From: Gammaproteobacteria bacterium | Lineage (GTDB): Bacteria; Pseudomonadota; Gammaproteobacteria; S012-40 | Direction: 5' to 3' | DNA length: 64,000 nt | Assembly: GCA_029883265.1 (NCBI GenBank) | Contig: JAOUJM010000001.1 | Location: 10,511 to 74,510 of the forward strand | Part shown: one piece after another, positions 1 through 64,000 of the stretch | How positions within the stretch are numbered: position 1 is the stretch's first letter | Layout: the number at the start of each line of letters is the position of its first letter | Position numbers and translations under genes: made by a program | Notes under the pieces: generated by a model | Told to the model about the DNA's origin: nothing | The model's database searches: none | The model's input: only the letters and a program-made list of their open reading frames with translations

Positions 1-702
1 ATCACCAATCGAGGCCATTAAGGTGGCCGCACTGATCGGGCCAATGCCGGGTATAGTTTGTAGTCGTTGATAATCTTCGTTATTTGCGAGCAGTGATTTC
101 AATTCCGCTTCCAGCGCTTTCACATGCTGGTCATGGGCCGTTAATTCACGATAGAGGCGATGCACAAAACCTCGAGCAGTCATGGTCAACGGTTGTTGCG
201 CATCTTCTAAAATATCGGGAACACTGCTGCGTAGTTTGTTTAAACCAACCGGAACGATAACACCGTATTCTGCCATTAAGCCTCGCAACTGATGTGCGGT
301 TGCTGTGCGTTGTTTAACGAGTCGTTCTCGTATGCGTTGCAGTGATTGAATGTCCTGCTGTTCTAGCGTTTTAACTGCAACAAAGCTGGCCTTGGGGCGA
401 CGCGATGCTTCAGCAATCGCAATGGCATCGTTGTGATCATTTTTGTTTCCTACCACAAAGGGTTTTACTTGATAGGCAGGAATCAGCTTGACAGTGTGAC
501 CTAAGGCCTGAATTTCCCTACCCCAATGATGCGACGAATAGCAAGCTTCCATGATAACCTCAGTTGGTTCAAACTGCCGCATGGCATGTAATAATTGTTT
601 GCGAGAGTGTTTCTTGTTTGAAACGATTGTGTTATCTGCATTCAATGCACAGATTTGAAAAACAGTTTTTGCTAAATCGATACTAATTACGCTATGTTTC
701 AT
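1..702 (-). CDS. IS110-family transposase (partial; C-terminus lies beyond window start)
   Basis: Hand translation of the minus strand from ATG at 702..700: MKHSVISIDLAKTVFQICALN...EACYSSHHWGREI...NDHNDAIAIAEA...QTIPGIGPISAATLMASIGD. It is open through position 1 (exactly 234 codons). The DEDD-type N-terminal motifs and the C-terminal IPGIG motif are typical of IS110/IS1111-family transposases. It is absent from the ORF track because there is no stop inside the window. Confidence 0.85.
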   Translation of the reverse strand, partial: MKHSVISIDLAKTVFQICALNADNTIVSNKKHSRKQLLHAMRQFEPTEVIMEACYSSHHWGREIQALGHTVKLIPAYQVKPFVVGNKNDHNDAIAIAEASRRPKASFVAVKTLEQQDIQSLQRIRERLVKQRTATAHQLRGLMAEYGVIVPVGLNKLRSSVPDILEDAQQPLTMTARGFVHRLYRELTAHDQHVKALEAELKSLLANNEDYQRLQTIPGIGPISAATLMASIGD

Positions 703-958
703 TATGGACACCCCGTTTGCTTGATTTGATTGAACACCTTACAAGTTTGGCACATTATGATGCCGGATGCGGGGTGTCCATCTCAGCACCCATCTATCCT
801 CAACTAAAGATCACTTCGGCATCCATCATTTGTACTTTTCTCTCAAACACTTTCTCAATGATTCACTAAACATCGGATCAATCATCGTACTGACATTTAA
901 TTTAAAGCCTGACGCCGTTTGGACTTCGGTTTAGAAAACGAATATTAGGCGCTTTCCC
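1..958 (-). mobile_element. IS110-family element (partial), including a ~256-bp 5' leader up to the breakpoint with the truncated toxin-A duplicate
   Basis: Similarity between 945-1103 and 1545-1699 stops at ~958/959, and everything below is unrelated IS sequence. A 12-bp perfect inverted repeat (ATGGACACCCCG at 704-715 and CGGGGTGTCCAT at 770-781) sits in the leader. The end point is an inference because IS110 elements lack terminal IRs. Confidence 0.4.
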
Positions 959-1103
959 AAAGTCCATACTTTTAACATTCCCAAGCTCATCAATGATTGA
1001 CGCCATATCCTTGTTATAAGATCCAAGGATTGTCGTTGTTTTTCCCGGCTCGGTCTGAAGAATTACCCCGGATGATGCCTGATGGTTTAGCGTTTTGTCT
1101 GGA
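902..1103 (-). pseudogene. Truncated duplicate of the orphan toxin A N-terminus (VVPDKTLNHQASSGVILQTEPGKTTTILGSYNKDMASIIDELGNVKSMDFG, then divergent, stop at 904..902)
   Basis: 959-1103 is ~95% identical at the nucleotide level to 1549-1699 (tandem duplication). The reading frame leaves the toxin sequence at ~958 where the IS110-associated DNA begins. Confidence 0.6.
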
Positions 1104-1306
1104 ACAACTTAATCGGTTGCACCCAAATACCAGATCATAAACTCATAGAACCCATCCCATTTTGCAGGGATTTCGCCATTCACAAAACGATCTCTAGTTG
1201 CTAGCTCAAAGTCCCAGACCCTGCCTGTAATCTTGTCATACAAATAGCAACCTTCTCCCTCTGCAGTAGTGAAGCATATATAGTTTTCTGGTACTTTCCA
1301 GATGAC

Positions 1307-1699
1307 CTATACCCCAAATCCTGTCAGTTCCATTTTACCTGTTGATGTGTTTGGCCTGATCAAGACACCCAACCCTCGATTATCGATAACATCGAACCCC
1401 GGCTTAGTAGCCATGAGAATACTGTCACCTCTAGAGGTAGCAGAATTTAAGAATGGTACATTGACTTCGTTCCAAAATCCTTTTGGCCCCAGTGTTCTGA
1501 ACAACTCATCTGGCGCATTTAATACATTGAAGTTACCAGGCTTTGGACCAAAGTCCATACTTTTAACATTCCCAAGCTCATCAATGACTGACGCCATATC
1601 CTTGTTATAAGATCCAAGGATTGTCGTTGTTTTTCCCTGCTCGGTCTGAAGAATTACCCCGGATGATGCTTGATGGTTTAGCGTTTTGTTTGGAACTAC
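1307..1699 (-). CDS. Orphan polymorphic-toxin C-terminal domain A (startless; begins VVPNKTLNHQASSG at the conserved junction)
   Basis: Track ORF 1307..1597 continues in frame upstream to GTA GTT CCA AAC AAA at 1699. There is no ATG until codon 36. The junction motif is shared with the other modules. The function of the domain is unknown. Confidence 0.6.
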   Translation of the reverse strand, partial: VVPNKTLNHQASSGVILQTEQGKTTTILGSYNKDMASVIDELGNVKSMDFGPKPGNFNVLNAPDELFRTLGPKGFWNEVNVPFLNSATSRGDSILMATKPGFDVIDNRGLGVLIRPNTSTGKMELTGFGV

Positions 1700-1707
1700 C
1701 CACTAGT

Positions 1708-2172
1708 CTACTTTGACTCTCCCCAATTAAATCTCACATCAATCCAAGACTTACCTTCCAACACTGACAATAGCTCTAAATCACTAAACAAAGAGTTCAC
1801 GAATTTCATGAATTCCCTTAACTGTTGCTCAAATTCTCCGCTATAGCTAGAAAGACTAAAAGGGCTTTGCTGAGAAATAGTACCACGCTTCTGTACCCAT
1901 GAATCCAGACTAAAGTCTTTATCTGTCTTATCATCAATCACATAAATGACAATGTAGTCGCCCTTATCCCCGAATGCTGGATAGAATGTAAATTCCACAG
2001 AAACACCATTATCACCGCTTAGCAAATACTCGTAGCTATCTCCTGCTGGCCCCTTACTTGATACATGCTTAGTGTGTTTAAGCCTAAATCCAATACTAGT
2101 TAGACTGTCTAACATCACCAAGAATGATTCAACTTTTTTGGCTTTATCTTTTACTGGTGTGGAGTTTTTCAT
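1708..2172 (-). CDS. Putative immunity protein for toxin B
   Basis: 154-aa ORF. Its ATG overlaps the toxin B stop (ATGA at 2172). It sits immediately 3' of a CT module, the classical toxin-immunity arrangement. Confidence 0.55.
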   Translation of the reverse strand: MKNSTPVKDKAKKVESFLVMLDSLTSIGFRLKHTKHVSSKGPAGDSYEYLLSGDNGVSVEFTFYPAFGDKGDYIVIYVIDDKTDKDFSLDSWVQKRGTISQQSPFSLSSYSGEFEQQLREFMKFVNSLFSDLELLSVLEGKSWIDVRFNWGESK

Positions 2173-2609
2173 TACTTACTCCCTCCAAATATGGTCTGCT
2201 TCTCAACAGCATAAAATGGGCTAAAACCCTGATTATGAGGATTACCTATATCAATGATTGTGTACCCTTCAGATTCAATCTTCTGAGCCCAAGCTTTGTT
2301 CGCCTGATACATTTCAGTTTTAACAAGCTCAGGATTAGTCAACCTACGACCACCTTCGGTTAACCTCTCGAATTCTTTGCGTGCTGAACGAGGAATCATG
2401 TCACCATCAAAAAGTTCTACATCGTAGCCTTTCTTTTGGAGCACAGCAGCATAATCTCTTACACCATTGATTTTATTATTTCCCATCGCTCTACCAATCA
2501 CAGCGACTTTTCCGTTATCACCCTGAGCAATCCTCTGTGCTTTTAGGCCGTCTACTTCAAGCGATCTAATGCTACCTAAATCGAAGAGTTTCTTGTTTGG
2601 AACATCAAA
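2172..2609 (-). CDS. Orphan toxin C-terminal domain B (begins FDVPNKKLFDLGSIRSLEVDGLKAQRIAQGDNGKVAVIGRAMGNN...)
   Basis: Track ORF 2172..2501 extends in frame to the DVPNK junction at ~2606. A stop lies just upstream at 2612..2610. Confidence 0.6.
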   Translation of the reverse strand, partial: FDVPNKKLFDLGSIRSLEVDGLKAQRIAQGDNGKVAVIGRAMGNNKINGVRDYAAVLQKKGYDVELFDGDMIPRSARKEFERLTEGGRRLTNPELVKTEMYQANKAWAQKIESEGYTIIDIGNPHNQGFSPFYAVEKQTIFGGSK

Positions 2610-2880
2610 CTATTTCAGTTTTTATCCTTTTGACACACTCCGCTAAAGCTCTATAGCTTGGGGGTTGAACGCAATAGGCATCAGATACATTTCGTGAAAA
2701 ACCAAGAGCTTTGTCTGATATATCGTCGACATTCCCACTCTTCAGTGCTTCCAAAAGTGCTTCAGCTGTCGCCACGATATTCATCAATTCTTCCCGATCC
2801 TCGGAATTTGAAGTATTTATTGCGTCTCTTCTGTAGAGAGCTAAGGTCGTCTTGAGTAATTCAATAATGTCATTTTGCAT
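2605..2880 (-). CDS. Putative immunity protein for toxin C
   Basis: 91-aa ORF whose ATG overlaps the toxin C stop (TAATG at 2880). Confidence 0.5.
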   Translation of the reverse strand: MQNDIIELLKTTLALYRRDAINTSNSEDREELMNIVATAEALLEALKSGNVDDISDKALGFSRNVSDAYCVQPPSYRALAECVKRIKTEIV

Positions 2881-3320
2881 TAATTTAACTCCTCAATTAT
2901 TGCTCTCGGGCCTTGAGCATTGTAAGTTTGCTGTCCTCCTCCAATTAGGTTCGGCTTTGGCTGCGGCGCTACTGTACCTTGAAACACGGTTGTTCCGGGC
3001 TGATATTTTACAACAGCAGCCTTGGTTACCTGGTTGTTCGGTAGAGCCAAAATCCGTATTCGATCCTCAATTTTCTCAATCCATTGGGGAGTGGACCATC
3101 TACCTCCAAGTTTTGCTCCACCTTTTAACCCATCAAAGTATCGAAATTCTACTAATTCACTGTTGAGTGTTTTTACTCTAAAGGTCTCTAACTCAAAAGC
3201 CTTTATGAGTTGATTTCTTTCTGAGGGTAGTAAATCTTGCCTAGTTTCTCTAAGGATAGATCTAGCCTGTCTGATATTTGCCGCCGCTTCGGATCTGATC
3301 CCTGCACTGTCTGGAACAAC
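2880..3320 (-). CDS. Orphan toxin C-terminal domain C (startless, 146 aa; VVPDSAGIRSEAAANIRQARSILRE...AIIEELN)
   Basis: Not in the ORF track because it has no Met. Hand translation from GTT GTT CCA GAC at 3320 is open to TAA at 2882..2880. The junction codon directly follows the TAG stop (3323..3321) of immunity D. Confidence 0.55.
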   Translation of the reverse strand, partial: VVPDSAGIRSEAAANIRQARSILRETRQDLLPSERNQLIKAFELETFRVKTLNSELVEFRYFDGLKGGAKLGGRWSTPQWIEKIEDRIRILALPNNQVTKAAVVKYQPGTTVFQGTVAPQPKPNLIGGGQQTYNAQGPRAIIEELN

Positions 3321-3542
3321 CTATTTTATTTCTTCTACACGTACCCCGAGCTCCCTTAACCTAGAAAAAACTGCGTCAGCCAAGCTTTCATCAGAAATAG
3401 GCAAATCATACTCTCGGCCGTCCTCGTTCGTAAAACAAAGCATTTCAGAATAAGGAGTAACTTCGATATAAAACCGACCAATCTCAACACCAGTTTCAGC
3501 TATAAATTTATCAGCTAAATCTCTCATATCTTCATTCAGCAT
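3321..3542 (-). CDS. Putative immunity protein for toxin D
   Basis: 73-aa ORF. Its start overlaps the toxin D stop at 3542. Its stop is immediately followed by the module C junction. Confidence 0.5.
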   Translation of the reverse strand: MLNEDMRDLADKFIAETGVEIGRFYIEVTPYSEMLCFTNEDGREYDLPISDESLADAVFSRLRELGVRVEEIK

Positions 3543-4069
3543 TATTTTGCACCTCCTGTACGAGGTGCCTTGCCGAACCCTGGATAATAGATTGTATTGT
3601 CAGCATTGCCTGTACCCCAGAAAATTCTTGTTGGCTGCGGTTTAGCCAAAGGGTTTTGTTGCAACTGCCTAAAATATCTTGCATTAACTAAATCCATATC
3701 TTTTAGAGATGGCCATATTTGTGTAGCAGTTTCATTCGGATGAACATGACCAATCAATCTAGAATCACGCGGAACTGGGCTAGTCCAAGCATTGCCACTG
3801 TATAGCCTCTTAACCAATGTCCCATCGCCTAATCTTTCAGTGGTCAACGCAAACTCGACGTTTCTTCCATCAAGCCTGCCTAACTCATAGACATCGCCAA
3901 ACCGAATCGACCTATCCGTTAACGTTACACCTTGAGTTCCTGGTAGAGCTCCAGTTTGACGTAACTCAGCCATCGATATATGTGAACCCAGGCCCTCAGT
4001 ATGCCTAAAGCCATTAGAGTCTACTTTACCGGCCTGATGTAAAACATCGAAAGCACTGTCTGGAACAAT
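3542..4069 (-). CDS. Orphan toxin C-terminal domain D (begins IVPDSAFDVLHQAGKVDSNGF...)
   Basis: Track ORF 3542..3973 extends in frame to the IVPD junction (GTCTGGAAC at 4058-4066). Confidence 0.55.
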   Translation of the reverse strand: MVPDSAFDVLHQAGKVDSNGFRHTEGLGSHISMAELRQTGALPGTQGVTLTDRSIRFGDVYELGRLDGRNVEFALTTERLGDGTLVKRLYSGNAWTSPVPRDSRLIGHVHPNETATQIWPSLKDMDLVNARYFRQLQQNPLAKPQPTRIFWGTGNADNTIYYPGFGKAPRTGGAK

Positions 4070-4070
4070 A

Positions 4071-4361
4071 CTACTTGGCTTCTATGAAAGCTCTTTCTGC
4101 TTTTGCTATGTCCTCAGCTAACTTCGAATCAAATGGCCAACTATCTGCTATCGCATGTGTAAGGCCTAAGTTCCGCTGACTCTTTTCTGGTAAAGAACCC
4201 GAATTCAAAGTGTCTAACATCTTCTGAAGCTTCTGTTTAAAAGCATCCTTCTGTACTTTTGGTACGTTGGCTAGTTTAGGATCAGGAGAGCTAGATAGCT
4301 CTCGATCCAATGCCTCCATAGCAGATTTGACCAGCTTAGTTGCCTGCTCTATTGAACTCAT
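4071..4361 (-). CDS. Putative immunity protein for toxin E
   Basis: 96-aa ORF directly 3' of toxin E. Its stop TAG (4073..4071) abuts the module D junction. Confidence 0.5.
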   Translation of the reverse strand: MSSIEQATKLVKSAMEALDRELSSSPDPKLANVPKVQKDAFKQKLQKMLDTLNSGSLPEKSQRNLGLTHAIADSWPFDSKLAEDIAKAERAFIEAK

Positions 4362-4799
4362 TTATGGCTCCAATAAGTCGTTTGTATCTAATATATATTT
4401 CTGAATTTGACTGCCTTCAACACCTACTCCCATTGAAGATGCACGCCCTTCAAGAATTTTAGTATTAGGCCTAATTTGGAATTGCTTCATGTAGGTCATC
4501 TGATTCCATTCTGGTTTTAATGCTAGATTTTGTCTTGAAGCAGGGAAAGTTTCGAACAGGTAACGACCTTTCTCCCACGCTTTCACATTATCGTAATACC
4601 TGATACCAAATTCGCTATCTGTTGCTTGTCTCAAGTTGAGAGTCTTAATATCAAAACTCTCTAGAACTTGCTTCCTGATATCTCGTGGCACTCCAGCATT
4701 TTGTAAGAACTGCGATGCTTCCTTAACCCCTGCGTATCTTTGACCAAGTACGCCCTCTAATTCAGCCGTAGAGATGTTGTCGGCTTTGTTTGGAACTAC
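4362..4799 (-). CDS. Orphan toxin C-terminal domain E (begins VVPNKADNISTAELEGVLGQRYAGVKE...)
   Basis: Track ORF 4362..4691 extends in frame to GTA GTT CCA AAC AAA at 4799. The first junction codon shares one nucleotide with the TAG stop of immunity F (TAGTAGTTCCA). Confidence 0.55.
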   Translation of the reverse strand, partial: VVPNKADNISTAELEGVLGQRYAGVKEASQFLQNAGVPRDIRKQVLESFDIKTLNLRQATDSEFGIRYYDNVKAWEKGRYLFETFPASRQNLALKPEWNQMTYMKQFQIRPNTKILEGRASSMGVGVEGSQIQKYILDTNDLLEP

Positions 4800-5191
4800 T
4801 AATTAGGTAACTGCTTTACTAATGCATCGAAGTTCTGCTTAAGTTTTATCGCAATTTCACTGAGCTGTTCCTCGTCGCTCATAGGCGTGTCAGGAACTCC
4901 AGCTAGTAACTCCTCTATCGATAACTGCTCCCCGTCAGATATCAATGAGTTCAAATATGACCACTCGGCATTATCTAATTCTTCATTGCTTGCTTCGATA
5001 GTGCCGATCAAACAATTTACTTCCCCATCCCTTTCGGATTGATAAAAACATAACTTACAGAGTGGGGAAGAATAAAAAACTAGGGATTTATTACCACCAT
5101 CCAAATCTAAAGTTTCGTCTAGTTTAAAACCCTTGGCAGAAAAGAAATCTTCCAAGGCCCTACGCACTTTTCTCTGAAAATCGATAGTCAT
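4799..5191 (-). CDS. Putative immunity protein for toxin F
   Basis: 130-aa ORF. Its start overlaps the toxin F stop (5188..5191). Confidence 0.5.
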   Translation of the reverse strand: MTIDFQRKVRRALEDFFSAKGFKLDETLDLDGGNKSLVFYSSPLCKLCFYQSERDGEVNCLIGTIEASNEELDNAEWSYLNSLISDGEQLSIEELLAGVPDTPMSDEEQLSEIAIKLKQNFDALVKQLPN

Positions 5192-5664
5192 TGTTTGTCA
5201 GCCTTGATCCAAGAATTACCATCTCTCACATAACCATAATTCTTGGCGTTGGTTTCAAGATATTTAATCTCCATCGCCGTGAAGCTTTTTGGTCTATTAG
5301 TTAAAACTTCTCTGATTGTTTCGCCATGGAGATCAATTCGACCAACGCCACGCTCTAATTGACCATGAAGGAATTGTTCATTAACAGACCAAGCTTTTGC
5401 TCTACCTTCTGTCTTGCTTAAACCATTGGTGAGTTTTGAGAAAAAGCTGGAGTCCGTCTCAAACCATACTCCACCATTAGCCTTTGCCTCACCGATATAC
5501 CCACCATTGTCAACCCACTTGCCCAAAACTACACGATTTGAATTCTGATTAACATGGGTGGACATTTCTGCTATTTGTCGAGCATACTGATCCGCATTAG
5601 TGCCCGATGTATTGCGTAATCCATTAATCGCATCATTCAGAGAGAGCTTGTTTGGAACAAATAA
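5188..5664 (-). CDS. Orphan toxin C-terminal domain F (begins LFVPNKLSLNDAINGLRNTSGTNADQYARQIAEMSTHVNQNS...)
   Basis: Track ORF 5188..5565 extends in frame to the FVPNK junction (TTTGGAAC at 5651-5658). A stop lies just upstream. Confidence 0.55.
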   Translation of the reverse strand, partial: LFVPNKLSLNDAINGLRNTSGTNADQYARQIAEMSTHVNQNSNRVVLGKWVDNGGYIGEAKANGGVWFETDSSFFSKLTNGLSKTEGRAKAWSVNEQFLHGQLERGVGRIDLHGETIREVLTNRPKSFTAMEIKYLETNAKNYGYVRDGNSWIKADKQ

Positions 5665-5675
5665 TCAGCTAGTAG

Positions 5676-6059
5676 TTAGCTGTAGTACTTATACAAATCA
5701 GAATCTTCCCACTCTTTCTCATAAACCGCAAGAACCCTGCTTAATGCATCTCGAACTCTTAAATCTGAGCTATTCGACATTTCCTGCAGAACTGATAGCT
5801 TAATTTCGTCCCATTTTAGTTCTCTCATGCAAAACTCAAGAATTTCAATAGGCCATTTTTCTTCTTTTACTATCGTTTTAAAATTCTCGACAAGTTCTTC
5901 ACGACTATTAGAATTGGACTGTACAAACTGGAGTATTTGTAACAAATAGGGCTCAAGTTCATCCGTGCCGTCAGTTTTTTGCCATGCAGACTCTGCGGCT
6001 TGTACTAAGGTCCAGAATTCATCTGCAACTTTCATGATCATTAATCCTTCTTTACCCAT
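5676..6059 (-). CDS. Putative immunity protein for toxin G
   Basis: 127-aa ORF. The internal Met at 6041 would give the typical TGATG stop/start overlap with toxin G, so the true start may be 6041. Confidence 0.5.
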   Translation of the reverse strand: MGKEGLMIMKVADEFWTLVQAAESAWQKTDGTDELEPYLLQILQFVQSNSNSREELVENFKTIVKEEKWPIEILEFCMRELKWDEIKLSVLQEMSNSSDLRVRDALSRVLAVYEKEWEDSDLYKYYS

Positions 6060-6846
6060 TCACCGCCACGAGGAAGTGTTGAATCAAACCTCCAGACTTT
6101 CTCTATATATTTGTTCGTGGTATCAAATCCTAGTGCTTGAAACGCTTTCTCAGTTGCCTTTTGTGCAGATTGCCCATGGGGCTGATAATGACCCGAAGTG
6201 TTGTCGATATATTTCAACTCGCCATTTACAGCTTTGACCTCGCCGGCAGCAATTACAGGACGATTGTTGGCAATATCAATATGACCGCCACCAGGCGCTT
6301 TCCTGGATTGTTTACCAAGCAGCAAAGTGCCATCCTCGAGTACTACATAATTGGCTTTTTGGTTAATCTCAGTAAATCTATTCGGATTTATAAGGTTAGC
6401 CGGACCAACGCTATCTTCAGGAAATTTATTCGTGAACACTGAAGTTTTGTTGTCTGGAACAAATCCGTCTACCTTGCGTAGTTTACCCAACATAGAGGAC
6501 CCAGCCAAGGTTAAAGCAAAATCAACTGGAGATTCTGGGATCAACATGTCGAACAATTGCGCACCTACAAACGCTCCAGGACTTAAATTCTTGAATGCAA
6601 AATGCTCCATTGAGTTTTTAACTTGTGATTTACCACTCCTCATATCGCTGGTAAATTTGACAGAATTTTCATAGATATTTCTAAGTATTGGATCTTCTAT
6701 CAAGTCACTGAGCTTATTAATATCTTGAATATCAGTGTCAACTCGCCATATTTTTGCACCGTTTTCATCAGAGCCAATACTATCTGAAACATCAGCTCTA
6801 ACAGGACCATGTTCATTTTTCGCAAGCTGTAATCCGTCCAGTGATA
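6041..6846 (-). CDS. Orphan module G: ~130-aa pre-junction RHS-tail fragment (…VDFALTLAGSSMLGKLRKVDGF) plus VPDNK junction plus CT domain
   Basis: Track ORF 6041..6868. Its first 7 codons (MRSLGRL) are encoded inside the IS66 left end (6847-6868). The internal junction is GTCTGGAAC at 6452-6460. Confidence 0.5.
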
Positions 6847-6930
6847 GTAAGCGTCCCAAACTCCGCACCTTCCCAGTTCGCTTAAGATCCGTTAGCCTGT
6901 TTCTGTGTAAATTACCGGCAGGAGCAAGCC

Positions 6931-7290
6931 ATGAACGATCTCACTCAATCATCCATCAAAAACATTCGCACGGATAAACGCAGCAAGGGCCCTGAGTATT
7001 GGCAGGCGCATATAGAGGCCATGAAACAAAGTGGTCTATCAAAAACCGCGTACTGTAAACAAAACAATCTTTCGACGGTGACATTTTTTAAATGGGAAAA
7101 GAAACTCGCCAAGGCCTCGGCTTTGTTTGTACCTGCGAAGTTGGAGATGCCGGTGTCTCCAACCTCATCCAACGAGATGATTCGGATTGATCTACCCAAT
7201 GGCTGTGTGATTTCCTTGCCGGTATCGTGCTCACCCGCAGAGGGTTTACGTTGGATTGAGACCTTGATGCGTGTTTCATGCTCAAGCTAG
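6931..7290 (+). CDS. tnpA: IS66-family TnpA (orf1, HTH)
   Basis: 119 aa. It is the first of three overlapping same-strand ORFs after a GTAAGCG-type IR. Its paralogue at 18817 is about 85% identical. Confidence 0.7.
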   Translation: MNDLTQSSIKNIRTDKRSKGPEYWQAHIEAMKQSGLSKTAYCKQNNLSTVTFFKWEKKLAKASALFVPAKLEMPVSPTSSNEMIRIDLPNGCVISLPVSCSPAEGLRWIETLMRVSCSS

Positions 7291-7634
7291 ATCAAGAGAT
7301 TCAGATTTACTTCGCGATTAACCCGATCAACATGCTGAAAAGCTTTGACGGTTTAGCAGCCTTGGTGGTGGATGTGATTCAACAAAATCCCCTATCAGGG
7401 CATTTGTTTGTGTTTCGTAATCGAGCCGCTGATAAAATTAAACTACTGATCTGGGATCGCAATGGCTTTACCATCTACTATAAAAGACTCGAACGCGGTC
7501 GCTTTAAGTTTCCTGAGTTGGATGACTGCACTCATCTTTCGATCACTCGTCAAGAACTGGATTTATTGTTTGATGGTATTGACTTCACTCAACTCAAACG
7601 CCTACCCACACTTCACTATAAATCAGTGATTTGA
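7278..7634 (+). CDS. tnpB: IS66-family TnpB (orf2)
   Basis: 118 aa with the motifs IYFAINPINMLKSFDGL…LFVFRNRAADKIKLLIWDRNGF…YKRLE characteristic of IS66 Orf2. It overlaps the tnpA end. Confidence 0.8.
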   Translation: MLKLDQEIQIYFAINPINMLKSFDGLAALVVDVIQQNPLSGHLFVFRNRAADKIKLLIWDRNGFTIYYKRLERGRFKFPELDDCTHLSITRQELDLLFDGIDFTQLKRLPTLHYKSVI

Positions 7635-7646
7635 TCCGTCTGATAC

Positions 7647-9185
7647 TTGCATTACAATAGTGCCATGCAAGGACGCACGAAAACACATTATTCCTACTCT
7701 GAACTCAAAGCTTTAGTCGATGAACTTCAAAAAGAAGTGCAGCTGCTTCGAGAGAAAAATCGTTTGTTACTGCATCGTCAGTTTGCCGCGAAGTCCGAAC
7801 AGACTACCGATGATCAGTTGTCCTTGTTTGATGCGGATACTTCATCGTCCGAAGTAAATCAAAACAATGAAAAAAACAACAACATCGTCGTACTGGCACA
7901 TCATCGCAAGAAACGACAACGACTGACGTTTTCTGATGACCTACCCAAACGTAGAGTTGAGATTGATCTGGATGAACACGATAAGACCTGCGATTGTTGC
8001 GAAGCACCACTGACGCATATTGGTGAAGACATCACTCGAAAGATTGAATTTATCCCAGCGAAAGTCCAAGTCGTCGAATACGCTCGATTAAAATATGCGT
8101 GTAAATCCTGTGAAGACACCATTAAACGCCCACCCTTACCGAACTTTATCTTACCAAAAAGTTTCGCCACACCAAGTTTACTCGCGCATTTGATTGTGAG
8201 TAAGTTTGGTGATGGCTTACCTTTGTATCGCATTCAACAACAACTGGCCCGTCAAGGTGTGCATTTACCGCGTTCCACCATGAGTACACTGTTACTCAAA
8301 GCCGCTGATTTACTCGATCCGGTTTATAAATTAATGATCAAGCAAGTATTGTCCGGCCCGCGTATTTGGACAGATGACACGATTCTTCCCAAACAAAACG
8401 ATGATCCGAGTCGAAACAAAATCATTCAATCCAGATTATGGGTGTATATTGGTGGACCTCTTAAAGATCCACCCTTGGTCATTTTCGATTACACCAGCAC
8501 TCGATCCTCGAAATGGCCGAAGGACTTATTGTCTGATTACCAAGGCTACAAACATGCCGATGGTTATGGCGGCTATAAATCGTTGCATGATACAGGTAAA
8601 ATTCACTATGTGGCGTGCTGGAGTCATGCGCGGCGAAAGTTTTTTGAGGCCTCATTACTCACCGAGCAAACCGGTAAAGCCAAGACCATGATTAAATACA
8701 TCAAACTGCTTTATAAGATTGAAACCGCTTGTGAAAAATATGGTAATAAAAAACGTAAACGGTTTCGACGAAGATATGCCACACCCATACTCAACACCAT
8801 CAAAGCCTATGCCGATCAACATGCGCCGCATATTCCACCCAAAACCAGTTTGGGTAAAGCGTTTACTTATTTGCTTAATCAATGGCATGGACTGGTTCGT
8901 TATCTCGATGCCGGTCACCTAACCATTGACAATAACCTGGCCGAACGACACATCCGACCCATTGCCGTGGTTCGAAAAAGTTTTCTGTTTGTCGGCTCGG
9001 ATCGCGGTGGTCGTGCGGCTGCGATTTATTATTCGGTGTTGGGGTCGTGTAAAAGTTTGAGGGTGAATCCTTATAAGTATTTGATGGATTTGTTTGAGCG
9101 GTTGCCAAATTTTGAATCAAAATTGGAGTTAAGCAATTTGATGCTAACTCGCTGGACTAAACAAGATGACGAACGAAAAATCTGA
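7647..9185 (+). CDS. tnpC: IS66-family transposase TnpC (orf3)
   Basis: 512 aa. It has an N-terminal leucine-zipper-like coiled coil, a CxxC…CxxC zinc-finger region (KTCDCC…CKSCED) and a DDE-type core. It is about 88% identical to the 19554..21044 copy. Confidence 0.85.
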   Translation: MHYNSAMQGRTKTHYSYSELKALVDELQKEVQLLREKNRLLLHRQFAAKSEQTTDDQLSLFDADTSSSEVNQNNEKNNNIVVLAHHRKKRQRLTFSDDLPKRRVEIDLDEHDKTCDCCEAPLTHIGEDITRKIEFIPAKVQVVEYARLKYACKSCEDTIKRPPLPNFILPKSFATPSLLAHLIVSKFGDGLPLYRIQQQLARQGVHLPRSTMSTLLLKAADLLDPVYKLMIKQVLSGPRIWTDDTILPKQNDDPSRNKIIQSRLWVYIGGPLKDPPLVIFDYTSTRSSKWPKDLLSDYQGYKHADGYGGYKSLHDTGKIHYVACWSHARRKFFEASLLTEQTGKAKTMIKYIKLLYKIETACEKYGNKKRKRFRRRYATPILNTIKAYADQHAPHIPPKTSLGKAFTYLLNQWHGLVRYLDAGHLTIDNNLAERHIRPIAVVRKSFLFVGSDRGGRAAAIYYSVLGSCKSLRVNPYKYLMDLFERLPNFESKLELSNLMLTRWTKQDDERKI

Positions 9186-9193
9186 ACCGGCTT

Positions 9194-9748
9194 TCAATTA
9201 CTAAGTCGAAGCACTTTACCCGAGGATACTTTGAAATGACTAGTAACGATTTTTTGTTCGCCGTTTATGATATAAATATAGTTTGCAATGATAGTTTTAT
9301 TTTCTATTTTTATGTCCCTAAGATTGCTAACTATGGCGTCACCATCTAGCAACCTAAAGCTGCTATCACGAAATTGAAAAATTAGTAAATTATAAAGATT
9401 TCCGCCACTATTGTAATACACGAGCAATTCTGGAGTTGGTTCTTCATCCATGTTCTCTTGTGCAAAATCAACGGAATGACCCTCTAGCATATAAATTATC
9501 TTAGGATAGCCATTTTCAATTGTTAACAAATAAGTTTCGTTTGTGGGTAGGCAATCATCAGCATCATCAATGTAGAATATTTTTAAATCACGGATTTCCA
9601 TGCTCTTCTTTGAATGAATATGAAACTCCATTTTGTTTGAGCCAGACTCAAATTTGTTGCACTTTTCCACAGATGAAAAACAATTAGTAATTCCGGCAAT
9701 ACTTATTAAAATCACGTATAAAGCATGTCTTATATGAGCCATTTTCAC
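9194..9748 (-). CDS. Putative immunity protein for toxin H, with N-terminal signal peptide (periplasmic)
   Basis: 184 aa. Hydrophobic leader MKMAHIRHALYVILISIAGITNCFSS. Its start overlaps the toxin H stop (9745..9748). Its stop lies 8 bp from the tnpC stop, in convergent orientation. Confidence 0.55.
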   Translation of the reverse strand: MKMAHIRHALYVILISIAGITNCFSSVEKCNKFESGSNKMEFHIHSKKSMEIRDLKIFYIDDADDCLPTNETYLLTIENGYPKIIYMLEGHSVDFAQENMDEEPTPELLVYYNSGGNLYNLLIFQFRDSSFRLLDGDAIVSNLRDIKIENKTIIANYIYIINGEQKIVTSHFKVSSGKVLRLSN

Positions 9749-10509
9749 GGTTTACCTTGTGTCTTAAGATAGTTTTCAATAAATTGCACGGTGGTTCCAT
9801 GCCCCTTAGTCGTATTGTAATAGACTTTCCAGTCCTGCGCATAAGAGTGAGCACCAGGTGATTCAATGAAAGATAGTTGACTTCTATATCTCCAATATTG
9901 TAAACCAGCCATCGCTGCAGCATATTTATCATTATTTCGGAGTTCAGAATGCAAATCACCACCATTTGTGAAGCTCATTACTAACTTTGCTATTTTGGGT
10001 TTATATGCAAGGACATTTGCCCATATATCATCATGCGTATTCGGTTCCATTTGAAACAAACCTTTTGCAGGGCCATTACTAAATTGATCCCTGTATTTAA
10101 GCGAACTTTCTTGCGCAGCAGTACCAACTAGAACTTCTTGGAATTCGGTTCGGTATTTTGAAAAAGTTTTGTCTATTTTCCCGAGCTCATCAATGGCAGG
10201 TTTAATCGAGTTAGTAAGCAAAGCATCTGCTTTCTTCTTGAAATGAAGATTATTATTAAACGTATATTTCTCAAGTTCATCCAAGTCAATTTTATACCCT
10301 GATGAATCGAACAAGGACCCCTCCCCAAACGTTCCATCTTGAGGCGCTAAGCTAAGAAGATACTTCGCTACTTCAGTATTGTCACCCCAATCAACGTCGG
10401 GCAACTCGTTTTTATCAAGAACCGCGTTTTGGCCCACACTGGCCAGCATGTTTGAACCAACTGGGTTATTTTTCCTAGGGGCAGAGTTTTGGACGCTTAC
10501 TGGAACTAC
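9745..10509 (-). CDS. Toxin H: lytic transglycosylase (SLT/lysozyme-like) C-terminal domain entered through the IS66 IRR (…LFVVP-VSVQNSAP-RKNNPVGSNMLASVGQ…)
   Basis: Track ORF 9745..10449 extends in frame through 10478-10500, which is translated as VSVQNSAP, to GTA GTT CCA at 10509-10501. The motif LVGTAAQESSLKYRDQFSNGPAKGLFQMEP matches the SLT catalytic signature (E-S … GLMQ-like). Confidence 0.6.
   Translation of the reverse strand, partial: VVPVSVQNSAPRKNNPVGSNMLASVGQNAVLDKNELPDVDWGDNTEVAKYLLSLAPQDGTFGEGSLFDSSGYKIDLDELEKYTFNNNLHFKKKADALLTNSIKPAIDELGKIDKTFSKYRTEFQEVLVGTAAQESSLKYRDQFSNGPAKGLFQMEPNTHDDIWANVLAYKPKIAKLVMSFTNGGDLHSELRNNDKYAAAMAGLQYWRYRSQLSFIESPGAHSYAQDWKVYYNTTKGHGTTVQFIENYLKTQGKP
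10478..10500 (+). repeat. IS66-type right inverted-repeat-like sequence (GGGGCAGAGTTTTGGACGCTTAC), copy 1
   Basis: 20/23 complementary to the IRL at 6847. Identical to 22817-22839. Confidence 0.6.
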
Positions 10510-11168
10510 AAATAGTTAGATTTTTCCAATTCCCACCATTCCAAAAATAAACTCCAGTCATACCAGCTAACAACGGTACCATCGTAAGGCTCGCTTATCC
10601 TAGTACTACAAAATTGCTTACCAGCCAAAGAACTTATTTTTTCTAATGCTAAATCTCTAAGCTCGTAAAAATAATCGCTGTTCATCCCTTTCTCTGCAGC
10701 ATAATCATCTTGCCTAAAATGTATCAAAGGAGATATTTCTCCTTTTTTTGCATAAGTATAATAATGATACAAAGCTATCCTTCTATACCCCAAATCATCT
10801 GAAATAAGATAATCCGCCATTATTTCTCTATAATTAGGATAGTTATCCTTTAACCAAACAAATAACTCTAAAGCTTGATAACAAACATATTTACTTTCAT
10901 GCTTTAAAAGTTTTTCCAATCTACCCACTAAATATTTAAAAAAATCAGTACCGAATGTACCAGGCTTATTCTTTTCTAGAAGCGCGTTTAGAAAAAGAAA
11001 CCCTGTTGATATATCAGCTTGGTCATCAGACGATAAACAATTATGTACCCCCTGTATTACGACTGAGTTTATACCCAGCTTTTGAATATCCGAATGGGTA
11101 AGAGTACTAGTATCCACACCAGTAGCATCTGATAGCAATTTTCTCAGTTCCTCTGATGGGTTCATCAT
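10506..11168 (-). CDS. Putative immunity protein for toxin I
   Basis: 220-aa ORF. Its start overlaps the toxin I stop (11165..11168). Confidence 0.5.
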   Translation of the reverse strand: MMNPSEELRKLLSDATGVDTSTLTHSDIQKLGINSVVIQGVHNCLSSDDQADISTGFLFLNALLEKNKPGTFGTDFFKYLVGRLEKLLKHESKYVCYQALELFVWLKDNYPNYREIMADYLISDDLGYRRIALYHYYTYAKKGEISPLIHFRQDDYAAEKGMNSDYFYELRDLALEKISSLAGKQFCSTRISEPYDGTVVSWYDWSLFLEWWELEKSNYL

Positions 11169-11596
11169 GGTCTAGTTATCCATTTAAGCTCATTGACAAA
11201 TAATGATTCAGTATCAATTTGTTTCACAAAATCAGAATGAAGTTCTTTCGGAATATATGTTTGAGTACCTGATCCACCTTTCACTCCTCCCTGCCAAGCT
11301 TGAAGCCCAGGCTTGATCTCAAACACTCCAAGTTGCTCGGCATTATTTCCCCATGCTTTGATATTAAACAACTCTTCTGCATCCATTGAGTTCAATGGCT
11401 TCATATTACTAAAGAATTCTCCAGTACCGCGTTGACCTTGTCTCTGAGCTTGGAAATACAGACCTGGCTTAACTTCCCCAAACCCTTTAGTTGAAAAAGA
11501 ATCAAGCTTAGATGCACTTATATTTCCAGGTGCAATCAGGCTCGGTGATGGACCTGACTCAGGTATTACAACTGAAGATTTATTGTTTGGAACTAC
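11165..11596 (-). CDS. Orphan toxin C-terminal domain I (begins VVPNNKSSVVIPESGPSPSLIAPGNISASKLDSFSTKGFGEV...)
   Basis: Track ORF 11165..11404 extends in frame to GTA GTT CCA AAC at 11596. Confidence 0.55.
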   Translation of the reverse strand, partial: VVPNNKSSVVIPESGPSPSLIAPGNISASKLDSFSTKGFGEVKPGLYFQAQRQGQRGTGEFFSNMKPLNSMDAEELFNIKAWGNNAEQLGVFEIKPGLQAWQGGVKGGSGTQTYIPKELHSDFVKQIDTESLFVNELKWITRP

Positions 11597-12021
11597 CTTT
11601 TTATAGCAGTTCCTTTAACAATTATATCCTCACCTACTTTCTCAATTGAATCTATAGAGTTAATTACATAGTTTGCAACGTCATTATCTTCATCTAAAGC
11701 AATATCAAGAATATCGAACTTATGGTAAGCATAAAGATATTCAAATAAAGATGCGCCTTCGATATCTATGAATTCAGATAATAACGGATAATCAGTAGCC
11801 CCCGGATATGGGGGCTCAAAATCACCAGCAATCTCGTCATCTTCTCTAAGTTCTTCAACACCATCATTGTACAAAGGTGTGAGCTTTTCTATAAAAACTC
11901 CTTTAGCAAATTTAATTTCGTAGCGGAAAGTCTCAAAGCCATCCCCTTTTCCGAAGCTAAATTGGCTAAACGTTAACGCATTGGAATCAATGTTCTTACC
12001 ATCTACACTATATAAAATCAT
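11593..12021 (-). CDS. Putative immunity protein for toxin J
   Basis: 142-aa ORF immediately 3' of toxin J. Confidence 0.5.
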   Translation of the reverse strand: MILYSVDGKNIDSNALTFSQFSFGKGDGFETFRYEIKFAKGVFIEKLTPLYNDGVEELREDDEIAGDFEPPYPGATDYPLLSEFIDIEGASLFEYLYAYHKFDILDIALDEDNDVANYVINSIDSIEKVGEDIIVKGTAIKR

Positions 12022-12023
12022 CT

Positions 12024-12539
12024 TTAACTTCCCGGAGGTAGAATAATAATTTTGCCATCAGGCGTTATCGTAATTGATCCAGATGGAATATATGGTTGAC
12101 CAGCTTTCAAGTCTCCACCAGCTCTAGTCCCAGATCTTTGGAAAAATTGCTCTGGCGTTGTCATTGTTTCTATAGTTTTTGTACTTTTACCAGGAACAAT
12201 AGTAAGTTCTTCCATTTTTAAGAAATTTGGATTATCAGCTGCGGCTTTATTGACGTTTTTAATTATTCTTTGAGCTTGCTTTTCAGATAAGCTACCGAAA
12301 CCGACATCAATATCACTACCTTTGCCGAAATCGCCTCTTATTCGGCTACCACCAAATACTACTGTTGAATTTCTTTTTAGCCCCTGCTCTAAAATTAACG
12401 TAGCTTGCTCAGTTGTCAAATCAGGTACATGCTTTGATAAAAATGCAGACTGTTCTGCAATGCCTGATGTGGTTAATGTAGTTTGCTCAGGATATGCATT
12501 AAATACAGATTTATCTGTCCAGCGTGTGTTTGGAACTAC
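12024..12539 (-). CDS. Orphan toxin J with nucleotidyltransferase-fold motif (begins VVPNTRWTDKSVFNAYPEQ...)
   Basis: Track ORF 12024..12419 extends to the junction at 12539. VVFGGSRIRGDFGKGSDIDVGF fits the G-S…D-x-D signature of pol-beta-superfamily nucleotidyltransferases. Confidence 0.5.
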   Translation of the reverse strand, partial: VVPNTRWTDKSVFNAYPEQTTLTTSGIAEQSAFLSKHVPDLTTEQATLILEQGLKRNSTVVFGGSRIRGDFGKGSDIDVGFGSLSEKQAQRIIKNVNKAAADNPNFLKMEELTIVPGKSTKTIETMTTPEQFFQRSGTRAGGDLKAGQPYIPSGSITITPDGKIIILPPGS

Positions 12540-12985
12540 TTATCTGTATAATACCATTCTAGAAAATCGAAAAAACTTTTGTATATCGGTTGCAACATCC
12601 TCTTGGAGAGTTTTTCCTCTTCTCCCCAGCTCACATCAAATACTTCATCGCTAACTTTGCTATAAAAATAGCTCCCCTCACCTTCAATAGACGAAATACG
12701 TAAATAATCTTCCATTCCTGGCAGTGAGCTATATTCACCTGATTCAGCATCTTCAATAATTTTTTCCAAAGTGCTAATTTCGCTACCGTTACCCACTACT
12801 GGGATAGCCACCAAAGTATAAAAATCAATAAAGGCAGAGTCAGCATTTCTTATTCCCAACTCTTTCTCAAAATAATTCTTGTCATCTTGCGTAACTATAA
12901 ATTTTCCATCTTGTGCAGAAAAAACGCCGTCATAACACCACTTCAGGTTAGACTTATAGAAGTTTGAGACAATGTCCGGTAACAA
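12536..12985 (-). CDS. Putative immunity protein for toxin K
   Basis: 149-aa ORF. Its TAG stop overlaps the first junction codon of toxin J (GTAG). Confidence 0.5.
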   Translation of the reverse strand: MLPDIVSNFYKSNLKWCYDGVFSAQDGKFIVTQDDKNYFEKELGIRNADSAFIDFYTLVAIPVVGNGSEISTLEKIIEDAESGEYSSLPGMEDYLRISSIEGEGSYFYSKVSDEVFDVSWGEEEKLSKRMLQPIYKSFFDFLEWYYTDK

Positions 12986-12986
12986 T

Positions 12987-13544
12987 TTAACGACCTCCGC
13001 TATTCGTTATCTCGATTAGTCGCTGTTGCCAATAGATTTTTCTGTCAATATCAAAAGCTGATCTATCAACAGGATATGTTGGATGTTGACTTTGAGTTGG
13101 CCCAGATCCCGCGCCATTCATTTCACGCCCTCTATTGGTTTTGTATGGGTGCAATGCCTCACCTCCTTGGCCTGTTTTTGACCGATGCGTTAAATCACTT
13201 AGTTCAAACAGAGGACCGTTCGCATTTTGGCGACTAAGATGCAATTCAATGCGAGACTGTACACCATTCTTCAGAACATAAGGAGCATTTCCCACTTCCA
13301 ATAGCTCCCTATTTGTAGTTGTATAGGTCCTTTTGGTTTTTGGATTGGTAATTTTTACCACTAAATCGGGATCAATTTCTTGTTGAAAGACTTTGTATTT
13401 AATCCCTGTCCCATTTACTGGGGCTACCCACACAGCTTCGGTTTTAAAATAACTAGGATTCTTGGCGTTTTTCGCCCGTAGCGCAACAAAGTCTATCTTA
13501 TTCGGTTCTACTGCTCCCTCAAGTTCATATTTGTTTGGAACTAC
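12987..13544 (-). CDS. Orphan toxin C-terminal domain K (begins VVPNKYELEGAVEPNKIDFVALRAKNAKNPSYFKTEAVWVAPVNG...)
   Basis: Track ORF 12987..13433 extends in frame to the junction at 13544. Confidence 0.55.
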   Translation of the reverse strand, partial: VVPNKYELEGAVEPNKIDFVALRAKNAKNPSYFKTEAVWVAPVNGTGIKYKVFQQEIDPDLVVKITNPKTKRTYTTTNRELLEVGNAPYVLKNGVQSRIELHLSRQNANGPLFELSDLTHRSKTGQGGEALHPYKTNRGREMNGAGSGPTQSQHPTYPVDRSAFDIDRKIYWQQRLIEITNSGGR

Positions 13545-14254
13545 TTATTAAAAAGCGCCTTCCTCAAGACTTTCTGAGCTTCTGCCTCTTCACCTGTAGA
13601 CTCTTTAAAGCATTCATCCTGTACATCAAGTTTAAGTACGCTTCCTAAATCAGAGACACATTCCATAGCAAAATTATCTGCCCCTATATCCCTCAAAAGA
13701 TCCTTACTCATCCACATAGTAGAACCAACACATTCAATATACCCATTCTTCAGATCCCATCGCCCTGGGTTCCTAGAAATATCAATCACTTCACTTTCAA
13801 GAGGAAATGGCAAACCATTGCTCTTCTTCGGTAGATTCGAATGATCTCGTCCTTCGGACTCATAGTAAGCAATATCTTCCATGTTTTGCCAACGGTCATA
13901 TTCTCCATCATATAACCTAGCCTGAACAAAAAACGGGTCATTTACTATTTGAGTAACCCATTTTTCTGCATACTCTTTAGACGCAGCTAGATTCTTTATA
14001 TCTAACCTGGAGAAATCCAGATCTGCTATATATGAAAACTCAATACTCCCCCCATCAAGCTCAATAAAGAAGCTATCGGCCTTATTCTTAAGAAGAGTTT
14101 CCGAAACATCAGTAAAACCTAGTTCTTTGCCAGTGAATCCATCCGCCACTTTTTTATCGGCATATATTTGTTTAAATTCTTCGGTAAGCTTATTCCATAA
14201 CTTATAAGCTTCAGCGTAAGCTTTACCTCTAAGAACAATTTCAATTTGTACCAT
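13541..14254 (-). CDS. Putative immunity protein for toxin L
   Basis: 237-aa ORF. Its start lies 6 nt after the toxin L stop. Confidence 0.5.
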   Translation of the reverse strand: MVQIEIVLRGKAYAEAYKLWNKLTEEFKQIYADKKVADGFTGKELGFTDVSETLLKNKADSFFIELDGGSIEFSYIADLDFSRLDIKNLAASKEYAEKWVTQIVNDPFFVQARLYDGEYDRWQNMEDIAYYESEGRDHSNLPKKSNGLPFPLESEVIDISRNPGRWDLKNGYIECVGSTMWMSKDLLRDIGADNFAMECVSDLGSVLKLDVQDECFKESTGEEAEAQKVLRKALFNK

Positions 14255-14259
14255 GATAA

Positions 14260-14676
14260 TTATTCACCAAACTCTTTAATAATTACTGGAATATTTCGCT
14301 GCTTGCCATACTCAATTAAATGCTTCGCATCATTAAAACCACCTGGCTGAACCCTAATATCCAATATTTTCGTTGCCGGAACGTCGGAAACGGTAATGGT
14401 AGTCTTTTGCAAGTGGTCGATATGAGATCTCATATCATACTCCCAAGATTTACCACCAGTATTAACCGTTTTCAGACTAACAACATTGTTTCCTTGTTGG
14501 AAATCAATCGAAGGGAAGTTATTAGACTTAAATGGTTCGCCAGTTTTTGGGTTAATAGAGTTATCGGAACGAGCCCAATCTTTATAATCTGTTTCTGTAA
14601 GGTGTGACTCAATCTGTCTACCACGAACCTTCGGATCTAGATCCCAAACTTCTCTGCCTAACTTGTTTGGAACAAC
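14260..14676 (-). CDS. Orphan toxin C-terminal domain L (startless, 138 aa; VVPNKLGREVWDLDPKVRGRQIESHLTETDYKDW…MRSHIDHLQK…EFGE)
   Basis: Not in the ORF track because it lacks Met. Hand translation is open from GTT GTT CCA AAC AAG at 14676-14662 to TAA at 14262..14260. The TAA stop of the upstream ORF (14679..14677) is directly adjacent. Confidence 0.55.
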   Translation of the reverse strand, partial: VVPNKLGREVWDLDPKVRGRQIESHLTETDYKDWARSDNSINPKTGEPFKSNNFPSIDFQQGNNVVSLKTVNTGGKSWEYDMRSHIDHLQKTTITVSDVPATKILDIRVQPGGFNDAKHLIEYGKQRNIPVIIKEFGE

Positions 14677-15075
14677 TTATCGCACAGTTACACTCCAAGA
14701 AAAGTCTGGATATCCATCATTTTCTGTGACTCCTAAGACCAGCTTTTTGGCACCTATCACGCACCTAATTTCGCCTAACTCTTCACTTATCTCATTAGGA
14801 TGTAGCAGATCAACGAACTGCCTATAAAATGGCTCGGTATTTTTCGACTTCAAAATTAGAGTTAGCGCGTCTTTTAAACCAGGACTATTACTCTCCACAA
14901 CAGCATTTGGAGTATCAACAGACAGCATAACTGGATTCATGCTTGAAGACAGAACACGTCCTATAAACAACTCACACAAAGATAACGCGCTTTCTGACGC
15001 CTCATTCAATTTGGGCGGAAGAATTATATCGACGGTTTTTTTGTTTTCACCAGTATTCATAGCACCTTCTTCCAA
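14677..15075 (-). CDS. Second small ORF of module M (accessory or immunity protein)
   Basis: 132 aa. It overlaps the 3' end of the zinc-ribbon ORF and ends immediately before the module L junction. Confidence 0.4.
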   Translation of the reverse strand: MEEGAMNTGENKKTVDIILPPKLNEASESALSLCELFIGRVLSSSMNPVMLSVDTPNAVVESNSPGLKDALTLILKSKNTEPFYRQFVDLLHPNEISEELGEIRCVIGAKKLVLGVTENDGYPDFSWSVTVR

Positions 15076-15293
15076 CCCCCTCGAAAAGCTTGGTCAGGAA
15101 ACTCTAATACCCATAATTGTCCACAGTGTTTGCACTTGTATTGAATTTTTATAAATGGCCCTGAATGATCTATTTGTCCGTAACTTTTCAACTCGCCCAT
15201 TTCAACCATCTGGGCAATCCGCTGCCGAAATTCAACGAATTCCTTCTCAGAATTAAACCGTTCTTGGCACAACTCGCAGACTACACAACTCAT
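15057..15293 (-). CDS. Putative immunity protein for toxin M (CxxC…CxxC zinc ribbon)
   Basis: 78 aa with CVVCELC … CKHCGQ. Its start overlaps the toxin M stop. Confidence 0.45.
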   Translation of the reverse strand: MSCVVCELCQERFNSEKEFVEFRQRIAQMVEMGELKSYGQIDHSGPFIKIQYKCKHCGQLWVLEFPDQAFRGGWKKVL

Positions 15294-15793
15294 GGCTTCA
15301 ACCTAAAGATGTGGGTATCCTCTATGGGTACTGGATCAAGCAAGAATTGAGTCCATCCTCCCTGTCCAGCTTCTGGATAGGAATTTGTATAAACCTCCCA
15401 CCCTCGTGTTCCTTCATTTCCAAATGGCCTTGCGACACTAAATCCGCGGACCTTATCTACGGGGATCGCGACACCATAAGTTGGTTCTCCCCACTCAGGC
15501 TTGATTTGAGCACCGCGAGCAATAGCACCACTGGAGTGCGAAAATTCTGTTGTTGAGTAGCCACGAACACTTCCATAACGCAGAGACTTATCAAGACCGT
15601 CTTCAGATAGATATCTAAAAATAAAATCCTGACTTTCTATAGACTCGGAGAGACGGCGTTCGTAGTTCAACTGCGAAAGCTTGTCAATCCTACCTGCACG
15701 CTCTTGCGGGCTTAGGTGACCATACTTTTCTTTCAGTGCTAATGAGCTTGCTCTCGCATCCAGAACAACCTGCGGTGCATTGTCTGGAACAAA
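15290..15793 (-). CDS. Orphan toxin C-terminal domain M (begins FVPDNAPQVVLDARASSLALKEKYGHLSPQE...)
   Basis: Track ORF 15290..15670 extends in frame to TTT GTT CCA GAC at 15793. It is in frame with, and directly after, the TGA stop of immunity N. Confidence 0.55.
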   Translation of the reverse strand, partial: FVPDNAPQVVLDARASSLALKEKYGHLSPQERAGRIDKLSQLNYERRLSESIESQDFIFRYLSEDGLDKSLRYGSVRGYSTTEFSHSSGAIARGAQIKPEWGEPTYGVAIPVDKVRGFSVARPFGNEGTRGWEVYTNSYPEAGQGGWTQFLLDPVPIEDTHIFRLKP

Positions 15794-16264
15794 TCACAAC
15801 AAGCCAAATTTTTCACCCTTACCAATTACTTCAATCGTAACTGAGTAGTCGGACTTTTTTATAGAAACATGTTCTATCAAACCATCAGTTAAATTCTCTA
15901 CACAAAAATCAATTTTTTCCGATTCACTTTTTGGCAAGAAAACCTTATCAGAATACTTTGCCAAATAAGGTAACTTTTTAACTATTGGAATCCTCAATAA
16001 CGGTGTGAGTTCTCTAAATACATCCAGGAATTTGTCGCTATCCAGAGAAGGAGATAAAATTTTCAAAGCTCTTTGAAAACTTCCGATATTTTCGTTTGCC
16101 ACAAAATCATCAAAACTTTTACCGGAAACTATAGCAACCTTTCTAGTGGGTAGGCTTTTACCTTGCCAAATAGTAAGAAACGCTTTAGAAAACTCAATCG
16201 TTCTTAATTTCTCTGGCTCTTCTTTTAAAAAATCTTTTGCCAAATTAATGCTCATATGCGTCAC
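15794..16264 (-). CDS. Putative immunity protein for toxin N
   Basis: 156-aa ORF 3' of toxin N. Confidence 0.5.
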   Translation of the reverse strand: MTHMSINLAKDFLKEEPEKLRTIEFSKAFLTIWQGKSLPTRKVAIVSGKSFDDFVANENIGSFQRALKILSPSLDSDKFLDVFRELTPLLRIPIVKKLPYLAKYSDKVFLPKSESEKIDFCVENLTDGLIEHVSIKKSDYSVTIEVIGKGEKFGLL

Positions 16265-16267
16265 CTT

Positions 16268-16792
16268 CTATTTAAAACCATAGATGGTTTTTATTCTATC
16301 CCATGCATCAAACCGTGTAGCCAGACTACCATTTTCTCCTAATAAAACCCTATTTTCATATATGGTTCCTAGTTCTGGTTTTCCTATGCTGTCTGCAAAC
16401 TTTTGTTCAGCTAGGAATGCTCTCGCCTCAAGATAAGACTTATTAGACATATTTTTCACACCGGAAATATCATCGAAAAAGTGTTGCCCTTCATGTGCAG
16501 TAATTGTAGCAGCTCGTTTTAACCCAGTATTTCCGGTATAAATTAGATCTTGGTTTAACTCAATTTGATTTGTACCAGGAAAATACCGACCATTAAGCCC
16601 ATCTAATTTCGAATAAACAATCTCAACTTTTCCATTTTGAATAGCAGTTGCCAATTTAACTGATCTAGCATCCCCAGTTTCCAATATACGGCTAATCATT
16701 TGAGGAGAAGGCGCTTGATTTCCGTTCGCTAACCTAACTCCATCACCCCCAAACATTACTTTACTTTCTAACTGAAGGTTGTCTGGAACAAC
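16268..16792 (-). CDS. Orphan toxin N with HExxH zinc-metallopeptidase motif (begins VVPDNLQLESKVMFGGDGV...)
   Basis: Track ORF 16268..16756 extends to the junction at 16792. It contains TITAHEGQHFFDD (HExxH). Confidence 0.5.
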   Translation of the reverse strand, partial: VVPDNLQLESKVMFGGDGVRLANGNQAPSPQMISRILETGDARSVKLATAIQNGKVEIVYSKLDGLNGRYFPGTNQIELNQDLIYTGNTGLKRAATITAHEGQHFFDDISGVKNMSNKSYLEARAFLAEQKFADSIGKPELGTIYENRVLLGENGSLATRFDAWDRIKTIYGFK

Positions 16793-16814
16793 CTAATCCC
16801 AAACATCAGTCAAG

Positions 16815-17096
16815 CTAACAAACAGACTCTAGATCCTTGATTAAAACCATAACCTGATCCTGATTACATTCAACAAAGAAACTGTCGATAGTAGAAGTTG
16901 TTTGCAAAGTAATAGATTGCTTAGCTTTAAGCTTTTCTGCTAGTTCTTTTGTTACATCTTCACGATTAGAATTAGTTATATGTACCGAACACACATCCTT
17001 ACCATAAACAACCATAGCTTCGTAGGAATCTTTTAAAGACCACCATTCTCGACGATCTAAAACTCCAGCTGCCTGTTCTCTTATTAAATTAGCCAT
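16815..17096 (-). CDS. Putative immunity protein for toxin O
   Basis: 93-aa ORF. Its start overlaps the toxin O stop (17096). Confidence 0.5.
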   Translation of the reverse strand: MANLIREQAAGVLDRREWWSLKDSYEAMVVYGKDVCSVHITNSNREDVTKELAEKLKAKQSITLQTTSTIDSFFVECNQDQVMVLIKDLESVC

Positions 17097-17563
17097 CAGT
17101 CTACCCTAATATTATCTGTAGAGTTGAATATGCTGCGCTGCCCAGCACTATTCAAGATCAAACTTTGACTTTGTTGCTGCCTAAATATATCCAATACCAT
17201 ACGATCCCCGGGCCAGCCTGATGCATCTAGTTTAATGTCTGTCGTTCCGGGATGAGTATGACCAGACCACTTATAGCCTTTATCAGCCAAACCTTGTAAT
17301 TCAGATTTGGTTAATGGAACACCTCCAGCATTCCCTCTAAACACTAGGCGTTGACTACCATTAGTAAACAAAGCAAACTCATCACCTGTCTTTGCCGTAA
17401 GCGCTGCCAGATCAGTCACGCTTATTTGCTTCTTATGAAGAGTTGTACTTGATAATGTATCTGGTAATTGACCCAAAACCCGTTGTTGACGCTTTGACAA
17501 ATCGCCAAAGCCCCAAGCTATTTCGCTAGGAGAACTAGCTGAAATCGTCTTGTTTGGAACTAC
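17096..17563 (-). CDS. Orphan toxin C-terminal domain O (begins VVPNKTISASSPSEIAWGFGDLSKRQQRVLGQLPDT...)
   Basis: Track ORF 17096..17500 extends in frame to the junction at 17563. The TAG stop of immunity P overlaps the junction (GTAG). Confidence 0.55.
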   Translation of the reverse strand, partial: VVPNKTISASSPSEIAWGFGDLSKRQQRVLGQLPDTLSSTTLHKKQISVTDLAALTAKTGDEFALFTNGSQRLVFRGNAGGVPLTKSELQGLADKGYKWSGHTHPGTTDIKLDASGWPGDRMVLDIFRQQQSQSLILNSAGQRSIFNSTDNIRVD

Positions 17564-17853
17564 ATACTAAATCCGCTTTTCCAATCACTTTTAGTAGTAG
17601 GATCCGACCTCATTTCTTCTAAGAAGAACTCACACGCTGAGCTTTCATCCTCAAAACACTCTTTGCCAGTCTGCAATCCTCTCTCACTATAATAAACACA
17701 CCACCGGCCATTTTCACAACGCAAGCACAACGCCTCGTCCTTTTGTTCCTCCTCCAATGAGTAAGAGCTAGGATTAAATTTCTCCTCACTCAACTTTCTT
17801 TGAAGATCATCTTTATTCATGCAATATCCCTCATCATTTTGTAACGCGCTCAA
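17560..17853 (-). CDS. Putative immunity protein for toxin P
   Basis: 97-aa Cys-rich ORF that overlaps the toxin P 3' end. Confidence 0.45.
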   Translation of the reverse strand: MSALQNDEGYCMNKDDLQRKLSEEKFNPSSYSLEEEQKDEALCLRCENGRWCVYYSERGLQTGKECFEDESSACEFFLEEMRSDPTTKSDWKSGFSM

Positions 17854-18732
17854 GATATTGGTTTGCTGGATTCAAGAGCTCCTTTACTGATTTTGGCAAC
17901 TCGTATTGGGTACCATATCCAGGCATATCAAAAGCAGGTGCAGCTGGGCCAATGCGTGTATCCGGAATTTCTTGGAGAACGCGATACACATTCAAGTTAC
18001 TCACATCTGTGCCGGGACGAAGGGATAATGTTTCTGGAGTTGTTCCTAAGGGGCTTGCGAATGTACCGCGTTCATTCCCGAGACGGCCTATTAGCTGTCC
18101 AGGTTGCAATGAGCCAATCTCATCAGCACCATAAACAAAACCTTTATTCTTCGGCCAATCCCAGAACACATTTTCTGCACCATACTTGCTGGTCAAATAT
18201 TCATTCCATTGAGCGCCTGAAACTGCTCCAGTCTTGTTTGGAACACGATCACCGCCTTTATATTTTAATATACCGCCAGCAATAAAACCATATGTTAAAC
18301 CACCCAATAGCTCTGGATTCTCCCTGTTCTGCCACAAGTTCCTCAGACTTTGGACCTTTCTATCTGAAAATTCGGTACTAGTAGGAAAACCCAGCTTATC
18401 TAACTTAAAGAAACTATTAAAATTTAAAGAGAGGTCATTAAACTCTTCCCAGATATTTTTTCCTATATCTAGCAAAACCTCTAAAGTCTCATTTGTCAAT
18501 CTGTCACCAAGATCTTTATGAGCATTTAGGGTTCCTTTACTGAATCTCAATGCGTAATCACCCACATCTCCGTTTTGTTTCTGCTGGTTACTCCGGCCCA
18601 AAACAACCCCATTAATCTGATCAAGTTGCTGCATTGCCTCTTCTAAATTTTGTTGACTCTCAGAAACCTCTCCAACCCCCTCCTCCTTACTATGTCCCGC
18701 CAACGTCAATGGTAAATCCACTTCCTGGCCAT
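17834..18732 (-). CDS. Module P: displaced original C-terminus of the giant rhs gene (EVDLPLTLAGHSKEEG…KYKGGDR-VPNKT-GAVSGAQWNEY…LERVTK)
   Basis: Track ORF 17834..18817. The first 28 codons are IS66-encoded (18817-18733). Immediately outside the IS left end the frame continues from the TSD (HGQ) into rhs-like sequence. That sequence joins seamlessly to …TYNGYGQ of the giant ORF once the IS66 element and one TSD copy are removed. Confidence 0.65.
18725..18732 (+). repeat. 8-bp target-site duplication CTGGCCAT (left copy) of IS66 element 2
   Basis: Identical octamer at 22840-22847, directly outside the other end. IS66-family elements make 8-bp TSDs. Confidence 0.85.
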
Positions 18733-18755
18733 GTAAGCGTCCTAAACTCCGCACC
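18733..18755 (+). repeat. IS66 left terminal inverted repeat (copy 2)
   Basis: GTAAGCGTCCTAAACTCCGCACC. The canonical IS66-family end starts GTAAGCG. Confidence 0.75.
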
Positions 18756-18816
18756 TTCCCAGTCAGTTTAAGATCCGTTAGCCTGCTGCTGTGTAAATTA
18801 CCAACAGGAGCAGGCA

Positions 18817-19173
18817 ATGAACGATCTCACTCAACCGTCCATCAAAAACATTCGCACGGATAAACGCAGCAAAGGCCCTGAGTATTGGCAGGCGCATATG
18901 GATGCGTTAAAGCAAAGTGGTATGACTAAAACCGGTTATTGCATGCATCACGGACTTTCTACGGCGACGTTTTTTAAGTGGGAGAAGAAACTGGCCAAGG
19001 CCTCGGCTTTGTTTGTTCCGGCTAAGTTGGAGACAGTGCCGGTGTATCCAGCCTCATCCAATGATCTGATTCGCATTGATCTGCCCAATGGTTGTGTGAT
19101 TTCCTTGCCAGTGTCGTGTTCACCTACTGAGGGTTTACGTTGGATCGAGACCTTGATGCGTGCTTCATGCTGA
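18817..19173 (+). CDS. tnpA: IS66-family TnpA (orf1)
   Basis: 118 aa. Paralogue of 6931..7290. Confidence 0.7.
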   Translation: MNDLTQPSIKNIRTDKRSKGPEYWQAHMDALKQSGMTKTGYCMHHGLSTATFFKWEKKLAKASALFVPAKLETVPVYPASSNDLIRIDLPNGCVISLPVSCSPTEGLRWIETLMRASC

Positions 19174-19523
19174 AGCTAGATCGTGAGATTCAGATTTACT
19201 TTGCGATTAATCCGATCAATATGTTAAAAAGCTTTGATGGGTTATCCGCTTTAGTGGTGGATGTGATCGAACAAAACCCCCTATCGGGGCATTTGTTTGT
19301 GTTTCGTAATCGAGCCACTGATAAGATTAAATTGCTGATCTGGGATCGCAATGGTTTTACCATTTATTACAAAAGACTCGAACGTGGTCGCTTTAAGTTT
19401 CCTGAGCTAGATGACTGCACCCACTTGTCTATCACCCGCCAAGAGTTGGATTTGTTATTTGACGGGATTGATTTTACTAAGCTCAAACGATTACCCGCAC
19501 TGCATTACACATCCGTGACTTGA
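19140..19523 (+). CDS. tnpB: IS66-family TnpB (orf2); true start probably the internal MLKLDREIQIY at ~19167
   Basis: Same motifs as 7278..7634. Confidence 0.8.
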   Translation: MDRDLDACFMLKLDREIQIYFAINPINMLKSFDGLSALVVDVIEQNPLSGHLFVFRNRATDKIKLLIWDRNGFTIYYKRLERGRFKFPELDDCTHLSITRQELDLLFDGIDFTKLKRLPALHYTSVT

Positions 19524-19553
19524 TTCTGGATTAACCTGCATTACAATAGCGCC

Positions 19554-21044
19554 ATGCAGGCAAAGTCTCAAACACGCTATTCTTATTCTGAACTCGAAGC
19601 ACTTGTGGTTGAACTTCAAAAAGAAGTGAACCTGCTTCGAGAGAAAAACCGGTTGTTGTTGCATCGACAGTTTGCTGCTAAATCCGAACAGATGACGGAC
19701 GATCAGTTGTCTTTATTTAATGATGATTCGGTAACAGCAGAATCAACTCCTACAAAAATGAAGAACGATAACATCGTCGTACTCGCCTATCATCGCAAAA
19801 AACGGCAACGACTGACGTTTTCTGATGACCTACCTAAACGTAGAGTTGAGATTGATCTGGATGAACACGACAAGACCTGTGATTGTTGCAATACTCAACT
19901 CACGCAAATCGGTGAAGACATTACTCGAAAGATTGAATTTATCCCAGCGAAAGTCCAAGTCGTCGAATACGCTCGATTAAAATATGCGTGTAAATCCTGT
20001 GAAGACACCATTAAACGCCCACCCTTACCGAACTTTATCTTACCAAAAAGTTTCGCCACACCAAGTTTACTCGCGCATTTGATTGTGAGTAAGTTTGGTG
20101 ATGGCTTACCGTTGTATCGCATTCAACAACAACTAGCGCGACAAGGCGTGCATTTACCGCGTTCGACTATGAGCACCTTATTACTCAAAGCAGCTGATTT
20201 GCTCGTACCAATTTATAAATTAATGATCAAGCAAGTATTGTCCGGCCCGCGTATTTGGACGGATGACACGATTCTACCCAAACAAAATGATGATCCAAAT
20301 CGAAAGAAGATTATTCAATCTCGATTATGGGTATATATCGGAGGTCCACTCAAAGATCCACCCTTGGTGATTTTCGATTACACCAGCAATCGATCTTCGA
20401 AATGGCCGAAGGACTTATTAGCCCATTACCAAGGTTATAAGCATGCTGACGGGTATGGTGGATATAAATCGTTGCATGTAACCGGTAGCATTCACTATGT
20501 GGCTTGCTGGAGTCACGCACGGCGAAAGTTTTTTGAGGCTTCACAACTGACCGAACAAAGCGGTAAAGCCAAGACCATGATCAAATACATCAAACAGCTT
20601 TATCGGATTGAAACGGCTTGTGAGAAGTATGGCAACAAAAAACGTAAACGGTTTCGACGAAGATATGCCACACCCATACTCAACACCATTAAAGCCTATG
20701 CCGAGCAACATGCGCCGCTTATTCCACCCAAAACCAGTTTGGGTAAAGCGTTTACCTATTTACTCAATCAATGGCATGGCTTAGTTCGTTATCTCGATGC
20801 CGGTCACCTAACCATCGACAATAACCTGGCAGAACAACACATCCGACCCATCGCCGTTGGAAGAAAAAGTTTTTTGTTTGTCGGCTCCGATCGCGGCGGT
20901 CGTGCGGCTGCGATTTATTATTCGCTGTTGGCGTCGTGTAACAGTTTGGGGGTGAATCCTTATGCGTATTTGGTGGCGGTGTTTGAGCGTTTGCCGGAGT
21001 GTCTAAGTGACCAGGATTTTCAGAAGCTGATGCTTAAACAATAA
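19554..21044 (+). CDS. tnpC: IS66-family transposase TnpC (orf3)
   Basis: 496 aa. Coiled-coil N-terminus, zinc-finger region and DDE core. About 88% identical to copy 1 but diverges at the extreme C-terminus. Confidence 0.85.
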   Translation: MQAKSQTRYSYSELEALVVELQKEVNLLREKNRLLLHRQFAAKSEQMTDDQLSLFNDDSVTAESTPTKMKNDNIVVLAYHRKKRQRLTFSDDLPKRRVEIDLDEHDKTCDCCNTQLTQIGEDITRKIEFIPAKVQVVEYARLKYACKSCEDTIKRPPLPNFILPKSFATPSLLAHLIVSKFGDGLPLYRIQQQLARQGVHLPRSTMSTLLLKAADLLVPIYKLMIKQVLSGPRIWTDDTILPKQNDDPNRKKIIQSRLWVYIGGPLKDPPLVIFDYTSNRSSKWPKDLLAHYQGYKHADGYGGYKSLHVTGSIHYVACWSHARRKFFEASQLTEQSGKAKTMIKYIKQLYRIETACEKYGNKKRKRFRRRYATPILNTIKAYAEQHAPLIPPKTSLGKAFTYLLNQWHGLVRYLDAGHLTIDNNLAEQHIRPIAVGRKSFLFVGSDRGGRAAAIYYSLLASCNSLGVNPYAYLVAVFERLPECLSDQDFQKLMLKQ

Positions 21045-21094
21045 GTGAAAATGTAAACCATTATTGTTCACCTATTACCACACGGCCAAACATC

Positions 21095-21823
21095 TCATTT
21101 ACGAGGTTCAGGTATCTCCACACCTCGCTGCTTTAACGCGGCTAAGAGTTTTTCATACCAAATCTGTTGACTGTCGGGAACATTTACCATTACAGCAATT
21201 TGTGCCAATCTCTCTAATTCTACAGTAGTGCCCTTTTCTAAATAAAAAAGCCCTTTATCATAACGTCCCCAGACGGCAACAACGTGATCGGCTATAGTTC
21301 CGCCTTGGTTGTCAACACCATTTAAATCGGCACCATTATCCAGTAAAAAATCAATGCGTTTCCAATTGCGTCCATTAGCTATGCGTTGTAATAATGGCAT
21401 ACCATTCCAGCAAGTGATGTTGGGGTCACCGCCATGGCGTAACAATATTTTTAGATAGTCGATGTCGTCGGCTTGTGCAGCAAGTTCCATAGCTGAAAAT
21501 TCAATATCGGTTTTGTAATTCGGATTCGCACCTAGCTGTAATAGTTTTTCCAAACCTTTTTTGGCTTTCGCAGCAATCAGCCACATTAAGGGTGAGAGGC
21601 CTTCGGATCCGACCGCATTCACATTGGCACCTGCTTTTACTAATCGATCGACTTCGGCAAAATCCTCGTCAATGGCGGCATAGATCAATTGTGAATCCAA
21701 CGGCTTTGAAAACGATTGTTTCGCGGTTAAGCCACCCAGTTTTAATTCACCACAGGCGCTACACATGAAACTCATGCCGAATAAAAGAAATAAGTATTTT
21801 CGGAGTTTTATATTTTGAATCAT
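21095..21823 (-). CDS. Ankyrin-repeat lipoprotein, the cognate immunity protein for the lipase-like toxin domain (IS66 cargo)
   Basis: 242 aa with a signal/lipobox-like N-terminus (LFGMSFMCSACG). It has at least four ankyrin repeats (GANVNAVGSEGLSPLMWL…, GANPNYK…, GGDPNIT…, GADLNGV…). An RBS AAGGTGA precedes the ATG. It lies immediately 3' of the toxin domain. Confidence 0.7.
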   Translation of the reverse strand: MIQNIKLRKYLFLLFGMSFMCSACGELKLGGLTAKQSFSKPLDSQLIYAAIDEDFAEVDRLVKAGANVNAVGSEGLSPLMWLIAAKAKKGLEKLLQLGANPNYKTDIEFSAMELAAQADDIDYLKILLRHGGDPNITCWNGMPLLQRIANGRNWKRIDFLLDNGADLNGVDNQGGTIADHVVAVWGRYDKGLFYLEKGTTVELERLAQIAVMVNVPDSQQIWYEKLLAALKQRGVEIPEPRK

Positions 21824-21846
21824 GCTTCACCTTAATTGCAGATCAA

Positions 21847-24800
21847 TTATTTAAACGCGTTGATAAAATATTGCATATCGTGCAAATCCACAGGGTCCAA
21901 ATAACTTTGCCATGGCAAGGGCTGTTTCGCTTCATTTACGGCCGGTACGGCAATACGAGTGCCTGCGGCTTCTGGCATTTGTCCGGGGCCAAAACGATGC
22001 CAGCCAATGTCCCTACCATAAGATACATCATTAAGTGCCATAACAGCCGCGAGTAAATTTTTTGGGACTGTACCCCATTGGTTGAGGACGGAGTCCACCA
22101 CTGGACTAGCCTGGAGTGTGCTCAATATTTCACCCGGCGTATAGAATGCGTAAACATTTTTCTTTAAGTGATTCCGATCCATTCCATAGCGCTCAATTGT
22201 ACCATCACTGAGTCCTGCCGCGTTAAAGGTAACCGCACTGGATTTCAACCTGCCAGCTTGTGCCGAAGCAATGCCGCCACCGAGGGAGTGACCGGTAAAG
22301 GTTAGTGGTGATGAGCCTAACGCTATTTGAAGATCAATTGCAAGATTGATCCCAAATTCATATTGGGTCGAATTGAAATCGGATCCTTGAGCAATACTTG
22401 CTACTGCATCTTTAACCGCTTCATGCCGGCCCAATTTCGTATCCGTTCCTCGATTGGCGAATATAAATTCGCTTGTGCGATAATTAAAATAGAGTGCGCC
22501 TTGGTAGCCACTCTTCTTATCTACAAAATTTTCAGGTTTCATATCCAGGACATCAATAAAATCCCTACCCATGCGGTAAATATCCTCAGTGACTTTCTTT
22601 GGTTCCTTTCCGGTGTATTCTTGATAAACATCGTCAGATACCATAGCGTTTTCATACCAATCAAGGCTTCCACTAAAGTCCAGTCTGATTGGAGCGGCAC
22701 TAGCAAGCTGCGAGTTATATAGCGTTCCGTTTTCATCAACTAGCTGTCCGTTCTTGAATGTGAGTATCGGTTTGGTTTCAACGGCATCGGATGATTGTCT
22801 ATAAGGAATTTTGCCTGGGGCAGAGTTTTGGACGCTTACCTGGCCATACCCATTATACGTTTTACCGCCATTACGAATAAGATTGCGACCTGGCTGGATT
22901 CCCCCAAATAGCGGCAACTCACCCAAAGCAGATTTCCAAGCATCCTCACCAGACACGCCTTTGCGAATAGACTTGGTGTAGTGTTTCTTAATCGCCTGTC
23001 TTTGTCGGTGGTCGTTTATTTTCAACTCATCAAGTTTGTTATCAAACTTTTTGGTCGACTGCTCAGCACTAATATATCCCGACGCAGCACTACTTAGTGC
23101 CTCAACAGCAACCGTCCGCCAGTCCGGCCGGTAGTCTTTCAGAGTCATGGAGTTAACGGCTATGCGGCCAACTCCAGTTAACGCACCACGTATCGCATCG
23201 CCTGCAACACCCGCGAAACCCCATCCATCAACTTTCCCAACGTTGCTTGGTAATGAAGATGTGACTCCACCCACTAATGCGCCAACCGCTACATTCGCGA
23301 ACAGATTTCCTGCTTGGCTATTGTATTTTTTACGCTGCTCAGTTGACTCCATGGCCATCGATAAGCCAGTCGATATAAGTGCTCGTCCCGCACCTTGTAG
23401 TGCACCCTTAACAACCCCTCCTCCTGTCTGATTCAATCCAGGTATTTGTGATATGATCGCGGCGATTGTCATTGATTTAACAATTTCTTCCTCGTCAATT
23501 TCATCGATGTAACCAACATTCTTCATGTATTTCTGTATGGCATACGAGGTCATTCCGGCAGCAATAATCGCCCCTTGCGGACCAAACACTATAAAAGCAG
23601 CAATAGATATGACAACAGAAGCAACATTCATCCAAAATATTTCAGACTTCGAGGGTTGATTCCTTGCAGGCATGCTTGGGTCCGTACTTCCAATTATCTC
23701 TCCCGGACTATAAGGTTTGAAGGTATCGGCATTGTTATGAATGTTTGTGACAACATTCGGAATGATTATGGATATTCCAGGTGTTAAATCAATATTGGTG
23801 ATATTGTTTGCGTTTGCAATCACATACCAAAGACTAGCATCTCCCCATACTTTACCTGCAATCGTTTCCAAAGTGTCACCTTGCACAACGAGGTATTCAC
23901 TGGCTGTATTCGCAGGATAGTTAGCACTAATGGCTTGATAATTTTGATCAAAGTCTGCTGAAATAACTCGATTCTTCCCTCTTTTTTCGTTATCTGCAAT
24001 CTCCTTGTTTGATAGTCGCGACTGGGCAAGTATTTGTGTATAGTCGGTTTCACCGGCACCTCGGTTGGATACTTCACCAATACCCCGTCCATTAAGATAG
24101 AAATAGCGGTTTACATCGTAATTTGTATTATCGATTTCATTACGCATAATGATTCGGCCGTCGGCATCAACCGTAAACTCAACTCGGCGCTCATATTTGG
24201 TGCCATGTAGTGGTGAGTTGGAATCATCCATTCTCATCAAGTGTCCATTTTGGTCATAATAAAGGTGAGAATACCCGTCAACAAAACCACGTGAATTTAC
24301 ATCCGACCTACCAACACTCTTTTTTGCAGAATCCCAATAGCTATAGAAATAGGAATTCCTGAAATTCTTTTGTTCCTCAATGCTCTTTACTTGATATGAG
24401 ACATTCTTTTCAGCTAGATCTAAACGATCTATTTCACGATAGGTGTAATCGTTATGAATTGTTGACTGCTCTTGCAAATATAGAAATTGATCCTCAGAAT
24501 TTTCCACTCTTTTACGATACTCAATACGAGAGATACGACTATCCAGATCATAGCTATAGTCGTATTGTTGTACAGACTGGGGTGGAATTGTGGTAACAAC
24601 AGTTTCTATATCTGGGTCATATAAATGAGAGGAGCTCGTTCGACCTAGCGCATCTAGCAAGCGCCGAGACACTAAATTTTTGTCTTCAACATTATCGACT
24701 ATTTTTCCGTGTTCAACAGTTTCTAAAATACCATTTTTTGTATATCCATATCGTTCGATCATAGTCGTATTCGCGCGAATATAGTTAACGCCAATTCGCT

Positions 24801-27800
24801 CACCTGCAAGATTATACAGGACTTCATATCCTTTATTTTCTGCAATTTCGACATTGCCAGACCCACCGACATCGAGTCTACCTTGTGTAATTCTAAATCG
24901 GTTCATTGAGTCGTAGTCATACCAATGTTCCTGGACGAAATCTCCAGTCGCTTCTCTATAGTCTGCTCCTCGATGAGCGTTAAGATCAATACCACCGTGG
25001 TACTTGGATACCACATGAATGCGATTTCCCATTTCGTCGTAATCATATGTAATATTGAAAAACGGATCGTTAATCTCGACAACACGATTGTAGTCATCAT
25101 ATATCGCTATCGTATATTGATAATCTTTTCCAATATCGGCATTTGCTCCCTCTTCGTAAACCGCTTCATAGGTTTTGTTACCATTGTTGTCGTAGCCATA
25201 CCGACTAACCAATCTAACACCATCATTTCCACCGTTAAAACCATAATCTACTTTTGCCTTTAATGACCCGTTATCATTGTAGTCAAACTCAATCACTTGA
25301 TCATAATCAGAATGATTAGTCATAAAATTGTTCAGACTATAGCGATATAAATCCATGTAGTCATAAGTAAAACCATGTAGCTGTGTATCAATATTATTCC
25401 ATGCGGCATCAGTTGCAATAATTGAAGCACCCGGATCCGTATTACCGATTTGATAGCGCAACTGCCCCCTTGCATCATAAAAATAGCGATAGCTACGGTT
25501 TCCGAGATCACGGTGGTAAACGAGCTTATTGAAATAGTCATATTGGTCTGTGATGGCTCGTGTTTCATAGTGCGGAATAATAATTTGAAGTCCAGCTTTC
25601 AAATCCGCATCAGTAATGTTATTTGCTTGACCTATCGAATTTGACATGTCTTCAACATTTAGTAAGCTATAGGCTATGGACGCCAAGGTATCGCCAGTTT
25701 GGACAATATAATTTAATTTTTCCCGACGTCCATAAAGGTAGACGGTTAATGTGTTTCCGACCACCAGTGTTTCGTCAACGACACCATTATCACTTCCAAT
25801 CCGGTTCGCTACCTCAGAGACTCTCAACAACTGTCTTGCAATAGATTCTAGCGTGTCACCGGACCTGACAATATACAAATTGCCAGAATAGGTTGTTTTG
25901 CTGAACCCCCCTTCCTGACCATTAAAGGTGAGATAGTTATAATCGTAACGAGTAACTTTATCACCATAGCTGACATGTTTTACCACCCGTCCTAATGCAT
26001 CGAAATAAGTCCGCTCTCGTCCACCGCCTTGGTCATGGAGAATTTCGTCATGGGAATTTGTATCCGGGTCAGTTAGATCGAGTGATGTATCAACTAAATT
26101 GATATGTGCAATTCGGTTACCATTTTCATCATATTCGTACTTTTCAACATTGTCGTATATATTGCTAGTTTCTTCAGTAATACCACCAAAAGAGCCTAAT
26201 ACATATTTTATAACATTATGTTTTTCTTTAGTAACATAGGTAATTTGGTTATTGTGATCAAACTGATATTTTGTCACGCGATCTGAGTCAGCTGTTAGCT
26301 TCTGACGTTTTTCAATTACATTACCAAAGCCGTCATAGACATAGGTCATTCCGCCCCCATCAGGGTTGAACTCCTGCTTGAGGCCATTTTGGTCATAAGA
26401 GAATCTTTTTAAATTGTTGCGTGCATCTGTAATTCCAGTGACATTACCCAGCTTGTCATAGTAATAAATCGCATTGGCATCCTGAATAGTTTGAAGCCGA
26501 CTGTAATAACTATTTCGAATTGGATCTTTTCGCGGATTACTTTTTCTAATTAGATTACCCATCTTGTCATATTCAAAGTAGGTATAGATATCTTTGCCAT
26601 CTTTTTCTTGGACAATTTCTCCAAAAGCGTTGTAGTAGTGAGATTTGTGAATTTGTACAAACTGGTCTGGATCGCTGTTATCACTAGAATTCACGCGACG
26701 ATGTGAGTAAAGTGACGCCTCACCTGTTAAATCGATGGACAATTGTCCCTGCAATACTTTGGCATTGGGATCATTTGGTTTATAGGTATAATTAATAACA
26801 TAGTCACCGGAATAGCTTCTTGGAACTGAATATCTTTGTCTCGTGCTGTCCGTTATAGTACGGAAAATTATTTCTTTGTATGTTTCACCGCCAGATTGTC
26901 TAATTGTTGCTGACAGTGTTCCTTGTGCTGGATCAACGTTTTCAAGATATACATCCCTGATATAATACCAAGATAAGCTAGAATCCATAAATGGAAATGA
27001 AGTAACGCGAGCCTCAATCGAATTATCACCATCATCCGAGCTAAAAGCGTTGCCATCTAAGCGCAAATGACTGCCTGGTTCTACTGATGGGTTATTAGAT
27101 AAATTCAGAATTACTTTCCCTGTATGAGGCGTTAAATCTGGGTTTGTTGCTTCATTGTCATAATGATATTCATATTTCAACTCAAACTGTCCTTCGAGTC
27201 CAGCATCGCCAAAATTCCAGGTTTGCCAGGAAGGATTAAAACCACTCGGTGTATCAAAATGTTCAACAGTAACCCACTCAGTTTCACCCACCCGTCTAAT
27301 CTCTACCGTTAGGGTGCCCAGAGACTTTGGTACATTCTTTAATATAATATCTCGACCATAGTACTGGTCGACAGCAACGTAATTATTCTGGCCGTCCACG
27401 TCACGAAAGCTTCCTGATACCGACGCAATGGTATAGCCATTCTTCTTGATTGTGGCACTATATGTCCTGGAACCAATATCATGTCCTTTCGGCGTACGAT
27501 AATGCGCGTCCTTACCGCCACTCCCATATGTGATAATTTTTTCTTCTTCATTATTCGGATTAAACTCTAGCACCAGACTACCTTCACCGTAGGAATTCTT
27601 GATTGAATCCACATTCGGATCTACGGCATCCCACCAAGTCTCCGCCCAGTCTTTACCTACAGCGTCATGAACACGTAGATGTAAACCACCATAGGGGGTA
27701 ACTTCAATATCAACTTTTCTATCACTTAATGTCTGGTATAGAGTTTGTGAAATCGACTGAGTGTGCGATGGTTCGTAAATATGAACAAGTTCGTTTCTTT

Positions 27801-30800
27801 CATTGTAAACGCTTGAACGATAAACAGAAGGAGCATTGTTATCAGTGATTGATGGCAGGATCTCTTTTGTCGCATTTCCGTTACGATCATAAGCATATTC
27901 CTTGACCACACCATCGCTGTTAGTTTTAATCAGGTTGCCGTTGCTGTCATATTCAAAAAACACTTGCCTGGCTTTGTTAGCTTCTGGACGTGATAGTTGA
28001 AGTGTATTTCTTTCGTATGCGCCCTGAAACGCTGCTTTTTCATAGCCATTGTATTCAGTGTATTTGTTCTCAAAGTAAGCATAGACAGAAGAATTTTTCT
28101 CTGTCCTTTTTCCACTGACTATGTTCCTATTTAGTCTATCATAAATGTATTCCGCGATATCTGTAAAAAGGTTTCCATCTGCATCATGTCTATTTAGGCT
28201 TTGGGTTCTAACATTACCAACAGCGTCGTAAGTATACTTGTTATTGGCACCATATTCTTCACTAACATTGGCATTGAAGTTTGCATCCCAATCCTCCAAC
28301 AACCTCCCATCAACTCCGTATGAGAATTTTTGTATTTGATCAAGGTTCGCAAGAGAGGGAGCACCATTAAGAGGAATATTTCTAGACTCACTGTCTTTCT
28401 CAGATGCAATATTTCGCGCCTCGATCACATTCCCATGTGCATCATATATATTTTTTGTAGATTTAAGACCTGATTTTTTTGTTAAGAGGCGACCTAAAAC
28501 ATCGAAACTATAATTTGTAGTATTTGACTCCGCGTCTACTATAGTGGTTATATTTCCCATTACGTCATAGACATATGCAGTAACACTATCTTCAAGCACT
28601 CCAGATTGCATGTTACCGTTACTAAAAGAGTATGTTTGAAAATTTTCCAAAGAATCCGTTTTCAGCCTATTTAATTTGTCGAATGAATAATTTTTAATTC
28701 TCGAATCAGAATATTGATTATCTCTTAAATCAACACTTTCTATCACAAAATTGTAACCACCATTCGTTGCAACGTTCACATTAGACAAATTAATCGAACC
28801 GCTTTTTATTACTCGATCGTTATCTTGCAGAATATATGATACCGTTGCTCTTCCACTAATGTTACCGACATCAAAAAATGCTTCGCCATTTTCATTCACC
28901 ATAACATCTACTGGTGTAGCAGTCGTTTCACCTTCTCGCAGCAGGCTCGCGCTCCAGACTCCACCAACATAATCAACGTCACTAATCTTCAAACGATTGA
29001 CATCAAATGCTGAGTATCCGGAATGCCAGCCTTGTGATCCAAGCATAAGATTCGTATCCACTCTTGCAATTTCAAAAGAGTCTGAATTGCTTATAAGTGT
29101 GATAACAAACTCTTTGATTTCACCAGTATTATATGAACGAAGAGGTATTGTCCCTTTGGTAAGGATTGTCGTAGTAGGAAAAGTTGTGTGATAAGTGCCA
29201 TCCGCTCTCGCAGCTCGAATAACGTAATAGTCGCCTTGTTTTAAGGTGGGAAGATTTATTTTTACGTACATCACAGAAGGCATCCCATCGCCTACCTGCC
29301 AAAAGTAAGGATAAAAGTAACCTTCCTCCAAATTGACTTGAACGATTCGATCCTCGTAACCGTTTGTTTCAAACTTCTCAAGCACTTCTAATAAAGAAGT
29401 ATTTTCATCCACCACATCTCTTAAACGTATCGAAGCCTTCTCTTCTCTAATCGCATTATTGAATGCATCGTAATTCCACTGGGTTGCATATCTTAGTGCA
29501 TCAACTGTGACTCTTTTATTACCTTTTTTATCATAATAATGAAAAATAGAATTTTCGTTTCCATCTACTTCTCTTACTAAGCGGCCTTTATGGTCATAGT
29601 ATTTCCGAATCACCGTTTCGCTGACATAATTTTCTTCCTTAATAAATTGATCATCACCAGGATCACCAATGGGCACCATTCTATCTTTTTCATAACGATG
29701 CTCTGCCGGAAGTTTTGTCTCCACAATTTGATTAAATGCATCATAACGATGTGTTAGTTGCATGTAGACATTTGAGACTGTAAATTTGTAAATCGAGTCT
29801 GCGAAGGTTGCAGTATCACGATATTTTCGCTCTTCAATAATATTACTCACAGAATCATAGGCAAACGTTTTCAAGAACCCTTCCGCATCGTGGGTGGCTA
29901 TCCGTCGTCCTAAATTATCATAATAATGCTGAGTTATGTTTAGATTTGCATCAATTTCACGGACCAAATTGCCAACAACATTGTATTTTTGTTCGATTGT
30001 GGTCGTTATACCCACGCTATCACCGGCACTCAATTTTATTCTATGGTTTTCCGTTTTAACCAGTAAGTTTAATTTGTTATAGGTATAGCTTCGACTTCGC
30101 TCTTCCTCCATGCCCGCTGCTTCTCGTGAAATGCGCCGGTTTCCGAATGCATCGTAACTGAACTCATTTGTTTGTCTTTCAAAACCTGTAGTTTCAAAAT
30201 CGATAAAAGGCAGCAAGAATCGCCCATCCATGCCTACCTCAATGGATTCACGATCGCTGATTCCACCTTTGTTAGCAATCGGCAAATACTCACTCGTCAA
30301 ATTTCCTTTGCGATCATAATTGTAGTGGTATTGATAACCAAGCGAGCGTTGGTAGTCTGGGTCTAGAACATTTGTTATAGGTTGATGACCTAGTAATTTT
30401 CCAATCTGATTTCCAAACGCATCATAATCATATTTTTCTTTTACCGATTCTGCATTGGTTAATTCAGTTTTGCGGTTCAGTTGATCGTAGTTCAGTAAGG
30501 TCTTTTGATCTTTATCAGTATTAATCTCCAAAAAGGTTTCGAGAATCTGACTTTCCGTGGTGTTGTCATCAACAGTATGAGCGGCCGCAATTGCGGTTGC
30601 ATATTGCATCGTACCCGTTAGATTACCCATTCCATCATAGGCTTTGGTTGTCACATAACGCTCAGGATCAACCACCAAAGTATTGCGATCAAGCTTATCG
30701 TAGTAAAAATAACTTATTGTGTCATAGGGTTCAGTAATTTTAGTAATATTACCAAACGCATCATAATCGGTTTTCTTCAATTCAAAAATATTGACGGTGC

Positions 30801-33800
30801 TACCAGCGCCTTCCTTAATCACTGATGCCGTCTTACGATTTAGCTGATCAAATGTCTGATACGTTGAATAGTAGTTTAGTAATGTATCTTTTTGATCCTG
30901 TGTTAACTGGATATAACTTAAGTTTGTAGTTGCCGTTAAACCGAGAATTAATTTACGTTCATTATCAGCCCAATCAGAATCAGTTTCTGTAAGCTCAATA
31001 CCGCGTGGATCAATAATCTTTGTCTGATTACCAAACGCGTCATAACCGAACTCACTTGAATAGGCCATTTGAGTTTGTGGATGTGCGGTATCAAGATTAG
31101 CTACAACACTGGCAGCCTCGAGATAAACTGTACGGCGTGTTAACAGACCACGCTGACTAAATTCTTGCGTGGTGCGTTGCAATTCATCACCACTGATATT
31201 GAGTCGCTTAACAATCGACGTTGTATTACCAAATGCATCGTAGCCATACTCCGTTACCAAGTCTCCATTCTCATCAGTTGAATGCGTCGTATACGACACA
31301 TTCTCAAGTATCTCTTGATATAATCGCCCGGCATCATCGTATACATAACGGGTACTGCGATCACCACTTGTTGTATCACTATTTCTATACAATAGGTTCG
31401 TACCACTAACTAGTAGTTGAATATCTCCCTCATTTCGAACATCAAATCGTTGTGTTGCCAAGGTGGCGACACCACTTTCTGGAAAACCTTCCGCTGTTGT
31501 ATCGTTAACAACCTGTAGTTGGTTAGCGTATTGAGTTACCCGAGATAGAAGATCACCTGTATATTCTCGTCCAGTGACATAACCCTCTGCATCGACACTG
31601 AAACTCACTCTACCTGCAGCGTCGTACTGTTGAAAACTAACACGGTCTTTACCACTCGTCGCCGTAACAAGTGGCGTTGTTTCAGTGACATCCACCACTT
31701 GTCTGTTCAGAGTATTAATACGCGTTTCTAAGTAGGTGTTCCACTCAGCGGCTGTAGGAGTAGAGTCTTGATAGGAATTAATAGTGAGTGCCTGATAGAA
31801 ACGCGAAGCAACAATTGCCTGTCCCAATGCATCGTAGCTTGTCTGATTAACATACCCCAAGGCGTCTATCGAGTAAATCTTGCGTCCGGCATTATCATAA
31901 AAATAATGATTAATCTGATCAGTAGACGAATTACCCGCTAGGTTTCCTCGAATAGTCGCCTCTTTATAATCCGCAAATGTAGTTTCTTTTGAGGCATAAC
32001 GCATGCTAAGAATAACTTGGCCACTAGCGTCATAACGTTTTTCATTGACGTAGCCCATGGCATCCACGCTATAACGCAAACGGTTTAGCTTGTCGTAAGC
32101 AAAGTGATCGCCCTGATCATTTGCAATAACATCGGGACGTTTCTGGAGAATTGTTTGCGCGAGTAATTCAGTGTTAGTGCTATTTATCGTAGCAAGATCG
32201 GTGGTAGATACTGAATTAGCCAGCCTAGATTGACGAATCACATTACCATTGTCGTCATACTCGTACACAGTATAGTTGCCCACTGCATTTACCGTTACAG
32301 TCAGGCGACCATCGTCATCAAAAACTGAATAATCAACGATATCTTTTGCAAGGTCCGCTGATGCCGAGACTAAACTCAGAATGTCGGCTTCCGTTGAATG
32401 ATCATCAAGAGTAGTTGTGGATATGGGCAAGGCATACTGAATTGTCTTAACCTTGTCCCCTCTGTCGTTATACACCGACTCAACCACTACTGCTAGCTGA
32501 CCTGTTGGAATAGGATCCAATTCCATGTATTCAAAATCAAGAACGTCAGCATTCTTGATGGAATAACGTAACCGATTAACATCATCATAAACATATCTCA
32601 TGGAGTGTGAGGTATCTTCCGCGCTCAAATCGGTAGCGAAAGCAACTTCTGAGGTTTCACTAAATGCACCAAGGGCCGGGGTAAATGGTAGAACTGTAGC
32701 AACACTTAACTCTAAACCATTACGCAATAGAACTAACTCATATGTAAAGCCGGATCGACCTCGCCTGTAACGCCCAAAATCAGAGTCAGCTGGAGAATCA
32801 TAAACCGTAGTTCCATTCTCTTTTAACAGAATCCGGTCGGTTGCTAAAGAAGTTACATTTGACCACATCACATAGTAACTTGAGGTTAGCGTTTGATCAT
32901 CAAAAGCATAATTCAATGTTAACGAGCCACTCAATCCGCTAACATCTACTCGTCTGTAACCCTCCACCTTACGCACCATATTATCCGCAGCATCATAATA
33001 ATATTTAGTAGTAATATTTAACCCACCCGGATCAACAATCGTATCTGTGCGTCGACCTAAGTGATCGTAAATGTATTGTGTTTCCCTGGCTTGTGTACTA
33101 TTGGCGCCTTCGGTAACCGTTAATTGACGACCTTCTGCATCATACGTATATTCGGTCCGCAGATTTAAACCACCATTGACGGCATCAACAACGACGGCTA
33201 ATACATTACCCGCACGATCATATTCGGTATCCGTATGTACACCGTTGGCATCAATGGTTGTAACTTTGCGACCCAGACCATCAAAGACATACTGGGTTTG
33301 AATATTCAGTCCAGTCTCATTGTCACCCGTAGTGTGAATCGTCATGGGATCAACGGTACGGGTCATCACCCGATTGGCGGCATCATATTCAAACTTGGAA
33401 TAGACACCATTTTTATCCACGGTGTGGGTTAATCTTCCCGCCTTGTCATACTCACTAGTTATTGTGTTATTGAGCATGTCAACCACTTTAACCAGCTTGC
33501 CATTGGTATCATAATGATACTCTGTACCATCATTTGAATTTGCTGCCGACTGATTGCCGTCAATGATTTTAATCGTTTGACCATTGCGATCCGTAATGGT
33601 CTGTGTCTGAATCAATTCAGGCGTCGTCACCGTCAAGGTATGCGTCGCATCATCATACGCATAAGTGGTTACATTCAAAAATGCATCGGTCATGGTCAAC
33701 ACTCGACCAAAGGCATCATAAGTTTGTGAACGTGATACGTCTAATGCATTCCTTGTTTGTACCTGTCGCCCCAGACGATCATATCCAAACTGAGTGATGT

Positions 33801-36800
33801 TGCTATTACCATCGGTTGATTGAATCACACGACCAAACGCGTCATAGGTTCGCTTGGTTTCGATTTCGAGTCCAGTATGACCCGCGACAGACACGTCTTT
33901 AAGGGTTGAGGTTGAAAGACCGCGACGATCATAAACATACGTGTCGCTACGACTCGTTTGCCCGGTAAGTGCTTGACTGACAGGTATCAGCGTAGGATCT
34001 TGCTGCTGCACCGATGAACTTATTTGACCGAACGCATTGTATGCATATTCGGTGCGTTGGCCTTCGCCATTGATGGCCCGCCATATGGCACCGCGAAGAT
34101 TGTAAGAAGACTGAGTTCGACTATCGACCATCGTATTTCCACTAAGCCTATCAAGAAAAGATGGAGTTACCAAGCCACCGGTCAACGTATTACTATTAGT
34201 GATGCGGGTGGAGTACGCAACGGTTTCTTTCACTTCACCGAATTGGTTATAGCTCAATTCGTTGACTTCGGCGACATTACTCAAAACCTTACCACTTTCA
34301 TCCAGAGTACCGCTGACGTCCTGTGCAGTAAAACGCAAACGACCATTATCATCATAATAGAACCAAGTTCGATGATCGTTTTGATCTTTGGTCGACGTTC
34401 TTAATCCTTGCTCGTTATAGGTATGAGTAACTCCATAGATTTCCCAAAGTAAATCTAATTCAGATTCACTAGGATTTATTAATGTGTCAAGCTTGGCGAT
34501 ACCTTGTGCATTAAGTTGCTCACCAATTAAGCGTCCTTGAATATCATAACGTAACAACGACGACCGCTGGTTATGAGTATAAGAAAAACGACCCGGCAAA
34601 TTCAGCATTTCCCCAACCGTTGGGGAAGCGGCACCCATGAGTTCCGCAAACGCCACAAAAGCATTGGCATTCGCTGTGTGATAAACCGATCGAACAATGC
34701 TTTCCCACGTATCACCTGATTGTACGGTATAACCATTTTCTGGGGCTAAACTGACATCAAGATCGGCAAACTCAAGCAGAGCATTGAGGTAGGAATCTGT
34801 TTGTCGAATCAGATTACCCACGTCATCGTACGCATAACTCGTCACTAACCCATCAACAGAATTAGTCACTGTTTCCATCTGATTTAATTCAGTGTAAGTC
34901 TTAACAATCGTTTTATCATTCACATGCGCCAATCGTTTCTGAATCAAACCATGCGCAACACTAACGGAATATGTATCTGGTGTTGCAACAACTTGCTGAT
35001 GTTCGCCTGTGGTAATGGATTGTATTTGCAGATCACGGCTCGTAAGATCATTATTCACAAACGTTAAATCAATCGTGTACGTATCCCGCTGATCAAACAA
35101 TGCATTAATCTGGTAGTCTTTAAAGTTTTCGCTGTCGACAACAATACTGTCAACCAGTACTCCATCGACGCGTACTTCCATGATCGGATATGTTCCATCG
35201 GCCGGAATGCCTTTCGCGCTTATGATTAATGCTTTGTTGTTGTAACGTATGCTTTCTGTCTCGTTGCCGTTTAGGTCATAGGAAAATGTACTTAGGTAGC
35301 CTTCTGCATCATGATTGGCAATCAACTGGCCTTTGGCATTGTAGAAATTGTAGCTATATTGATCTTTGGCTAAATTTCTTACGATAGCATCCTTCAATTG
35401 CTGTAAACTTGCACTGGCTAAATTCGCAGTACTGCGATTCGCATAGGCGCTGGTTTTCACCACTTGCCCTGCCGCATTATATTCTGTCTCGGTTAAGTAA
35501 CCTTCCGCATCAAGCGTCGCAACAAGTTGTCCATCATTGTTATAGAAAAACCGAGTGCGTCGATCGTTATTCGCATCTTCGTTTACATAAGTACCTGTTG
35601 TTGAATCGAGAAAATATTCTGCTCTGGGGTTATTCGGCATCCCAGTGATAACAAAAGGATTCGCATAAGCAATACTGTGAGTGAGTTGATTACTTCCATC
35701 ATAGAAATGTTGAGTAACTGCAACCCGTGTCACATCATTGTCATACGGCGTTAATTGCATCACCAATCGATCTGCATCGTCGTAGATAAAATAGTTGATT
35801 CGGTCGCTGGGGCTGCTATTGGGTTTGATTGCGCTTAACTCATAGAAATTGCTGCCTGCAACATAGGGATAATTGACGATCGACTGGAGGACTGGCGTCG
35901 AATATTCAATGGTTTTTATTACCCGTCCCGCATCGTCATAAACGGTTTCAGTCAACCCGCCTTCTTTATCCACCGTCGCCACTAAACGATTTGTAGCATC
36001 GTAGTAATTTTGGGAATAGTTGCCGGTTTGATCTATAGTCAGGCGCAGGTTGCCGGAGGAATCATACTTGTATTCAATTGTTCCCAACGGATTCAACTGA
36101 CCATCCTGCTGAGATTGTGATATGGCATAACCGTGTGAATCGTACACAGTGGTTGTCTGCAATTCATTTGCATCGGTTCGAACAATTTGATTTCCGACAT
36201 CATCATAGAAATAAGTCGTCGTATGATTCAGTGGTTTGTTTGATGCCAGTAATCGTCCTAATCCATCATAGGTGAACGTTGTAATAAAGTCTCTTGTTTC
36301 ACCCGTTGCTGCTGCTTGAGCCTCAATCGTTTCAATGAGAATGCCTTGGGCGTCATAAACAAAATGTGTGGTACTGGCAGTGGTAGTGACGCCCGCACCG
36401 GTCGTTGGATTAATCGAATCAAAGGTGGTCACCGTGCTTATATTGCCGCGGAAATCATACGTCGTATCACTGCGCTGTAAAATATTGCCCACGTTAACAA
36501 CCGAGTTGTAGGGCGCTTGATTCAATAATGTTGCGGATATAGGTGTAGCGGGATCTAAAGCACTGGTATCAATATGCCCCTTATAAAGGATTTGGCTGAT
36601 TTGTCTCCCTTGCGTATCATATACATATTCATTGACGACACCCTCGGAACTAACTGTAAATACCAAATGTTGCTCTGCGTCATAGATATAAAAACTACTT
36701 TGTGCATCTGAGGCACCGACACCACCGGTCCCAGTGTTATTGATATCCGCACCATCGGGGTCATTCACGCGATAACGGGTTTCGGAAATAATTTGATTAA

Positions 36801-39800
36801 CATCATTATATTCATAATCAACACGCACGCCTTCACTATCAATCATTGACGTACGATTGCCCTGATCGTCATAAGCAAAACGCGTTATATTGCCATTTTG
36901 ATCGGTAATGGACGTTATGTTATCGCTGCTGCGACCATCCTCATCATAACCATAAACCATCCGATTTTGATTTTGGTCATAGAACTCATGTAATCGATTC
37001 TGCTCATCAAGAAAATAATTCGTCTGTGTATTGCGAGTCAGATCCTCAACCATCGTCCGGGTGGATGTTGTTTCATTTTTCACATAATAGAAATTGAGTG
37101 GCATGATTAAATCCATGCCTTCGACGAGTGAGGTGACGCCCTGCGAGGCAAAATATTCCTGCAAACTCACAGCGAGTTGTTCGTCGCCATAAATCGCAAA
37201 CGCAATGTTTTCCCAAGTGTCACTCGCACTAACCGTGTGAAAGGGTGGGAGCGTAAACTCTTGATAAGTGGGTGAAAAGAAATTGAAGGTATGACTACTC
37301 AGATTATTTTCAATCAGGCCACCACCCACACTGCTCCAGTCATTCCATAGATAAAAGGCCTGTCCTTGCTCGTCCAGTGATAAATCGACCAGAACTTTAT
37401 TACCAGTTCCCACACCATCTTGAGCAACTTCGTCACTCCAGCCACGACCGGGAACATAGTATCTGCTTTTAACAACTGCGGCGCCCGACGCACCATCTTC
37501 CCAAAGTGCGACGATACGCCCTTGTTTGTCCTGCTCAATTCGGTAATCAAAATAATTCGAATTACCTCTGGATGTAGCGCCGAGTAATTTAGTGTCACTC
37601 AAACCGTTAACAGAATCAAAAACTCGCGTATAAAGATTGCCGCCATTCTTCCACGTCACCAACCATTGATCACCATCCAACTTGAAGATTTCTGGATTGA
37701 TATTCGTGTTATATAAAGTGCTTGAAATCGTATCGACAACAAAACCCGTTGACCAAGCAGCGCCGCCTTCTGAATACCATAGATTGATTTTTGGACTGGA
37801 GGCCTGTACAAAAACCATAAGTCGATTACCCAAGCCATCACTTTCTAACTTAATATTGTTGCCACCATCTAGTACACCAAAACCCGGAATACTTAACTTT
37901 TGTGATGCAGCCCATCCTGTAGCTACCGAATAGCGCATGGTGCGAACTGCTCGGGAAATTTCCCAAACCACTTCCAAACCACCATCGGGGAGAACAGTGG
38001 CATTAAAATCGGCGTTGTAGGTGCCACCCAGATAGGTTTCACCAATCCAACCCGATCCCAAAACATAACGATCGGCTTTAATGGGTTGTGGATTGGTGGA
38101 GGTATTACCTTCAGTCCATACTAGATAAACATCACCATTATGGCCTTGATGTAATTGAAATGGTTTCCATTCGGGAAAGCTCACCGGTGCTTTAACAGTG
38201 GGTGCGCTCCAACTATTCGTTGATGCATCATAAAACATCACCATTAAATTGCCGGAGGTATTGGCAAGATTCATTTCATAATATGCAACGGTAATATTGC
38301 CCGCGTCATCAATTAATACCTGGGGCGCTTCCATACGCGTGGACATTGCTTGCCCATCCACCAATGTTATTGCAGCTTGCCAATTTACATTAGTACCGCT
38401 TTGTTGATAGCGACTGATATATAGACTTTTAGATTGTGCAATACTTTGATCGGCCAAGACATCATTATCAATCCAAACTGCCACACCCTGCCCGCTGGTG
38501 TTAGACGCTACATCGATACTTTCTTCCGCTTGCGCCGATGTGCTATACACGGTGTTGGTTGCGACGGCGTGTTCCGCATTGCTTAGCCAACCAGGATAGA
38601 AATCACCGGCATAAACAATCTTTGTAGTCTGTAATTGTTCTGGAAGGGCGATAGCAGAGGCAACTTTATTTAAGTCGAGATTAATGCTTTTGTTTACAAA
38701 TTCACCACTAACTATTTCCGACCAACTCAGTAATCCGAAACCTAGCTCATTCACACTTAGATAAGGACCATAAATACTACTGTCACTTGCGGCCACCTGA
38801 CTCGGACTTGTCCAATTTGCACCATCAAGTGAATAACGCACGAAAAGCGTGCTCGGACCATTTTGTTCACGCCACACCAGTGCCATTCGACCTTGATCAT
38901 CTTGATGAACCTCATAATCAAAATAAAGATAATGACTGGTGAAGCTTTGCTGGGTCGCCACGGATGTTGTTGTCGACCAGCCCGTTGCTGAATCAAATCG
39001 CTTGGAAAACACTTCCTGGTTATCCTTCCAAAACAACACCCAATTGCCTTCCCCTTGATTGAGCAGTTTTAGATCCTTATTGCGATAGGTGCTTGAAGTT
39101 AATACGCTATCGATATTTTCAGTGGTTGTGGTATCACTCATCGCATCATAATACGATGTACCTAAAACACCGGCGTTGTACCACACCATGAGGCGGTTTC
39201 CTACAGTGTCGCTATCGTGGGCGATATTTGCATAGGTATTTGTAATGAACTGATTCTGGGTTGGTTGAACACCGACGCCTGCAATGTAGTCAGTAACTTT
39301 AACAAGATTGCCTCGCGACCAGGCAACGCTCGCATTACCCGACTCGGTGACATCTAATACCGGATACAAATTGAAAGTGGTACCATAGAGACGATCATTG
39401 ATAAATTGCGCGCCCGTCCAACCGGATCCCGCGACAAATCTATCCAAAACAATATCATTGTATTCCGGCGAGGGACTGTCTTGGTTGTACATCAGATAAA
39501 AAGCCCCGGTTCCACCGGTTTTCAGCTCAAAAAGCCGTTTTGAGTCGTAATTTGCAGCCATGTTCTGAATGGTATGTTGCTGCTCGGATTGCCACGTTTG
39601 TGTTGCCGCATCGTAAAAACGTGTCATCAAATAGTAATTACTAGACGTCAGCTCAGCACCATCATTCTCCTGCCACGCAATCATGGCATTACCTGCATCA
39701 TCAATGGCGACCTTAAGATCATAGAAAGTGACGGTGGGTGTGGTTTGTCCTATGGCAGGTTCGGCGCCAACAGTAATGCTTTTTGGTTCACCCCAGGAGC

Positions 39801-41001
39801 CACCAAACTCATTCATGGTGTAGTGTGAAACAAAAATGCTTTTGGAATAACCACGGCTGAAATCGCTCGTGGTGTTATCCTCGATCCATGCGGCAACACC
39901 AGAACCATTTGCACTCATAGCGACATGAGGATTGATCGCTGCGTATTGAGTGGTTTGGGGTAGTGTTTGCAAGGTTCCCGTAGACACAACTCGTTCACCC
40001 GGATAGGTGTAACGTGTCTCATTCCCCAACACATCGCTTACCGTTTGTAACTGACCGGCTGCATTATAGGTAAAAGAAATACTAACCCCATCACCACTGG
40101 TAATGTTACTGATTAAATGGCTCACATCATCCCGATAGGTATAAGTCGTTACATAACGTTGGCCATTAATCGTAGAATTGGTTGTACCGCTAATAGCACT
40201 GATGAGCGAATCGGGTGATAAATCAACAATCACCTGAGTTAAACGATTCAATGCATCATAAGTGTAATGGGTGCGTGCACGGGATTCGACAGCTTGAGTT
40301 TTAGTATCTCGAACCGTACTGGCGATTTTTGTTAAATTTCCTTTAGGGTCATAAACAAGATTAACTGTTTCGACAATACCTTCTGCTTGTAGTAGTTCAA
40401 TTTTTGAAACAAATTGACTGGGCGTGGATCCCCCACCGTAATTATATTTAATTTCATTCTGATCAGAATCAACAACACGACTAACACCCCAAATCGCGCT
40501 ACCATCTGTTGCGGTACCAATTTGCGTATATTCTTCGGTAAAGCTTGAGTTGCCATCCCAAAATGTCCAGTTAGTACCATCAAAAGTTAATATATCATGA
40601 GCGCCATCACCGTCAGTGCTAATGTAATGGTTGTTGGCTTGATCATAAGTAAAGAGTGCTTCAAATCCATCCTTATACGATTTGATCACACTGGAACCAT
40701 CTTGGTTGACCGTTCCCGACAAGCTATGAACACGACGATTTACTCCTAGTCGCCAGTTATCACCATTGTCATCATTTTTCTGACCCAGACTGTTATAAGT
40801 ACGAACCAGATTGAAATCGAGTCCCAAACCAGAGATAAATTCATCCTGGGCTTGCACCACCAAATTACCCGTTTGGGTATTCACATAAACATTGTCGCCA
40901 TTGCGGCCCAATCGAGCTTTGCCTTGGCCGGCATCATTGCCGATGAGATTAAGTGAGGTGTTGTATAAACCCAGTCCTTCACCATTGGTTATCGCAACCA
41001 T
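21847..41001 (-). CDS. Giant RHS/YD-repeat polymorphic toxin (6,384 aa) with a C-terminal class-3-lipase-like (GHSLGGGIA) toxin domain
   Basis: Single uninterrupted 19,155-nt ORF. N-terminus GRNGDNVYVN…LVRTYNS (RHS N-terminal motif). About 16 W-containing Asp-box-like repeats (S-x-D-G-x-x-W-T) in two groups. Dozens of YD repeats (YxYDxxGNL/R). Five LysM-like segments (Y-x-V-x-x-GDTL-x-x-IA). A Gly-rich hydrophobic segment (FWMNVASVVISIAAFIVFG…). Then the IRR-encoded VSVQNSAP and a GHSLGG serine-hydrolase domain. RBS GGAGA at 41007-41011. Confidence 0.9.
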   Translation of the reverse strand: MVAITNGEGLGLYNTSLNLIGNDAGQGKARLGRNGDNVYVNTQTGNLVVQAQDEFISGLGLDFNLVRTYNSLGQKNDDNGDNWRLGVNRRVHSLSGTVNQDGSSVIKSYKDGFEALFTYDQANNHYISTDGDGAHDILTFDGTNWTFWDGNSSFTEEYTQIGTATDGSAIWGVSRVVDSDQNEIKYNYGGGSTPSQFVSKIELLQAEGIVETVNLVYDPKGNLTKIASTVRDTKTQAVESRARTHYTYDALNRLTQVIVDLSPDSLISAISGTTNSTINGQRYVTTYTYRDDVSHLISNITSGDGVSISFTYNAAGQLQTVSDVLGNETRYTYPGERVVSTGTLQTLPQTTQYAAINPHVAMSANGSGVAAWIEDNTTSDFSRGYSKSIFVSHYTMNEFGGSWGEPKSITVGAEPAIGQTTPTVTFYDLKVAIDDAGNAMIAWQENDGAELTSSNYYLMTRFYDAATQTWQSEQQHTIQNMAANYDSKRLFELKTGGTGAFYLMYNQDSPSPEYNDIVLDRFVAGSGWTGAQFINDRLYGTTFNLYPVLDVTESGNASVAWSRGNLVKVTDYIAGVGVQPTQNQFITNTYANIAHDSDTVGNRLMVWYNAGVLGTSYYDAMSDTTTTENIDSVLTSSTYRNKDLKLLNQGEGNWVLFWKDNQEVFSKRFDSATGWSTTTSVATQQSFTSHYLYFDYEVHQDDQGRMALVWREQNGPSTLFVRYSLDGANWTSPSQVAASDSSIYGPYLSVNELGFGLLSWSEIVSGEFVNKSINLDLNKVASAIALPEQLQTTKIVYAGDFYPGWLSNAEHAVATNTVYSTSAQAEESIDVASNTSGQGVAVWIDNDVLADQSIAQSKSLYISRYQQSGTNVNWQAAITLVDGQAMSTRMEAPQVLIDDAGNITVAYYEMNLANTSGNLMVMFYDASTNSWSAPTVKAPVSFPEWKPFQLHQGHNGDVYLVWTEGNTSTNPQPIKADRYVLGSGWIGETYLGGTYNADFNATVLPDGGLEVVWEISRAVRTMRYSVATGWAASQKLSIPGFGVLDGGNNIKLESDGLGNRLMVFVQASSPKINLWYSEGGAAWSTGFVVDTISSTLYNTNINPEIFKLDGDQWLVTWKNGGNLYTRVFDSVNGLSDTKLLGATSRGNSNYFDYRIEQDKQGRIVALWEDGASGAAVVKSRYYVPGRGWSDEVAQDGVGTGNKVLVDLSLDEQGQAFYLWNDWSSVGGGLIENNLSSHTFNFFSPTYQEFTLPPFHTVSASDTWENIAFAIYGDEQLAVSLQEYFASQGVTSLVEGMDLIMPLNFYYVKNETTSTRTMVEDLTRNTQTNYFLDEQNRLHEFYDQNQNRMVYGYDEDGRSSDNITSITDQNGNITRFAYDDQGNRTSMIDSEGVRVDYEYNDVNQIISETRYRVNDPDGADINNTGTGGVGASDAQSSFYIYDAEQHLVFTVSSEGVVNEYVYDTQGRQISQILYKGHIDTSALDPATPISATLLNQAPYNSVVNVGNILQRSDTTYDFRGNISTVTTFDSINPTTGAGVTTTASTTHFVYDAQGILIETIEAQAAATGETRDFITTFTYDGLGRLLASNKPLNHTTTYFYDDVGNQIVRTDANELQTTTVYDSHGYAISQSQQDGQLNPLGTIEYKYDSSGNLRLTIDQTGNYSQNYYDATNRLVATVDKEGGLTETVYDDAGRVIKTIEYSTPVLQSIVNYPYVAGSNFYELSAIKPNSSPSDRINYFIYDDADRLVMQLTPYDNDVTRVAVTQHFYDGSNQLTHSIAYANPFVITGMPNNPRAEYFLDSTTGTYVNEDANNDRRTRFFYNNDGQLVATLDAEGYLTETEYNAAGQVVKTSAYANRSTANLASASLQQLKDAIVRNLAKDQYSYNFYNAKGQLIANHDAEGYLSTFSYDLNGNETESIRYNNKALIISAKGIPADGTYPIMEVRVDGVLVDSIVVDSENFKDYQINALFDQRDTYTIDLTFVNNDLTSRDLQIQSITTGEHQQVVATPDTYSVSVAHGLIQKRLAHVNDKTIVKTYTELNQMETVTNSVDGLVTSYAYDDVGNLIRQTDSYLNALLEFADLDVSLAPENGYTVQSGDTWESIVRSVYHTANANAFVAFAELMGAASPTVGEMLNLPGRFSYTHNQRSSLLRYDIQGRLIGEQLNAQGIAKLDTLINPSESELDLLWEIYGVTHTYNEQGLRTSTKDQNDHRTWFYYDDNGRLRFTAQDVSGTLDESGKVLSNVAEVNELSYNQFGEVKETVAYSTRITNSNTLTGGLVTPSFLDRLSGNTMVDSRTQSSYNLRGAIWRAINGEGQRTEYAYNAFGQISSSVQQQDPTLIPVSQALTGQTSRSDTYVYDRRGLSTSTLKDVSVAGHTGLEIETKRTYDAFGRVIQSTDGNSNITQFGYDRLGRQVQTRNALDVSRSQTYDAFGRVLTMTDAFLNVTTYAYDDATHTLTVTTPELIQTQTITDRNGQTIKIIDGNQSAANSNDGTEYHYDTNGKLVKVVDMLNNTITSEYDKAGRLTHTVDKNGVYSKFEYDAANRVMTRTVDPMTIHTTGDNETGLNIQTQYVFDGLGRKVTTIDANGVHTDTEYDRAGNVLAVVVDAVNGGLNLRTEYTYDAEGRQLTVTEGANSTQARETQYIYDHLGRRTDTIVDPGGLNITTKYYYDAADNMVRKVEGYRRVDVSGLSGSLTLNYAFDDQTLTSSYYVMWSNVTSLATDRILLKENGTTVYDSPADSDFGRYRRGRSGFTYELVLLRNGLELSVATVLPFTPALGAFSETSEVAFATDLSAEDTSHSMRYVYDDVNRLRYSIKNADVLDFEYMELDPIPTGQLAVVVESVYNDRGDKVKTIQYALPISTTTLDDHSTEADILSLVSASADLAKDIVDYSVFDDDGRLTVTVNAVGNYTVYEYDDNGNVIRQSRLANSVSTTDLATINSTNTELLAQTILQKRPDVIANDQGDHFAYDKLNRLRYSVDAMGYVNEKRYDASGQVILSMRYASKETTFADYKEATIRGNLAGNSSTDQINHYFYDNAGRKIYSIDALGYVNQTSYDALGQAIVASRFYQALTINSYQDSTPTAAEWNTYLETRINTLNRQVVDVTETTPLVTATSGKDRVSFQQYDAAGRVSFSVDAEGYVTGREYTGDLLSRVTQYANQLQVVNDTTAEGFPESGVATLATQRFDVRNEGDIQLLVSGTNLLYRNSDTTSGDRSTRYVYDDAGRLYQEILENVSYTTHSTDENGDLVTEYGYDAFGNTTSIVKRLNISGDELQRTTQEFSQRGLLTRRTVYLEAASVVANLDTAHPQTQMAYSSEFGYDAFGNQTKIIDPRGIELTETDSDWADNERKLILGLTATTNLSYIQLTQDQKDTLLNYYSTYQTFDQLNRKTASVIKEGAGSTVNIFELKKTDYDAFGNITKITEPYDTISYFYYDKLDRNTLVVDPERYVTTKAYDGMGNLTGTMQYATAIAAAHTVDDNTTESQILETFLEINTDKDQKTLLNYDQLNRKTELTNAESVKEKYDYDAFGNQIGKLLGHQPITNVLDPDYQRSLGYQYHYNYDRKGNLTSEYLPIANKGGISDRESIEVGMDGRFLLPFIDFETTGFERQTNEFSYDAFGNRRISREAAGMEEERSRSYTYNKLNLLVKTENHRIKLSAGDSVGITTTIEQKYNVVGNLVREIDANLNITQHYYDNLGRRIATHDAEGFLKTFAYDSVSNIIEERKYRDTATFADSIYKFTVSNVYMQLTHRYDAFNQIVETKLPAEHRYEKDRMVPIGDPGDDQFIKEENYVSETVIRKYYDHKGRLVREVDGNENSIFHYYDKKGNKRVTVDALRYATQWNYDAFNNAIREEKASIRLRDVVDENTSLLEVLEKFETNGYEDRIVQVNLEEGYFYPYFWQVGDGMPSVMYVKINLPTLKQGDYYVIRAARADGTYHTTFPTTTILTKGTIPLRSYNTGEIKEFVITLISNSDSFEIARVDTNLMLGSQGWHSGYSAFDVNRLKISDVDYVGGVWSASLLREGETTATPVDVMVNENGEAFFDVGNISGRATVSYILQDNDRVIKSGSINLSNVNVATNGGYNFVIESVDLRDNQYSDSRIKNYSFDKLNRLKTDSLENFQTYSFSNGNMQSGVLEDSVTAYVYDVMGNITTIVDAESNTTNYSFDVLGRLLTKKSGLKSTKNIYDAHGNVIEARNIASEKDSESRNIPLNGAPSLANLDQIQKFSYGVDGRLLEDWDANFNANVSEEYGANNKYTYDAVGNVRTQSLNRHDADGNLFTDIAEYIYDRLNRNIVSGKRTEKNSSVYAYFENKYTEYNGYEKAAFQGAYERNTLQLSRPEANKARQVFFEYDSNGNLIKTNSDGVVKEYAYDRNGNATKEILPSITDNNAPSVYRSSVYNERNELVHIYEPSHTQSISQTLYQTLSDRKVDIEVTPYGGLHLRVHDAVGKDWAETWWDAVDPNVDSIKNSYGEGSLVLEFNPNNEEEKIITYGSGGKDAHYRTPKGHDIGSRTYSATIKKNGYTIASVSGSFRDVDGQNNYVAVDQYYGRDIILKNVPKSLGTLTVEIRRVGETEWVTVEHFDTPSGFNPSWQTWNFGDAGLEGQFELKYEYHYDNEATNPDLTPHTGKVILNLSNNPSVEPGSHLRLDGNAFSSDDGDNSIEARVTSFPFMDSSLSWYYIRDVYLENVDPAQGTLSATIRQSGGETYKEIIFRTITDSTRQRYSVPRSYSGDYVINYTYKPNDPNAKVLQGQLSIDLTGEASLYSHRRVNSSDNSDPDQFVQIHKSHYYNAFGEIVQEKDGKDIYTYFEYDKMGNLIRKSNPRKDPIRNSYYSRLQTIQDANAIYYYDKLGNVTGITDARNNLKRFSYDQNGLKQEFNPDGGGMTYVYDGFGNVIEKRQKLTADSDRVTKYQFDHNNQITYVTKEKHNVIKYVLGSFGGITEETSNIYDNVEKYEYDENGNRIAHINLVDTSLDLTDPDTNSHDEILHDQGGGRERTYFDALGRVVKHVSYGDKVTRYDYNYLTFNGQEGGFSKTTYSGNLYIVRSGDTLESIARQLLRVSEVANRIGSDNGVVDETLVVGNTLTVYLYGRREKLNYIVQTGDTLASIAYSLLNVEDMSNSIGQANNITDADLKAGLQIIIPHYETRAITDQYDYFNKLVYHRDLGNRSYRYFYDARGQLRYQIGNTDPGASIIATDAAWNNIDTQLHGFTYDYMDLYRYSLNNFMTNHSDYDQVIEFDYNDNGSLKAKVDYGFNGGNDGVRLVSRYGYDNNGNKTYEAVYEEGANADIGKDYQYTIAIYDDYNRVVEINDPFFNITYDYDEMGNRIHVVSKYHGGIDLNAHRGADYREATGDFVQEHWYDYDSMNRFRITQGRLDVGGSGNVEIAENKGYEVLYNLAGERIGVNYIRANTTMIERYGYTKNGILETVEHGKIVDNVEDKNLVSRRLLDALGRTSSSHLYDPDIETVVTTIPPQSVQQYDYSYDLDSRISRIEYRKRVENSEDQFLYLQEQSTIHNDYTYREIDRLDLAEKNVSYQVKSIEEQKNFRNSYFYSYWDSAKKSVGRSDVNSRGFVDGYSHLYYDQNGHLMRMDDSNSPLHGTKYERRVEFTVDADGRIIMRNEIDNTNYDVNRYFYLNGRGIGEVSNRGAGETDYTQILAQSRLSNKEIADNEKRGKNRVISADFDQNYQAISANYPANTASEYLVVQGDTLETIAGKVWGDASLWYVIANANNITNIDLTPGISIIIPNVVTNIHNNADTFKPYSPGEIIGSTDPSMPARNQPSKSEIFWMNVASVVISIAAFIVFGPQGAIIAAGMTSYAIQKYMKNVGYIDEIDEEEIVKSMTIAAIISQIPGLNQTGGGVVKGALQGAGRALISTGLSMAMESTEQRKKYNSQAGNLFANVAVGALVGGVTSSLPSNVGKVDGWGFAGVAGDAIRGALTGVGRIAVNSMTLKDYRPDWRTVAVEALSSAASGYISAEQSTKKFDNKLDELKINDHRQRQAIKKHYTKSIRKGVSGEDAWKSALGELPLFGGIQPGRNLIRNGGKTYNGYGQVSVQNSAPGKIPYRQSSDAVETKPILTFKNGQLVDENGTLYNSQLASAAPIRLDFSGSLDWYENAMVSDDVYQEYTGKEPKKVTEDIYRMGRDFIDVLDMKPENFVDKKSGYQGALYFNYRTSEFIFANRGTDTKLGRHEAVKDAVASIAQGSDFNSTQYEFGINLAIDLQIALGSSPLTFTGHSLGGGIASAQAGRLKSSAVTFNAAGLSDGTIERYGMDRNHLKKNVYAFYTPGEILSTLQASPVVDSVLNQWGTVPKNLLAAVMALNDVSYGRDIGWHRFGPGQMPEAAGTRIAVPAVNEAKQPLPWQSYLDPVDLHDMQYFINAFK
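22817..22839 (+). repeat. IS66 right terminal inverted repeat (copy 2), translated on the minus strand as VSVQNSAP inside the giant ORF
   Basis: GGGGCAGAGTTTTGGACGCTTAC, directly followed by the TSD. Confidence 0.75.
22840..22847 (+). repeat. 8-bp target-site duplication CTGGCCAT (right copy)
   Basis: Matches 18725-18732 exactly. On the minus strand it encodes (Y)GQ of the giant protein. Confidence 0.85.
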
Positions 41002-41006
41002 GAGAG

Positions 41007-41011
41007 TCTCC
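41007..41011 (-). promoter_or_regulatory. Shine-Dalgarno sequence (GGAGA) of the giant rhs gene
   Basis: GGAGACTCTC precedes the ATG (41001..40999) on the minus strand. Confidence 0.5.
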
Positions 41012-41063
41012 CTAGAATCAGTACTTATAATTTATCGTCTACAAGTTATATCCAGGGTTTAAT

Positions 41064-41514
41064 GAAGATGTTCAGTCGGATTGCACAAAAAAATGTTTGT
41101 TTGACTATTCTTTATACGATTTTAATTTTTTAGTCTATTTTTGCCTAGCCATATGAGATGTCATGTCAATTTAAAGCGCTGAAGATCAAGCTTTTTCAAA
41201 AAAACTCATAACGCTCTGAATGATTTTTTCCGGTGTATCAAGATTGTCTCCTGCTGCGAGAATAGTTTTACATAGGAGTACGAGCGGAGAATTTGGCTGC
41301 ATGGCTTCCGCTTTTAGCAATACTTCGCTGGCTTGATTGTCATTGCCTTCAAACAATGCCACCAAAGCCAAACTTGCGAGTGTTTCCGCACTTTGTCCAT
41401 CAAGTATTAATGCTTGCTGCAAGTTGCTTTTTGCTACTGGGATTTGATTACTGGCTATTTGCGCCCAGGCCAATGCAACCAGGTTCGCAGTGTCGTTTGG
41501 CATGAGGTTTGTGG
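41064..41514. repeat. ~450-bp direct repeat, left copy (duplicate of the 3' end of TPR gene 47101..48189 plus its downstream region)
   Basis: About 98% identical to 46980-47429. Similarity begins at AGATGTT(C/T)AGTCGGATTGCAC and ends at CATGAGGTTTGTGG. It contains the region immediately upstream of the giant gene start. Confidence 0.8.
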
Positions 41515-41545
41515 GTTGAGCTGAGCTAAAAAACAAGTCGATCAT
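41186..41545 (-). pseudogene. Truncated copy of the TPR protein C-terminus (110 aa nearly identical to the end of 47101..48189)
   Basis: ORF MIDLFFSSAQPTNLMPNDTANLVALAWAQIASNQIPVAK… matches …NLMPNDTANLVALAWAQIASNQISVAK… of the full gene. The N-terminal 9 aa come from unrelated flanking DNA. Confidence 0.7.
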
Positions 41546-41877
41546 CCACCATAGATTATGAGCATAAAGCCCTTGACGAACGTATACTGTACTTGATTTG
41601 TTTTCGAGTAATGCATTGTTTTCAGTTGCAAGCTTGATTAGAAAATCACCTTCATCACCGAGTGTGCCTACTCATACATTTTCGTCTGAGAAAATATTTG
41701 GTAGGTGTAGTAATTGGAATAAGCATTCAACGATGTCTCAATATCGTAGAAGGACAATAAACTCCCATTTTCCACACTCAAGCGCACAACGAATTCTCTG
41801 TCACTACCCGCGCTCATAGTCAGTGAAACTGATAGCCCATAAATTATCTGAGTGCGACTTTAACATTGAAATACTCC

Positions 41878-42330
41878 TTAATGTGAATGACTCACCAAGA
41901 TCAACACTTTCATTTGATCATTGTTCACGGAAATTTCCAAACGATCAAAATTTAATTGTAATGGTGGGGAGTTTTGCACGGTTACATAGCTGTATCCGAC
42001 GTAGGTGGCAATTTCTTCTAACCTGTAGTGCCCACTTAGATAAGCTTGGGGCATGGCTTCACTGCGAGTGCTCGTATTTTTTTCATAGTACGCGATTGGT
42101 TTGGGGGGCGTTTGTCTTTGAGGCTTGGGGATATCTTTCAACGAAAAGATCGGGTTGAATGTTCGATTGCATTTCTTCAACAAATTCGCGAAGTGCTTTT
42201 TTAGCTAGTTTTCTGGACGAATGAGCCTTTGACGACGCGCTAACAAACTTATTGATAGTGTATATTTGGATTGCAAGTGCCGGGGCTTCAACTATGACTC
42301 ATTTCCGGACAACTTAAATCAGAAATGGTG
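41878..42330 (-). pseudogene. Degenerate HTH/transposase-like remnant (frameshifted)
   Basis: There are two adjacent frames. One reads …SSKAHSSRKLAKKALREFVEEMQSNIQPDLF… and the other reads MLKKCNRTFNPIFSL…YRLEEIATYVGYSYVTV… (IS3-OrfA-like RTF-P-F motif plus an HTH). There is no intact ORF, so the assignment is weak. Confidence 0.3.
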
Positions 42331-42369
42331 TTGCAGCAGGATTTCCCACATTTTCCCTTGCCAACGGTA

Positions 42370-43845
42370 TTAGAAGCTTATCAATACTCCCATCTTCATC
42401 GATGATAGGCTGATTTGTCGTAATTTATGAAAGTGAGTATTTTTCAATTCAAGTTGGGGCAGATGATGCTGGTATCGTATAAAAATATTCATCGCAGATT
42501 GACTAAGGACTGGATACTGAATTCCCATAAGCGCAAACCAAGCGTTATGTATTTTCTCTTGCACTTGCATAGTCCCTTTTTGGGCCAGATAACTTTTTGC
42601 CTGAGAGTCGATTGTATTCCTGTTTAGAGAGTACCCCGAACCAATATTAAAGCCAATTTTGCGAAATGGTCTTATATCAAACATCACATAAAATGGGATG
42701 CTAGTAAATGTGCCACGACTCAACTCGCCTACTTGATTACTGCCCTGCTCATATGCCATACCTATAGTTAATTTTTGATAACCAAATTCCAGTTGCGGGT
42801 CGAAATGATTCTTTCGGTTTTTAGCATATAACGAATAGGCTATGCCAAACTTTGCATTTAGTGTTGAAATATTTCTTCGTTTCGTTATAAAACGGGAAGT
42901 ATGCATGGAAGTATGTGCAGAAATACCCAATAACACAATAGAGTTGCGTGCAGAAAATGTTTGGTCCAGTTTGGCGAGAAATGACAAATTAGGACTGCTT
43001 GTATCATATAAATACTGTGTTTGTTTTCCTTGGCTATCAATTTGCTCATATTGATACTGAACAAAGCCAAACAATCTTTGAGATAGAGGATAAGTGAGTG
43101 TAAAAGTATAGGCAATCATGCTGCCTTTAAGGCTTCCACGTGAAAGTTTTTTCCTTATTAAGTGATCGTCCTCATCCTTCAAGCGAAGTCGTGGTGCCTT
43201 AATCAAATTAAATTCGAAAATGAGTTGACGAAAAATACTTTCTACTGAAACACTCCAGTAAGGAATTTGCAAAAAAGTATTGTAGTGCAACACGGGACCA
43301 GAATGTGTATTAGCTGCGCGTGTGGAATCAGCATAAAATTGGTTTAGGTTACTGGCTACAAAATAGCGTTGACTGCTTCGATAACCTAGCGAAAATTTAT
43401 AAATCGTCTTAACTCCGCTGCTCCAGTGCTGAGTTTGTAAAGTTGAGACTCCTTTAACATTATTGGTTTTTTGGTTTAATACTAAATCACTTATTGAATA
43501 AACATCCGGTGTAGATATATTCCCCGATAACCAATCGCCATCTTTAAGTTGTCCACTTTTCTGTGTCGTACTTCGATTTGAGTTTAATTCGATCGATAAT
43601 CGATTACTTAATGCAGCTGCAATGGAAATTGAAGGGGATATGTTATTAATTGGAAAGTGCAATTCACTTACCGGGAAATGTAATTGAGCGTTTCTTTGCG
43701 CTAATTCCGTTTCCCCCCCAATACGATATTGATTATAGCCTTGGTAGAGACCTATTCCCGGCTGCAAAAAAAGTAGTTTAGCGCCAAAAACGCTTACCGC
43801 GTTCAACGTCAATCCCATGAAGATGATAATATTGCATGTGCGCAT
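42370..43845 (-). CDS. Putative outer-membrane beta-barrel protein
   Basis: 491 aa. N-terminal signal peptide. Alternating hydrophobic beta-strand pattern rich in Y/G/S/N. C-terminal …GVLISF ending in Phe. Confidence 0.5.
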   Translation of the reverse strand: MRTCNIIIFMGLTLNAVSVFGAKLLFLQPGIGLYQGYNQYRIGGETELAQRNAQLHFPVSELHFPINNISPSISIAAALSNRLSIELNSNRSTTQKSGQLKDGDWLSGNISTPDVYSISDLVLNQKTNNVKGVSTLQTQHWSSGVKTIYKFSLGYRSSQRYFVASNLNQFYADSTRAANTHSGPVLHYNTFLQIPYWSVSVESIFRQLIFEFNLIKAPRLRLKDEDDHLIRKKLSRGSLKGSMIAYTFTLTYPLSQRLFGFVQYQYEQIDSQGKQTQYLYDTSSPNLSFLAKLDQTFSARNSIVLLGISAHTSMHTSRFITKRRNISTLNAKFGIAYSLYAKNRKNHFDPQLEFGYQKLTIGMAYEQGSNQVGELSRGTFTSIPFYVMFDIRPFRKIGFNIGSGYSLNRNTIDSQAKSYLAQKGTMQVQEKIHNAWFALMGIQYPVLSQSAMNIFIRYQHHLPQLELKNTHFHKLRQISLSSMKMGVLISF

Positions 43846-43876
43846 TTTACAATAGCCGCAACCACACGATAAAATA

Positions 43877-44809
43877 CTAAATATCAGTTGTTTCTTGATA
43901 ATTAAGAAGATACGGAGTAATTGTTTGCTCGGTTCGGTTCAATAAATAAAAACCGTGTTGATCGACAAGCGCGCCTCTTAATAAAATTAAATCACCATCG
44001 GTAGAAACAGAATATGATTGTATAACTCCACTGTATTCAAAATTAGCTGGGACAAAATCCAATGAATCGACAGTTGTCGTTTTTGGCTGAACATCCAGAA
44101 TATGAAGATCATTATCGGTGATGCCATATAGTTGATCTAGCAAAGAGTTGTATTGCCGAGGTTTGAAGGAAATGCCTTGTTCCGTATAAAAAGACAACTG
44201 TAGATCCAAAATTACTAAGGAATCAGTTGTTGGATGATAGAGAAAAGCTTCTGCATCCGTTTTCCATACGAAGAATCCGTATTGATCACTACTTTCTACG
44301 ACTGTACCAAAATCGTTGACGATCTTAAAGCTGTTGGCCGTGGAAACTGCGATTAAGCTACCATCGGGTGAAGTGTCTAAATTAATAGGTGGTTCTTCCA
44401 GGAGCATTCGAGTTATCTCTACTCCTGAGGCATCGTAAGCAATCAGTCCGTATTCTTGAGTTAGGCGATTTTCCGTGACAAAGAAGGTTGTATTATTTGT
44501 TAAACGAGCTGCGTATAGTTCTGCAATCGAATCTGCTTTGTGATCGTTCAGTTGCATAATTTTCACAGGAGTTTGAATCGATGTTGCTGCTGTAAACACG
44601 GTTTTAGTGTTACTCACCTGGTTATGGGAAGACTGAGGCCCCCAGGTTTTTTGAAGATCCTCGAGAAACAGAACACTGTTATCTGTATCAAAACTCGCGG
44701 CAAAGTAAGAAATGTGTCTTGTTTCCGTTTCTGTCTCGTTTGGCAACAGATCACATCCTAATAAAGTCACGGCAATGTAAGCCGTGACAAATCTAAACAA
44801 TATTTTCAT
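43877..44809 (-). CDS. Lipoprotein, possibly beta-propeller-like
   Basis: 310 aa. Lipobox VTLLGC. Repeated D/S/G-rich strand segments. It is in an operon with the flanking genes (gaps of 5 and 31 bp). Confidence 0.45.
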   Translation of the reverse strand: MKILFRFVTAYIAVTLLGCDLLPNETETETRHISYFAASFDTDNSVLFLEDLQKTWGPQSSHNQVSNTKTVFTAATSIQTPVKIMQLNDHKADSIAELYAARLTNNTTFFVTENRLTQEYGLIAYDASGVEITRMLLEEPPINLDTSPDGSLIAVSTANSFKIVNDFGTVVESSDQYGFFVWKTDAEAFLYHPTTDSLVILDLQLSFYTEQGISFKPRQYNSLLDQLYGITDNDLHILDVQPKTTTVDSLDFVPANFEYSGVIQSYSVSTDGDLILLRGALVDQHGFYLLNRTEQTITPYLLNYQETTDI

Positions 44810-44814
44810 AAACC

Positions 44815-46089
44815 TTAGAATCCAGAACTCGAAAGATCGCAGTTATTGCTGCTTGATCCATCGTTGCTTGAACTATTCGAGCTACTACAGTGCTCATTCC
44901 CATTTTCTGCAATGAATAGTAATTTACTTTTGGTTTCCGCTTCAACTTCTGCGGTAAATCGAGTGCCAGTCCATTTTTCTGGTAACCCCGTATTTACATA
45001 AATCGCTTCGAGTGCTTTAGTATGAAGGTTAGCAATAATTGATACAATAGGCGATTTATAGGTATAACCTACCCATATTTTAAGAGTACCCAACCATGTT
45101 TTAATGTAAATATAATTGCTACTCCAATGAGCGTAGGCTGCATAAACGTCTCGGCCCACTTTATTGTTATGCAAATCCATTTGGCCTGCCTTTGAGTCCC
45201 AGTTTTCACCCTTTTGTTCATGCGCGTTGGTAAATACCTCGGCCCACCATAAACCGCGACTTTCACTGGATGGCAAAATTAAAGTTGAAGAAGCAAAATG
45301 TGCAAGGTATGCATTCCATGCCGAATGCTGAAAGGAATTTGCTGAGGTACTATCAGCCGTGGTATTGAAAAGACTTTTAGTTGAGCTTTTAGCGTTGTTG
45401 GATGCATTGAAGGTGTCTAACCAATGTTCGGGGTGATTTACCAACAAATAGATTTCACCGGCACTCAATTTACTACCAAATAAATTCTCCAAGTCGTCGT
45501 AAATTGATTGAGAAACCGCCGCTGTATCTATAATTGCATTTTGCAGTTCAGCAATGGAAGCGGCAATTTGCATTTGTACCTGCGGCGTCGCAAGTTCGGA
45601 TATGACTATATAGTTTTTCTCTGCACCGATTTTTTTAAGTTCATTACGAATTTCTGCGACCACATAATCTTCAATATCTTGCTCCGTCATGACTTGATCC
45701 GGGGTCCCTGTTTGAGGATTAACTAAGTTTTGTACTTTCTCATTTGCAAAAGCCTCAACATTGAATGCAGGATAGCTTGTTCCTAGCGCTTGGATGATAG
45801 GTTCGACTGCGTCGAAAGTAGCTAGAAATTCAAGCCCTACACCATCCAAGGATTGAACCACGTGAGGTGTCAACATATCCACGAAATCATCATCGCTCAT
45901 TTCCAAAAGATTAGGAGGAAAGCTGGTTTTATATTTTTCGTAAAGCGGTTGCTCACTAGTGCCATACTGATGACTTACAAGTGAATCTCTATCGGAGTGA
46001 CTACACGCATGCAAAAATGTAGTCAATGATAAAACTATCAAGCAGGAAAATAACTTCCGATTATAAAAATTGTTTTCTAAAATTACCAT
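44815..46089 (-). CDS. Lipoprotein of unknown function with a Ser-rich C-terminal tail
   Basis: 424 aa. Signal peptide with lipobox FLHAC. C-terminus CSSSNSSSNDGSSSNNC. Confidence 0.45.
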   Translation of the reverse strand: MVILENNFYNRKLFSCLIVLSLTTFLHACSHSDRDSLVSHQYGTSEQPLYEKYKTSFPPNLLEMSDDDFVDMLTPHVVQSLDGVGLEFLATFDAVEPIIQALGTSYPAFNVEAFANEKVQNLVNPQTGTPDQVMTEQDIEDYVVAEIRNELKKIGAEKNYIVISELATPQVQMQIAASIAELQNAIIDTAAVSQSIYDDLENLFGSKLSAGEIYLLVNHPEHWLDTFNASNNAKSSTKSLFNTTADSTSANSFQHSAWNAYLAHFASSTLILPSSESRGLWWAEVFTNAHEQKGENWDSKAGQMDLHNNKVGRDVYAAYAHWSSNYIYIKTWLGTLKIWVGYTYKSPIVSIIANLHTKALEAIYVNTGLPEKWTGTRFTAEVEAETKSKLLFIAENGNEHCSSSNSSSNDGSSSNNCDLSSSGF

Positions 46090-46776
46090 AATATTTTTCT
46101 CAACTGTCTATTACCAAAAACAAGATCTTGCAGCAGGCTTCCTCAAGCTACACCTTGCGATGTTAACCATGCCTTTCTACTAACCTTCAGCTTTGCGAAC
46201 ATCTTGTAAAAGTAGGAAATGGGTGTCTTACAATTTACCCATTTAGAAATCATATGAGTCAATTTGACTGACGTAAAAGGTTGCGTCCCATTTTTCCAAC
46301 GGCCTACAGTAGAATTCGGCTAATAATAATTGGGAATCGGTACTCGAAAGAAATAAGTGTCGTTTTTTAATCGAGCAGCGATTAATTGAACCAATCGAAC
46401 TAATTTACCATTATTATTTTTGCGCATATTACATTACGCATGCAACTTGTCAATTACTTTTGGTTGCTTTAGTTTATTGAGGGATTGCAAACGGGTTAAT
46501 TGTCGGGCTTAGGATTGTGGCTGATAGAGTTTCACACTAGCTGATTTTGTTCGTGGTGCGAATTCGAGTCTTAACGCATTCTCAACTAATAATCTCCATC
46601 AAAGTTGGCCTAAACATTTTCAGGCTGAATCAAATTCAAAGGACACTACTGCGCAATCTTTATTTCCACGACCTTGGCGCTCCAACTCGTTATATACAAA
46701 CTGTTGAAGCTGCGATGAAACGCCGTTTTCCTCACACGCCGGCACATTGTTAACTTTCTTGAAAAAGATATAGGCT

Positions 46777-46944
46777 TCAAAAGAATTCATCCTTGGCCAT
46801 AATATGAGAATCATGAGCCTTAACGGGACAAATATTCTTAAAATACCCGCGAAATGCATCGTTGACATGATCCATATTTCGATCACGCTCTTTCATGCGT
46901 CTCTTTGCTCTGGCAAATGCTTCGTCACTTGGTATTTTACTCAT
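46777..46944 (-). CDS. Small ORF (55 aa, MSKIPSDEAFARAKRRMKERDRNMDHVNDAFRG…) with a strong RBS
   Basis: AGGAAGG lies 8 nt upstream of the ATG (46944..46942). The ORF is below the ORF-track size cutoff. It conflicts with the overlapping track ORF 46620..46886. Confidence 0.3.
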   Translation of the reverse strand: MSKIPSDEAFARAKRRMKERDRNMDHVNDAFRGYFKNICPVKAHDSHIMAKDEFF

Positions 46945-46979
46945 CTATTTTCGCCTTCCTGACCTAGTGATCTTGCTCA

Positions 46980-47429
46980 AAGATGTTTAGTCGGATTGCA
47001 CAAAAAAATGTTCGTTTGACTATTCTTTATACGATTTTAATTTTTTAGTCTATTTTTGCCTAGCCATATGAGATGTCATGTCAATTTAAAGCGCTGAAGA
47101 TCAAGCTTTTTCAAAAAAACTTATAACGCTCTGAATGATTTTTTCCGGTGTATCAAGATTGTCTCCTGCTGCGAGAATAGTTTTACATAGGAGTACGAGC
47201 GGAGAATTTGGCTGCATGGCTTCCGCTTTTAGCAATACTTCGCTGGCCTGATTGTCATTGCCTTCAAACAATGCCACCAAAGCCAAACTTGCGAGTGTTT
47301 CCGCACTTTGTCCATCAAGTATTAATGCTTGCTGCAAGTTGCTTTTTGCTACTGAGATTTGATTACTGGCTATTTGCGCCCAGGCCAATGCAACCAGGTT
47401 CGCAGTGTCGTTTGGCATGAGGTTTGTGG
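46980..47429. repeat. ~450-bp direct repeat, right copy
   Basis: Pairs with 41064-41514. Confidence 0.8.
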
Positions 47430-48189
47430 CCTGTTGCAAATAGTCACAAGCGGAGGAAAAATCCTGTTGCTGTAATGCAATCATGCCCAGCCCAGACAAG
47501 GACCGTGCATTTTTTGCATCACGCTTCAACGCATGATGGTAATATTGTTTGGCATGATTCAAATCAGATCGATCAAAACTTATCGTCCCCAACACTACAT
47601 GGGCTTCAAGCGAATCAGCATCTAATTCCAAAGCTGTTGTGGCATACTCTAAGGCCCTGTCTTGTTGTTGCGCATCCAAAGAAATAATCGCTAGTTGTCC
47701 GAGTGCTGTCACATCCTGAGGATGCCGCACAAGATATTTTTCGAGATTAGACTGCGCTTCATCAAGTTTATTGAGGTGATGCTGTGCTCGCGCAAGTACA
47801 ACCGCTACATTGGGTACTTGTTGAGACTGTAGATCAATTGCACGAAGCACCTCTTCGGCTTGCTCATACTCTCCTGTATATAAGTAGGCATAACCAAGAT
47901 TGTAACGCAGCACATCATTATCCACGCCTTGTCGCTGCATATCCAACAAAGTAGCAATCGCTTGCTTATAATCACCACTGGCGATGCTGAATGTTGCTAA
48001 ACGAAAAAGCAAACCCGGGTCAGCTCCTAAGCGTTGGATGGCAGATTTAATCTGTTGTTCTGCGTTATCAAACTGCGCAAGCTGCGTTTGTAAATCAATC
48101 ACACGATACAAAAGATGCAAATTGTTTTCGTCTTGTGACAAATAACCTAAAAACTTGTTGAGCTCTGTTTGCAGTTGATCCGTATCCAT
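47101..48189 (-). CDS. TPR-repeat protein
   Basis: 362 aa containing multiple 34-residue TPR-like repeats. It is the last gene of the flagellar array. Confidence 0.6.
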   Translation of the reverse strand: MDTDQLQTELNKFLGYLSQDENNLHLLYRVIDLQTQLAQFDNAEQQIKSAIQRLGADPGLLFRLATFSIASGDYKQAIATLLDMQRQGVDNDVLRYNLGYAYLYTGEYEQAEEVLRAIDLQSQQVPNVAVVLARAQHHLNKLDEAQSNLEKYLVRHPQDVTALGQLAIISLDAQQQDRALEYATTALELDADSLEAHVVLGTISFDRSDLNHAKQYYHHALKRDAKNARSLSGLGMIALQQQDFSSACDYLQQATNLMPNDTANLVALAWAQIASNQISVAKSNLQQALILDGQSAETLASLALVALFEGNDNQASEVLLKAEAMQPNSPLVLLCKTILAAGDNLDTPEKIIQSVISFFEKA

Positions 48190-48205
48190 GCAGGTTCCTG
48201 TTGGC

Positions 48206-48763
48206 TTAGTTTATCGTCTTATACGCGTTTTTTGCTAATTGAAGATTATTATTAACATCCTCATTGCTTTGATCTTGATTGAGCTGTGTTAACAATTCCT
48301 TGGCCTTGCCAAAATATAAATTATCGGCAGGTGCAGACTGCATCAGTCGATTCAAACACTCACGAGATTTCTCGAATTCTCCTTTTTGCGCATGGGCAAG
48401 TCCCTTATAAAACAGTGTCGGCGGACTCAAAGGCTCAACCTCTAACACTTCTGCCCATATTTGTAGCGCGTCATCAATCTGGTTTGAGTCAAAGTGTAAC
48501 ATACCGTACTCAAATTTTTCGATGGTTGCTTGATGACTGTTTTTTAGGTATTGCTGATAAAATTGTTTGGCTTTGTCATACAAATGCAATTGCGCGAACA
48601 ACTTTCCTCCCATAATTAATGCCTCGCTATTATCCGCATCGACTTTCAGCACTTGTTTGATTTTTAATAAAGCGTGATCGACCCGATTTTGCTCGATATC
48701 TAAACGTGCTAAGGCCACTAGCTCCCTATTATCAAATTCATTCAACATGGATTGAATATCCAT
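48206..48763 (-). CDS. TPR-repeat protein (small, chaperone-like)
   Basis: 185 aa with 3-4 TPR repeats. It lies directly downstream of fliA. Confidence 0.5.
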   Translation of the reverse strand: MDIQSMLNEFDNRELVALARLDIEQNRVDHALLKIKQVLKVDADNSEALIMGGKLFAQLHLYDKAKQFYQQYLKNSHQATIEKFEYGMLHFDSNQIDDALQIWAEVLEVEPLSPPTLFYKGLAHAQKGEFEKSRECLNRLMQSAPADNLYFGKAKELLTQLNQDQSNEDVNNNLQLAKNAYKTIN

Positions 48764-48803
48764 TATTACTTCTCCTCAATTATTTTCAATTCATTCAAAC
48801 CTG

Positions 48804-49538
48804 TTAGTAACTAACATCCATTGTTTCCGAATGATCCATAAGTTTTCGTAGATTGTCCAAACCACTTTTGTGGAGTTGGGATACGCGCGCTTTTGATAAA
48901 CTCATTAACTTGGCTATGGACTCAAAGCTTAGATGATAAAAATAGTGACAGCGTAACACTTCTTGCTCGTTTTCTTTCAATCTGCCGACTAAATCCCGCA
49001 TTTGAGATTTCAAGCGCCGTAGTTCGTCACTGTTATATGGATTACCATCAATTGCCACTGGGTGATCTTCACTGTCAAGTATATAACTGATCGCAAAGTT
49101 TACCGTGGTCTCAACCATTCGCGCAAACACCGACTGTTTAAAAGCCTCCGAGTCCACAGAGGTAATCGATGTTACACGATCGGCCTGGGCCTGCTTGGCG
49201 AAACTATATTGTTTTCGTTTTTCAGTAAAGTTTTGAATACCATTAAGAATGGCTCCTTTGATTCGATAGCTTGCGAAGCTTGAAAATCGTATATTCTTCT
49301 GCCAATCAAAACGATCAATTGACTCAATAAGACCGACGGTTCCCAATTGAATATAATCGTCTAGGTCAATATCATGCTGATTCTGTTTTAAATAAACATG
49401 GGTTGCAGTTTGCCGGACCAAGCCGAGATAGTGACAGATAATTTTATCTCTAACTTTGCCGCATGAATCCGAATCAAGCTGCTGCCACAAATCCAGTTCA
49501 TCATTGATTATCGGTTCTTCCGCTGAAATTGTCATCAT
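48804..49538 (-). CDS. fliA: Flagellar sigma factor FliA (sigma-28 type)
   Basis: 244 aa. Region 2 motif LGTVGLIESIDRFDWQKNIRFSSFASYRIKGAI. Region 4 HTH LSFESIAKLMSLSKARVSQLHKSGLDNLRK. Confidence 0.8.
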   Translation of the reverse strand: MMTISAEEPIINDELDLWQQLDSDSCGKVRDKIICHYLGLVRQTATHVYLKQNQHDIDLDDYIQLGTVGLIESIDRFDWQKNIRFSSFASYRIKGAILNGIQNFTEKRKQYSFAKQAQADRVTSITSVDSEAFKQSVFARMVETTVNFAISYILDSEDHPVAIDGNPYNSDELRRLKSQMRDLVGRLKENEQEVLRCHYFYHLSFESIAKLMSLSKARVSQLHKSGLDNLRKLMDHSETMDVSY

Positions 49539-49550
49539 CCATACAACAGC

Positions 49551-50300
49551 TTATAGAAAACTTCCCATTAATGCTTCAATCACCAAGTTCCAACCGTCAA
49601 TTAACACAAACATCATAATTTTGATGGGCAGAGAAATCATCATGGGCGGTACCATTAACATGCCCATGGACATTAGGATACTCGCCACCACCAAATCGAT
49701 AAGCAAAAAGGGCAAAAAAATAACAAATCCAATTTGAAAAGCGGTTTTTAATTCACTAATCATAAATGCCGGAATCAAAGTGAAATTACTTATTTCTTCT
49801 ACGGTGCCAGGCATTTCTTCTCCCGCCAAATCAATCATCAGTGCAATATCTTTTTCTCGCGATTGCTTAATCATAAATTCCCGGAGTGGTGACATTGCCA
49901 AATCAAAGGCGTGCCCCGGTTGCATTTGATCGTTCATGAAGGGCTGAAACGCTTGCTGGTTAATCTGTTTAAATACGGGCGCCATATTAAACACCGTCAG
50001 AAACAATGCAAGACTAATCAAAACCGTATTCGGTGGTGTTTGCTGCATACCAAACGCATGGCGCAATATGGCTAATACTACGATAATTCGCGTAAACGAT
50101 GTCATAACTACTAGAATGGCTGGTACCAGACTGAGTACAGTCAACCCCAATAATACTTTAAGCGCTGCCGCGATTTCAGTTTTGTCTTCAGCTTTATCAG
50201 CAAATGAAACACTAATGCCGGGCAACTCGATATCGGCCGCTTGAATTTGTCCTGACCAAACAAAAACCGCTAATCCTAGAAATAAAAGCAAAAACTTCAT
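49551..50300 (-). CDS. fliP: Flagellar export apparatus protein FliP
   Basis: 249 aa. Cleavable signal peptide followed by four TM helices. Conserved motifs …PPxxV/I…GF…IPFL. Confidence 0.9.
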   Translation of the reverse strand: MKFLLLFLGLAVFVWSGQIQAADIELPGISVSFADKAEDKTEIAAALKVLLGLTVLSLVPAILVVMTSFTRIIVVLAILRHAFGMQQTPPNTVLISLALFLTVFNMAPVFKQINQQAFQPFMNDQMQPGHAFDLAMSPLREFMIKQSREKDIALMIDLAGEEMPGTVEEISNFTLIPAFMISELKTAFQIGFVIFLPFLLIDLVVASILMSMGMLMVPPMMISLPIKIMMFVLIDGWNLVIEALMGSFL

Positions 50301-50314
50301 GCTTAGGTCTACCT

Positions 50315-50728
50315 TTATAATTCTTGTTTTGCACTTGCTATGGCTGTGACATTAACATGATCACCGGCTTGCGATAATAAAAATGTCTGCTGATCGATTT
50401 CAACCAAGAACACGGTGGTCTTGGTTGATAAACGCTGCGTCTCCAATAATCGTATCCGTCGCCCTCCTGGCGATTGTGCCGATGGTACAAAATTAAAACG
50501 GCGCATTATATAAATTGAAAATACCGCCAACGTAATCGCAATCACTAATCCTACAAACACTTTTGAAACCAATGCAACGGTTATAACCTCGTCTTGCTTA
50601 AAAGGAATTGCTGACGATTCTGTGCGTAACTCGATGCGCTCGTTCTTTTGCAGAGTGCCCGCGGGATCATCAGCAGCCAAACTTAACATCGGCATCAATA
50701 GCAGTAACAACAAAATAGTTTTTTTCAT
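50315..50728 (-). CDS. fliO: Flagellar protein FliO
   Basis: 137 aa with a single TM segment. It sits between fliN and fliP. Confidence 0.6.
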   Translation of the reverse strand: MKKTILLLLLLMPMLSLAADDPAGTLQKNERIELRTESSAIPFKQDEVITVALVSKVFVGLVIAITLAVFSIYIMRRFNFVPSAQSPGGRRIRLLETQRLSTKTTVFLVEIDQQTFLLSQAGDHVNVTAIASAKQEL

Positions 50729-51027
50729 TATTTTTGGATATCAGTCACTTGAACACCATAATTATTATCCACTGCCACGAGATTGCCCCGAGCCACTACT
50801 TTACCATCTAAAATAATATCCACCGGCGCATTAATTTCCTGATTGAGCTGCAATACTTCATTTTCTTTTAAATCATACAATTCACCAACCGTCATCTCAG
50901 AATCACCCAATCTGACTTCAAGCGATACCTTTACATTACGAATCAGTTCCATATCGTTATCTAGCAACTTTTTTCCTTGGTCTTCTTCAATAAAAAACTC
51001 ACCAAGTTCTACATTCTTTACCACCAT
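50728..51027 (-). CDS. fliN: Flagellar motor switch protein FliN
   Basis: 99 aa SpoA-domain protein (…VSLEVRLGDSEMTVGELYDLKENEVLQLNQ…DIILDGKVVARGNLVAVDNNYGVQVTDI). Confidence 0.8.
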   Translation of the reverse strand: MVVKNVELGEFFIEEDQGKKLLDNDMELIRNVKVSLEVRLGDSEMTVGELYDLKENEVLQLNQEINAPVDIILDGKVVARGNLVAVDNNYGVQVTDIQK

Positions 51028-51051
51028 TTTACCATCCTCATTGATTTCTAA

Positions 51052-51852
51052 TTACTTATTTAGTGAAACAACTTTTAATGATTTGCGTTTATTCTGCTGT
51101 CCCAAGTAGGCTTTGCATTGAATTGTTTTGCCATGAATAACTATATTTACAGAATCATTCAACGATTGATCCAAGCGCAACACATCCCCGATTTTTAGAT
51201 TACGCAAATCATTAACACTGACTTCCGTCTGGCCAATCTCCACACTATACTGAATGCGTTTGGACCGCAGGGACTCATGAATACTGTTTAATTTTGCTTT
51301 TTCTTTTCTTGATTGATTATCTGCGACTAACAGGCTGCTGACCATTGTAGGCGCCATTACAACGCGTAGTTCTGCGAGCCCGAGACGAATCGACACCTGT
51401 ATCGCAGCTGAACCTTTGTAGAAATAATTGCTTGGCACAGTGGTGTCACTGGTTTGGTCAAAGGGCGCAACACGCACTTGCTCAATTTCTTTTTCACAAA
51501 GTCCGGCCCCCAAGTGTCGTAATGCGTCACGCAACACATGCGACATCAATTGACTATTTGAAAGATCAATTGATGTCGTCTTTGGTTCTGGAAACATTAA
51601 CGTTGTATAAAAATCTTTTTTAAAGCTTGCGCCCGTGCGAAACTCACACATAAACTCATTGTTCTCATCCATAAATGCATAGGCAATGGATGCATCGAGT
51701 GGTGGCAACGGATGATCAACATGTACAATGGCTATTTGACTATTAAGCATCCAGTCTTTTGCCCATTGCTCAAGTCTATTTTGTAGCTTTGTTTTAATAA
51801 CTTGTGCTCGTTTGGGACTGATCAGCACAAAAGAAGATATGTTTTTCATCAT
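51052..51852 (-). CDS. fliM: FliM-like switch protein (short; lacks the N-terminal CheY-binding peptide)
   Basis: 266 aa. C-terminal SpoA-like segment EVSVNDLRNLKIGDVLRLDQ…VNIVIHGKTIQCKAYLG. Position immediately before fliN. Confidence 0.55.
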   Translation of the reverse strand: MMKNISSFVLISPKRAQVIKTKLQNRLEQWAKDWMLNSQIAIVHVDHPLPPLDASIAYAFMDENNEFMCEFRTGASFKKDFYTTLMFPEPKTTSIDLSNSQLMSHVLRDALRHLGAGLCEKEIEQVRVAPFDQTSDTTVPSNYFYKGSAAIQVSIRLGLAELRVVMAPTMVSSLLVADNQSRKEKAKLNSIHESLRSKRIQYSVEIGQTEVSVNDLRNLKIGDVLRLDQSLNDSVNIVIHGKTIQCKAYLGQQNKRKSLKVVSLNK

Positions 51853-53078
51853 TTCCTCATTGACTCAATGAGTTCTTGCATCATTTCATTTGCCGTGGTC
51901 AAAATTTGCGATGAGGCTTGAAATCCACGTTGCGTGATAATTAGATTGGCAAATTGAGTACTAATCTCAACATTAGACAATTCAATTTTTCCACTCACTA
52001 TTTCGCCCATGCCATCCTGTGTTGCTGATGAAATTGTTTTCTTCATACCGTCATCCGCTGAAAATATTCCACGTCCCAACTGTCTTAACGATTGCAAATC
52101 ATCAAACCAAGCAATAGCCAACTGGTTCAATTTCAGCTCCTCACCATTGGCGTAAGTGATGGTGAATACGCCTTCCCGGTCAAATGCCATATCGCGAATT
52201 GCCGACGCGGTTGAACCATTTTGTGATTTCACCGCCAAATCTGATCGGGTGCCGGCAGAAAACGAAGTTGCATTGGCAAAACTACCCGGTTCACCAAAAA
52301 ACAATTTAACAGACATTGTTTCTTGCCCTTCGGGTTGAAACTCAAATTCATATTGGTTAAATCCCTCCTCCGGCGTTCCATTGCTTTGAAATCGAATCTG
52401 TCCACCGGTGTTTATGGTTATTCCTTTACTATTTTGCACCTCTAGATTCCATTGATGGAGAAACGGCGTGGATTTGTCCTCAACCAGGATTAACTTCAAT
52501 TTATGTTCAGTCCCGGCCTTATCAAGAATGACAACGTCACTAACTTCATGACGGTTTGGTGTTGAACTCTCTGTTGATCGAGATAAGTTATTTGAAAACT
52601 TTATTTCTGTTGTTGCTCGGGGTGCAAGTGTGCGATAGGCATCAATATTAATTGTCTCGAGATTGTTTTTTGAATTTAGACTTAGGAGTTGGTAATTGCT
52701 TCCTAAACTAACAACATAACCATCTTTGTCGACTGAAAATTGTCCAGATCGACTATAATATTGTTGCCCCCCATCACTAACGATAAAAAAACCATTTCCT
52801 CTAACCGCAGCATCCAAGGAATTACCCGTATCGCGCAGTTCACCTTGACTAAATTGAATTGATGTCGAATGAGTCGCTACACCTTGACCAATTTGAGTGT
52901 GCGTTTTTCCCGAGTTTTGTTCATCGTTAAGTTGATACTGATAAAACAAATCCCTAAAAACCAAATCTGAGCCTTTAAAACCCGGCGTGTTGAGATTTGA
53001 AATATTATTACTAATGGAATCTAAACCTTTCGAATAAGCGCTTAATCCAGACATTCCGGTATACATGGCTCCAATCAT
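51849..53078 (-). CDS. flgE: Flagellar hook protein FlgE
   Basis: 409 aa. N-terminal rod/hook motif SGLSA…ISNNISNLNTPGFK. C-terminal GFQASSQILTTANEMMQELI. Confidence 0.8.
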   Translation of the reverse strand: MIGAMYTGMSGLSAYSKGLDSISNNISNLNTPGFKGSDLVFRDLFYQYQLNDEQNSGKTHTQIGQGVATHSTSIQFSQGELRDTGNSLDAAVRGNGFFIVSDGGQQYYSRSGQFSVDKDGYVVSLGSNYQLLSLNSKNNLETINIDAYRTLAPRATTEIKFSNNLSRSTESSTPNRHEVSDVVILDKAGTEHKLKLILVEDKSTPFLHQWNLEVQNSKGITINTGGQIRFQSNGTPEEGFNQYEFEFQPEGQETMSVKLFFGEPGSFANATSFSAGTRSDLAVKSQNGSTASAIRDMAFDREGVFTITYANGEELKLNQLAIAWFDDLQSLRQLGRGIFSADDGMKKTISSATQDGMGEIVSGKIELSNVEISTQFANLIITQRGFQASSQILTTANEMMQELIESMRK

Positions 53079-53515
53079 GGTGCATCTCCTGTCGTTGCCT
53101 GAGTGACAAGTGAAATTTGTGAAAGACTGACATTAATATCCACTTGTTGGCTGGCATCACTTTTCACTGACAATCGTGGAACACCTTGTTCAAATCGAAT
53201 AGCAATGACATCACCAGTTTCTTTCCGTCCATCCGAGTAACCAACATCGACTTTTTTACCGATCAAACCGATGGCTTGATCCGATGATTGAATGGTTAGT
53301 GCCGCATCCAATTTTTCATTGAGTTGGCGCGATTGCTCTAAATTAGTAAACTGAGCAAGCTGTGCAATAAACTCTTGATTGTCCATTGGCTTAAGTGGAT
53401 CCTGGTAGGTCAATTGGTTGATCAAGATTTTGAACAAATCCTCTTGTCCTACACCAGCATTCTGTAATTGTGCTAGCGGGGTTGATATCACACCACCGAC
53501 AGTTTCGACAGCCAT
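53075..53515 (-). CDS. flgD: Hook capping protein FlgD
   Basis: 146 aa. LFKILINQLTYQDPLKPMDNQEF matches the FlgD signature. Confidence 0.75.
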   Translation of the reverse strand: MAVETVGGVISTPLAQLQNAGVGQEDLFKILINQLTYQDPLKPMDNQEFIAQLAQFTNLEQSRQLNEKLDAALTIQSSDQAIGLIGKKVDVGYSDGRKETGDVIAIRFEQGVPRLSVKSDASQQVDINVSLSQISLVTQATTGDAP

Positions 53516-53527
53516 AAGTTTGCCTCC

Positions 53528-54208
53528 TTAATACAAAATATTAACCGAGCCATCGTTATTGACTGGCTCCGTTTGATGTTTTGATGGTTGATGAAAAACC
53601 AGTTGTTGGTTAACCTTCAGTCCTACCAATTTTTGATTGCTCCGTTGTAATTGTAATTGTGTCCATTGGAGCAAACGCTGAATATGATGTGTTTCAAGTG
53701 TAAGGTCATTAATGGCAACCAAGACACCTCCCTCCACTTTGGTCAATACGACCGGGTTTTTCTCACGCGACAATGGTTTATGTTGATTGTCGCTAGTGGG
53801 TTCCACCGGCTTTGCTTGTGGTCTTGCATTATTGACCACGAGCGAACGCATAGCTTGAGGAAAATCGGTGGTAGGCTTACTGGTTTGTGAAACAAATTCC
53901 TGTTGAATAGCGACCGAGACTGTTTTATTGGAAGCAACCTGATTGACACCTGAATTCGCGGTCTGTATGGCAATTGATGCGCTATCAATTGCGTCATAAG
54001 GTGAAGCACTGACTATTTGATTTACCACAACATGTTCGGTGGAAGGATTGGTATCGGGCGAGTTTTTTATTTGTGCATCAAATTGTCGTTGTTCATCAAA
54101 CCAGGCCTTTTCCCATTGATTCATCGCCTTGGATTTCTCGTTCTGATAGGAAATTATATTTTTCATTGCCAGTAATGGCATTGGATTTGTTTTCACAGAA
54201 TCAGTCAT
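53528..54208 (-). CDS. fliK: Putative hook-length control protein FliK
   Basis: 226 aa Q/P/S-rich protein between fliJ and flgD. The assignment is positional. Confidence 0.4.
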   Translation of the reverse strand: MTDSVKTNPMPLLAMKNIISYQNEKSKAMNQWEKAWFDEQRQFDAQIKNSPDTNPSTEHVVVNQIVSASPYDAIDSASIAIQTANSGVNQVASNKTVSVAIQQEFVSQTSKPTTDFPQAMRSLVVNNARPQAKPVEPTSDNQHKPLSREKNPVVLTKVEGGVLVAINDLTLETHHIQRLLQWTQLQLQRSNQKLVGLKVNQQLVFHQPSKHQTEPVNNDGSVNILY

Positions 54209-54657
54209 TAGTGCGTGCCTCCATGTTTGAGTAACTGGAATTCGTCAGCTTGGCATTGTTCACTTTTTGAAGTCCGTTCTGAAATAGATTGCTGTTTTTT
54301 CTCGGCCAAATGATTGAGTGCACGTTCTTCTGACGAAATGCGCTTGCACTGTTGTTCGATCATTTGCAGTTTCTCTAGCTCATAGTCAAATAGTCGCTTG
54401 AGTTGATCGTAGCGATGACGTTGTGCGCGTATGAATTGCGGATAACTAAGCATGCTAGTCAATGCCAATTGTTGTTTGCTTTGCAAGCAATCTCGATAAT
54501 CGGACTCACTTTGTTTGATGATGTGTAAACATTGATCCATTGCACCTTCAATATTTTGAGTTTTTACACGCTGTTGATTACGCTGCTGAACTTGCTTCTG
54601 TAGCTCAAAGGATCGAATCATAGCAAGGCGAATGAATATTTGTTTTTGTCTATTCAT
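54208..54657 (-). CDS. fliJ: Flagellar export chaperone FliJ
   Basis: 149-aa Q/R/E-rich coiled-coil protein immediately after fliI (overlapping starts). Confidence 0.55.
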   Translation of the reverse strand: MNRQKQIFIRLAMIRSFELQKQVQQRNQQRVKTQNIEGAMDQCLHIIKQSESDYRDCLQSKQQLALTSMLSYPQFIRAQRHRYDQLKRLFDYELEKLQMIEQQCKRISSEERALNHLAEKKQQSISERTSKSEQCQADEFQLLKHGGTH

Positions 54658-55993
54658 TGGGAATCCTTGCCGACGCTTGTGAATCCTTAAGTAACTGCTT
54701 TAAGTCCTTGTATCCATCAGCTAGGCTACAGTGGTCGCTGGTTTTTTGCTGTGCAAATTGGTCAAACTCCGCTTTAAAGCGAATCGCACGATCCAAAACT
54801 GCATTCCCACCCGCTTGATACACGCCAAGTTCGACCATGTCGCGGGACTTTTCGTAGCTGGCTAACAACTTCATAACATCGTTACAAATACTGGCCTGTT
54901 CTTCGGTATGCAAACTCGAACTCAGACGACTATGACTTTGCAACACGTCAATTGCAGGAAAGTGTCGTTTATTCGCATAATCACGCGATAACACTATATG
55001 TCCATCCAAAATCGCTCGCACACTGTCACTGACGGGCTCATTCAAATCATCACCTTCGACTAGCACCGTATAAATCCCGGTAATCGAGCCTTTGCCTTTT
55101 ATGCCACCGCAACGTTCCAGTAATCGGGGCAAATGTGTGAACACCGTGGGTGTATATCCTCTTGCGGTGGGAGGCTCTCCGATGGATAGACCGATTTCCC
55201 GCTGCGCCATTGCAAACCGGGTAATAGAATCCATGGTCAACAAAACGTGTAAACCCTGCTCACGATAATATTCCGCAATCCGTGTCGCCGTGTATGCGGC
55301 ATGCACACGTTCGAGCGGTGATTGGTCTGAGGTTGAAACAATGACAACTGATTTTTTTAGAGTGTCTGCGTCGAGATTTTCTTCAACAAACTCCATGGCC
55401 TCACGACCGCGTTCACCCACTAGTGCAATTATATTGACGTCGGCATCCGAGCAGCGGGAAATCATACCTAACAAAGAACTTTTCCCTATTCCGCTGCCGG
55501 AAAATATGCCAATGCGCTGACCTCGACCAATACTTAACAAGGTATCAATCACCGCTACACCGGTGTGTATTTGTGTGTCAATACGCGAACGCGCAAGTGG
55601 GTTGATCTCAGGCTGATACAATTCTATTCGTTGATTACAATCGTGAAGATCTTCACCGTCTAAGGGTTCACCGAATGCATTAAGTACGCGCCCCAAAAGA
55701 CCTCTACCCACATTAAGTTGAGTTGTACGGCCCAACGCGATCACCTCTGCACCCAGGCGAATACCACGAATATCGCCATGGGGCATGAGTAAAACACGAT
55801 TGTTTTTTATACCCACAACCTCTGCCATCACTTGATGTCGCTGTGAGGAATGGATTTGACAGAGCTCTCCGAGAAAGACTTCTGGACCGACGGATTCAAT
55901 AATCAAACCAAAAAACTGCGTCACTTTGCCAACCGACTTAACCAGGCGTTTGTCTTTAATCGCTTGTTTTAAGCTATGCAACTGAGCATTCAA
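54650..55993 (-). CDS. fliI: Flagellum-specific ATPase FliI
   Basis: 447 aa. Walker A GSGIGKS. Overall T3SS ATPase layout. Confidence 0.9.
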   Translation of the reverse strand: MNAQLHSLKQAIKDKRLVKSVGKVTQFFGLIIESVGPEVFLGELCQIHSSQRHQVMAEVVGIKNNRVLLMPHGDIRGIRLGAEVIALGRTTQLNVGRGLLGRVLNAFGEPLDGEDLHDCNQRIELYQPEINPLARSRIDTQIHTGVAVIDTLLSIGRGQRIGIFSGSGIGKSSLLGMISRCSDADVNIIALVGERGREAMEFVEENLDADTLKKSVVIVSTSDQSPLERVHAAYTATRIAEYYREQGLHVLLTMDSITRFAMAQREIGLSIGEPPTARGYTPTVFTHLPRLLERCGGIKGKGSITGIYTVLVEGDDLNEPVSDSVRAILDGHIVLSRDYANKRHFPAIDVLQSHSRLSSSLHTEEQASICNDVMKLLASYEKSRDMVELGVYQAGGNAVLDRAIRFKAEFDQFAQQKTSDHCSLADGYKDLKQLLKDSQASARIPNE

Positions 55994-56745
55994 ACGTCTT
56001 GTCCCTCTTGTTGGTTTTCCAACAATACCTTTTTCAATTCTTCGAGTTGTTGTTCTAATCGAGCATCTAAACTACCTTGATCAAGCTGAATAATGCAGCC
56101 ACCGTATCTAACCCGTTCATCGGCTACTAGTGGGTACGTCAAGGAAAGGCATGGTGAATCACTTGTCTCATGCACCAACATCTCGTAATCCTGAGGAGAC
56201 ACCAGCACCTCAATGACCTGTTGATTAGTCACTTGCTGGATAGCGTGATTAATAGCCGCGCGACTGAACGTTTTATTAGCGAGTGATTCACCAACTATTT
56301 TACTGATGCTCACCATAACTACATCGAGCAATTCATCACTCATGGCCTGCAAATAACGTTGTTTCTCATCATTGATAGTACCCAATAGTGTTTCTAACGA
56401 GACTAATTTTGAGTTCATCTCTTTGGTTGCATCTTCTAACCCGCGGGCATACGCTTCATCGTAAGCTTTTTTGCAAGCTTCTTCCTGGTCTAGTCTCAAT
56501 CCGTCATTCAAAACATCGACTTGTTGTTTTAACTCCACGTTGTCTAGTTTAAGCTGCGTATTTTGTGCTACCACTAATTGGTAGTCGTCCTGCGAAATAG
56601 TAGATTTGGGGGCGAAGTCTATTGCTTCCACTAGCGTGGAAGTGGTGTGAGATAACACAGTAGGTTTATTGAATGTCCTACCCAAAATGACTTTGTTGCA
56701 CTCATCAAATACGGGTGAAGTAATTACTTTTTTTAATTCCGTCAT
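55990..56745 (-). CDS. fliH: Flagellar assembly protein FliH
   Basis: 251 aa in the fliG-fliH-fliI position. Coiled-coil middle region. Confidence 0.55.
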   Translation of the reverse strand: MTELKKVITSPVFDECNKVILGRTFNKPTVLSHTTSTLVEAIDFAPKSTISQDDYQLVVAQNTQLKLDNVELKQQVDVLNDGLRLDQEEACKKAYDEAYARGLEDATKEMNSKLVSLETLLGTINDEKQRYLQAMSDELLDVVMVSISKIVGESLANKTFSRAAINHAIQQVTNQQVIEVLVSPQDYEMLVHETSDSPCLSLTYPLVADERVRYGGCIIQLDQGSLDARLEQQLEELKKVLLENQQEGQDV

Positions 56746-56778
56746 GGTTTGTACGCGCCTATTCTTTTTACCACAGGG

Positions 56779-57270
56779 TTAATTGATAGTAGAAATTGAA
56801 TTTGGATCCGACTCTAGTACCAACGCCCTTATTAATGATGCTTGTAATTTTCCTGGAAGGCGTGGTAACACGTCATCACCGTTCGTCAATACTTTCAGTT
56901 GTCTCCGTCGCTTTGATTGATTGATATATTCCGCCTTCCAAGGCCATTCTTTCATATTTACCACTTGGGCACTCACATGTATGGATTCACTATCCAGAAT
57001 TGCCTGCACATCAAGCAATTTAACTTTTGCAAGGATTTCTTCTTCTAAACTCGTCGCCGAAAAGGCCTTCTTTTGCAGAGAGGTATCACATGTTTGCAAT
57101 ACTTGTTGCAATAATAATTCGTCTTTTGGAATCCCAATACTTTCTAATTCTTCCAAGGCTGTTTCAATCGCCGGCTGATACAAATCGGGTATCGACTCCA
57201 ATAGCCACTGCTGATCTTTAGGATCAAGTGAATACAAAACCATCGCTATTCTTTTCGTTACTTGCATCAA
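56779..57270 (-). CDS. fliG: FliG-like protein, N-terminal domain only (163 aa)
   Basis: KRIAMVLYSLDPKDQQWLLESIP resembles the FliG N-terminal (FliF-binding) domain. The protein is about half the usual FliG length and lacks the C-terminal torque-generating domain. It sits in the fliF-fliG-fliH position. Confidence 0.45.
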   Translation of the reverse strand: MMQVTKRIAMVLYSLDPKDQQWLLESIPDLYQPAIETALEELESIGIPKDELLLQQVLQTCDTSLQKKAFSATSLEEEILAKVKLLDVQAILDSESIHVSAQVVNMKEWPWKAEYINQSKRRRQLKVLTNGDDVLPRLPGKLQASLIRALVLESDPNSISTIN

Positions 57271-58751
57271 CGTGCTTCCCTCAAAACACCATTTTCATCT
57301 GCTTCCAACCAATGATTAATTTGTAACAACAGTTTATTTCGTTCTGATTCACTCAAGCGTTTTCGTTGGTTAATTAATTTGAACGCCAACAAAATGATGA
57401 TTAGCACAAGAAAAAAAAGACCGGCAAACACAGCCACAATTTGGTTTCGACTCGTTGTCCAATAGTGCTGCACACGTGCTTTGATCTGCTCAAGTAACCA
57501 ACTGTCGCTCGCGTCTGCGTCGACTGGTTGAATGGGTTGTGACAGCGTGTTCTGGACGAGTGGTTGTGGAGGTACTGGTTCCGCAATAGCAACAGGTACT
57601 TCTAGTTGATCGTCATGATCCGTAAAAAATCCATATTCAATTGCATGAACCACCACCTTGTCGCCACGGGCATCATCAAGACCCGCTGCCATTGCCACCA
57701 GCTCTTGTATTTTCTTGATTTGGCGCGAGCTGGTATCTTCAGGCACTGATACGCCGATGCTTATATTTTTAATGGAGCCAGGCTCGCTGATTATCAGATC
57801 CACTTTTTTGCCGAATTGGTATTCTATTTCTGTAATTGATTGAGGCTCAGCATTCTCCGAGTTATTGTTGTCGCTTCGCTTGATTTCTTTCCTTCGGATC
57901 ACTCCACGATTTTTTGAATCAACCGGTATGTAGTCTTCGCGAGTGGTTTTGGTTTGGCGGTAATCCAGATTGACATTAACCCCCACAACACTTTGGTTAG
58001 GTCCTAGCGATTGCTCGAGCACTTTTTCTATTTTCCTTGTAAGATAATTCTCTAGCTCCTGTTTTCGTTTTAGTCGGGAACTAATGTTTACCACTGCTTG
58101 ATCGGTTTCAATATTATTGCTGATTGTATTTCCATCCTGGTCAATGACAACAACATTGTGCTCACTCATATGATCCACAGCATTTGCAACTAGTTTTTGG
58201 ATCCCTATAATTTGCCGTTCAGCAAGACGGGATCCTGATTTTAGAAATACTGTCACCGACGCGCTTGATTCCGTTTTCTTCTTTGAAAATAGTTTGGTTT
58301 GCGGAATCATTAGATGAACACGCGCATGTCGTATTTCTTCAATTGAGGAAATAGTACGCGCAAGCTCACCCTGCATAGCGCGTTGGTAATTAATTTTTTG
58401 TACAAATTCAGTCATTCCAAAATCGGACTTGTCAAATAATTCCAAACCTACCCCACCACCAAAGGTCACATTAGCGCCTGCCAGTTTTAGCCGTGTTTCA
58501 TGAACCTTGTCTTGGGGTATTAATAACGCGGTGCCATTCTGGCTGATTCGATAAGGAACTTTTTGATTCTCTAGTTCAGCGATGACTTTTGCCGCATCCT
58601 GAGGTGCTAACTCGGAAAAGAGTAAGCCGTATTCTGTTTTAAGCAGCCAAAATAGAGACGAAACAATTACTCCCACAATAATTACGCCGCCCAGAATGAG
58701 TATTAGGTTCTTAGTCGTTGGTTGTTGATCTGTTTTTAATATGCTTGGCAT
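57267..58751 (-). CDS. fliF: Flagellar MS-ring protein FliF
   Basis: 494 aa. N-terminal TM segment, YscJ/FliF-type periplasmic domains and a C-terminal TM segment. Confidence 0.85.
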   Translation of the reverse strand: MPSILKTDQQPTTKNLILILGGVIIVGVIVSSLFWLLKTEYGLLFSELAPQDAAKVIAELENQKVPYRISQNGTALLIPQDKVHETRLKLAGANVTFGGGVGLELFDKSDFGMTEFVQKINYQRAMQGELARTISSIEEIRHARVHLMIPQTKLFSKKKTESSASVTVFLKSGSRLAERQIIGIQKLVANAVDHMSEHNVVVIDQDGNTISNNIETDQAVVNISSRLKRKQELENYLTRKIEKVLEQSLGPNQSVVGVNVNLDYRQTKTTREDYIPVDSKNRGVIRRKEIKRSDNNNSENAEPQSITEIEYQFGKKVDLIISEPGSIKNISIGVSVPEDTSSRQIKKIQELVAMAAGLDDARGDKVVVHAIEYGFFTDHDDQLEVPVAIAEPVPPQPLVQNTLSQPIQPVDADASDSWLLEQIKARVQHYWTTSRNQIVAVFAGLFFLVLIIILLAFKLINQRKRLSESERNKLLLQINHWLEADENGVLREAR

Positions 58752-58760
58752 GATAATCCT

Positions 58761-59081
58761 CTACACTTGCATGCGCATAATTTCCTGATAACCTTCAAGC
58801 AATTTGTTTCGAACTTGAATGGCCAGTTGTAATTCAGTTTTAGCTTTCTCTAGCGACAACATGACGTGATGTAAGTTGTTTGTTTCGCCTGTTGCCAGTG
58901 CCATAAGCTGAGACTCGGCTTGTTGTATATTTTGATTTAAATGGCCCGTACCCTGATTAAGCCATATCGCAAAATCACTATTCGGCTGCGAGACATTTGC
59001 AGTCATCCCATTTCCCTCAAGACTGGGTAACAACATTTGCGAATTGATACTGGTTAGGTTGATCGGTTCTACTGCCATCAC
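58761..59081 (-). CDS. fliE: Flagellar hook-basal body protein FliE
   Basis: 106 aa with C-terminal …VRNKLLEGYQEIMRMQV. Confidence 0.8.
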   Translation of the reverse strand: MMAVEPINLTSINSQMLLPSLEGNGMTANVSQPNSDFAIWLNQGTGHLNQNIQQAESQLMALATGETNNLHHVMLSLEKAKTELQLAIQVRNKLLEGYQEIMRMQV

Positions 59082-59512
59082 TATCTCCCAATTTCTAGTG
59101 CGCGGTTCGCCATGGATTTTGCAGCATTCATCGCCGCCACGTTTGCATCATAGGTTCTTAATGCCTGTAACATCGTGACCATTTCCGATACGGTATTAAT
59201 ATTTGGATAGGCAACATAACCCTTATCATCCGCATGAGGGTGACTTGGATCATAAACCAACTTCGGTTCGACATTGTCCGGTTGTACACTAAACGCAGTA
59301 ACACCTTGTGGATTGATCTGCTGTTTTAACAGTATTTTATTAAACGTTGAATCAATCGGTACGTTGGAGATAACGCGTAATGGTCGATATGTTTCACTCG
59401 CATTCTTTGCACTCACATTGGCATTTGCTAGATTCATGGCCACCGTGTCCAATCGAAGTTTTTCTAGTGCCATGCCTGATGCGCTAATTTGAAAAGCGGA
59501 TAAATAATCCAT
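59081..59512 (-). CDS. flgC: Flagellar basal-body rod protein FlgC
   Basis: 143 aa. N-terminal …SASGMALEKLRLDTVAMNLANANV. Confidence 0.85.
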   Translation of the reverse strand: MDYLSAFQISASGMALEKLRLDTVAMNLANANVSAKNASETYRPLRVISNVPIDSTFNKILLKQQINPQGVTAFSVQPDNVEPKLVYDPSHPHADDKGYVAYPNINTVSEMVTMLQALRTYDANVAAMNAAKSMANRALEIGR

Positions 59513-59514
59513 AA

Positions 59515-59910
59515 CTAACTCCTGACATCTTCTTTAATAGCCATTTTTAACAAGGAACCGTATTTGCTCAACCCCTCTAATAGTGCTTTATAGTGCAAGG
59601 TGTTGTCTGCCAGTTTTGCCATTTCCATATCAAGCTGTACTTTTTGCTCACCGGTTTGAAGCAAGCCTTCTCCATTATTTAATTGATTGCGCAGAGAACT
59701 AATATGTTCATCGATAGATTGTTCCGCGCCATCGCCTGCGATGTGTTCACTCAACTGTCTCAGATAGGGCTCGAACGCCAGGGTTTGTGGTTTGAACCCA
59801 TCGGTATTTGCATTAGCAATATTATTAGCGATGACCTTATGTTGCATAACCGAGGCATCAAGCGCCAGTTTGACCACCTCAGCGGTGATACTAGAAATTC
59901 CTTCAGTCAT
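59515..59910 (-). CDS. flgB: Flagellar basal-body rod protein FlgB
   Basis: 131 aa with IANNIANANTDGFK. Confidence 0.85.
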   Translation of the reverse strand: MTEGISSITAEVVKLALDASVMQHKVIANNIANANTDGFKPQTLAFEPYLRQLSEHIAGDGAEQSIDEHISSLRNQLNNGEGLLQTGEQKVQLDMEMAKLADNTLHYKALLEGLSKYGSLLKMAIKEDVRS

Positions 59911-59959
59911 TTATTTTCCTTCTACTGTTGTTTCAAACATTGACAGAATCTGCCTGTGG

Positions 59960-61108
59960 CTATTGAATAATAATTTCTGCATGTAAACTGCCTGCTCGTT
60001 TAATGGATTGTAATATTGTAATGATATCCCGACTTGATGCTTTTACTTGATACAACGCGGTGACTAAATCCATGACCGTGGAATGACCGGACAAAGACAC
60101 GAGCAATGGATCATCCTCTTTCACTTCAAGCGTGGATTTGGGCACAATTGCAGTTCTAACATCACTGCCGCTTTGACGAACGAACATGGGTTGTGAAACA
60201 CTGTAATCAGTACTAATGGATACATTCAAATCACCGTGAGTGATACTCACTGGCGATATTTTTACATTCCCACCGGCAACCACCGTACCCGTACGTTCAT
60301 TGACCACAACTTTTGCGCTTACATCTGGTTGAACTTTTGTATTTTCAATCTTGGTGATGAATCCAACCACATTATTTCGATCTTGACGAGGCACACGAAT
60401 TTGAATTCGTCCGGCATTGCTTGCTTTAGCTAACGATTGACCAAACGCTTGTTGTAAGGCTTCAACAATACGGCTAGACGTTGTGAAATCCGGATTTGCC
60501 AGAACAAACTCGATAAAACCTTCGTCATTGACCAATGTGGTTTGCGCAGATTGCTCAACGATAGCGCCATTGGGAACATAACCAGCGGTAGGATGATTTT
60601 TTTGAACAAGATTTCCGTTTAGGTCATAACTAAAACCACCGACCGATATTTGGCCTTGCGCTAACGCAAAGATTCGCCCACCTGGGCCAATGAGGTGTGC
60701 ACGCAACAAGGTACCACCCACTAAACTACGCGCATCTCCCATCGACGTAATATTAACATCCAGTTTATCACCCGATCCTGCAAAAGGAGGTAAGATCGCG
60801 GTAACCATTACGGAAGCCACATTACGTCCCCGCACTTGTTTGGGCACAACATTTACGCCAAACGCTTTCAAAACATTGGCAACTGATTGGTAAGTGGCAG
60901 CACTTCGGGTGGAATCACCGGTGCCAGCGAGACCAGTGACTAAACCATAGCCCACCAACATATTGTCTCGTGCTTCGGCAATGCGTCCGAGTTCTTTTAT
61001 ACGTATTGTTAAATCTATTTCACCATTGTCTTCGGCATGAGTAACCGTGCCTGCAAAACAACACAAGAGCACGAGAATGATTTGAATAATTTTTCTAGTC
61101 TGTTTCAT
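59960..61108 (-). CDS. flgI: Flagellar P-ring protein FlgI
   Basis: 382 aa. Signal peptide. LVGYGLVTGLAGTGDS. Confidence 0.9.
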   Translation of the reverse strand: MKQTRKIIQIILVLLCCFAGTVTHAEDNGEIDLTIRIKELGRIAEARDNMLVGYGLVTGLAGTGDSTRSAATYQSVANVLKAFGVNVVPKQVRGRNVASVMVTAILPPFAGSGDKLDVNITSMGDARSLVGGTLLRAHLIGPGGRIFALAQGQISVGGFSYDLNGNLVQKNHPTAGYVPNGAIVEQSAQTTLVNDEGFIEFVLANPDFTTSSRIVEALQQAFGQSLAKASNAGRIQIRVPRQDRNNVVGFITKIENTKVQPDVSAKVVVNERTGTVVAGGNVKISPVSITHGDLNVSISTDYSVSQPMFVRQSGSDVRTAIVPKSTLEVKEDDPLLVSLSGHSTVMDLVTALYQVKASSRDIITILQSIKRAGSLHAEIIIQ

Positions 61109-61109
61109 G

Positions 61110-61676
61110 TTAAAACAACCAATTAAATATGCGAGTTATAATGCCTGGTTTACCGCGAGAGCTAATGAGCCCCTCACCACTAAATTCAATTTCTGCATCT
61201 GCCATTCGACTGGACAATATGGTGTTATCACTGGCGATATCCTGGGGTCTTACTCGACCATACACACTTATTTTTTGGGTATCGTTGTTAAAATCAATAT
61301 ACTGCTCACCTTCGACAATTAATTCACCGTTGTTTAATTTTTCACTAACGGACACGGAAACGGTTGCAACCAGCTTTCCCGCTTGTTTACTACTACCACT
61401 CCCGCCAAAATCATTTGATATATCCAAACCTGCCCCAAGATTCGAAATCTTATCAAACGCCGATATACCAACATCACTGGATTTTTTTGTATCCGTTTGT
61501 GTTGATGTCGTCGCGGAAGCCACTTCATAAATCATGACTGTTAATAAATCGCCAACCTTGTAGCTGCGGTGATCGCCGGTTAAGGACTTGTAACTTGATT
61601 CACTATATAAACTGCCCGCTAGGGCTGTGTTTTGAATAAGCAATAAAAGTAAAACAACATTAACTATTGTCTTCAT
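61110..61676 (-). CDS. flgH: Flagellar L-ring lipoprotein FlgH
   Basis: 188 aa. Signal peptide. GDLLTVMIYEVASATTSTQTDTKKSS. Confidence 0.85.
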   Translation of the reverse strand: MKTIVNVVLLLLLIQNTALAGSLYSESSYKSLTGDHRSYKVGDLLTVMIYEVASATTSTQTDTKKSSDVGISAFDKISNLGAGLDISNDFGGSGSSKQAGKLVATVSVSVSEKLNNGELIVEGEQYIDFNNDTQKISVYGRVRPQDIASDNTILSSRMADAEIEFSGEGLISSRGKPGIITRIFNWLF

Positions 61677-62652
61677 TTCGGCCTCCCACCACAGCCAACT
61701 GATCGCCAGTCACTCTCACTTGATAAATTAAACCGCTGCGAATGTTTTTTACATCAATGTAATCACCCACCTGTCCATCAGACAATGCTTCAGCATCCGC
61801 ATGGATGACAACTGCTCCTTGAGAGACCATGACTTTTAACTTTTCACCTTTGCTTACGGCAGGCAAGACTTCTATACTTCGCCTTGTTAACACATCGCCT
61901 TGTTTCACTGACAAACGCAAACGATTACCTTCAAGTAGGGAAGCTTTATTCAAATGCTCCGGAAACAAGGTAATGTCTTTTTGCTCCAGCAAAAACTGTT
62001 GTGTTGACAGGTGTTGACCGCGATCTAGGTCATGTCGAGCGACATAAACCCAATCCTTAATTTTGACTTCAAACCAAATCGGCACAGACTGATACAATAC
62101 ACTTTGGCTGTGGATATCAACCCAAACACACATACGTCGATGTGGATTCAAGGGCTCAGCTAATCTCACTCGTAAATCATAGGGTGCATCGGGAATCAAT
62201 AAATCTTTTAACAAACTTTTTTCATTGATATTCACTATTGAATATTCTTCACTGAGTGTTTTGTATAGCGCATCATAAGCAGGTTTCAAAATGGTCGTTC
62301 TTGTCAATTTGGTAGCCTTTGTTTTCACTTTTACACTCAACGGGCCCTGCCAATGTATGGATTCGTTATGTAGAACATTAGCTTTCTCCAATTGCGCTTG
62401 GATTTGCAAACGTGCAATAGTCTTGCTTTGCCCAGCAAGCGGTGCCTCGGAGATCATTAATTGTTGCAACAATGCTTTCTCGCTAGTATCAGTGGTTAAA
62501 ACTTCCACAAGTTGTCCTAACATGATCACTGGTGTATTGACTTGCGTATTCGTTAACAACTGTAACTCCACAGCCGCATTGGCAATGCTATGCAGCAGAC
62601 CGAGGAATGCTGTCAATATCAAAACCATTAATTGTCGCTGGTAAAATCTCAT
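61660..62652 (-). CDS. flgA: Flagellar P-ring assembly chaperone FlgA (long form)
   Basis: 330 aa. Signal peptide. C-terminal GDYIDVKNIRSGLIYQVRVTGDQLAVV matches the FlgA SAF-domain end. Confidence 0.6.
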   Translation of the reverse strand: MRFYQRQLMVLILTAFLGLLHSIANAAVELQLLTNTQVNTPVIMLGQLVEVLTTDTSEKALLQQLMISEAPLAGQSKTIARLQIQAQLEKANVLHNESIHWQGPLSVKVKTKATKLTRTTILKPAYDALYKTLSEEYSIVNINEKSLLKDLLIPDAPYDLRVRLAEPLNPHRRMCVWVDIHSQSVLYQSVPIWFEVKIKDWVYVARHDLDRGQHLSTQQFLLEQKDITLFPEHLNKASLLEGNRLRLSVKQGDVLTRRSIEVLPAVSKGEKLKVMVSQGAVVIHADAEALSDGQVGDYIDVKNIRSGLIYQVRVTGDQLAVVGGRNEDNS

Positions 62653-63428
62653 CGTTTTAAATTATTCACAATTCCCATTAATTCATCAGCGGCTTGTATT
62701 ACTTTTGAATTTATTTCATATGCCCGTTGTGCCAACATCAAGCTTGAGAGTTCTTCGACTAGCTTCACATTGGATGATTCAAGAAATCCTTGTGCGAGCG
62801 TACCACTACCGTTTTCCCCAGGTGTATTATAAATGGCATCACCGCTTTGACGATTTTTAAGATAAAGATTATTACCGATCGGTTCCAATGCTGTTTGATT
62901 GACAAAACTTGCCAACTCCAACTCGCCGAGCTCCATGAGCTCTTGTTCACCCGCAAGTTGTGCCAGCACTTTTCCATTGGGTTTTACCAGTAGCTGTTCA
63001 GTATCACTAGGTACTGAAATCATCGGATTTATCATATGACCATCTGCATTCACCAAGTAATTATCCTGGTTGACACTAAATGCGCCCGTACGTGTATAAG
63101 CAAAACTGCCATCCGGCAAAACCACTTCAAAAAAGCCATCACCATTGATCGCAAAATCATATGGACTTTCGGTCTGTTTCATATCACCGGTTGAAAATAT
63201 TTTTGAGGTGCCAGTAATTGCCGAGCCCAATCCTGAAAATTTTTGTGATTCTACTTGCGTTAGTGGAATAGCGGCCAGGTCATTACTCGATCGGTACATC
63301 AAGTCTTCGAAATCAACCCGGCTCTTTTTAAACCCAGGGGTATTCACATTTGCCAAATTGTTTGCGATCACGTCGATTGCGGTTTGTTGGGTTTGCATGC
63401 CTGTTGCGGCAATAAATAACGAATCCAT
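62649..63428 (-). CDS. flgG: Flagellar distal rod protein FlgG
   Basis: 259 aa. ATGMQTQQTAIDVIANNLANVNTPGFK. Confidence 0.8.
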   Translation of the reverse strand: MDSLFIAATGMQTQQTAIDVIANNLANVNTPGFKKSRVDFEDLMYRSSNDLAAIPLTQVESQKFSGLGSAITGTSKIFSTGDMKQTESPYDFAINGDGFFEVVLPDGSFAYTRTGAFSVNQDNYLVNADGHMINPMISVPSDTEQLLVKPNGKVLAQLAGEQELMELGELELASFVNQTALEPIGNNLYLKNRQSGDAIYNTPGENGSGTLAQGFLESSNVKLVEELSSLMLAQRAYEINSKVIQAADELMGIVNNLKR

Positions 63429-63439
63429 AATGTTTACTC

Positions 63440-64000
63440 CTATAAATTGCTGCCTAGACTACGAATAGCCGAGTCCATCATTTCGTCATACGTTTTCATG
63501 ACACGTTGCGCTGATTCAAAGTGTCTTGTAGTTGCGATCATGTTAACCATTGCCTGCATGGTATTGACATTTGAGTTTTCCAAATAGCCAGGACGTAGGG
63601 TTAGCGAATCGTCATTGACCGGATGTGGCTCGGCCCCATTGAACCTAAATATCCCCCCGCCTGCTTTTTCCAAGGATGAAACTTCTCCCGTGCTATATAA
63701 CTGCAACTGTGCCACAAGATTATCGCCGTCCCATATGCGCCCTTGCGAATCAATTCTAGGACTGGAGGTGTTTAGCATGATGTCTCCGCTTGTTCCTTGC
63801 ACCGCGTATCCATGCTGGCTGACTAAACGTCCGCTTTGATCAATTGAAAAATTCCCTTGACGGGTAAAAAATGATTGACCGTTTGAATATAATTTGAAAA
63901 ACGCATTTGTTTCAATGGCCACATCGAGAGGATTACCGGTGAACTTGAAAGTGCCGGGCTGCATATCTACCTGTGTAACAAGGCTTTGATTGTCTGGTAA
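63440..64000 (-). CDS. flgF: Flagellar proximal rod protein FlgF (partial; N-terminus beyond window end)
   Basis: Track ORF 63440..63964. The frame stays open to position 64000 (…LPDNQSLVTQVDMQPG…). C-terminal rod-protein motif …ENSNVNTMQAMVNMIATTRHFESAQRVMKTYDEM. Confidence 0.7.
   Translation of the reverse strand, partial: LPDNQSLVTQVDMQPGTFKFTGNPLDVAIETNAFFKLYSNGQSFFTRQGNFSIDQSGRLVSQHGYAVQGTSGDIMLNTSSPRIDSQGRIWDGDNLVAQLQLYSTGEVSSLEKAGGGIFRFNGAEPHPVNDDSLTLRPGYLENSNVNTMQAMVNMIATTRHFESAQRVMKTYDEMMDSAIRSLGSNL

Follow-up and report, generated by a model that had tools for sequence, protein, structure and literature searches.

The 64,000-nucleotide stretch of DNA analyzed here (the window) carries a giant polymorphic toxin gene and, downstream of it and all on the same minus strand, an array of toxin/immunity modules that had been recognized as co-oriented with that gene in an earlier sequence-only reading. 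The array has 17 junctions, and each module is named by the position of the G of the GTT in its junction (18244, 17560, 16789, 15790, 14673, 13541, 12536, 11593, and 10506 for junctions 1 to 9; 6460, 5658, 4796, 4066, 3317, 2603, 1696, and 1105 for junctions 10 to 17). The features, with modules given as junction peptide, toxin tip, and immunity gene, are as follows.

41001-21847, minus strand: giant polymorphic toxin gene, present ORF of 6384 aa
22840..41001, minus strand: native body of this gene, the first 6054 codons of the 6384-aa ORF, with YD repeats and LysM domains
18733..22839: IS66-family element 1 with cargo, 4107 bp (IRL 18733-18755, IRR 22817-22839)
21847-22839, minus strand: element 1 cargo toxin tip, a predicted Tle-like alpha/beta-hydrolase lipase (GHSLGG)
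21095-21823, minus strand: element 1 cargo immunity gene, encoding ankyrin repeats (Ank_2, Ank, and Ank_4, E ~1e-11) behind a lipoprotein-type signal sequence
18817-21044, plus strand: element 1 tnpA, tnpB, and tnpC, with IS66 Pfam domains
18725..18732, second copy 22840-22847: perfect 8-bp target-site duplication CTGGCCAT
17560..18732, minus strand: module 18244, the giant gene's native tail, with pre-toxin region (18732-18245), junction GTTCCAAACA (18244-18235), TNT NAD-glycohydrolase tip (stop 17834; TNT, E 2e-20), immunity gene (17820-17560)
16815..17563, minus strand: module 17560; VVPNK, JAMM/MPN-fold tip (stop 17096), 93-aa immunity
15794..16792, minus strand: module 16789; VVPDN, tip with an HEGQH (HExxH-like) motif, ~153-aa immunity
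14677..15793, minus strand: module 15790; FVPDN, ATG-less tip, two small ORFs, one of 78 aa carrying CxxC pairs and one of ~127 aa
13541..14676, minus strand: module 14673; VVPNK, tip, 237-aa immunity
12536..13544, minus strand: module 13541; VVPNK, LHH (HNH/EndoVII) nuclease tip (LHH, E 1e-8), 149-aa immunity
11593..12539, minus strand: module 12536; VVPNT, nucleotidyltransferase-fold tip (NTP_transf_2, E 7e-5), 142-aa immunity
10506..11596, minus strand: module 11593; VVPNN, tip with no family match, 220-aa immunity
6847..10500: IS66-family element 2 with cargo, 3654 bp (IRL 6847-6869, IRR 10478-10500)
9745-10500, minus strand: element 2 toxin tip, with an ES...GLFQ motif
9194-9748, minus strand: element 2 signal-peptide immunity gene
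6931-9185, plus strand: element 2 tnpA, tnpB, and tnpC
5676..6846, minus strand: module 6460; ~130 open pre-toxin codons from the left end of element 2, FVPDNK, tip, 127-aa immunity
4799..5661, minus strand: module 5658; FVPNK, tip, 130-aa immunity (ATGA overlap)
4071..4799, minus strand: module 4796; VVPNK, tip, 96-aa immunity
3321..4069, minus strand: module 4066; IVPDS, tip with a GHVHP motif, 73-aa immunity
2605..3320, minus strand: module 3317; VVPDS, ATG-less tip, 91-aa immunity
1708..2606, minus strand: module 2603; DVPNK, tip, 154-aa immunity
1109..1699, minus strand: module 1696, decayed; VVPNK, tip, 65-aa start-less immunity remnant
902..1108, minus strand: fragment 1105, decayed partial copy of the 5' end of module 1696
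1..956, minus strand: IS110-family element at the array end (DEDD_Tnp_IS110, E 1e-17)

The extent of the array, 902-18732, had been given exactly: the last fragment stops at 902, and the left repeat of IS66 element 1 begins one base past 18732. The earlier count of 16 modules stands for the distinct tips but not for the junctions, the last of which opens a 152-nt copy (1108-957, starting exactly at the junction and cut at 957) that is 96.7% identical to the 5' end of its neighbor, 1696. The transposase ORF of the IS110 element (738..1) extends beyond the window and is found as a complete 337-aa gene on contig L008. The array is not an assembly artifact, since 11 metagenome contigs from at least four independent assemblies are colinear with the window and 99.97-100% identical to it.

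The giant gene had been called rhs; neither an RHS-associated core nor a DPxGL motif near its C-terminus was found, and it is thus not a canonical rhs but a YD-repeat/LysM protein, sharing its N-terminus and LysM region with homologues P0007 (Agarivorans), P0009, and P0018. Its present C-terminus is provided by IS66 element 1, which is bounded by the repeats GTAAGCGTCCTAAACTCCGCACC (IRL) and GTAAGCGTCCAAAACTCTGCCCC (IRR, reverse complement), with no further inverted repeat between tnpC and the cargo. In silico excision of this element and one copy of the target duplication yields a 6350-aa ORF (...NGYGQ joined to EVDLPL...GGDRVPNK-TNT) that ends in the TNT tip of module 18244; this tip is 69% identical to that of Agarivorans P0007, and its immunity gene matches the gene that follows P0007 at 72% identity. 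The displaced native tail proposed earlier is therefore confirmed by the duplication and the restored ORF, and it was displaced by IS66 transposition with a toxin cargo, not by recombination. The lipase tip is open in frame across the IRR, which is read as VSVQNSAPGK, and matches PDB 7ubz_B (“T6SS lipase effector,” E 5e-11), with weak Lipase_3 and Thioesterase matches and a precomputed Phospholipase-like match. As judged from its sequence, the cargo resembles a Tle/Tli lipase and ankyrin pair; in Enterobacter cloacae, the ankyrin-repeat lipoprotein Tli neutralizes Tle (10.1101/2023.03.28.534661). The IRR-plus-lipase end recurs with a different flank on another metagenome contig (L022), and hence element 1 moves as a unit.

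Element 2 bears out the earlier proposal of an IS cargo module, in that a tip and immunity gene lie within an IS66 element; by eye, this tip looks like a lytic transglycosylase. The transposase part is 87% identical to that of element 1, and the IRRs of the two elements are identical. There is no target duplication at element 2 because its flanks, CAGTGATA and TGGAACTA, differ; its IRR abuts GTAGTTCCA at 10501-10509, so that the junction at 10506 reads GTAGTTCCA followed by GTAAGCG and is broken by the IS66 end.

Each cassette consists of a junction site, a toxin domain of 130-185 aa, and a translationally coupled immunity gene, with toxin-stop/immunity-start overlaps of TGATG, ATGA, and TAATG, as first read, and also TAAATG. 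The view that most tips are start-less from the junction holds: in 15 of the 17 modules the GTT follows an in-frame stop by 1-7 codons, and the first in-frame ATG falls 11-140 codons downstream of it, with two ORFs (15790 and 3317) containing no ATG at all. Long open upstream sequence is found only at 18244 (~165 non-IS codons) and 6460, both of which adjoin the left end of an IS66 element. By BLASTP, the tips are mutually unrelated, again as proposed, except for the 1105/1696 duplicate; a single weak profile match (hhalign E 0.0045) links the tip of 17560 to that of 4066. The 65-aa immunity remnant of 1696 aligns to residues 92-145 of the 149-aa immunity protein of 13541, the two being similar at the C-terminus of the latter. 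We consider it quite probable that this region serves the giant YD-repeat/LysM gene as its reservoir of tip/immunity cassettes, promoter-less and start-less.

Seven tips have outside support as toxins, namely those with TNT, LHH, JAMM-fold, and NTP_transf_2 assignments (the last, 12536, with a weak hint of MntA) and those of 14673, 15790, and 6460, which have C-terminal homologues. The 14673 tip, for which the AF2 model is poor (pLDDT 51), shares 41-72% identity with the C-termini of CdiA-like two-partner-secretion and Rhs proteins (P0019-P0029); for the 15790 tip, the C-terminal matches are in Rhs proteins P0023 and P0024, at 57-59% identity. The 6460 tip has 320 homologues, 181 of them at E<=1e-10; most of the best matches listed place the domain at the C-terminus or close to it, in proteins as long as 5171 aa, and the homology of most of those listed begins at the junction. 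Outside homologues include C-terminal domains of Rhs, CdiA, or LysM-YD giants. Two toxin/immunity pairs recur together in other genomes. Profile and domain searches gave no family match for the other nine tips, for which the support is architectural, or for most immunity genes; the 16789 tip has a weak SprT match (E 0.02). Overall, the assignment of the tips and adjacent ORFs as putative toxin/immunity pairs is supported.

Could these be free-standing toxin/immunity or toxin–antitoxin pairs, translated from internal starts and unrelated to the giant gene? Gene callers do place internal starts in most tips, a 162-aa ORF (16268-16756) and a 234-aa ORF (9745-10449) are annotated in the NCBI MAG, and an ATG, GTG, or TTG lies near the start of several tips (+11 and +19 codons for two of them), so that such tips might be made as free proteins, which counts against the reservoir. 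This alternative is nevertheless very improbable: every tip is preceded by the conserved in-frame junction, itself closely preceded by a stop; most of the homologues listed have the domain at or near the C-terminus of a larger protein, many of these being giant secreted proteins; two tips have no ATG; and promoters are not enriched (23 promoter-like sites versus 43 in shuffles).

In a motif count over the window, GTTCCARACA occurs in 16 exact copies, on the minus strand only and spanning 1096-18244, against a chance level of 0.38 copies and a maximum of three in dinucleotide shuffles. It codes for (V/F)VP(N/D), with IVPDS at 4066 and DVPNK at 2603, and lies within a site of ~13 nt, GTAGTTCCAAACA or GTTGTTCCAGACA, that specifies VVPN or VVPD. 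The native full-length gene has the pre-toxin junction GGDR-VPNK-TNT, in common with the orphan modules, and full-length Agarivorans P0007 reads SVVPDS-TNT with identical DNA, GTAGTTCCAGACA. The earlier claim of a conserved junction motif therefore stands, with the correction that only 10-13 nt are kept and that conservation is at the DNA level. Together with the seven tips and two recurring pairs, the junctions of the native and Agarivorans genes support the silent-cassette organization first suggested. Classical orphans still carry some conserved coding sequence upstream, whereas the orphans here retain just these 10-13 nt.

Such conservation raises the question of whether the ~13-nt site is a true site-specific recombination site of a dedicated cassette system, with a recombinase encoded elsewhere, excision and reinsertion at the body/tip junction as in an integron or shufflon, and array growth by successive precise insertions. 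All 16 sites use GTT-CCA-AAC/GAC, although AAC (28%) and GAC (26%) are minor codons (P ~9e-24 given the peptide), the base after RAC is invariably A whether K, N, T, or S is encoded, and the sequence upstream is unconserved even across the three full-length contexts. Immunity stops fall within -1 to +4 nt of GTTCC at 12 of 16 boundaries, five of them using the TAG inside GTAGTTCC; the 1105/1696 duplication and the boundary of element 2 both lie exactly at the site; and Agarivorans has the 13-mer together with a 109-aa Phage_int_SAM_5 ORF just upstream of the gene. Yet we judge such a system unlikely. No recombinase gene is present in the 64-kb window, the site lacks dyad symmetry, and no inverse core is found near cassette ends (the array has a single opposite-strand GTTCCAR). 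Because the sites are without exception direct repeats, simple recombination would only delete; no order variants appear among the 11 contigs, and the same codons could also come by descent, via repeated passage of cassettes through one junction.

A different possibility is that displaced tips form a graveyard kept solely for the immunity genes, the toxin relics decaying and never being reused, an idea also discussed for cdiI orphans (Poole et al. 2011, PMC3150448). The immunity genes are intact with normal starts in 15 modules while the tips are start-less, the distal modules (1696 and 1105) are decayed, and the currently expressed gene lacks the site, IS66 element 1 having inserted ~165 codons upstream of it. 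No recombinant in which a cassette replaces the giant gene's tail is seen among the 11 contigs. On the other side, 15 tips are open from junction to stop over 129-184 codons each, which is unexpected for neutral relics in DNA of 36-44% GC, and the junction site is intact in all 16; we regard an immunity-only store as conceivable but doubtful.

The description of the array as unusually long is fair, since the 11 orphan pairs of E. coli EC869 were described as extensive (Poole et al. 2011, PMC3150448), although large Rhs orphan collections are already known (PMC5727410). The motif counts, the ORF layout, the homologies of seven tips and two pairs, and the IS66 boundaries, target duplication, and restored ORF are observed; we infer that the tips are silent, that the immunity genes are expressed, and that the site undergoes recombination, along with the enzymology of that exchange. 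Several findings weigh against the reservoir reading: the 11 contigs show no recombinant, a shared site of 10-13 nt is too short for efficient RecA recombination, the window has no recombinase gene, nine tips and most immunity genes match no family, and the two distal modules are decayed. The TNT NADase cassette, first in the array, is the giant gene's own tail, demoted to first orphan when element 1 landed in the pre-toxin linker and created an in-frame lipase fusion; because the expressed gene is now without the site, re-recruitment would first require loss of the IS or a larger deletion. Silence of the tips would end when a rearrangement at the junction they share fuses one of them to the giant-gene body; C-terminal displacement of this kind, with re-recruitment, has been described for orphans of Rhs and CdiA. 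An IS66 transposon that carries a tip and immunity gene between tnpC and the IRR constitutes a second route of tip replacement at this locus, and the immunity genes, which can be expressed, would guard against neighbors bearing the same tips.

Downstream of the giant ORF lie, in order, an ankyrin-repeat ORF, an IS66 gene set and a run of small minus-strand ORF pairs that continues down to position 902. Proteins of the window are numbered MDH52284xx in the MAG, and the parent contig is 82,186 bp. The main features are as follows:

41001-21847, minus strand: giant ORF of 6384 aa with YD repeats and several LysM domains
21823-21095, minus strand: ankyrin-repeat ORF with a lipoprotein-type signal
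18817-21044, plus strand: first IS66 set, tnpA-tnpB-tnpC
6931-9185: second IS66 set, interrupting the run of ORF pairs
738-1: IS110 transposase, which ends the array

The motif GTTCCARACA occurs 16 times, on the minus strand only and only from 1096 to 18244 (expected 0.38, maximum 3 in shuffles), and a 17th junction, at 10506, reads GTAGTTCCA and then an IS66 end. All 17 junctions, which define 16 distinct tips, share the minus strand with the giant gene, and the array is thus downstream of and co-oriented with it. Stop-to-stop translation reveals that most toxin-sized ORFs open with (V/F/I/D)VP(N/D) 1 to 7 codons after a stop; an in-frame stop is found 1 to 7 codons upstream of the junction in 15 of the 17 cases, and the first ATG is located 11 to 140 codons inside the tip ORFs, with two ORFs harboring no ATG at all. 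Every tip overlaps the small ORF behind it, as TGATG, ATGA, TAATG or the like, and this partner is truncated in a single module, 1696 (modules are named by the position of the junction). The window is matched colinearly, at 99.97-100% identity, by eleven contigs that come from four or more independent assemblies. The motif count, the stop-to-stop ORFs and these contigs bear out the array of start-less tips with coupled partners described in the sequence-only reading. Its further interpretation as a silent-cassette array is likewise supported, and we consider it very probably correct. Promoter-like and terminator-like sites are not enriched in the array (23 versus 43 and 15 versus 12 expected, respectively).

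The same reading held that the tips are mutually unrelated, and this stands in so far as neither tips nor partners resemble one another in BLASTP, but with two exceptions: the 1105 fragment is a copy of the 5' end of the 1696 module that begins exactly at the junction site, and the partners of 13541 and 1696 match at the C-terminus. The 1696 module (1109-1699) is decayed, its partner being a 65-aa remnant without a start codon, whose match is confined to the C-terminal third of the 149-aa 13541 partner. An IS110-family element (1-957) cuts the last cassette fragment at 957, within the tip and off the junction site, and the array may once have extended past this element.

Outside support was obtained for seven of the 16 distinct tips (modules 18244, 17560, 15790, 14673, 13541, 12536 and 6460). 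Pfam assigns the 18244 tip to TNT (E 2e-20), the 13541 tip to the LHH nucleases (E 1e-8) and the 12536 tip to the nucleotidyltransferase fold (E 7e-5), while homologues of the 14673 tip are C-termini of CdiA-like and Rhs proteins and those of the 15790 tip are C-termini of Rhs proteins. An exhaustive search returned 320 homologues of the 6460 tip; among the best matches listed, the domain is mostly at or near the C-terminus of proteins of up to 5171 aa, and in most of these the homology begins at the junction. Two toxin/partner pairs recur elsewhere, one partner sharing 72% identity with the gene that follows P0007, the Agarivorans homologue of the giant protein, and the other 29% identity (E 7e-20) with the gene that follows a second homologue, P0009. 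Missing family matches are common among polymorphic toxins; here, Pfam and NCBIfam returned nothing for most tips and most partners, and the nine tips that lack any family match are supported by architecture alone. PDB sequence searches gave no match for three tips and two tip-family profiles, and an AF2 model of the 14673 tip is of low quality. Three tip families are without a Pfam or NCBIfam model yet widespread at polymorphic-toxin C-termini: a JAMM-fold family (17099-17563; 12 homologues), a family with an IDFQ...VSLKT motif (13541-14676; nine homologues in CdiA and Rhs proteins) and a family with GGGHID...AAGE...SGHY (6044-6463; 320 homologues).

The VP(N/D)K motif is absent from the present giant ORF, which instead shares with the 10506 module a 23-nt sequence, GTAAGCGTCCAAAACTCTGCCCC, encoding VSVQNSAP. 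This sequence is an inverted copy of the IS66 left ends, GTAAGCGTCC[T/C]AAACTCCGCACC, at 18733 and 6847, and is the sole other repeat-like sequence in the region, which delimits the first IS66 element (element 1) as 18733-22839. Within element 1 are the left repeat, tnpA/tnpB/tnpC, the ankyrin gene, the 330 codons with which the giant ORF ends, and the right repeat. The two repeats agree at 19 of 23 positions, and a perfect 8-bp target duplication, CTGGCCAT, flanks the element. The empty site would read ...TATGGCCAG|GAAGTGGATTTACC..., and in silico excision of element 1 yields a 6350-aa ORF that runs through ...NGYGQ|EVDLPL...GGDRVPNK into the TNT domain of module 18244. Given the target duplication and the restored ORF, the 18244 module is the native tail, as had been proposed from sequence alone, and was displaced by transposition, not recombination. 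In this one case, a transposon replaced the tip. The pre-toxin regions of 18244 and 6460 have no similarity to each other or to the gene body beyond the IS66-derived codons, and the link of 18244 to the body comes from the target duplication.

The element 1 cargo tip resembles a T6SS lipase effector of known structure (7ubz_B; E 5e-11). Effectors of this type are neutralized by ankyrin-repeat lipoproteins, as in the Tle phospholipase/Tli ankyrin-repeat lipoprotein pair of Enterobacter cloacae (10.1101/2023.03.28.534661; PDB 7ubz). The element 1 cargo likewise consists of an α/β-hydrolase lipase and then an ankyrin-repeat protein with a lipoprotein signal; in contrast to Tle, the lipase here is not a free T6SS effector but a C-terminal tip joined to a YD/LysM giant via a transposon end.

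The tnp part of element 2 (6847-10500) shares 87% identity with that of element 1, but its cargo is another tip with a signal-peptide partner. Its right repeat is the same as that of element 1, in the same frame, and abuts GTAGTTCCA exactly to give VVP|VSVQNSAP. Inverted repeats are present; the two flanks differ, without a target duplication, which indicates that element 2 has been rearranged since insertion. The IS66 genes encode TnpB_IS66, LZ_Tnp_IS66, zf-IS66 and DDE_Tnp_IS66 domains and share 36-41% identity with IS66 transposases in tblastn; relatives on plasmids reach no more than 41%. A genome scan with the TnpC alignment gave no match, and one with the inverted-repeat pattern only three chance matches; the GTDB representatives include neither this IS66 lineage nor the host organism.

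A metagenome scan for the repeat identified three related contigs. L022 has the same right end and lipase cargo next to a flank unrelated to that in the window, the side of a CRISPR array. The IS66 of L018 is 68% identical and has the same 51-nt flank as L022, with a larger and different cargo composed of a toxin-like ORF, a weakly SUKH-like partner and an S26 peptidase; the toxin-like ORF is in the same frame as the repeat but for one stop, 33 codons in. L023 harbors a left end in yet another context. From these contexts, the element is mobile, its cargo is varied and some copies are unfused to toxin genes. In metagenome Ga0224506, L018 (6074-11680) and L022 (1-99) place IS66 elements of differing cargo at the same site by a type I-F CRISPR array, with the flank identical and the spacers different. 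Their right repeats are identical to those of the window at 22-23 of 23 positions, whereas tnp identity is only 68% and the L018 left repeat is degenerate. The pattern, as read from sequence, suggests exchange of cargo or right ends between elements, or a preferred site. A fifth IS66-like end (41947-41966, minus strand; GTAACCGTGCAAAACTCCCC, four mismatches), reading VTVQNSPP, may be what is left of a further cargo element upstream of the giant gene.

Members of the IS66 family encode tnpA, tnpB and a DDE tnpC, have inverted repeats starting GTAAGCG and generate an 8-bp target duplication. The window elements share the three genes and the GTAAGCG repeats, and element 1 the 8-bp duplication; they differ in carrying 1.3-1.8 kb of cargo between tnpC and the right repeat, made up of an immunity gene and a toxin tip that lacks a start and reads in an open frame across the repeat (VSVQNSAP). 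Because this frame is open, an in-frame insertion replaces the C-terminal toxin of its target.

We now turn to the junction itself, where the conserved core is about 13 nt, with two dominant haplotypes, GTAGTTCCAAACA and GTTGTTCCAGACA; conservation ends 3-6 nt upstream of GTTCC and 1-2 nt downstream. The codons GTT-CCA-AAC/GAC are used in 16 of 16 sites, AAC and GAC being minor codons (P ~9e-24), and the base after RAC is always A regardless of the residue encoded; conservation of the junction exceeds the peptide requirement. The restored native gene and Agarivorans P0007 both carry VP(N/D) encoded by GTTCCARACA. The full-length Agarivorans gene has GTAGTTCCAGACAGT at its body/tip boundary and a second VPD nearby that is encoded by other codons; family members P0009 and P0018 lack the motif. 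The partner stop ends -1 to +4 nt from GTTCC at 12 of 16 boundaries, and is a TAG within GTAGTTCC in five. These features are unexpected from illegitimate 3' crossovers and suggest joining at the site itself. No recombinase gene or integrase ORF is found among the ORFs of the 64-kb window, no dyad, palindrome or inverse core at the site or near the cassette ends, and no cassette-order variant in the 11 related contigs. The possibility that the junction motif is a degenerate IS66 inverted repeat (GTA[AGC]GTCCAAAAC versus GTAGTTCCAAAC) was rejected, since 10% of shuffles score equally in local comparison, as was an integron-like attC at the cassettes, given no inverse core or palindrome.

Integrons and the R64 shufflon keep promoter-less coding units behind one expression point, set off by a short conserved DNA site, which in the shufflon lies at the constant/variable boundary of the coding sequence; hallmarks of integrons are the intI integrase, attI, and attC with an inverse core and palindrome. 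The array resembles both in its promoter-less units, which follow one another after a single expression point and are each marked off by a short site, but has no integrase, attC-like palindrome or inverted sites, and recombination at the site is inferred.

In the current view, orphan toxin arrays grow, and are drawn on again, through recombination in long conserved regions. A conserved upstream coding stretch of this kind, a hallmark of such arrays, was not found here; rather, the 10-13 nt of shared sequence, conservation at the DNA and not the peptide level, and ends trimmed to the immunity stop suggest a more precise joining mechanism. Rhs orphan (silent-cassette) arrays, the subject of Steele et al. 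2017 (PMC5727410), arise by C-terminal displacement (Jackson et al. 2009; Koskiniemi et al. 2014; both as cited there). As in those arrays, co-oriented 5'-truncated tips with partners come after a YD-repeat toxin gene of full length with its immunity gene, and the tips are common to other delivery systems. Here, however, the parent is a 6.3-kaa LysM/YD protein without an RHS-associated core or DPxGL demarcation, the orphans keep 10-13 nt of junction where a core fragment would be expected, immunity stops lie directly against the following junction and the window has no T6SS, PAAR or VgrG context. Orphan cdiA-CT/cdiI pairs lack translation initiation signals, keep the VENN demarcation motif and have intact immunity genes; such arrays can be long, with 11 pairs in EC869 (Poole et al. 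2011, PMC3150448). The start-less orphans here likewise keep a demarcating motif, VVP(N/D), and some tips are homologous to CdiA tips, but the junction motif, the length (17 junctions) and the delivery protein differ, the last of these not belonging to the two-partner-secretion class. The array thus departs from Rhs and CdiA orphans in parent protein, minimal junction, trimmed cassette ends and length.

The giant protein matches YD_repeat_2x (E 1e-14 to 1e-16), with precomputed RHS_repeat and TEN_YD-shell matches. Its last 1500 residues have no family match to the RHS-associated core, and DPxG[LI] occurs only at residues 2657 and 3331; in place of the core, the segment before the tip consists of LysM, a hydrophobic Gly-rich region and a linker. 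No window ORF points to PAAR, VgrG, T6SS or TcB/TcC linkage, and the neighbors of the giant gene are flagellar-type export genes and TPR proteins. Specifically, the gene sits behind FlgF, G, A, H, I, B and C, FliE, F, H, I and J, FlgD and E, and FliP, with a sigma factor and two TPR proteins (47101-64000); no flagellin was seen in the window. The locus of P0018 (L013, 1-21112), a 3703-aa homologue from a distant organism, has the same order, FliH-FliI-...-FlgD-FlgE-...-FliP-sigma-TPR-TPR-giant gene, with 48% identity in FliI, 53% in FliP, 36% in FlgE and 35% in the Rhs N-terminus. Such giants may be exported by a flagellar-type type III system; this context is absent from the Agarivorans and Sphingomonas homologues, and a literature search on such export found no report. 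The ~5.5 kb between the TPR gene and the giant gene (41186-47100) encode an omptin-family protease (42370-43845), a lipoprotein and a DUF6973 protein (44815-46089), and look like an insertion, as they are bounded by a near-identical duplicate (41186-41545) of the last ~110 codons of the TPR gene (3' end of 47101-48189). The P0018 and P0009 loci have one immunity gene and no array, and the Agarivorans contig ends 550 bp after the giant gene. In the latter (L012), the homologous giant gene is near dnaA, yidC and mnmE, with a 109-aa Phage_int_SAM_5 ORF upstream (9491-9820) and, after it, an ORF (20001-20164), by eye transposase-like, that runs off the contig end.

It is possible, if doubtful, that a dedicated site-specific exchange and a specialized toxin-carrying IS66 lineage act jointly, as two tip-swapping devices on one gene. 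In the first, the ~13-nt junction would be a genuine site-specific recombination site and the array an integron-like store of tips, the cut falling exactly where the immunity stop codon meets the site. In the second, an IS66 lineage would have turned into a carrier of toxin tips, with the right repeat also serving as an in-frame linker (VSVQNSAP), such that insertion into any secreted toxin gene would install a new tip and its immunity gene. An accidental single in-frame insertion has a 1-in-6 chance. Bearing on the second device are two different window cargos that open through the right repeat, a third, in L018, in the same frame but with one stop, the near-identity of the right repeat (22-23/23) despite a tnp identity of only 68% between the elements, and the copies also found in non-toxin DNA by the CRISPR array. 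We did not find a transposon route of arsenal change described in the literature searched, which covered toxin-carrying and passenger-gene IS66 elements and in-frame transposon tips. Element 1 is a directly documented in-frame C-terminal toxin swap in a giant secreted protein, matching immunity gene included, and the locus yields ~16 candidate toxin/immunity pairs, most of them unannotated families, together with a non-canonical delivery protein.

Follow-up and report, generated by a model that had tools for sequence, protein, structure and literature searches.

A 14-nt in-frame DNA motif bounding orphan toxin/immunity cassettes in a gammaproteobacterial array

In CdiA systems, the homology of orphan cassettes runs precisely from one VENN-coding sequence to the next (Poole et al. 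2011, PMC3150448), and in Yersinia pestis Microtus an orphan has been fused to cdiA by a 3.6-kb deletion (PMC3150448). At the rhs loci of Salmonella, displaced toxin-domain/immunity pairs lie downstream, and recombination with the main gene can activate the orphans (PMC3967940). The rAID-1 arrays of Bacteroidales and integron arrays use a XerD-family or IntI recombinase together with intergenic repeats or attC hairpins (bioRxiv 10.1101/471110). We compare these systems with an array found in a window of 64,000 nucleotides of gammaproteobacterial DNA, which is the whole stretch analyzed.

As among the cdiA-CT/cdiI orphans (PMC3150448), toxin-domain fragments that lack start codons stand in tandem, an immunity gene comes after each of them, every cassette opens on its 5' side with a short conserved sequence that encodes a motif, homology extends from motif to motif, and IS elements are frequent; a parent–orphan deletion that joins the parent to a new toxin domain would be a further likeness. 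Unlike in CdiA, the motif encodes VP(N/D)x (GTTCCARACA) and not VENN, nearly all orphans are cut back to a single codon ahead of the motif, the pre-motif sequences are mutually unrelated within the window as well as across genera, and the window holds no intact parent. A search for PT-VENN (PF04829) or DUF637 gave no match, and neither PF04829 nor an FHA-type Pfam domain was found in the heads or in the parent genes of relatives, even at an E-value of 10. With VP(N/D)x and without PF04829, these cassettes are not CdiA-CT orphans, which have VENN in PT-VENN/DUF638 and a cdiB/cdiA parent.

The Rhs core ends in PxxxxDPxGL. In Rhs orphans the toxin domains come after DPxGL and hundreds of bases of core-coding homology are shared, whereas here 14 nt are shared. 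Displaced toxin-domain/immunity pairs downstream of the toxin gene are a common feature of both (PMC3967940). An identity as rhs orphans was nevertheless rejected, as no DPxGL precedes any toxin domain, the heads are unrelated to the giant Rhs protein of the window and the motif is missing from the rhs gene. Like rAID-1 and integron arrays, the locus is a long one-directional series of toxin-defence cassettes with a short repeat in between, a structure that suggests stepwise acquisition. It is not an array of that type: only IS transposases occur among the ORFs examined, with no linked recombinase, the junctions form no consistent hairpin, and the repeat lies in frame within the toxin coding sequence. 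In the vlsE/vls system of Borrelia and the pilE/pilS system of Neisseria, the silent cassettes lack promoters and are flanked by short conserved direct repeats, copies of which occur at the expression site as well, and a surface antigen is varied by segmental gene conversion among mutually homologous cassettes. The cassettes here are, in contrast, unrelated toxin/immunity pairs.

Judged from its sequence, the region is best explained as an array, 'headless' and silent, of orphan cassettes of a polymorphic-toxin system, each with a toxin domain and an immunity gene. It comprises 14 orphan cassettes and two head copies in tandem on the same strand, divided over two sub-arrays (18247-9194 and 6463-955). 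The features are listed below, each junction with the position of the first G of its core.

18234..18247, minus strand: junction 1 (cgtGTTCCAAACAA; G at 18244), a 'head' copy with 163 open codons upstream (18733-18245) up to the left inverted repeat of IS66-B
17834..18244, minus strand: CT 1, 136 aa, with a TNT (NAD+ glycohydrolase) domain; immunity ORF at 17560-17853
17550..17563, minus strand: junction 2 (gtaGTTCCAAACAA; G at 17560), immunity stop TAG (17562-17560) overlapping the G of GTT
16779..16792, minus strand: junction 3 (gttGTTCCAGACAA; G at 16789), immunity stop 22 nt upstream; a toxin-frame TAG adjoins the motif
15780..15793, minus strand: junction 4 (tttGTTCCAGACAA; G at 15790), immunity stop TGA adjoining the motif in the toxin frame
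14663..14676, minus strand: junction 5 (gttGTTCCAAACAA; G at 14673), perfect TTGTT-CCA-AACAA; immunity stop TAA adjoining in frame
13531..13544, minus strand: junction 6 (gtaGTTCCAAACAA; G at 13541), immunity stop TAG overlapping the G; LHH nuclease toxin domain
12526..12539, minus strand: junction 7 (gtaGTTCCAAACAC; G at 12536), immunity stop TAG overlapping the G; nucleotidyltransferase-like toxin domain
11583..11596, minus strand: junction 8 (gtaGTTCCAAACAA; G at 11593), immunity stop TAG overlapping the G; opens the final cassette of sub-array 1
10506-11593, minus strand: last cassette of sub-array 1 (CT 11165-11593, immunity 10506-11168)
6450..6463, minus strand: junction 9 (tttGTTCCAGACAA; G at 6460), the second 'head', with 130 open codons upstream (6850-6461) up to the left inverted repeat of IS66-A
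5648..5661, minus strand: junction 10 (tttGTTCCAAACAA; G at 5658), immunity stop 14 nt upstream, with a small hairpin within the spacer
4786..4799, minus strand: junction 11 (gtaGTTCCAAACAA; G at 4796), TAG-TAG stops, with the immunity stop's G at motif position -3
4056..4069, minus strand: junction 12 (attGTTCCAGACAG; G at 4066), immunity stop TAG with a 1-nt gap to the motif
3307..3320, minus strand: junction 13 (gttGTTCCAGACAG; G at 3317), immunity stop TAG adjoining the motif in frame
2593..2606, minus strand: junction 14 (gatGTTCCAAACAA; G at 2603), immunity stop TGA overlapping positions -4..-2
1686..1699, minus strand: junction 15 (gtaGTTCCAAACAA; G at 1696), immunity stop 8 nt upstream, in the same frame as the TAG of the motif
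1095..1108, minus strand: junction 16 (gttGTTCCAGACAA; G at 1105), after which toxin domain 15 recurs at 97% identity, this second copy being cut at about 955 by an IS110-family element
6848..9190, plus strand: IS66-family element A (tnpA/B/C), whose left inverted repeat GTAAGCGTCC adjoins head 2
18734..21050, plus strand: a second IS66-family element, B, which shares 87% identity with A; the left inverted repeat of B adjoins head 1
21847..41001, minus strand: gene for an Rhs-repeat/LysM protein of 6384 aa that has a toxin domain of its own; no junction motif
21095-21823: ankyrin-repeat immunity-like gene of this Rhs/LysM neighbour

Each motif copy opens an intact toxin C-terminal (CT) ORF of 129-184 aa, counted from motif to stop, and a second ORF of 73-237 aa follows. 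The tandem CT ORFs have no start signal of their own, and they combine with predicted immunity ORFs and the junction motif as expected for an orphan array. Their C-terminal domains match toxin domains that end full-length polymorphic toxins: Pfam recognizes TNT, LHH and NTP_transf_2, homologues of CT17560 and CT15790 form the ends of giant proteins, Rhs among them, and the toxin family of CT6460 (junction 9) is widespread with 320 database matches. A full-length upstream parent gene with the same junction is absent from the window, but is present in three related loci (L135, L133 and L101).

An exact search of the window for the core GTTCCA(A/G)ACA returned 16 copies between 1095 and 18247, all on the minus strand and none on the plus strand, where about 0.25 would be expected by chance. 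The full junction motif spans 14 nt, GT(A/T)GTTCCA(A/G)ACAA, and encodes (V/F/I)-V-P-(N/D)-x. In an alignment of the 16 copies conservation is limited to positions -3 to +10 and drops immediately to background on either side. The original prediction of a short DNA sequence repeated at the 5' end of every toxin CT module thus holds for 16 of 16 copies. The consensus put forward with it, TAGTTCCA(A/G)ACAA, points to a real motif but in its exact form matches 5 copies only; with up to two mismatches, the 13-mer has 19 matches in the window versus 4.1 ± 2.1 in shuffles. The array also extends beyond the predicted 1685-17563, with a lower limit at 1095 and an upper one at 18247, where the first copy lies behind 163 open codons. 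In the window, all 6 of the 6 copies with GTA have AAC, which speaks against exchange within the motif and suggests that the motif usually moves whole with its own cassette and is not split by crossovers. Apart from the motif, the cassettes in the window have no repeat in common.

Codon use in the 16 copies is invariant: GTT in 16/16, CCA in 16/16, AAC in 10/10 and GAC in 6/6. Both AAC (25% of Asn codons) and GAC (21% of Asp codons) are rare in these genes, and invariance at the synonymous sites despite these rare codons has P ~1e-22 (log10 P = -22). Between the window and L133, toxin domains share 46-51% amino acid identity and the same codon is used at 31-43% of conserved residues, while the junction codons are identical; one terminal, decaying motif copy in L101 uses AAT. 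The claim that the junction is conserved as DNA, beyond the peptide VVPNK, is borne out by the invariant rare codons and by the same codons in other genera. It is unlikely that selection acts on the peptide only, with (V)VP(N/D)K as a linker, processing or delivery signal before the toxin domain and the DNA identity as a by-product of recent cassette spread from a common pool. Such a role would fit a motif that is always in frame and directly precedes the toxin domain, the 'QVPKGF' at the aligned position of Pseudomonas aeruginosa Tas1, and the variability of residue 4 and of the residue preceding VP, both seen across 28 junctions. Yet the three wobble positions are all invariant in 16/16 window copies with two of the codons rare, the motif is unchanged between flanks that are saturated at synonymous sites, and orphans retain it though it is not translated as part of a parent. 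Moreover, toxin function does not need the peptide, because homologous toxin domains elsewhere lack it.

The motif behaves as an element separate from both neighbours. Alignments to database homologues of two toxin domains begin just past the motif and those homologues are devoid of it, so that it is part of neither flank. A duplicated stretch of 152 nt (957-1108 and 1548-1699, at 97% identity) has its end right at the motif's 5' edge, as expected for a cassette breakpoint. In this duplication, and likewise in L133 (1581 versus 783), one toxin domain stands behind two different upstream contexts with homology beginning exactly at the motif. Related loci were retrieved by the DNA motif itself, among the matches listed, and recoded junctions would escape such a search. 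In MAGs of Sedimenticola, Pseudomonadales and Cellvibrionaceae, the same DNA core links toxin domains to parent genes that are intact and unrelated, and orphans lie downstream. L135 has a 595-aa parent beside tssM-tagF-pppA with the exact core in frame, and a Tas1-like toxin match begins at the junction. The LysM parent gene of L133 and the parent of at least 1124 aa in L101 carry the exact core in frame as well, and in all three loci same-orientation orphans follow. In these parent genes the motif is internal with no stop nearby, and the five pre-junction regions compared are mutually unrelated. No recombination event in progress at the motif was caught, the three metagenome contigs that carry this array being 100% identical to the window.

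These features are consistent with a VENN-type cassette boundary, and we consider it probable that the motif is such a boundary and a short-homology recombination point as in CdiA orphans, with a new motif sequence. Efficient RecA recombination requires a homology length far above 14 bases, which counts against short homology and would rather suit a dedicated site-specific recombinase or break-making nuclease that has the motif as its target, with cassettes excised, inserted or switched much as in integrons or mating-type systems. We regard the latter as improbable. The motif edges are very sharp and the same 10-14 nt precede unrelated parents in several genera. Over 28 junctions the consensus is a hyphenated palindrome, TTGTT-CCA-AACAA, with perfect arms in 8/28, four of five arm pairs in 15/28 and an invariant central wobble base. 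This palindrome was, however, noticed post hoc and has arms of just 5 bp, conserved flanking arms are lacking, and no attC-like secondary structure surrounds the junctions (z-scores -2.8 to +0.9). No linked recombinase or nuclease gene occurs in the window, L101, L133 or L135; only IS66 and IS110 transposases are present, inserted away from the motif.

The stop of the preceding immunity gene overlaps, adjoins or sits 1 nt off the motif in 11/14 orphans: it overlaps the G of GTT in four (17560, 13541, 12536, 11593) or the -3..-1 codon in two (4796, 2603), adjoins that codon in the toxin frame in four (15790, 14673, 3317, 1105) and leaves a 1-nt gap in one (4066). Spacers of 8, 14 and 22 nt separate the two in the others (1696, 5658 and 16789, respectively), and relative to the toxin frame the immunity genes are in frame 0 in 4 cases, in frame 1 in 3 and in frame 2 in 7. 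The relation of stop and motif is thus close but not fixed, since such spacers and all three frames occur. The prediction that the stop abuts or overlaps the junction stands as far as proximity is concerned, while frame and offset vary, and the stop is not a built-in part of the site. A stop within the ~13-nt site is a property of one allele, 'GTA GTT', found in 6/16 copies; the commoner (G)TTGTTCCA... is stop-free. Variable stops combined with conservation at the protein level only would have spoken against a DNA junction; the first was found and the second was not. That motif and stop form a translational signal (termination-reinitiation coupling or recoding) yielding orphan toxin domains from an array transcript is very hard to sustain, for all that stops overlap or adjoin the motif in most orphans and no terminators lie between cassettes, given the three immunity frames with spacers from overlap to 22 nt, a motif without start codon or Shine-Dalgarno sequence, parent genes that hold it internally with no nearby stop, and the lack of an Rfam match.

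Returning to the cassette boundary with short-homology exchange, each cassette would start at the 14-nt motif and end at an immunity stop packed against the next motif copy; the nearby stops would result from this packing, and a toxin-frame stop 1-7 codons upstream would also block translation of orphan toxin domains. In an intact system the motif would lie in frame inside an expressed 'parent' gene, in the linker just before the toxin domain. As a short identical stretch of parent and orphans, the motif would permit strand exchange, and it is the candidate place for it since parent and orphans otherwise share nothing. If the parent copy recombined with an orphan copy further downstream, by deletion or by gene conversion, the delivery domain would acquire a new in-frame toxin domain, and the exchanged cassette would bring its own immunity gene along. 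Conversely, an incoming cassette inserted at the parent copy would displace the old one downstream. Loss of the motif would take a cassette out of exchange, which would hold the DNA invariant, synonymous sites included. Directly observed are the layout of the cassettes, conservation at the DNA level, breakpoints that coincide with the motif edge and, in other genera, parents followed by orphans; recombination through the motif and the enzymes for it are inferred.

Within the window such a fusion has no recipient. Both head copies (18244 and 6460) adjoin an IS66 left inverted repeat and have lost their 5' part, and the window contains no intact recipient (parent) gene for the cassettes. The original prediction had a single crossover fusing rhs to a new CT. 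The motif is not part of the rhs gene, and this fusion cannot happen here because the 6384-aa Rhs gene (21847-41001) has no motif, which is absent from its toxin boundary even with one mismatch allowed. The heads, which do carry it, are truncated by IS66. The C-terminal region of the Rhs/LysM protein is also unrelated to the sequences upstream of both head copies, and on these comparisons the gene is not the parent of the array. Because the window lacks an intact parent, the array would here amount to no more than a reservoir or a collection of immunity genes.

The type of swap point is known; what is new is the motif sequence, which occurs also in other bacterial genera before unrelated delivery proteins. 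It is conceivable, but doubtful, that TTGTT-CCA-AACAA (13-14 nt) is a portable DNA adaptor of unrelated toxin-delivery genes, recognized by a putative dedicated recombinase or nuclease; such an adaptor may serve an effector from a T6SS cluster, large exoproteins of the LysM and other types, and both types of head, in several gammaproteobacterial genera. If so, these arrays would represent an integron-like exchange of toxin/immunity cassettes that operates within coding sequence.

The genes of the toxin and immunity array are all carried by the minus strand and are punctuated by one short sequence. Its core, GTTCCA[AG]ACA, occurs 16 times on that strand (window 1095-18247) and not once on the plus strand, against roughly 0.25 copies expected by chance in 64 kb. 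The 13-mer of the original prediction, allowing at most two mismatches, gives 19 matches compared with 4.1 +/- 2.1 in shuffled sequences. Counted position by position over the 16 copies, conservation extends from -3 to +10 relative to the G of GTT, G-T-(A/T)-GTTCCA-(A/G)-ACA-A, and information content is at background immediately outside on both sides. A repeat search over the array revealed no further sequence common to the modules. Translated in frame, the motif reads (V/F/I)-V-P-(N/D)-(K/N/S/T). The conserved junction first noticed at the cassettes is real, but was partly mis-described with respect to a TAG in the consensus, the relation to stop codons and rhs as the partner.

Each copy, named here by the window position of the G of GTT, opens an uninterrupted ORF of 129-184 amino acids whose end meets or overlaps the beginning of a small ORF. 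Recognized toxin domains (TNT, LHH nuclease and nucleotidyltransferase) are present in three of these C-terminal toxin (CT) ORFs. Rhs, LysM-Rhs and other giant proteins carry homologues of the CTs opening at 17560 and 15790 at their extreme C-termini, and the CT at 6460 is one of a family with 320 matches in the database. With CT ORFs that carry toxin domains or have toxin homologues, accompanied by small ORFs, the locus is therefore an array of CT/immunity cassettes, as had been assumed. Three database proteins of 1751-2371 amino acids (P0004, P0005, P0007) share the terminal toxin domain of CT17560, with neither a Pfam match nor Rhs repeats on record. There are no terminators between the cassettes, and no known RNA family from Rfam matches the window.

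There is clear evidence that the constraint on the junction acts on the DNA. In the array genes GTT makes up 42% of valine codons, CCA 40% of proline, AAC 25% of asparagine and GAC 21% of aspartate codons; at the junctions they are used without exception (GTT 16/16, CCA 16/16, AAC 10/10, GAC 6/6; log10 P = -22 under independent draws). The same holds across genera, where toxin domains are saturated at synonymous sites: homologous toxin domains of the window and of L133, a locus from a Sedimenticola metagenome-assembled genome (MAG), are 46-51% identical at the protein level and share the same codon at only 31-43% of conserved residues, yet their junction codons are identical. The original prediction had named conservation of the peptide alone, with a variable relation to stop codons, as the result that would speak against it. 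Since rare codons are fixed, the first does not apply on the DNA side; the second is what we find. Its reading of the motif as a DNA-level recombination joint was right in kind.

The cassettes are tightly packed, as predicted. At the 14 junctions of orphan (silent) cassettes, the stop of the preceding immunity gene is placed as follows.

Position of the immunity stop relative to the motif (orphan junctions, minus strand)
17560, 13541, 12536, 11593: stop overlaps the G of GTT (G-TAG-TT); 4/14
4796 (as TAG-TAG), 2603: stop overlaps the -3 to -1 codon; 2/14
15790, 14673, 3317, 1105: stop abuts the -3 to -1 codon in the toxin frame (TAA/TAG/TGA-GTT/TTT-GTT); 4/14
4066: stop 1 nt from the motif; 1/14
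1696, 5658, 16789: stop 8, 14 and 22 nt from the motif, respectively; 3/14

Relative to the toxin frame, that of the immunity gene is 0 in four, 1 in three and 2 in seven of these orphans, and all 14 have a toxin-frame stop one to seven codons upstream of VP. The TAG of the proposed consensus represents a single allele (GTA-GTT, 6/16), whereas the commoner forms GTT-GTT and TTT-GTT contain no stop. With frames and spacers this variable and no stop in the commoner forms, the proposal that the stop is part of the recombination site does not hold.

Two further junctions, 18244 (head 1) and 6460 (head 2), are preceded by open frames of 163 and 130 codons, respectively. Neither of these upstream regions is related to the other or to the adjacent giant protein, a 6384-amino-acid Rhs-repeat/LysM protein (21847-41001, minus strand) that ends in a C-terminal domain of its own, with a GHSLGG motif, and is paired with an ankyrin-repeat gene. 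A word-indexed database search returned no homologues of head 1, and an exhaustive HMMER search with head 2 and its toxin domain matched the toxin part only. We rejected the Rhs gene as parent of the array: the head regions compared with it by BLASTP gave E > 0.2, and the core is absent from its toxin boundary even when one mismatch is allowed. The predicted crossover that fuses rhs to a new CT thus named the wrong partner. The Rhs protein itself has two LysM domains, a hydrophobic Gly/Ala-rich segment and a lipase-like GHSLGG domain at its C-terminus, and lacks a DPxGL motif near that end; it is followed by a 242-amino-acid ankyrin-repeat protein (21095-21823, minus strand) whose N-terminus resembles that of a signal-bearing protein or lipoprotein. 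The C-terminal part of the Rhs protein is most closely related to giant LysM proteins of Acinetobacter (33-41% identity). In each of the Acinetobacter proteins P0012-P0022 the LysM domain has LTVPNKVTNIHNN at its end, and a polymorphic break follows about 45 residues later, within a membrane-like segment (CGGIAQIVMIVVA|...). The peptide L(T/I)VPNKVTNIHNN at this site was dropped as a lead because the window reads IIIPNVV with different DNA, and its VPNK is taken as coincidence given the distance to the break. Between the Rhs gene and flagellar/TPR genes lie three ORFs (42370-46089, minus strand), of which two (491 and 310 amino acids) have no Pfam match and the third (424 amino acids) has DUF6973 and a weak wnt-family match.

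The two parts of the array are bordered by the following insertion sequences.

Insertion sequences bordering the sub-arrays
6848-9190, plus strand: IS66-family copy, left inverted repeat adjoining a truncated toxin head
18734-21050, plus strand: IS66-family copy, same orientation, left inverted repeat adjoining a truncated toxin head
1-955, minus strand: IS110-family (DEDD) transposase gene with a 5' non-coding leader of about 250 nt; the element continues beyond the window

Both head regions run up to an IS66-family element and stop at its left inverted repeat, GTAAGCGTCC (the two IS66 copies are 87% identical); the array thus consists of two headless sub-arrays (18247-9194 and 6463-955). On their other side the IS66 copies adjoin the stop of the preceding gene, and neither has a recognizable right inverted repeat. 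This arrangement suggests either that the head genes lost their 5' parts through an IS-mediated deletion or that sub-array 1 is carried by a composite element. The IS110-family element interrupts the last cassette, itself a duplicate, inside the duplicated toxin domain and not at the motif. Targeting of the motif by IS110 (of the bridge-RNA type) or IS66 was discarded, as the insertion points lie elsewhere. At the end of sub-array 1 (9194-10449, minus strand), two ORFs without the junction motif, one of 234 amino acids with its own ATG and one of 184 amino acids with a signal-peptide-like start, may form a stand-alone effector/immunity pair; positions 10178-10195 hold an 18-nt match to toxin domains 15 and 16.

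Scans with TARGTWGTTCCARACAA (one genome per species) and with the DNA motif (metagenomes) each gave at least 120 matches, mostly chance singles among the matches listed. Counting the core in fetched loci exposed the real arrays, which among these matches are L101, L110, L133, L135 and the metagenome contig L252 only. The viral collection yielded 36 single matches, consistent with chance. Another metagenome contig, L199, was set aside as an unrelated 279-nt tandem repeat; its three units (7342-7906, minus strand) each contain TAAGT(A/G)GTTCCAAACAATAA with no more than an 18-codon ORF behind it, and do not form a toxin cassette array. In L133 a LysM-containing parent, an intact gene with the motif in frame (...NWGSV|VPDS), precedes three orphans, of which two have toxin domains homologous to CT17560 and CT6460. 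L101 (Pseudomonadales MAG) has an unclassified parent of at least 1124 amino acids (...TTSLT|VPNN) followed by orphans. In L135 (Cellvibrionaceae MAG) a 595-amino-acid gene directly follows tssM-tagF-pppA; the match of its product to the (p)ppApp-synthetase toxin Tas1 (PDB 6ox6) starts at the junction (...SSEDV|VPNK), and downstream are a Tis1-family immunity gene, an HD-domain gene and an orphan junction with a stop abutting the motif. Past this orphan, a frameshifted remnant (6440-6780, plus strand), 76% identical to residues 37-149 of the 595-amino-acid parent, is a relic of a second parent copy. Further motif copies are present in L110 and L252. By BLASTP none of the five pre-junction regions is related to another, and they match neither PT-VENN, DUF637 nor other pre-toxin families, leaving an assignment of the parents to PT-VENN or CdiA without support. 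These relatives were found via the DNA motif itself, an ascertainment bias, although the parents of L133 and L101 have the exact core where it was not needed for detection; L101 also has one terminal, decaying copy with AAT. Contigs L001-L003, from other assemblies that carry the array, are 100% identical to the window and thus uninformative on rearrangements.

Breakpoints coincide with the motif. A 152-nt duplicate (957-1108 versus 1548-1699, 97% identical) ends exactly at motif position -3 behind two different immunity genes, and in L133 one toxin domain occurs in two different upstream contexts, at 1581 and 783. For database homologues of CT17560 and CT6460 the alignment begins just after the motif, which they lack. 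The motif therefore belongs to neither the toxin domain nor any single delivery domain. The anatomy of the array matches that of CdiA orphan cassettes, which are demarcated by VENN-coding sequence, some with nothing upstream of VENN; homology between strains spans one VENN sequence precisely to the next, and in Yersinia pestis Microtus a 3.6-kb deletion fused an orphan to cdiA (Poole et al., PMC3150448). On this likeness we read the 14-mer as what would be the sole homology common to the expressed parent and the silent cassettes. Deletion or conversion between motif copies would swap the toxin domain in frame and bring the matching immunity gene along, insertion at the parent copy would push the old cassette downstream, and lineages with a mutated motif would no longer take part in the exchange, which would keep the DNA from changing. 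Stops near the junctions would be a by-product of packing and would prevent translation of the orphan toxin domains. The anatomy, the constraint on the DNA and the breakpoints are direct results of the analysis; recombination at the motif and its enzymology are what we infer here, 14 nt being a short stretch for RecA.

A dedicated recombinase or nuclease acting on the motif is suggested by its sharp edges, by its spread across systems and by the consensus of 28 junctions (window, L101, L110, L133, L135, L252), a hyphenated palindrome (TTGTT-CCA-AACAA; perfect in 8/28) in which the rare codon AAC or GAC contributes the C that is paired to the G of GTT. However, this palindrome was a post hoc observation, no recombinase or nuclease gene is linked in any of the loci, and the junctions have neither conserved arms nor an attC-like fold. 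Two further rivals are contradicted: a role purely at the level of the peptide, by the invariant synonymous sites of the motif and by toxin homologues without the peptide; and a translational signal, by frames and spacers that vary and by motif-bearing parents with no stop close by.

The principle of orphan toxin/immunity cassettes and motif-bounded swapping has been known for CdiA and Rhs since 2011. New here are a VP(N/D)x junction encoded by GTTCCARACA, of which we found no published description in the literature searched, a demonstrable DNA-level constraint on it, and its presence as one joint behind mutually unrelated delivery genes of several genera. The annotation of the window is corrected, the array not being part of the adjacent giant Rhs gene. 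If the joint permits exchange, it would explain the assumed but poorly documented movement of toxin domains between different secretion systems, and would offer a simple sequence by which such arrays could be found in metagenomes.

Follow-up and report, generated by a model that had tools for sequence, protein, structure and literature searches.

Insertion sequences of the IS66 family (IS66, IS679, ISAba24), reportedly described in 2001 and 2010, carry the genes tnpA-tnpB-tnpC between ends of ~20-30 bp (about 23 nt) that start from GTAAGCG, and are flanked by an 8-bp target duplication. An ordinary IS66 element is compact, about 2.4-2.7 kb, with its right inverted repeat (IRR) directly after tnpC, and the mechanism of these elements remains poorly known. 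The concept of the transporter IS (tIS), an insertion sequence with passenger genes, is said to date from 2009, and engineered fusion transposons of the TnphoA or Tn5-lac type reportedly from 1985. Homologous recombination with orphan cassettes is considered the means by which polymorphic toxin loci acquire new toxic tips, the accepted route of replacement being recombination at a conserved junction sequence, and the entry of new cassettes into genomes is poorly understood. Loci of the Rhs/CdiA type with orphan toxin-immunity cassettes were reportedly described in 2011. Such Rhs/CdiA-type loci with their orphan cassettes are also the subject of a later study (Zhang et al., 2012, PMC3482391), and an 8-bp duplication has been reported for ISDge4 (PMC12898284).

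Here we analyse two sister IS66 elements, copy 1 (6847-10500) and copy 2 (18733-22839), in the window, that is the whole stretch of 64,000 nt under study, whose positions serve as coordinates throughout (Table 1). The elements described here share with the IS66 family the three-gene layout, a DDE TnpC with zf-IS66, GTAAGCG ends and, in copy 2, the 8-bp duplication, but they are 3.65-5.6 kb long because 1.3-3.3 kb of passenger genes lie between tnpC and the IRR. As in a tIS, a single IS with its own inverted repeats moves non-transposition genes as one unit; unlike in a tIS, a promoterless, start-less domain is framed from the terminal repeat, and its expression depends on the landing site.

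Table 1. Features of the two IS66 copies and of their surroundings, by position in the window
Feature	Position	Strand	Remarks
Left flank of copy 1, 268-codon frame	6041..6846	-	~130 aa pre-junction, then FVPDNK (6463), then C-terminal domain without Pfam match
IRL of copy 1, GTAAGCGTCCCAAACTCCGCACC	6847..6869	+	20/23 complementary to 10478-10500; 1 nt different from copy 2 IRL
tnpA, 119 aa	6931..7290	+	intact ORF; without Pfam match
tnpB, 118 aa	7278..7634	+	PF05717 TnpB_IS66, E 9.4e-34
tnpC, DDE transposase, 506 aa from ATG	7665..9185	+	PF03050 (E 2e-84), PF13005, PF13007, PF13817
Cargo gene 1, putative secreted immunity protein, 182 aa from ATG (182/184-aa ORF)	9194..9742 (9748)	-	signal-like N-terminus
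Cargo gene 2, toxin reading frame	9745..10500	-	open from outermost IRR base, VSVQNSAPRKNN... (translation)
IRR of copy 1	10478..10500	+	identical to 22817-22839; minus-strand codons V-S-V-Q-N-S-A-P
Right flank of copy 1	10501..10518	-	TAA stop, then L-F-V-V-P, start of the orphan-cassette junction motif, cut after VVP
Displaced original C-terminus of giant protein, TNT toxin domain	17834..18732	-	PF14021 TNT, E 2e-20
Target-site duplication, CTGGCCAT	18725..18732 (left), 22840-22847 (right)	.	perfect 8 bp; flanks copy 2
Copy 2, sister IS66 element, 4107 bp	18733..22839	+	12 kb from copy 1
Copy 2 ankyrin immunity	21095-21823	-	Pfam Ank matches
Copy 2 lipase-like toxin	21847-22839	-	weak Lipase_3; PF26363 homologues; in frame with giant ORF
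Giant RHS-repeat protein, 6384 aa	21847..41001	-	RHS_repeat (E 2.6e-75 and 1.9e-39), DUF6531, LysM

Results

Ends and transposase genes of copy 1

Copy 1 is 3654 bp long and consists of an IS66 left end, intact tnpA, tnpB and tnpC, and 1.3 kb of antisense cargo. Its TnpC, whose ORF is open from TTG 7647, has zf-IS66, LZ and IS66_C domains besides PF03050; it is 88% identical to the TnpC of copy 2, 65% identical to P0003 and only ~41% identical to that of the closest annotated plasmid IS66, and tnpA is 48-49% identical (tblastn) to the tnpA of a related element on contigs L002 and L003. The 23-mer of the right end, GGGGCAGAGTTTTGGACGCTTAC, is found exactly at 10478-10500 and 22817-22839 and, as its reverse complement with 3 mismatches, at 6847-6869 and 18733-18755, which makes 4 matches in the window for 0.00 expected (100 shuffles). 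No other solo IS end was found within the window.

The preliminary description of this DNA had recognized the end at 10500 by these same relationships, had placed it 1.3 kb past tnpC with no inverted repeat after that gene, and had put a signal-peptide ORF and a toxin ORF, both antisense, in between. The sequence matches and our translations agree with this account: the IRR lies 1315 bp beyond the tnpC stop (9185), the best match between that stop and the end of copy 1 is 12-14/23, which is chance level, and neither a proper IRR nor a duplication was found right after the stop. Copy 1 has the IS66 gene set and GTAAGCG inverted repeats, and has neither the 8-bp duplication nor the compact 2.4-2.7 kb form with the IRR directly after tnpC. 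When the two copies were compared base by base, as had been proposed, they were 87% identical from the IRL to ~50-80 bp before the tnpC stop and then only over the last 33 bp, which delimits the cargo by the tnpC stop on one side and by a point ~10 bp inside the IRR on the other.

Cargo of copy 1

The immunity gene is tightly coupled to the toxin gene, and its product is probably periplasmic. Its ATG is 2 nt after the toxin stop and its own stop 8 bp from the tnpC stop, and its N-terminus, MAHIRHALYVILISIAGITNC, reads as hydrophobic and signal-peptide-like, which fits a toxin acting in the periplasm; the immunity function is putative, the ORF showing no significant family match and no homology to a known immunity family. 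The toxin ORF of 234 aa (9745-10449) has its first ATG at 10449, only 17 codons from the IRR, and its lysozyme-like domain covers residues 92-247. Upstream, the frame stays open through the IRR as VSVQNSAPRKNN and on toward LFVVP.

The motifs GTAAQES, GLFQMEP and YYNT show little or no variation among 22 homologues, and the E-S motif with the catalytic Glu and the GLxQ and AYN-type motifs of lytic transglycosylases (GH23) are all present in the copy 1 toxin. The predicted structure (AF2, pLDDT 80) is all-helical, and its best PDB fold matches (Foldseek) are an endolysin, a GH23 chitinase, phiKZ gp144, MltE, MltF and Slt70; the best 36 matches are almost all lysozyme-like enzymes, with a probability of up to 0.99, but with E values of 0.017-1 and TM scores of 0.3-0.5. 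The protein thus resembles GH23 or family 1 lytic transglycosylases and goose-type lysozymes (Slt70, MltE, phiKZ gp144) in the E-S of GTAAQES, in GLFQM, in YYNT and in its all-helical fold. It differs from them in having no Pfam match, the SLT model included, and no significant PDB sequence match, besides the weak E values of the fold; the nearest sequence family is phrog_3108, which is unannotated. These motifs and weak fold matches support a putative toxin of the lytic-transglycosylase type, as assigned earlier, but no curated family backs it.

Copy 2 and the giant Rhs protein

The last 330 codons of the giant RHS-repeat protein lie inside copy 2. Deletion of 18733-22847 (4115 bp, the element and one duplicate) yields a 6350-codon ORF with no internal stop that ends with TNT, while removing 4107 bp alone would not restore the Rhs frame. 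The perfect duplication and the ORF restored on excision show that IS and cargo moved as one unit and that the toxin was swapped in frame; in other words, the toxic tip of a giant Rhs protein was replaced by transposition. Of the 330 aa of the copy 2 toxin counted from the IRR, 96% are covered in alignments with homologues, and no Met occurs before about residue 64, so that this toxin could not be made without an upstream fusion. The fusion bypasses the native VVPNK-type junction, ~160 aa further downstream; delivery of the chimera is only proposed.

The locus has the giant repeat delivery protein, the variable C-terminal toxin and the adjacent immunity gene of Rhs/CdiA loci, as well as downstream start-less orphan cassettes that share a junction motif (here VVPNK), and the old toxin has been displaced downstream. 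In contrast with these loci, the replacement in copy 2 is a transposition marked by a duplication, and an IS end, not the motif of the locus, forms the junction.

Present state of copy 1

According to the preliminary description, the copy 1 toxin frame runs out through the IRR exactly as in copy 2. The frame is indeed open through the IRR, but a TAA five codons outside it (..GKI-stop-LFVVP/VSVQ..), which had been missed, closes it, so that the copy 1 toxin, unlike that of copy 2, is fused to nothing. Given this stop and the 17 codons to the first ATG, a frame that is open through the end says little for copy 1, which alone is not convincing. Fusion to the C-terminus of a delivery protein, a feature of polymorphic toxin cassettes in Rhs-type loci, is seen in copy 2 and not in copy 1, and with its frame closed the copy 1 toxin reads as a currently unexpressed orphan.

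The flanks of copy 1, CAGTGATA and TGGAACTA, differ and form no target duplication, as had been noted earlier, and transposition of copy 1 itself as a 3.65-kb unit can thus only be inferred. The left flank resembles an rhs-type gene's 3' end that has been displaced, and has the layout of the displaced TNT end left of copy 2. Orphan cassettes abound in the array that surrounds copy 1, and the element's left and right flanks derive from different contexts. The cassettes of the array all open with VVPNK; the copy 1 toxin opens directly with the IRR.

This structure is not an assembly artefact, since independent contigs agree on it. Contig L001 (NCBI MAG) matches window 624-8906 and contig L015 (ENA) window 15742-8081, both at 100% identity, the right junction and the cargo-tnpC joint are also spanned by contigs L012 and L016, and the stop-LFVVP junction is found in L012 and L015 as well; in all, both junctions of copy 1 and the tnpC-cargo link are reproduced in 3 independent public contigs.

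Related elements

The L002/L003 element, with a TnpC 65% identical, sits beside a CRISPR array and not in rhs. Its cargo, an antisense SUKH-like ORF and a 290-aa ORF that adjoins a 22/23-identical IRR in the same frame, is unrelated to those of copies 1 and 2, yet has the same position, orientation and frame; the L003 toxin frame contains one in-frame TAA, and the element has no duplication and a degenerate IRL. In L004, the lipase cargo of copy 2 with its IRR is joined to the CRISPR flank of L003, with different adjacent spacers, so that at a single chromosomal site two strains have different cargos, each next to the same right end. The IRR has 22 nt invariant across copy 1, copy 2, L003 and L004, while the left end of L003 is only 14/23 identical; neither the left end nor the transposase comes near the right end in conservation. 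Related IS66 backbones appear to trade cargo and right end together, as one module.

Cargo of this kind is absent from more distant relatives (TnpC identity 46-50%), and in an ordinary relative (L010) a candidate 28-nt IR pair (75% complementary) puts the right end at the tnpC stop. Scans of the genome collections gave no match, the 23-mer being absent from 185,579 species genomes, and the cargo architecture is restricted, as far as seen, to one narrow lineage from a few uncultured gammaproteobacterial metagenome samples. No published precedent, and no IS with a start-less passenger domain framed from a terminal repeat, was found in the searchable literature.

Discussion

Our observations make it probable that copy 1 is an intact IS66 element that carries an antisense, start-less, lysozyme-like toxin and its immunity gene, with the IRR as a linker, copy 2 being the fused outcome and copy 1 a parked one. 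The IRR would be a transposase end and at the same time a linker of eight codons (VSVQNSAP), the toxin frame starting at the last IRR base. Insertion of such an element into the 3' portion of a gene that encodes a toxin-delivery protein, if orientation and frame are right, would let translation of the host protein run on through the IRR into the new toxin; the former toxin end would be pushed downstream as an orphan, and the immunity gene would arrive in the same transposition event. Copy 1 would be a parked element of this same kind, unfused to a delivery protein, and its right flank would stem from an exchange, for which an IS-mediated adjacent deletion or recombination between two IS copies is the likeliest cause; later recombination at this junction is plausible. 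The preliminary description had argued for a dedicated cargo system rather than chance, a proposal now favoured mainly by the duplication and restored ORF of copy 2, and in addition by the third element and by the shared CRISPR site.

It is unlikely, though worth weighing, that these are genuine cargo-carrying IS66 elements whose open right end has no function, their cargo being passenger or addiction-type genes and the copy 2 fusion an accident of a gene-disrupting insertion, for which correct orientation and frame have a 1/6 chance. As read from the sequence, any GTAAGCG-type end is open in two of three frames whatever the cargo, neither copy 1 nor L003 is fused to anything, and copy 2 inserted upstream of the native junction motif. 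However, in copy 2 the toxin domain starts immediately at the IRR and lacks its own start codon, in 3/3 cargos it is the toxin and not the immunity gene that adjoins the IRR, facing outward in the same frame, and toxin domains devoid of start codon and secretion signal are of no obvious use unless fused; the right end is, besides, much better conserved than left end and transposase.

Still less probable is an assembly of copy 1 in place, from an IS66 without a right end of its own beside an orphan cassette and a solo IRR left by another IS copy, in a unit that never transposed and whose toxin and immunity genes would be no true cargo. The missing duplication, the flanks of different contexts and the location inside an orphan-cassette array would all fit such a history, but in copy 2 this layout comes with a perfect duplication and an ORF that can be restored, L003 repeats the layout outside any rhs array, the 8 bp between the immunity and tnpC stops leave no remnant of IS or array sequence, the window holds no other solo IS end, and the copy 1 toxin opens with the IRR where every array cassette opens with VVPNK.

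That the 23-mer is conserved rhs or toxin coding sequence, a pre-toxin linker resembling an IS66 end by chance, is effectively refuted, for although it is translated in the giant ORF and precedes a toxin domain at both window sites, it is complementary at 20/23 positions to the start of both IS66 copies (chance expectation, 0 matches), bears the IS66 GTAAGCG terminus, bounds a unit flanked by an 8-bp duplication, is absent from 226 retrieved toxin and transposase homologues and from 185,579 species genomes, and in its only informative other occurrences (L002/L003/L004) ends a related IS66 by a CRISPR array.

Returning to the reading of the IRR as a linker, we tentatively suggest, with rather less assurance than for copy 1 itself, that this IS66 lineage may be a natural 'toxin-fusion transposon' that carries interchangeable start-less toxins behind an IRR linker, rearms giant delivery proteins in one step and spreads by killing element-free cells. 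If so, there would be a one-step horizontal route by which a toxin domain and its immunity gene are spliced onto a resident delivery protein via an IS end, a transposition-based diversification of polymorphic toxins distinct from homologous recombination. This would explain the frequent transposases near polymorphic toxin loci, and the transposon would gain its own selective drive. Such elements widen the range of cargo seen on IS66, and would be a natural counterpart of the laboratory fusion transposons of the TnphoA or Tn5-lac type. In these too a start-less reporter is open through the transposon end and an in-frame insertion gives a hybrid protein, but they are laboratory constructs on IS50 ends, whereas here the element is a natural IS66 and the 'reporter' is a toxin with its immunity gene.

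A complete IS66-type element with antisense cargo

Copy 1, the IS66-family element at 6847-10500, is a complete element of the IS66 type, and very probably one that carries cargo. Its TnpC also matches the zf-IS66, leucine-zipper and IS66_C domains, and its right end, which lies 1315 bp past the tnpC stop, is identical to the 23-mer that ends its sister element, copy 2, at 22817-22839. A search of the whole window allowing three mismatches finds exactly four such ends (shuffled sequences expect 0.00), with no solo IS end elsewhere in the window. Between the tnpC stop and the right end of copy 1 no stretch matches either end at more than 12-14 of 23 bases, which is noise. The shared right end and the lack of an inverted repeat after tnpC had both been claimed in the preliminary description, whose sequence statements on copy 1 all proved correct, those on the flanks (CAGTGATA and TGGAACTA) and on the missing target duplication among them. 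The assembly is sound in this region, since four contigs that are 100% identical to the window jointly span both copy 1 junctions and the joint between tnpC and the cargo: one from GCA_029880205.1 (an NCBI MAG, 'Gammaproteobacteria bacterium'; window 624-8906), one from ENA (15742-8081) and two short ones (10561-9568 and 10495-9076).

Features of copy 1 and of the neighbouring orphan-cassette array
Feature	Position	Strand	Remarks
Left end, 23 nt, GTAAGCGTCCCAAACTCCGCACC	6847-6869		
tnpA	6931-7290	+	intact
tnpB	7278-7634	+	intact; PF05717, E 9e-34
tnpC	open from 7647, ATG 7665, stop 9185	+	intact; PF03050, E 2e-84
tnpC-proximal cargo ORF, 182 aa	9194-9742 (from ATG)	-	stop 8 bp from the tnpC stop
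Right end, 23-mer	10478-10500		left end in reverse complement, three mismatches
Orphan-cassette motif starts	18247, 17563, 14676, 13544, 12539, 11596, 6463, 5661, 4799, 1699, 1108	-	

The cargo consists of two minus-strand ORFs that fill 1.3 kb. The 182-aa ORF has a signal-peptide-like N-terminus (MAHIRHALYVILISIAGITNC) and no significant family match. The other ORF, next to the right inverted repeat (IRR), ends 2 nt ahead of the ATG of the 182-aa ORF. Its reading frame is already open at the outermost IRR base (GTA AGC GTC CAA AAC TCT GCC CCT, read as VSVQNSAP) and continues as RKNNPVGSNM..., the first ATG being codon 18; none of 226 retrieved homologues carries VSVQN. A promoter and terminator scan around the cargo gave promoters at or below shuffle level and nothing usable. 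Searches of Pfam, PHROGs and PDB sequences put no name on either protein, the PHROGs match of the IRR-proximal ORF being to an unannotated family only. This ORF has 21 homologues, nearly all of them small proteins of about 150-220 aa, in which the motifs GTAAQES, G-P-A-x-G-x-x-Q-M-E-P and Y-Y-N-T are invariant. The best PDB neighbours of its AlphaFold model (pLDDT 80, above 90 over the domain) are a phage endolysin, a GH23 chitinase, phiKZ gp144, MltE, MltF and Slt70, with probabilities of up to 0.99, E-values no better than 0.017 and TM scores of 0.3-0.5. Motifs and fold neighbours together point to a lysozyme-like enzyme. The earlier proposal of a lytic-transglycosylase toxin with a secreted immunity protein found no match to a curated family, but on the motifs and the weak fold match the cargo may reasonably be read as a predicted toxin of that type with its putative secreted immunity protein.

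Copy 2 moved as a unit and exchanged a toxin end

In copy 2 (18733-22839, 4107 bp) the insertion sequence and its cargo moved as one unit. Compared base by base, the two copies share 87% identity starting at the left end and continuing until about 50-80 bp short of the tnpC stop; past that point copy 2 is unrelated to copy 1 except for the last 33 bp. As cargo it has a GHSLGG lipase-type domain and an ankyrin-repeat protein whose N-terminus is signal-like. Copy 2 is flanked by the direct repeat CTGGCCAT, 8 bp long and perfect (18725-18732 and 22840-22847), and IS66 elements typically make duplications of this length. Such a repeat has been reported for ISDge4 (PMC12898284). The 6384-codon RHS-repeat ORF runs into copy 2 in the GTA-AGC frame and terminates with the lipase stop. 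When copy 2 and one repeat (4115 bp) are removed in silico, this giant ORF continues in frame through 299 more codons, with a TNT toxin domain at their end (PF14021, E 2e-20), giving an ORF of 6350 codons with no internal stop; removing copy 2 alone (4107 bp) does not restore the frame. The 8-bp repeat and the restored frame therefore indicate that copy 2 transposed into the gene complete with its cargo and took the place of the gene's toxic end, a TNT end giving way in frame to a lipase end. Moreover, homologues of the lipase align over 96% of the 330 residues starting at the IRR and the frame has no Met before about residue 64, so that the copy 2 lipase can only be made as a fusion. The view that two copies with differing cargo and one architecture reflect a dedicated cargo system gains its support mainly from this duplication and restored ORF.

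In the 6384-aa protein, two distinct blocks of RHS repeats occur together with DUF6531 and LysM domains, and the toxin is preceded by about 1200 unassigned residues; DPxG motifs are confined to residues 2657 and 3331. The genes near it (47000-64000) are flagellar (FliP, FliN, an FlgE-like protein, FliI and a sigma factor), and no type VI secretion genes were seen in the window.

A third element and one conserved right end

A search for TnpC homologues followed by such ends and antisense ORFs, proposed in the preliminary description, combined a metagenome right-end scan with homologue look-ups and recovered a third element, on contigs L002 (ENA) and L003 (JGI sample 3300022221), whose TnpC is 65% identical. 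Its tnpC is followed on the transposase strand by a signal-peptidase-like gene (Peptidase_S26, E 4e-30, L003:8379-9107) and two small ORFs, then by an antisense SUKH-like ORF (weak Pfam match, E 0.008) and an antisense 290-aa ORF. The right end (L003:11658-11680) is identical to that in the window at 22/23 bases, and the toxin-side frame is the GTA-AGC frame (VSVQNSAR...), with one TAA 35 codons in. The toxin-outward, same-frame layout recurs with three unrelated cargos. The right flank of the third element is a type I-F CRISPR array and not an rhs gene; since the 23-mer adjoins a CRISPR array here, it is an IS end, and the alternative that it is simply conserved rhs coding sequence is ruled out.

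Contig L004, from the same JGI sample as L003, holds 77 bp of the copy 2 lipase cargo and the same right end joined to the same CRISPR flank, at the same insertion nucleotide (L004:78-99, compared with window 22741-22839 and L003:11658-11680); the spacers next to it differ. Comparison of the two contigs indicates that two strains carry different cargos at one site (an unassigned 290-aa putative toxin in one, the copy 2 lipase in the other), which implies either that the cargo was swapped in place or that insertion was repeated. Different cargos are followed by a shared right end that shows no variation over 22 nt among copy 1, copy 2, L003 and L004. The left end of the third element (L003:6076-6098) is identical to that of copy 1 at 14/23 positions and complementary to its own right end at 13/23. 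These comparisons of sequence suggest that cargo and right end may move as a set from one IS66 backbone to another, or that extra constraint may act on the right end.

The metagenome IRR scan gave six loci, one of which was found again in a viral scan. L005-L008 and L014, in which a 19-mer of the end lies in unrelated sequence with no IS66 genes, were treated as chance matches.

History of copy 1

Copy 1 is not fused. Its toxin frame had been described as running out through the IRR exactly as in copy 2; the frame is indeed open through the IRR, but outside it reads ...GKI*LFVVP|VSVQ..., with a stop upstream. A stop followed by (L)VVPNK, or a close variant, opens at least 11 start-less orphan cassettes on the minus strand of window 1-18250. 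The plus-strand motif, TTTGTTTGGAACTAC, spans only about 15 bp, a short length for ordinary homologous recombination. The preceding ORF at the 10506 junction ends with the TAG contained in GTAGTT and, given this shared opening, the right end of copy 1 falls precisely within one of these junctions, directly behind VVP. A different kind of sequence makes up the left flank: a frame of 268 codons in which about 130 residues come before an FVPDNK junction and an unassigned C-terminal domain follows it, a layout that is also that of the displaced TNT end left of copy 2; similarity between this left-flank protein and the giant ORF was not detectable. The ancestor of copy 1 may, like copy 2, have inserted in the 3' portion of an rhs-type gene, and the DNA to its right would later have been lost or exchanged, through an adjacent deletion mediated by an IS or through recombination of two IS copies, both of which would have removed the duplication.

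Within the cassette array, a stretch of 149 bp is duplicated at 97% identity (957-1105 and 1548-1696) at the starts of two neighbouring orphan cassettes, which read VVPDKT and VVPNKT and then LNHQASSGVILQTE...; this repeat suggests a recent tandem duplication.

The proposed fusion mechanism and known systems

We regard the full fusion mechanism as moderately probable. The open right end may exist to make such fusions, and the predicted fusion protein would then presumably be made, delivered and toxic. The small cargo ORFs, as putative immunity genes, would confer immunity, copy 1 may still be able to move, and cargo modules may be exchanged by recombination. Several observations count against reading too much into the layout: two of three frames are open through any GTAAGCG end, the prior for an in-frame insertion in the correct orientation is 1/6, the open stretch before the copy 1 ATG is short, the L003 frame contains a stop, and the copy 2 fusion bypasses the native junction motif of the locus.

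Copy 1 belongs to the IS66 family by gene content and ends, and is atypical in size and IRR position; this type of element fits the 'transporter IS' concept. The closest functional analogue that we know is the engineered TnphoA-type fusion transposon. Polymorphic-toxin cassettes like the copy 1 cargo have been described in Rhs and CdiA loci (PMC3482391), where toxin replacement was attributed to recombination, in contrast with the transposition found in copy 2, and where transposases are mentioned in an unrelated context only. Statements of a general kind place transposases, IS66 included, near some toxin loci (e.g. 10.1101/2025.10.01.679605), and a transposon carrying a whole CDI locus is on record (PMC6350997). 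Full-text literature searches returned no report of IS66, or any IS, with a toxin domain read through its end.

Rarity of the lineage and more distant relatives

This IS66 lineage is rare. A TnpC peptide-pattern scan and an exact IRR scan of a 185,579-species genome collection both gave no match, which put a survey of the lineage across isolate genomes out of reach. The two TnpC proteins and the protein P0001 likewise had no exact match in protein look-ups, and among annotated plasmid IS66 transposases the nearest shares 41% identity. Relatives with TnpC at 46-50% identity (L009-L011) look like ordinary IS66 elements without such cargo: L009 has no clear ends, and L010 has a candidate 28-nt inverted-repeat pair (75% complementary) by which its right end falls at the tnpC stop. 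In L010 and L011 (TnpC 46%) a 1350-aa ORF and an ORF with a TEN_YD-shell (Rhs-type) match immediately precede the IS66 element. This second neighbourhood of IS66 and Rhs (495-6480 and 7077-9537) has both on one strand, however, and its IS66 element carries no toxin cargo in the interval from tnpC to the candidate right end. In L013 (TnpC 60% identical) the downstream ORFs are on the same strand and no IRR was found within 3.5 kb, for which reason this contig was set aside as uninformative. One of them, 1.4 kb downstream of tnpC (L013:2234-3469), encodes a DUF6973 protein; a 424-aa ORF with DUF6973 and a weak wnt-family match also lies upstream of the giant gene in the window (44815-46089, minus strand).
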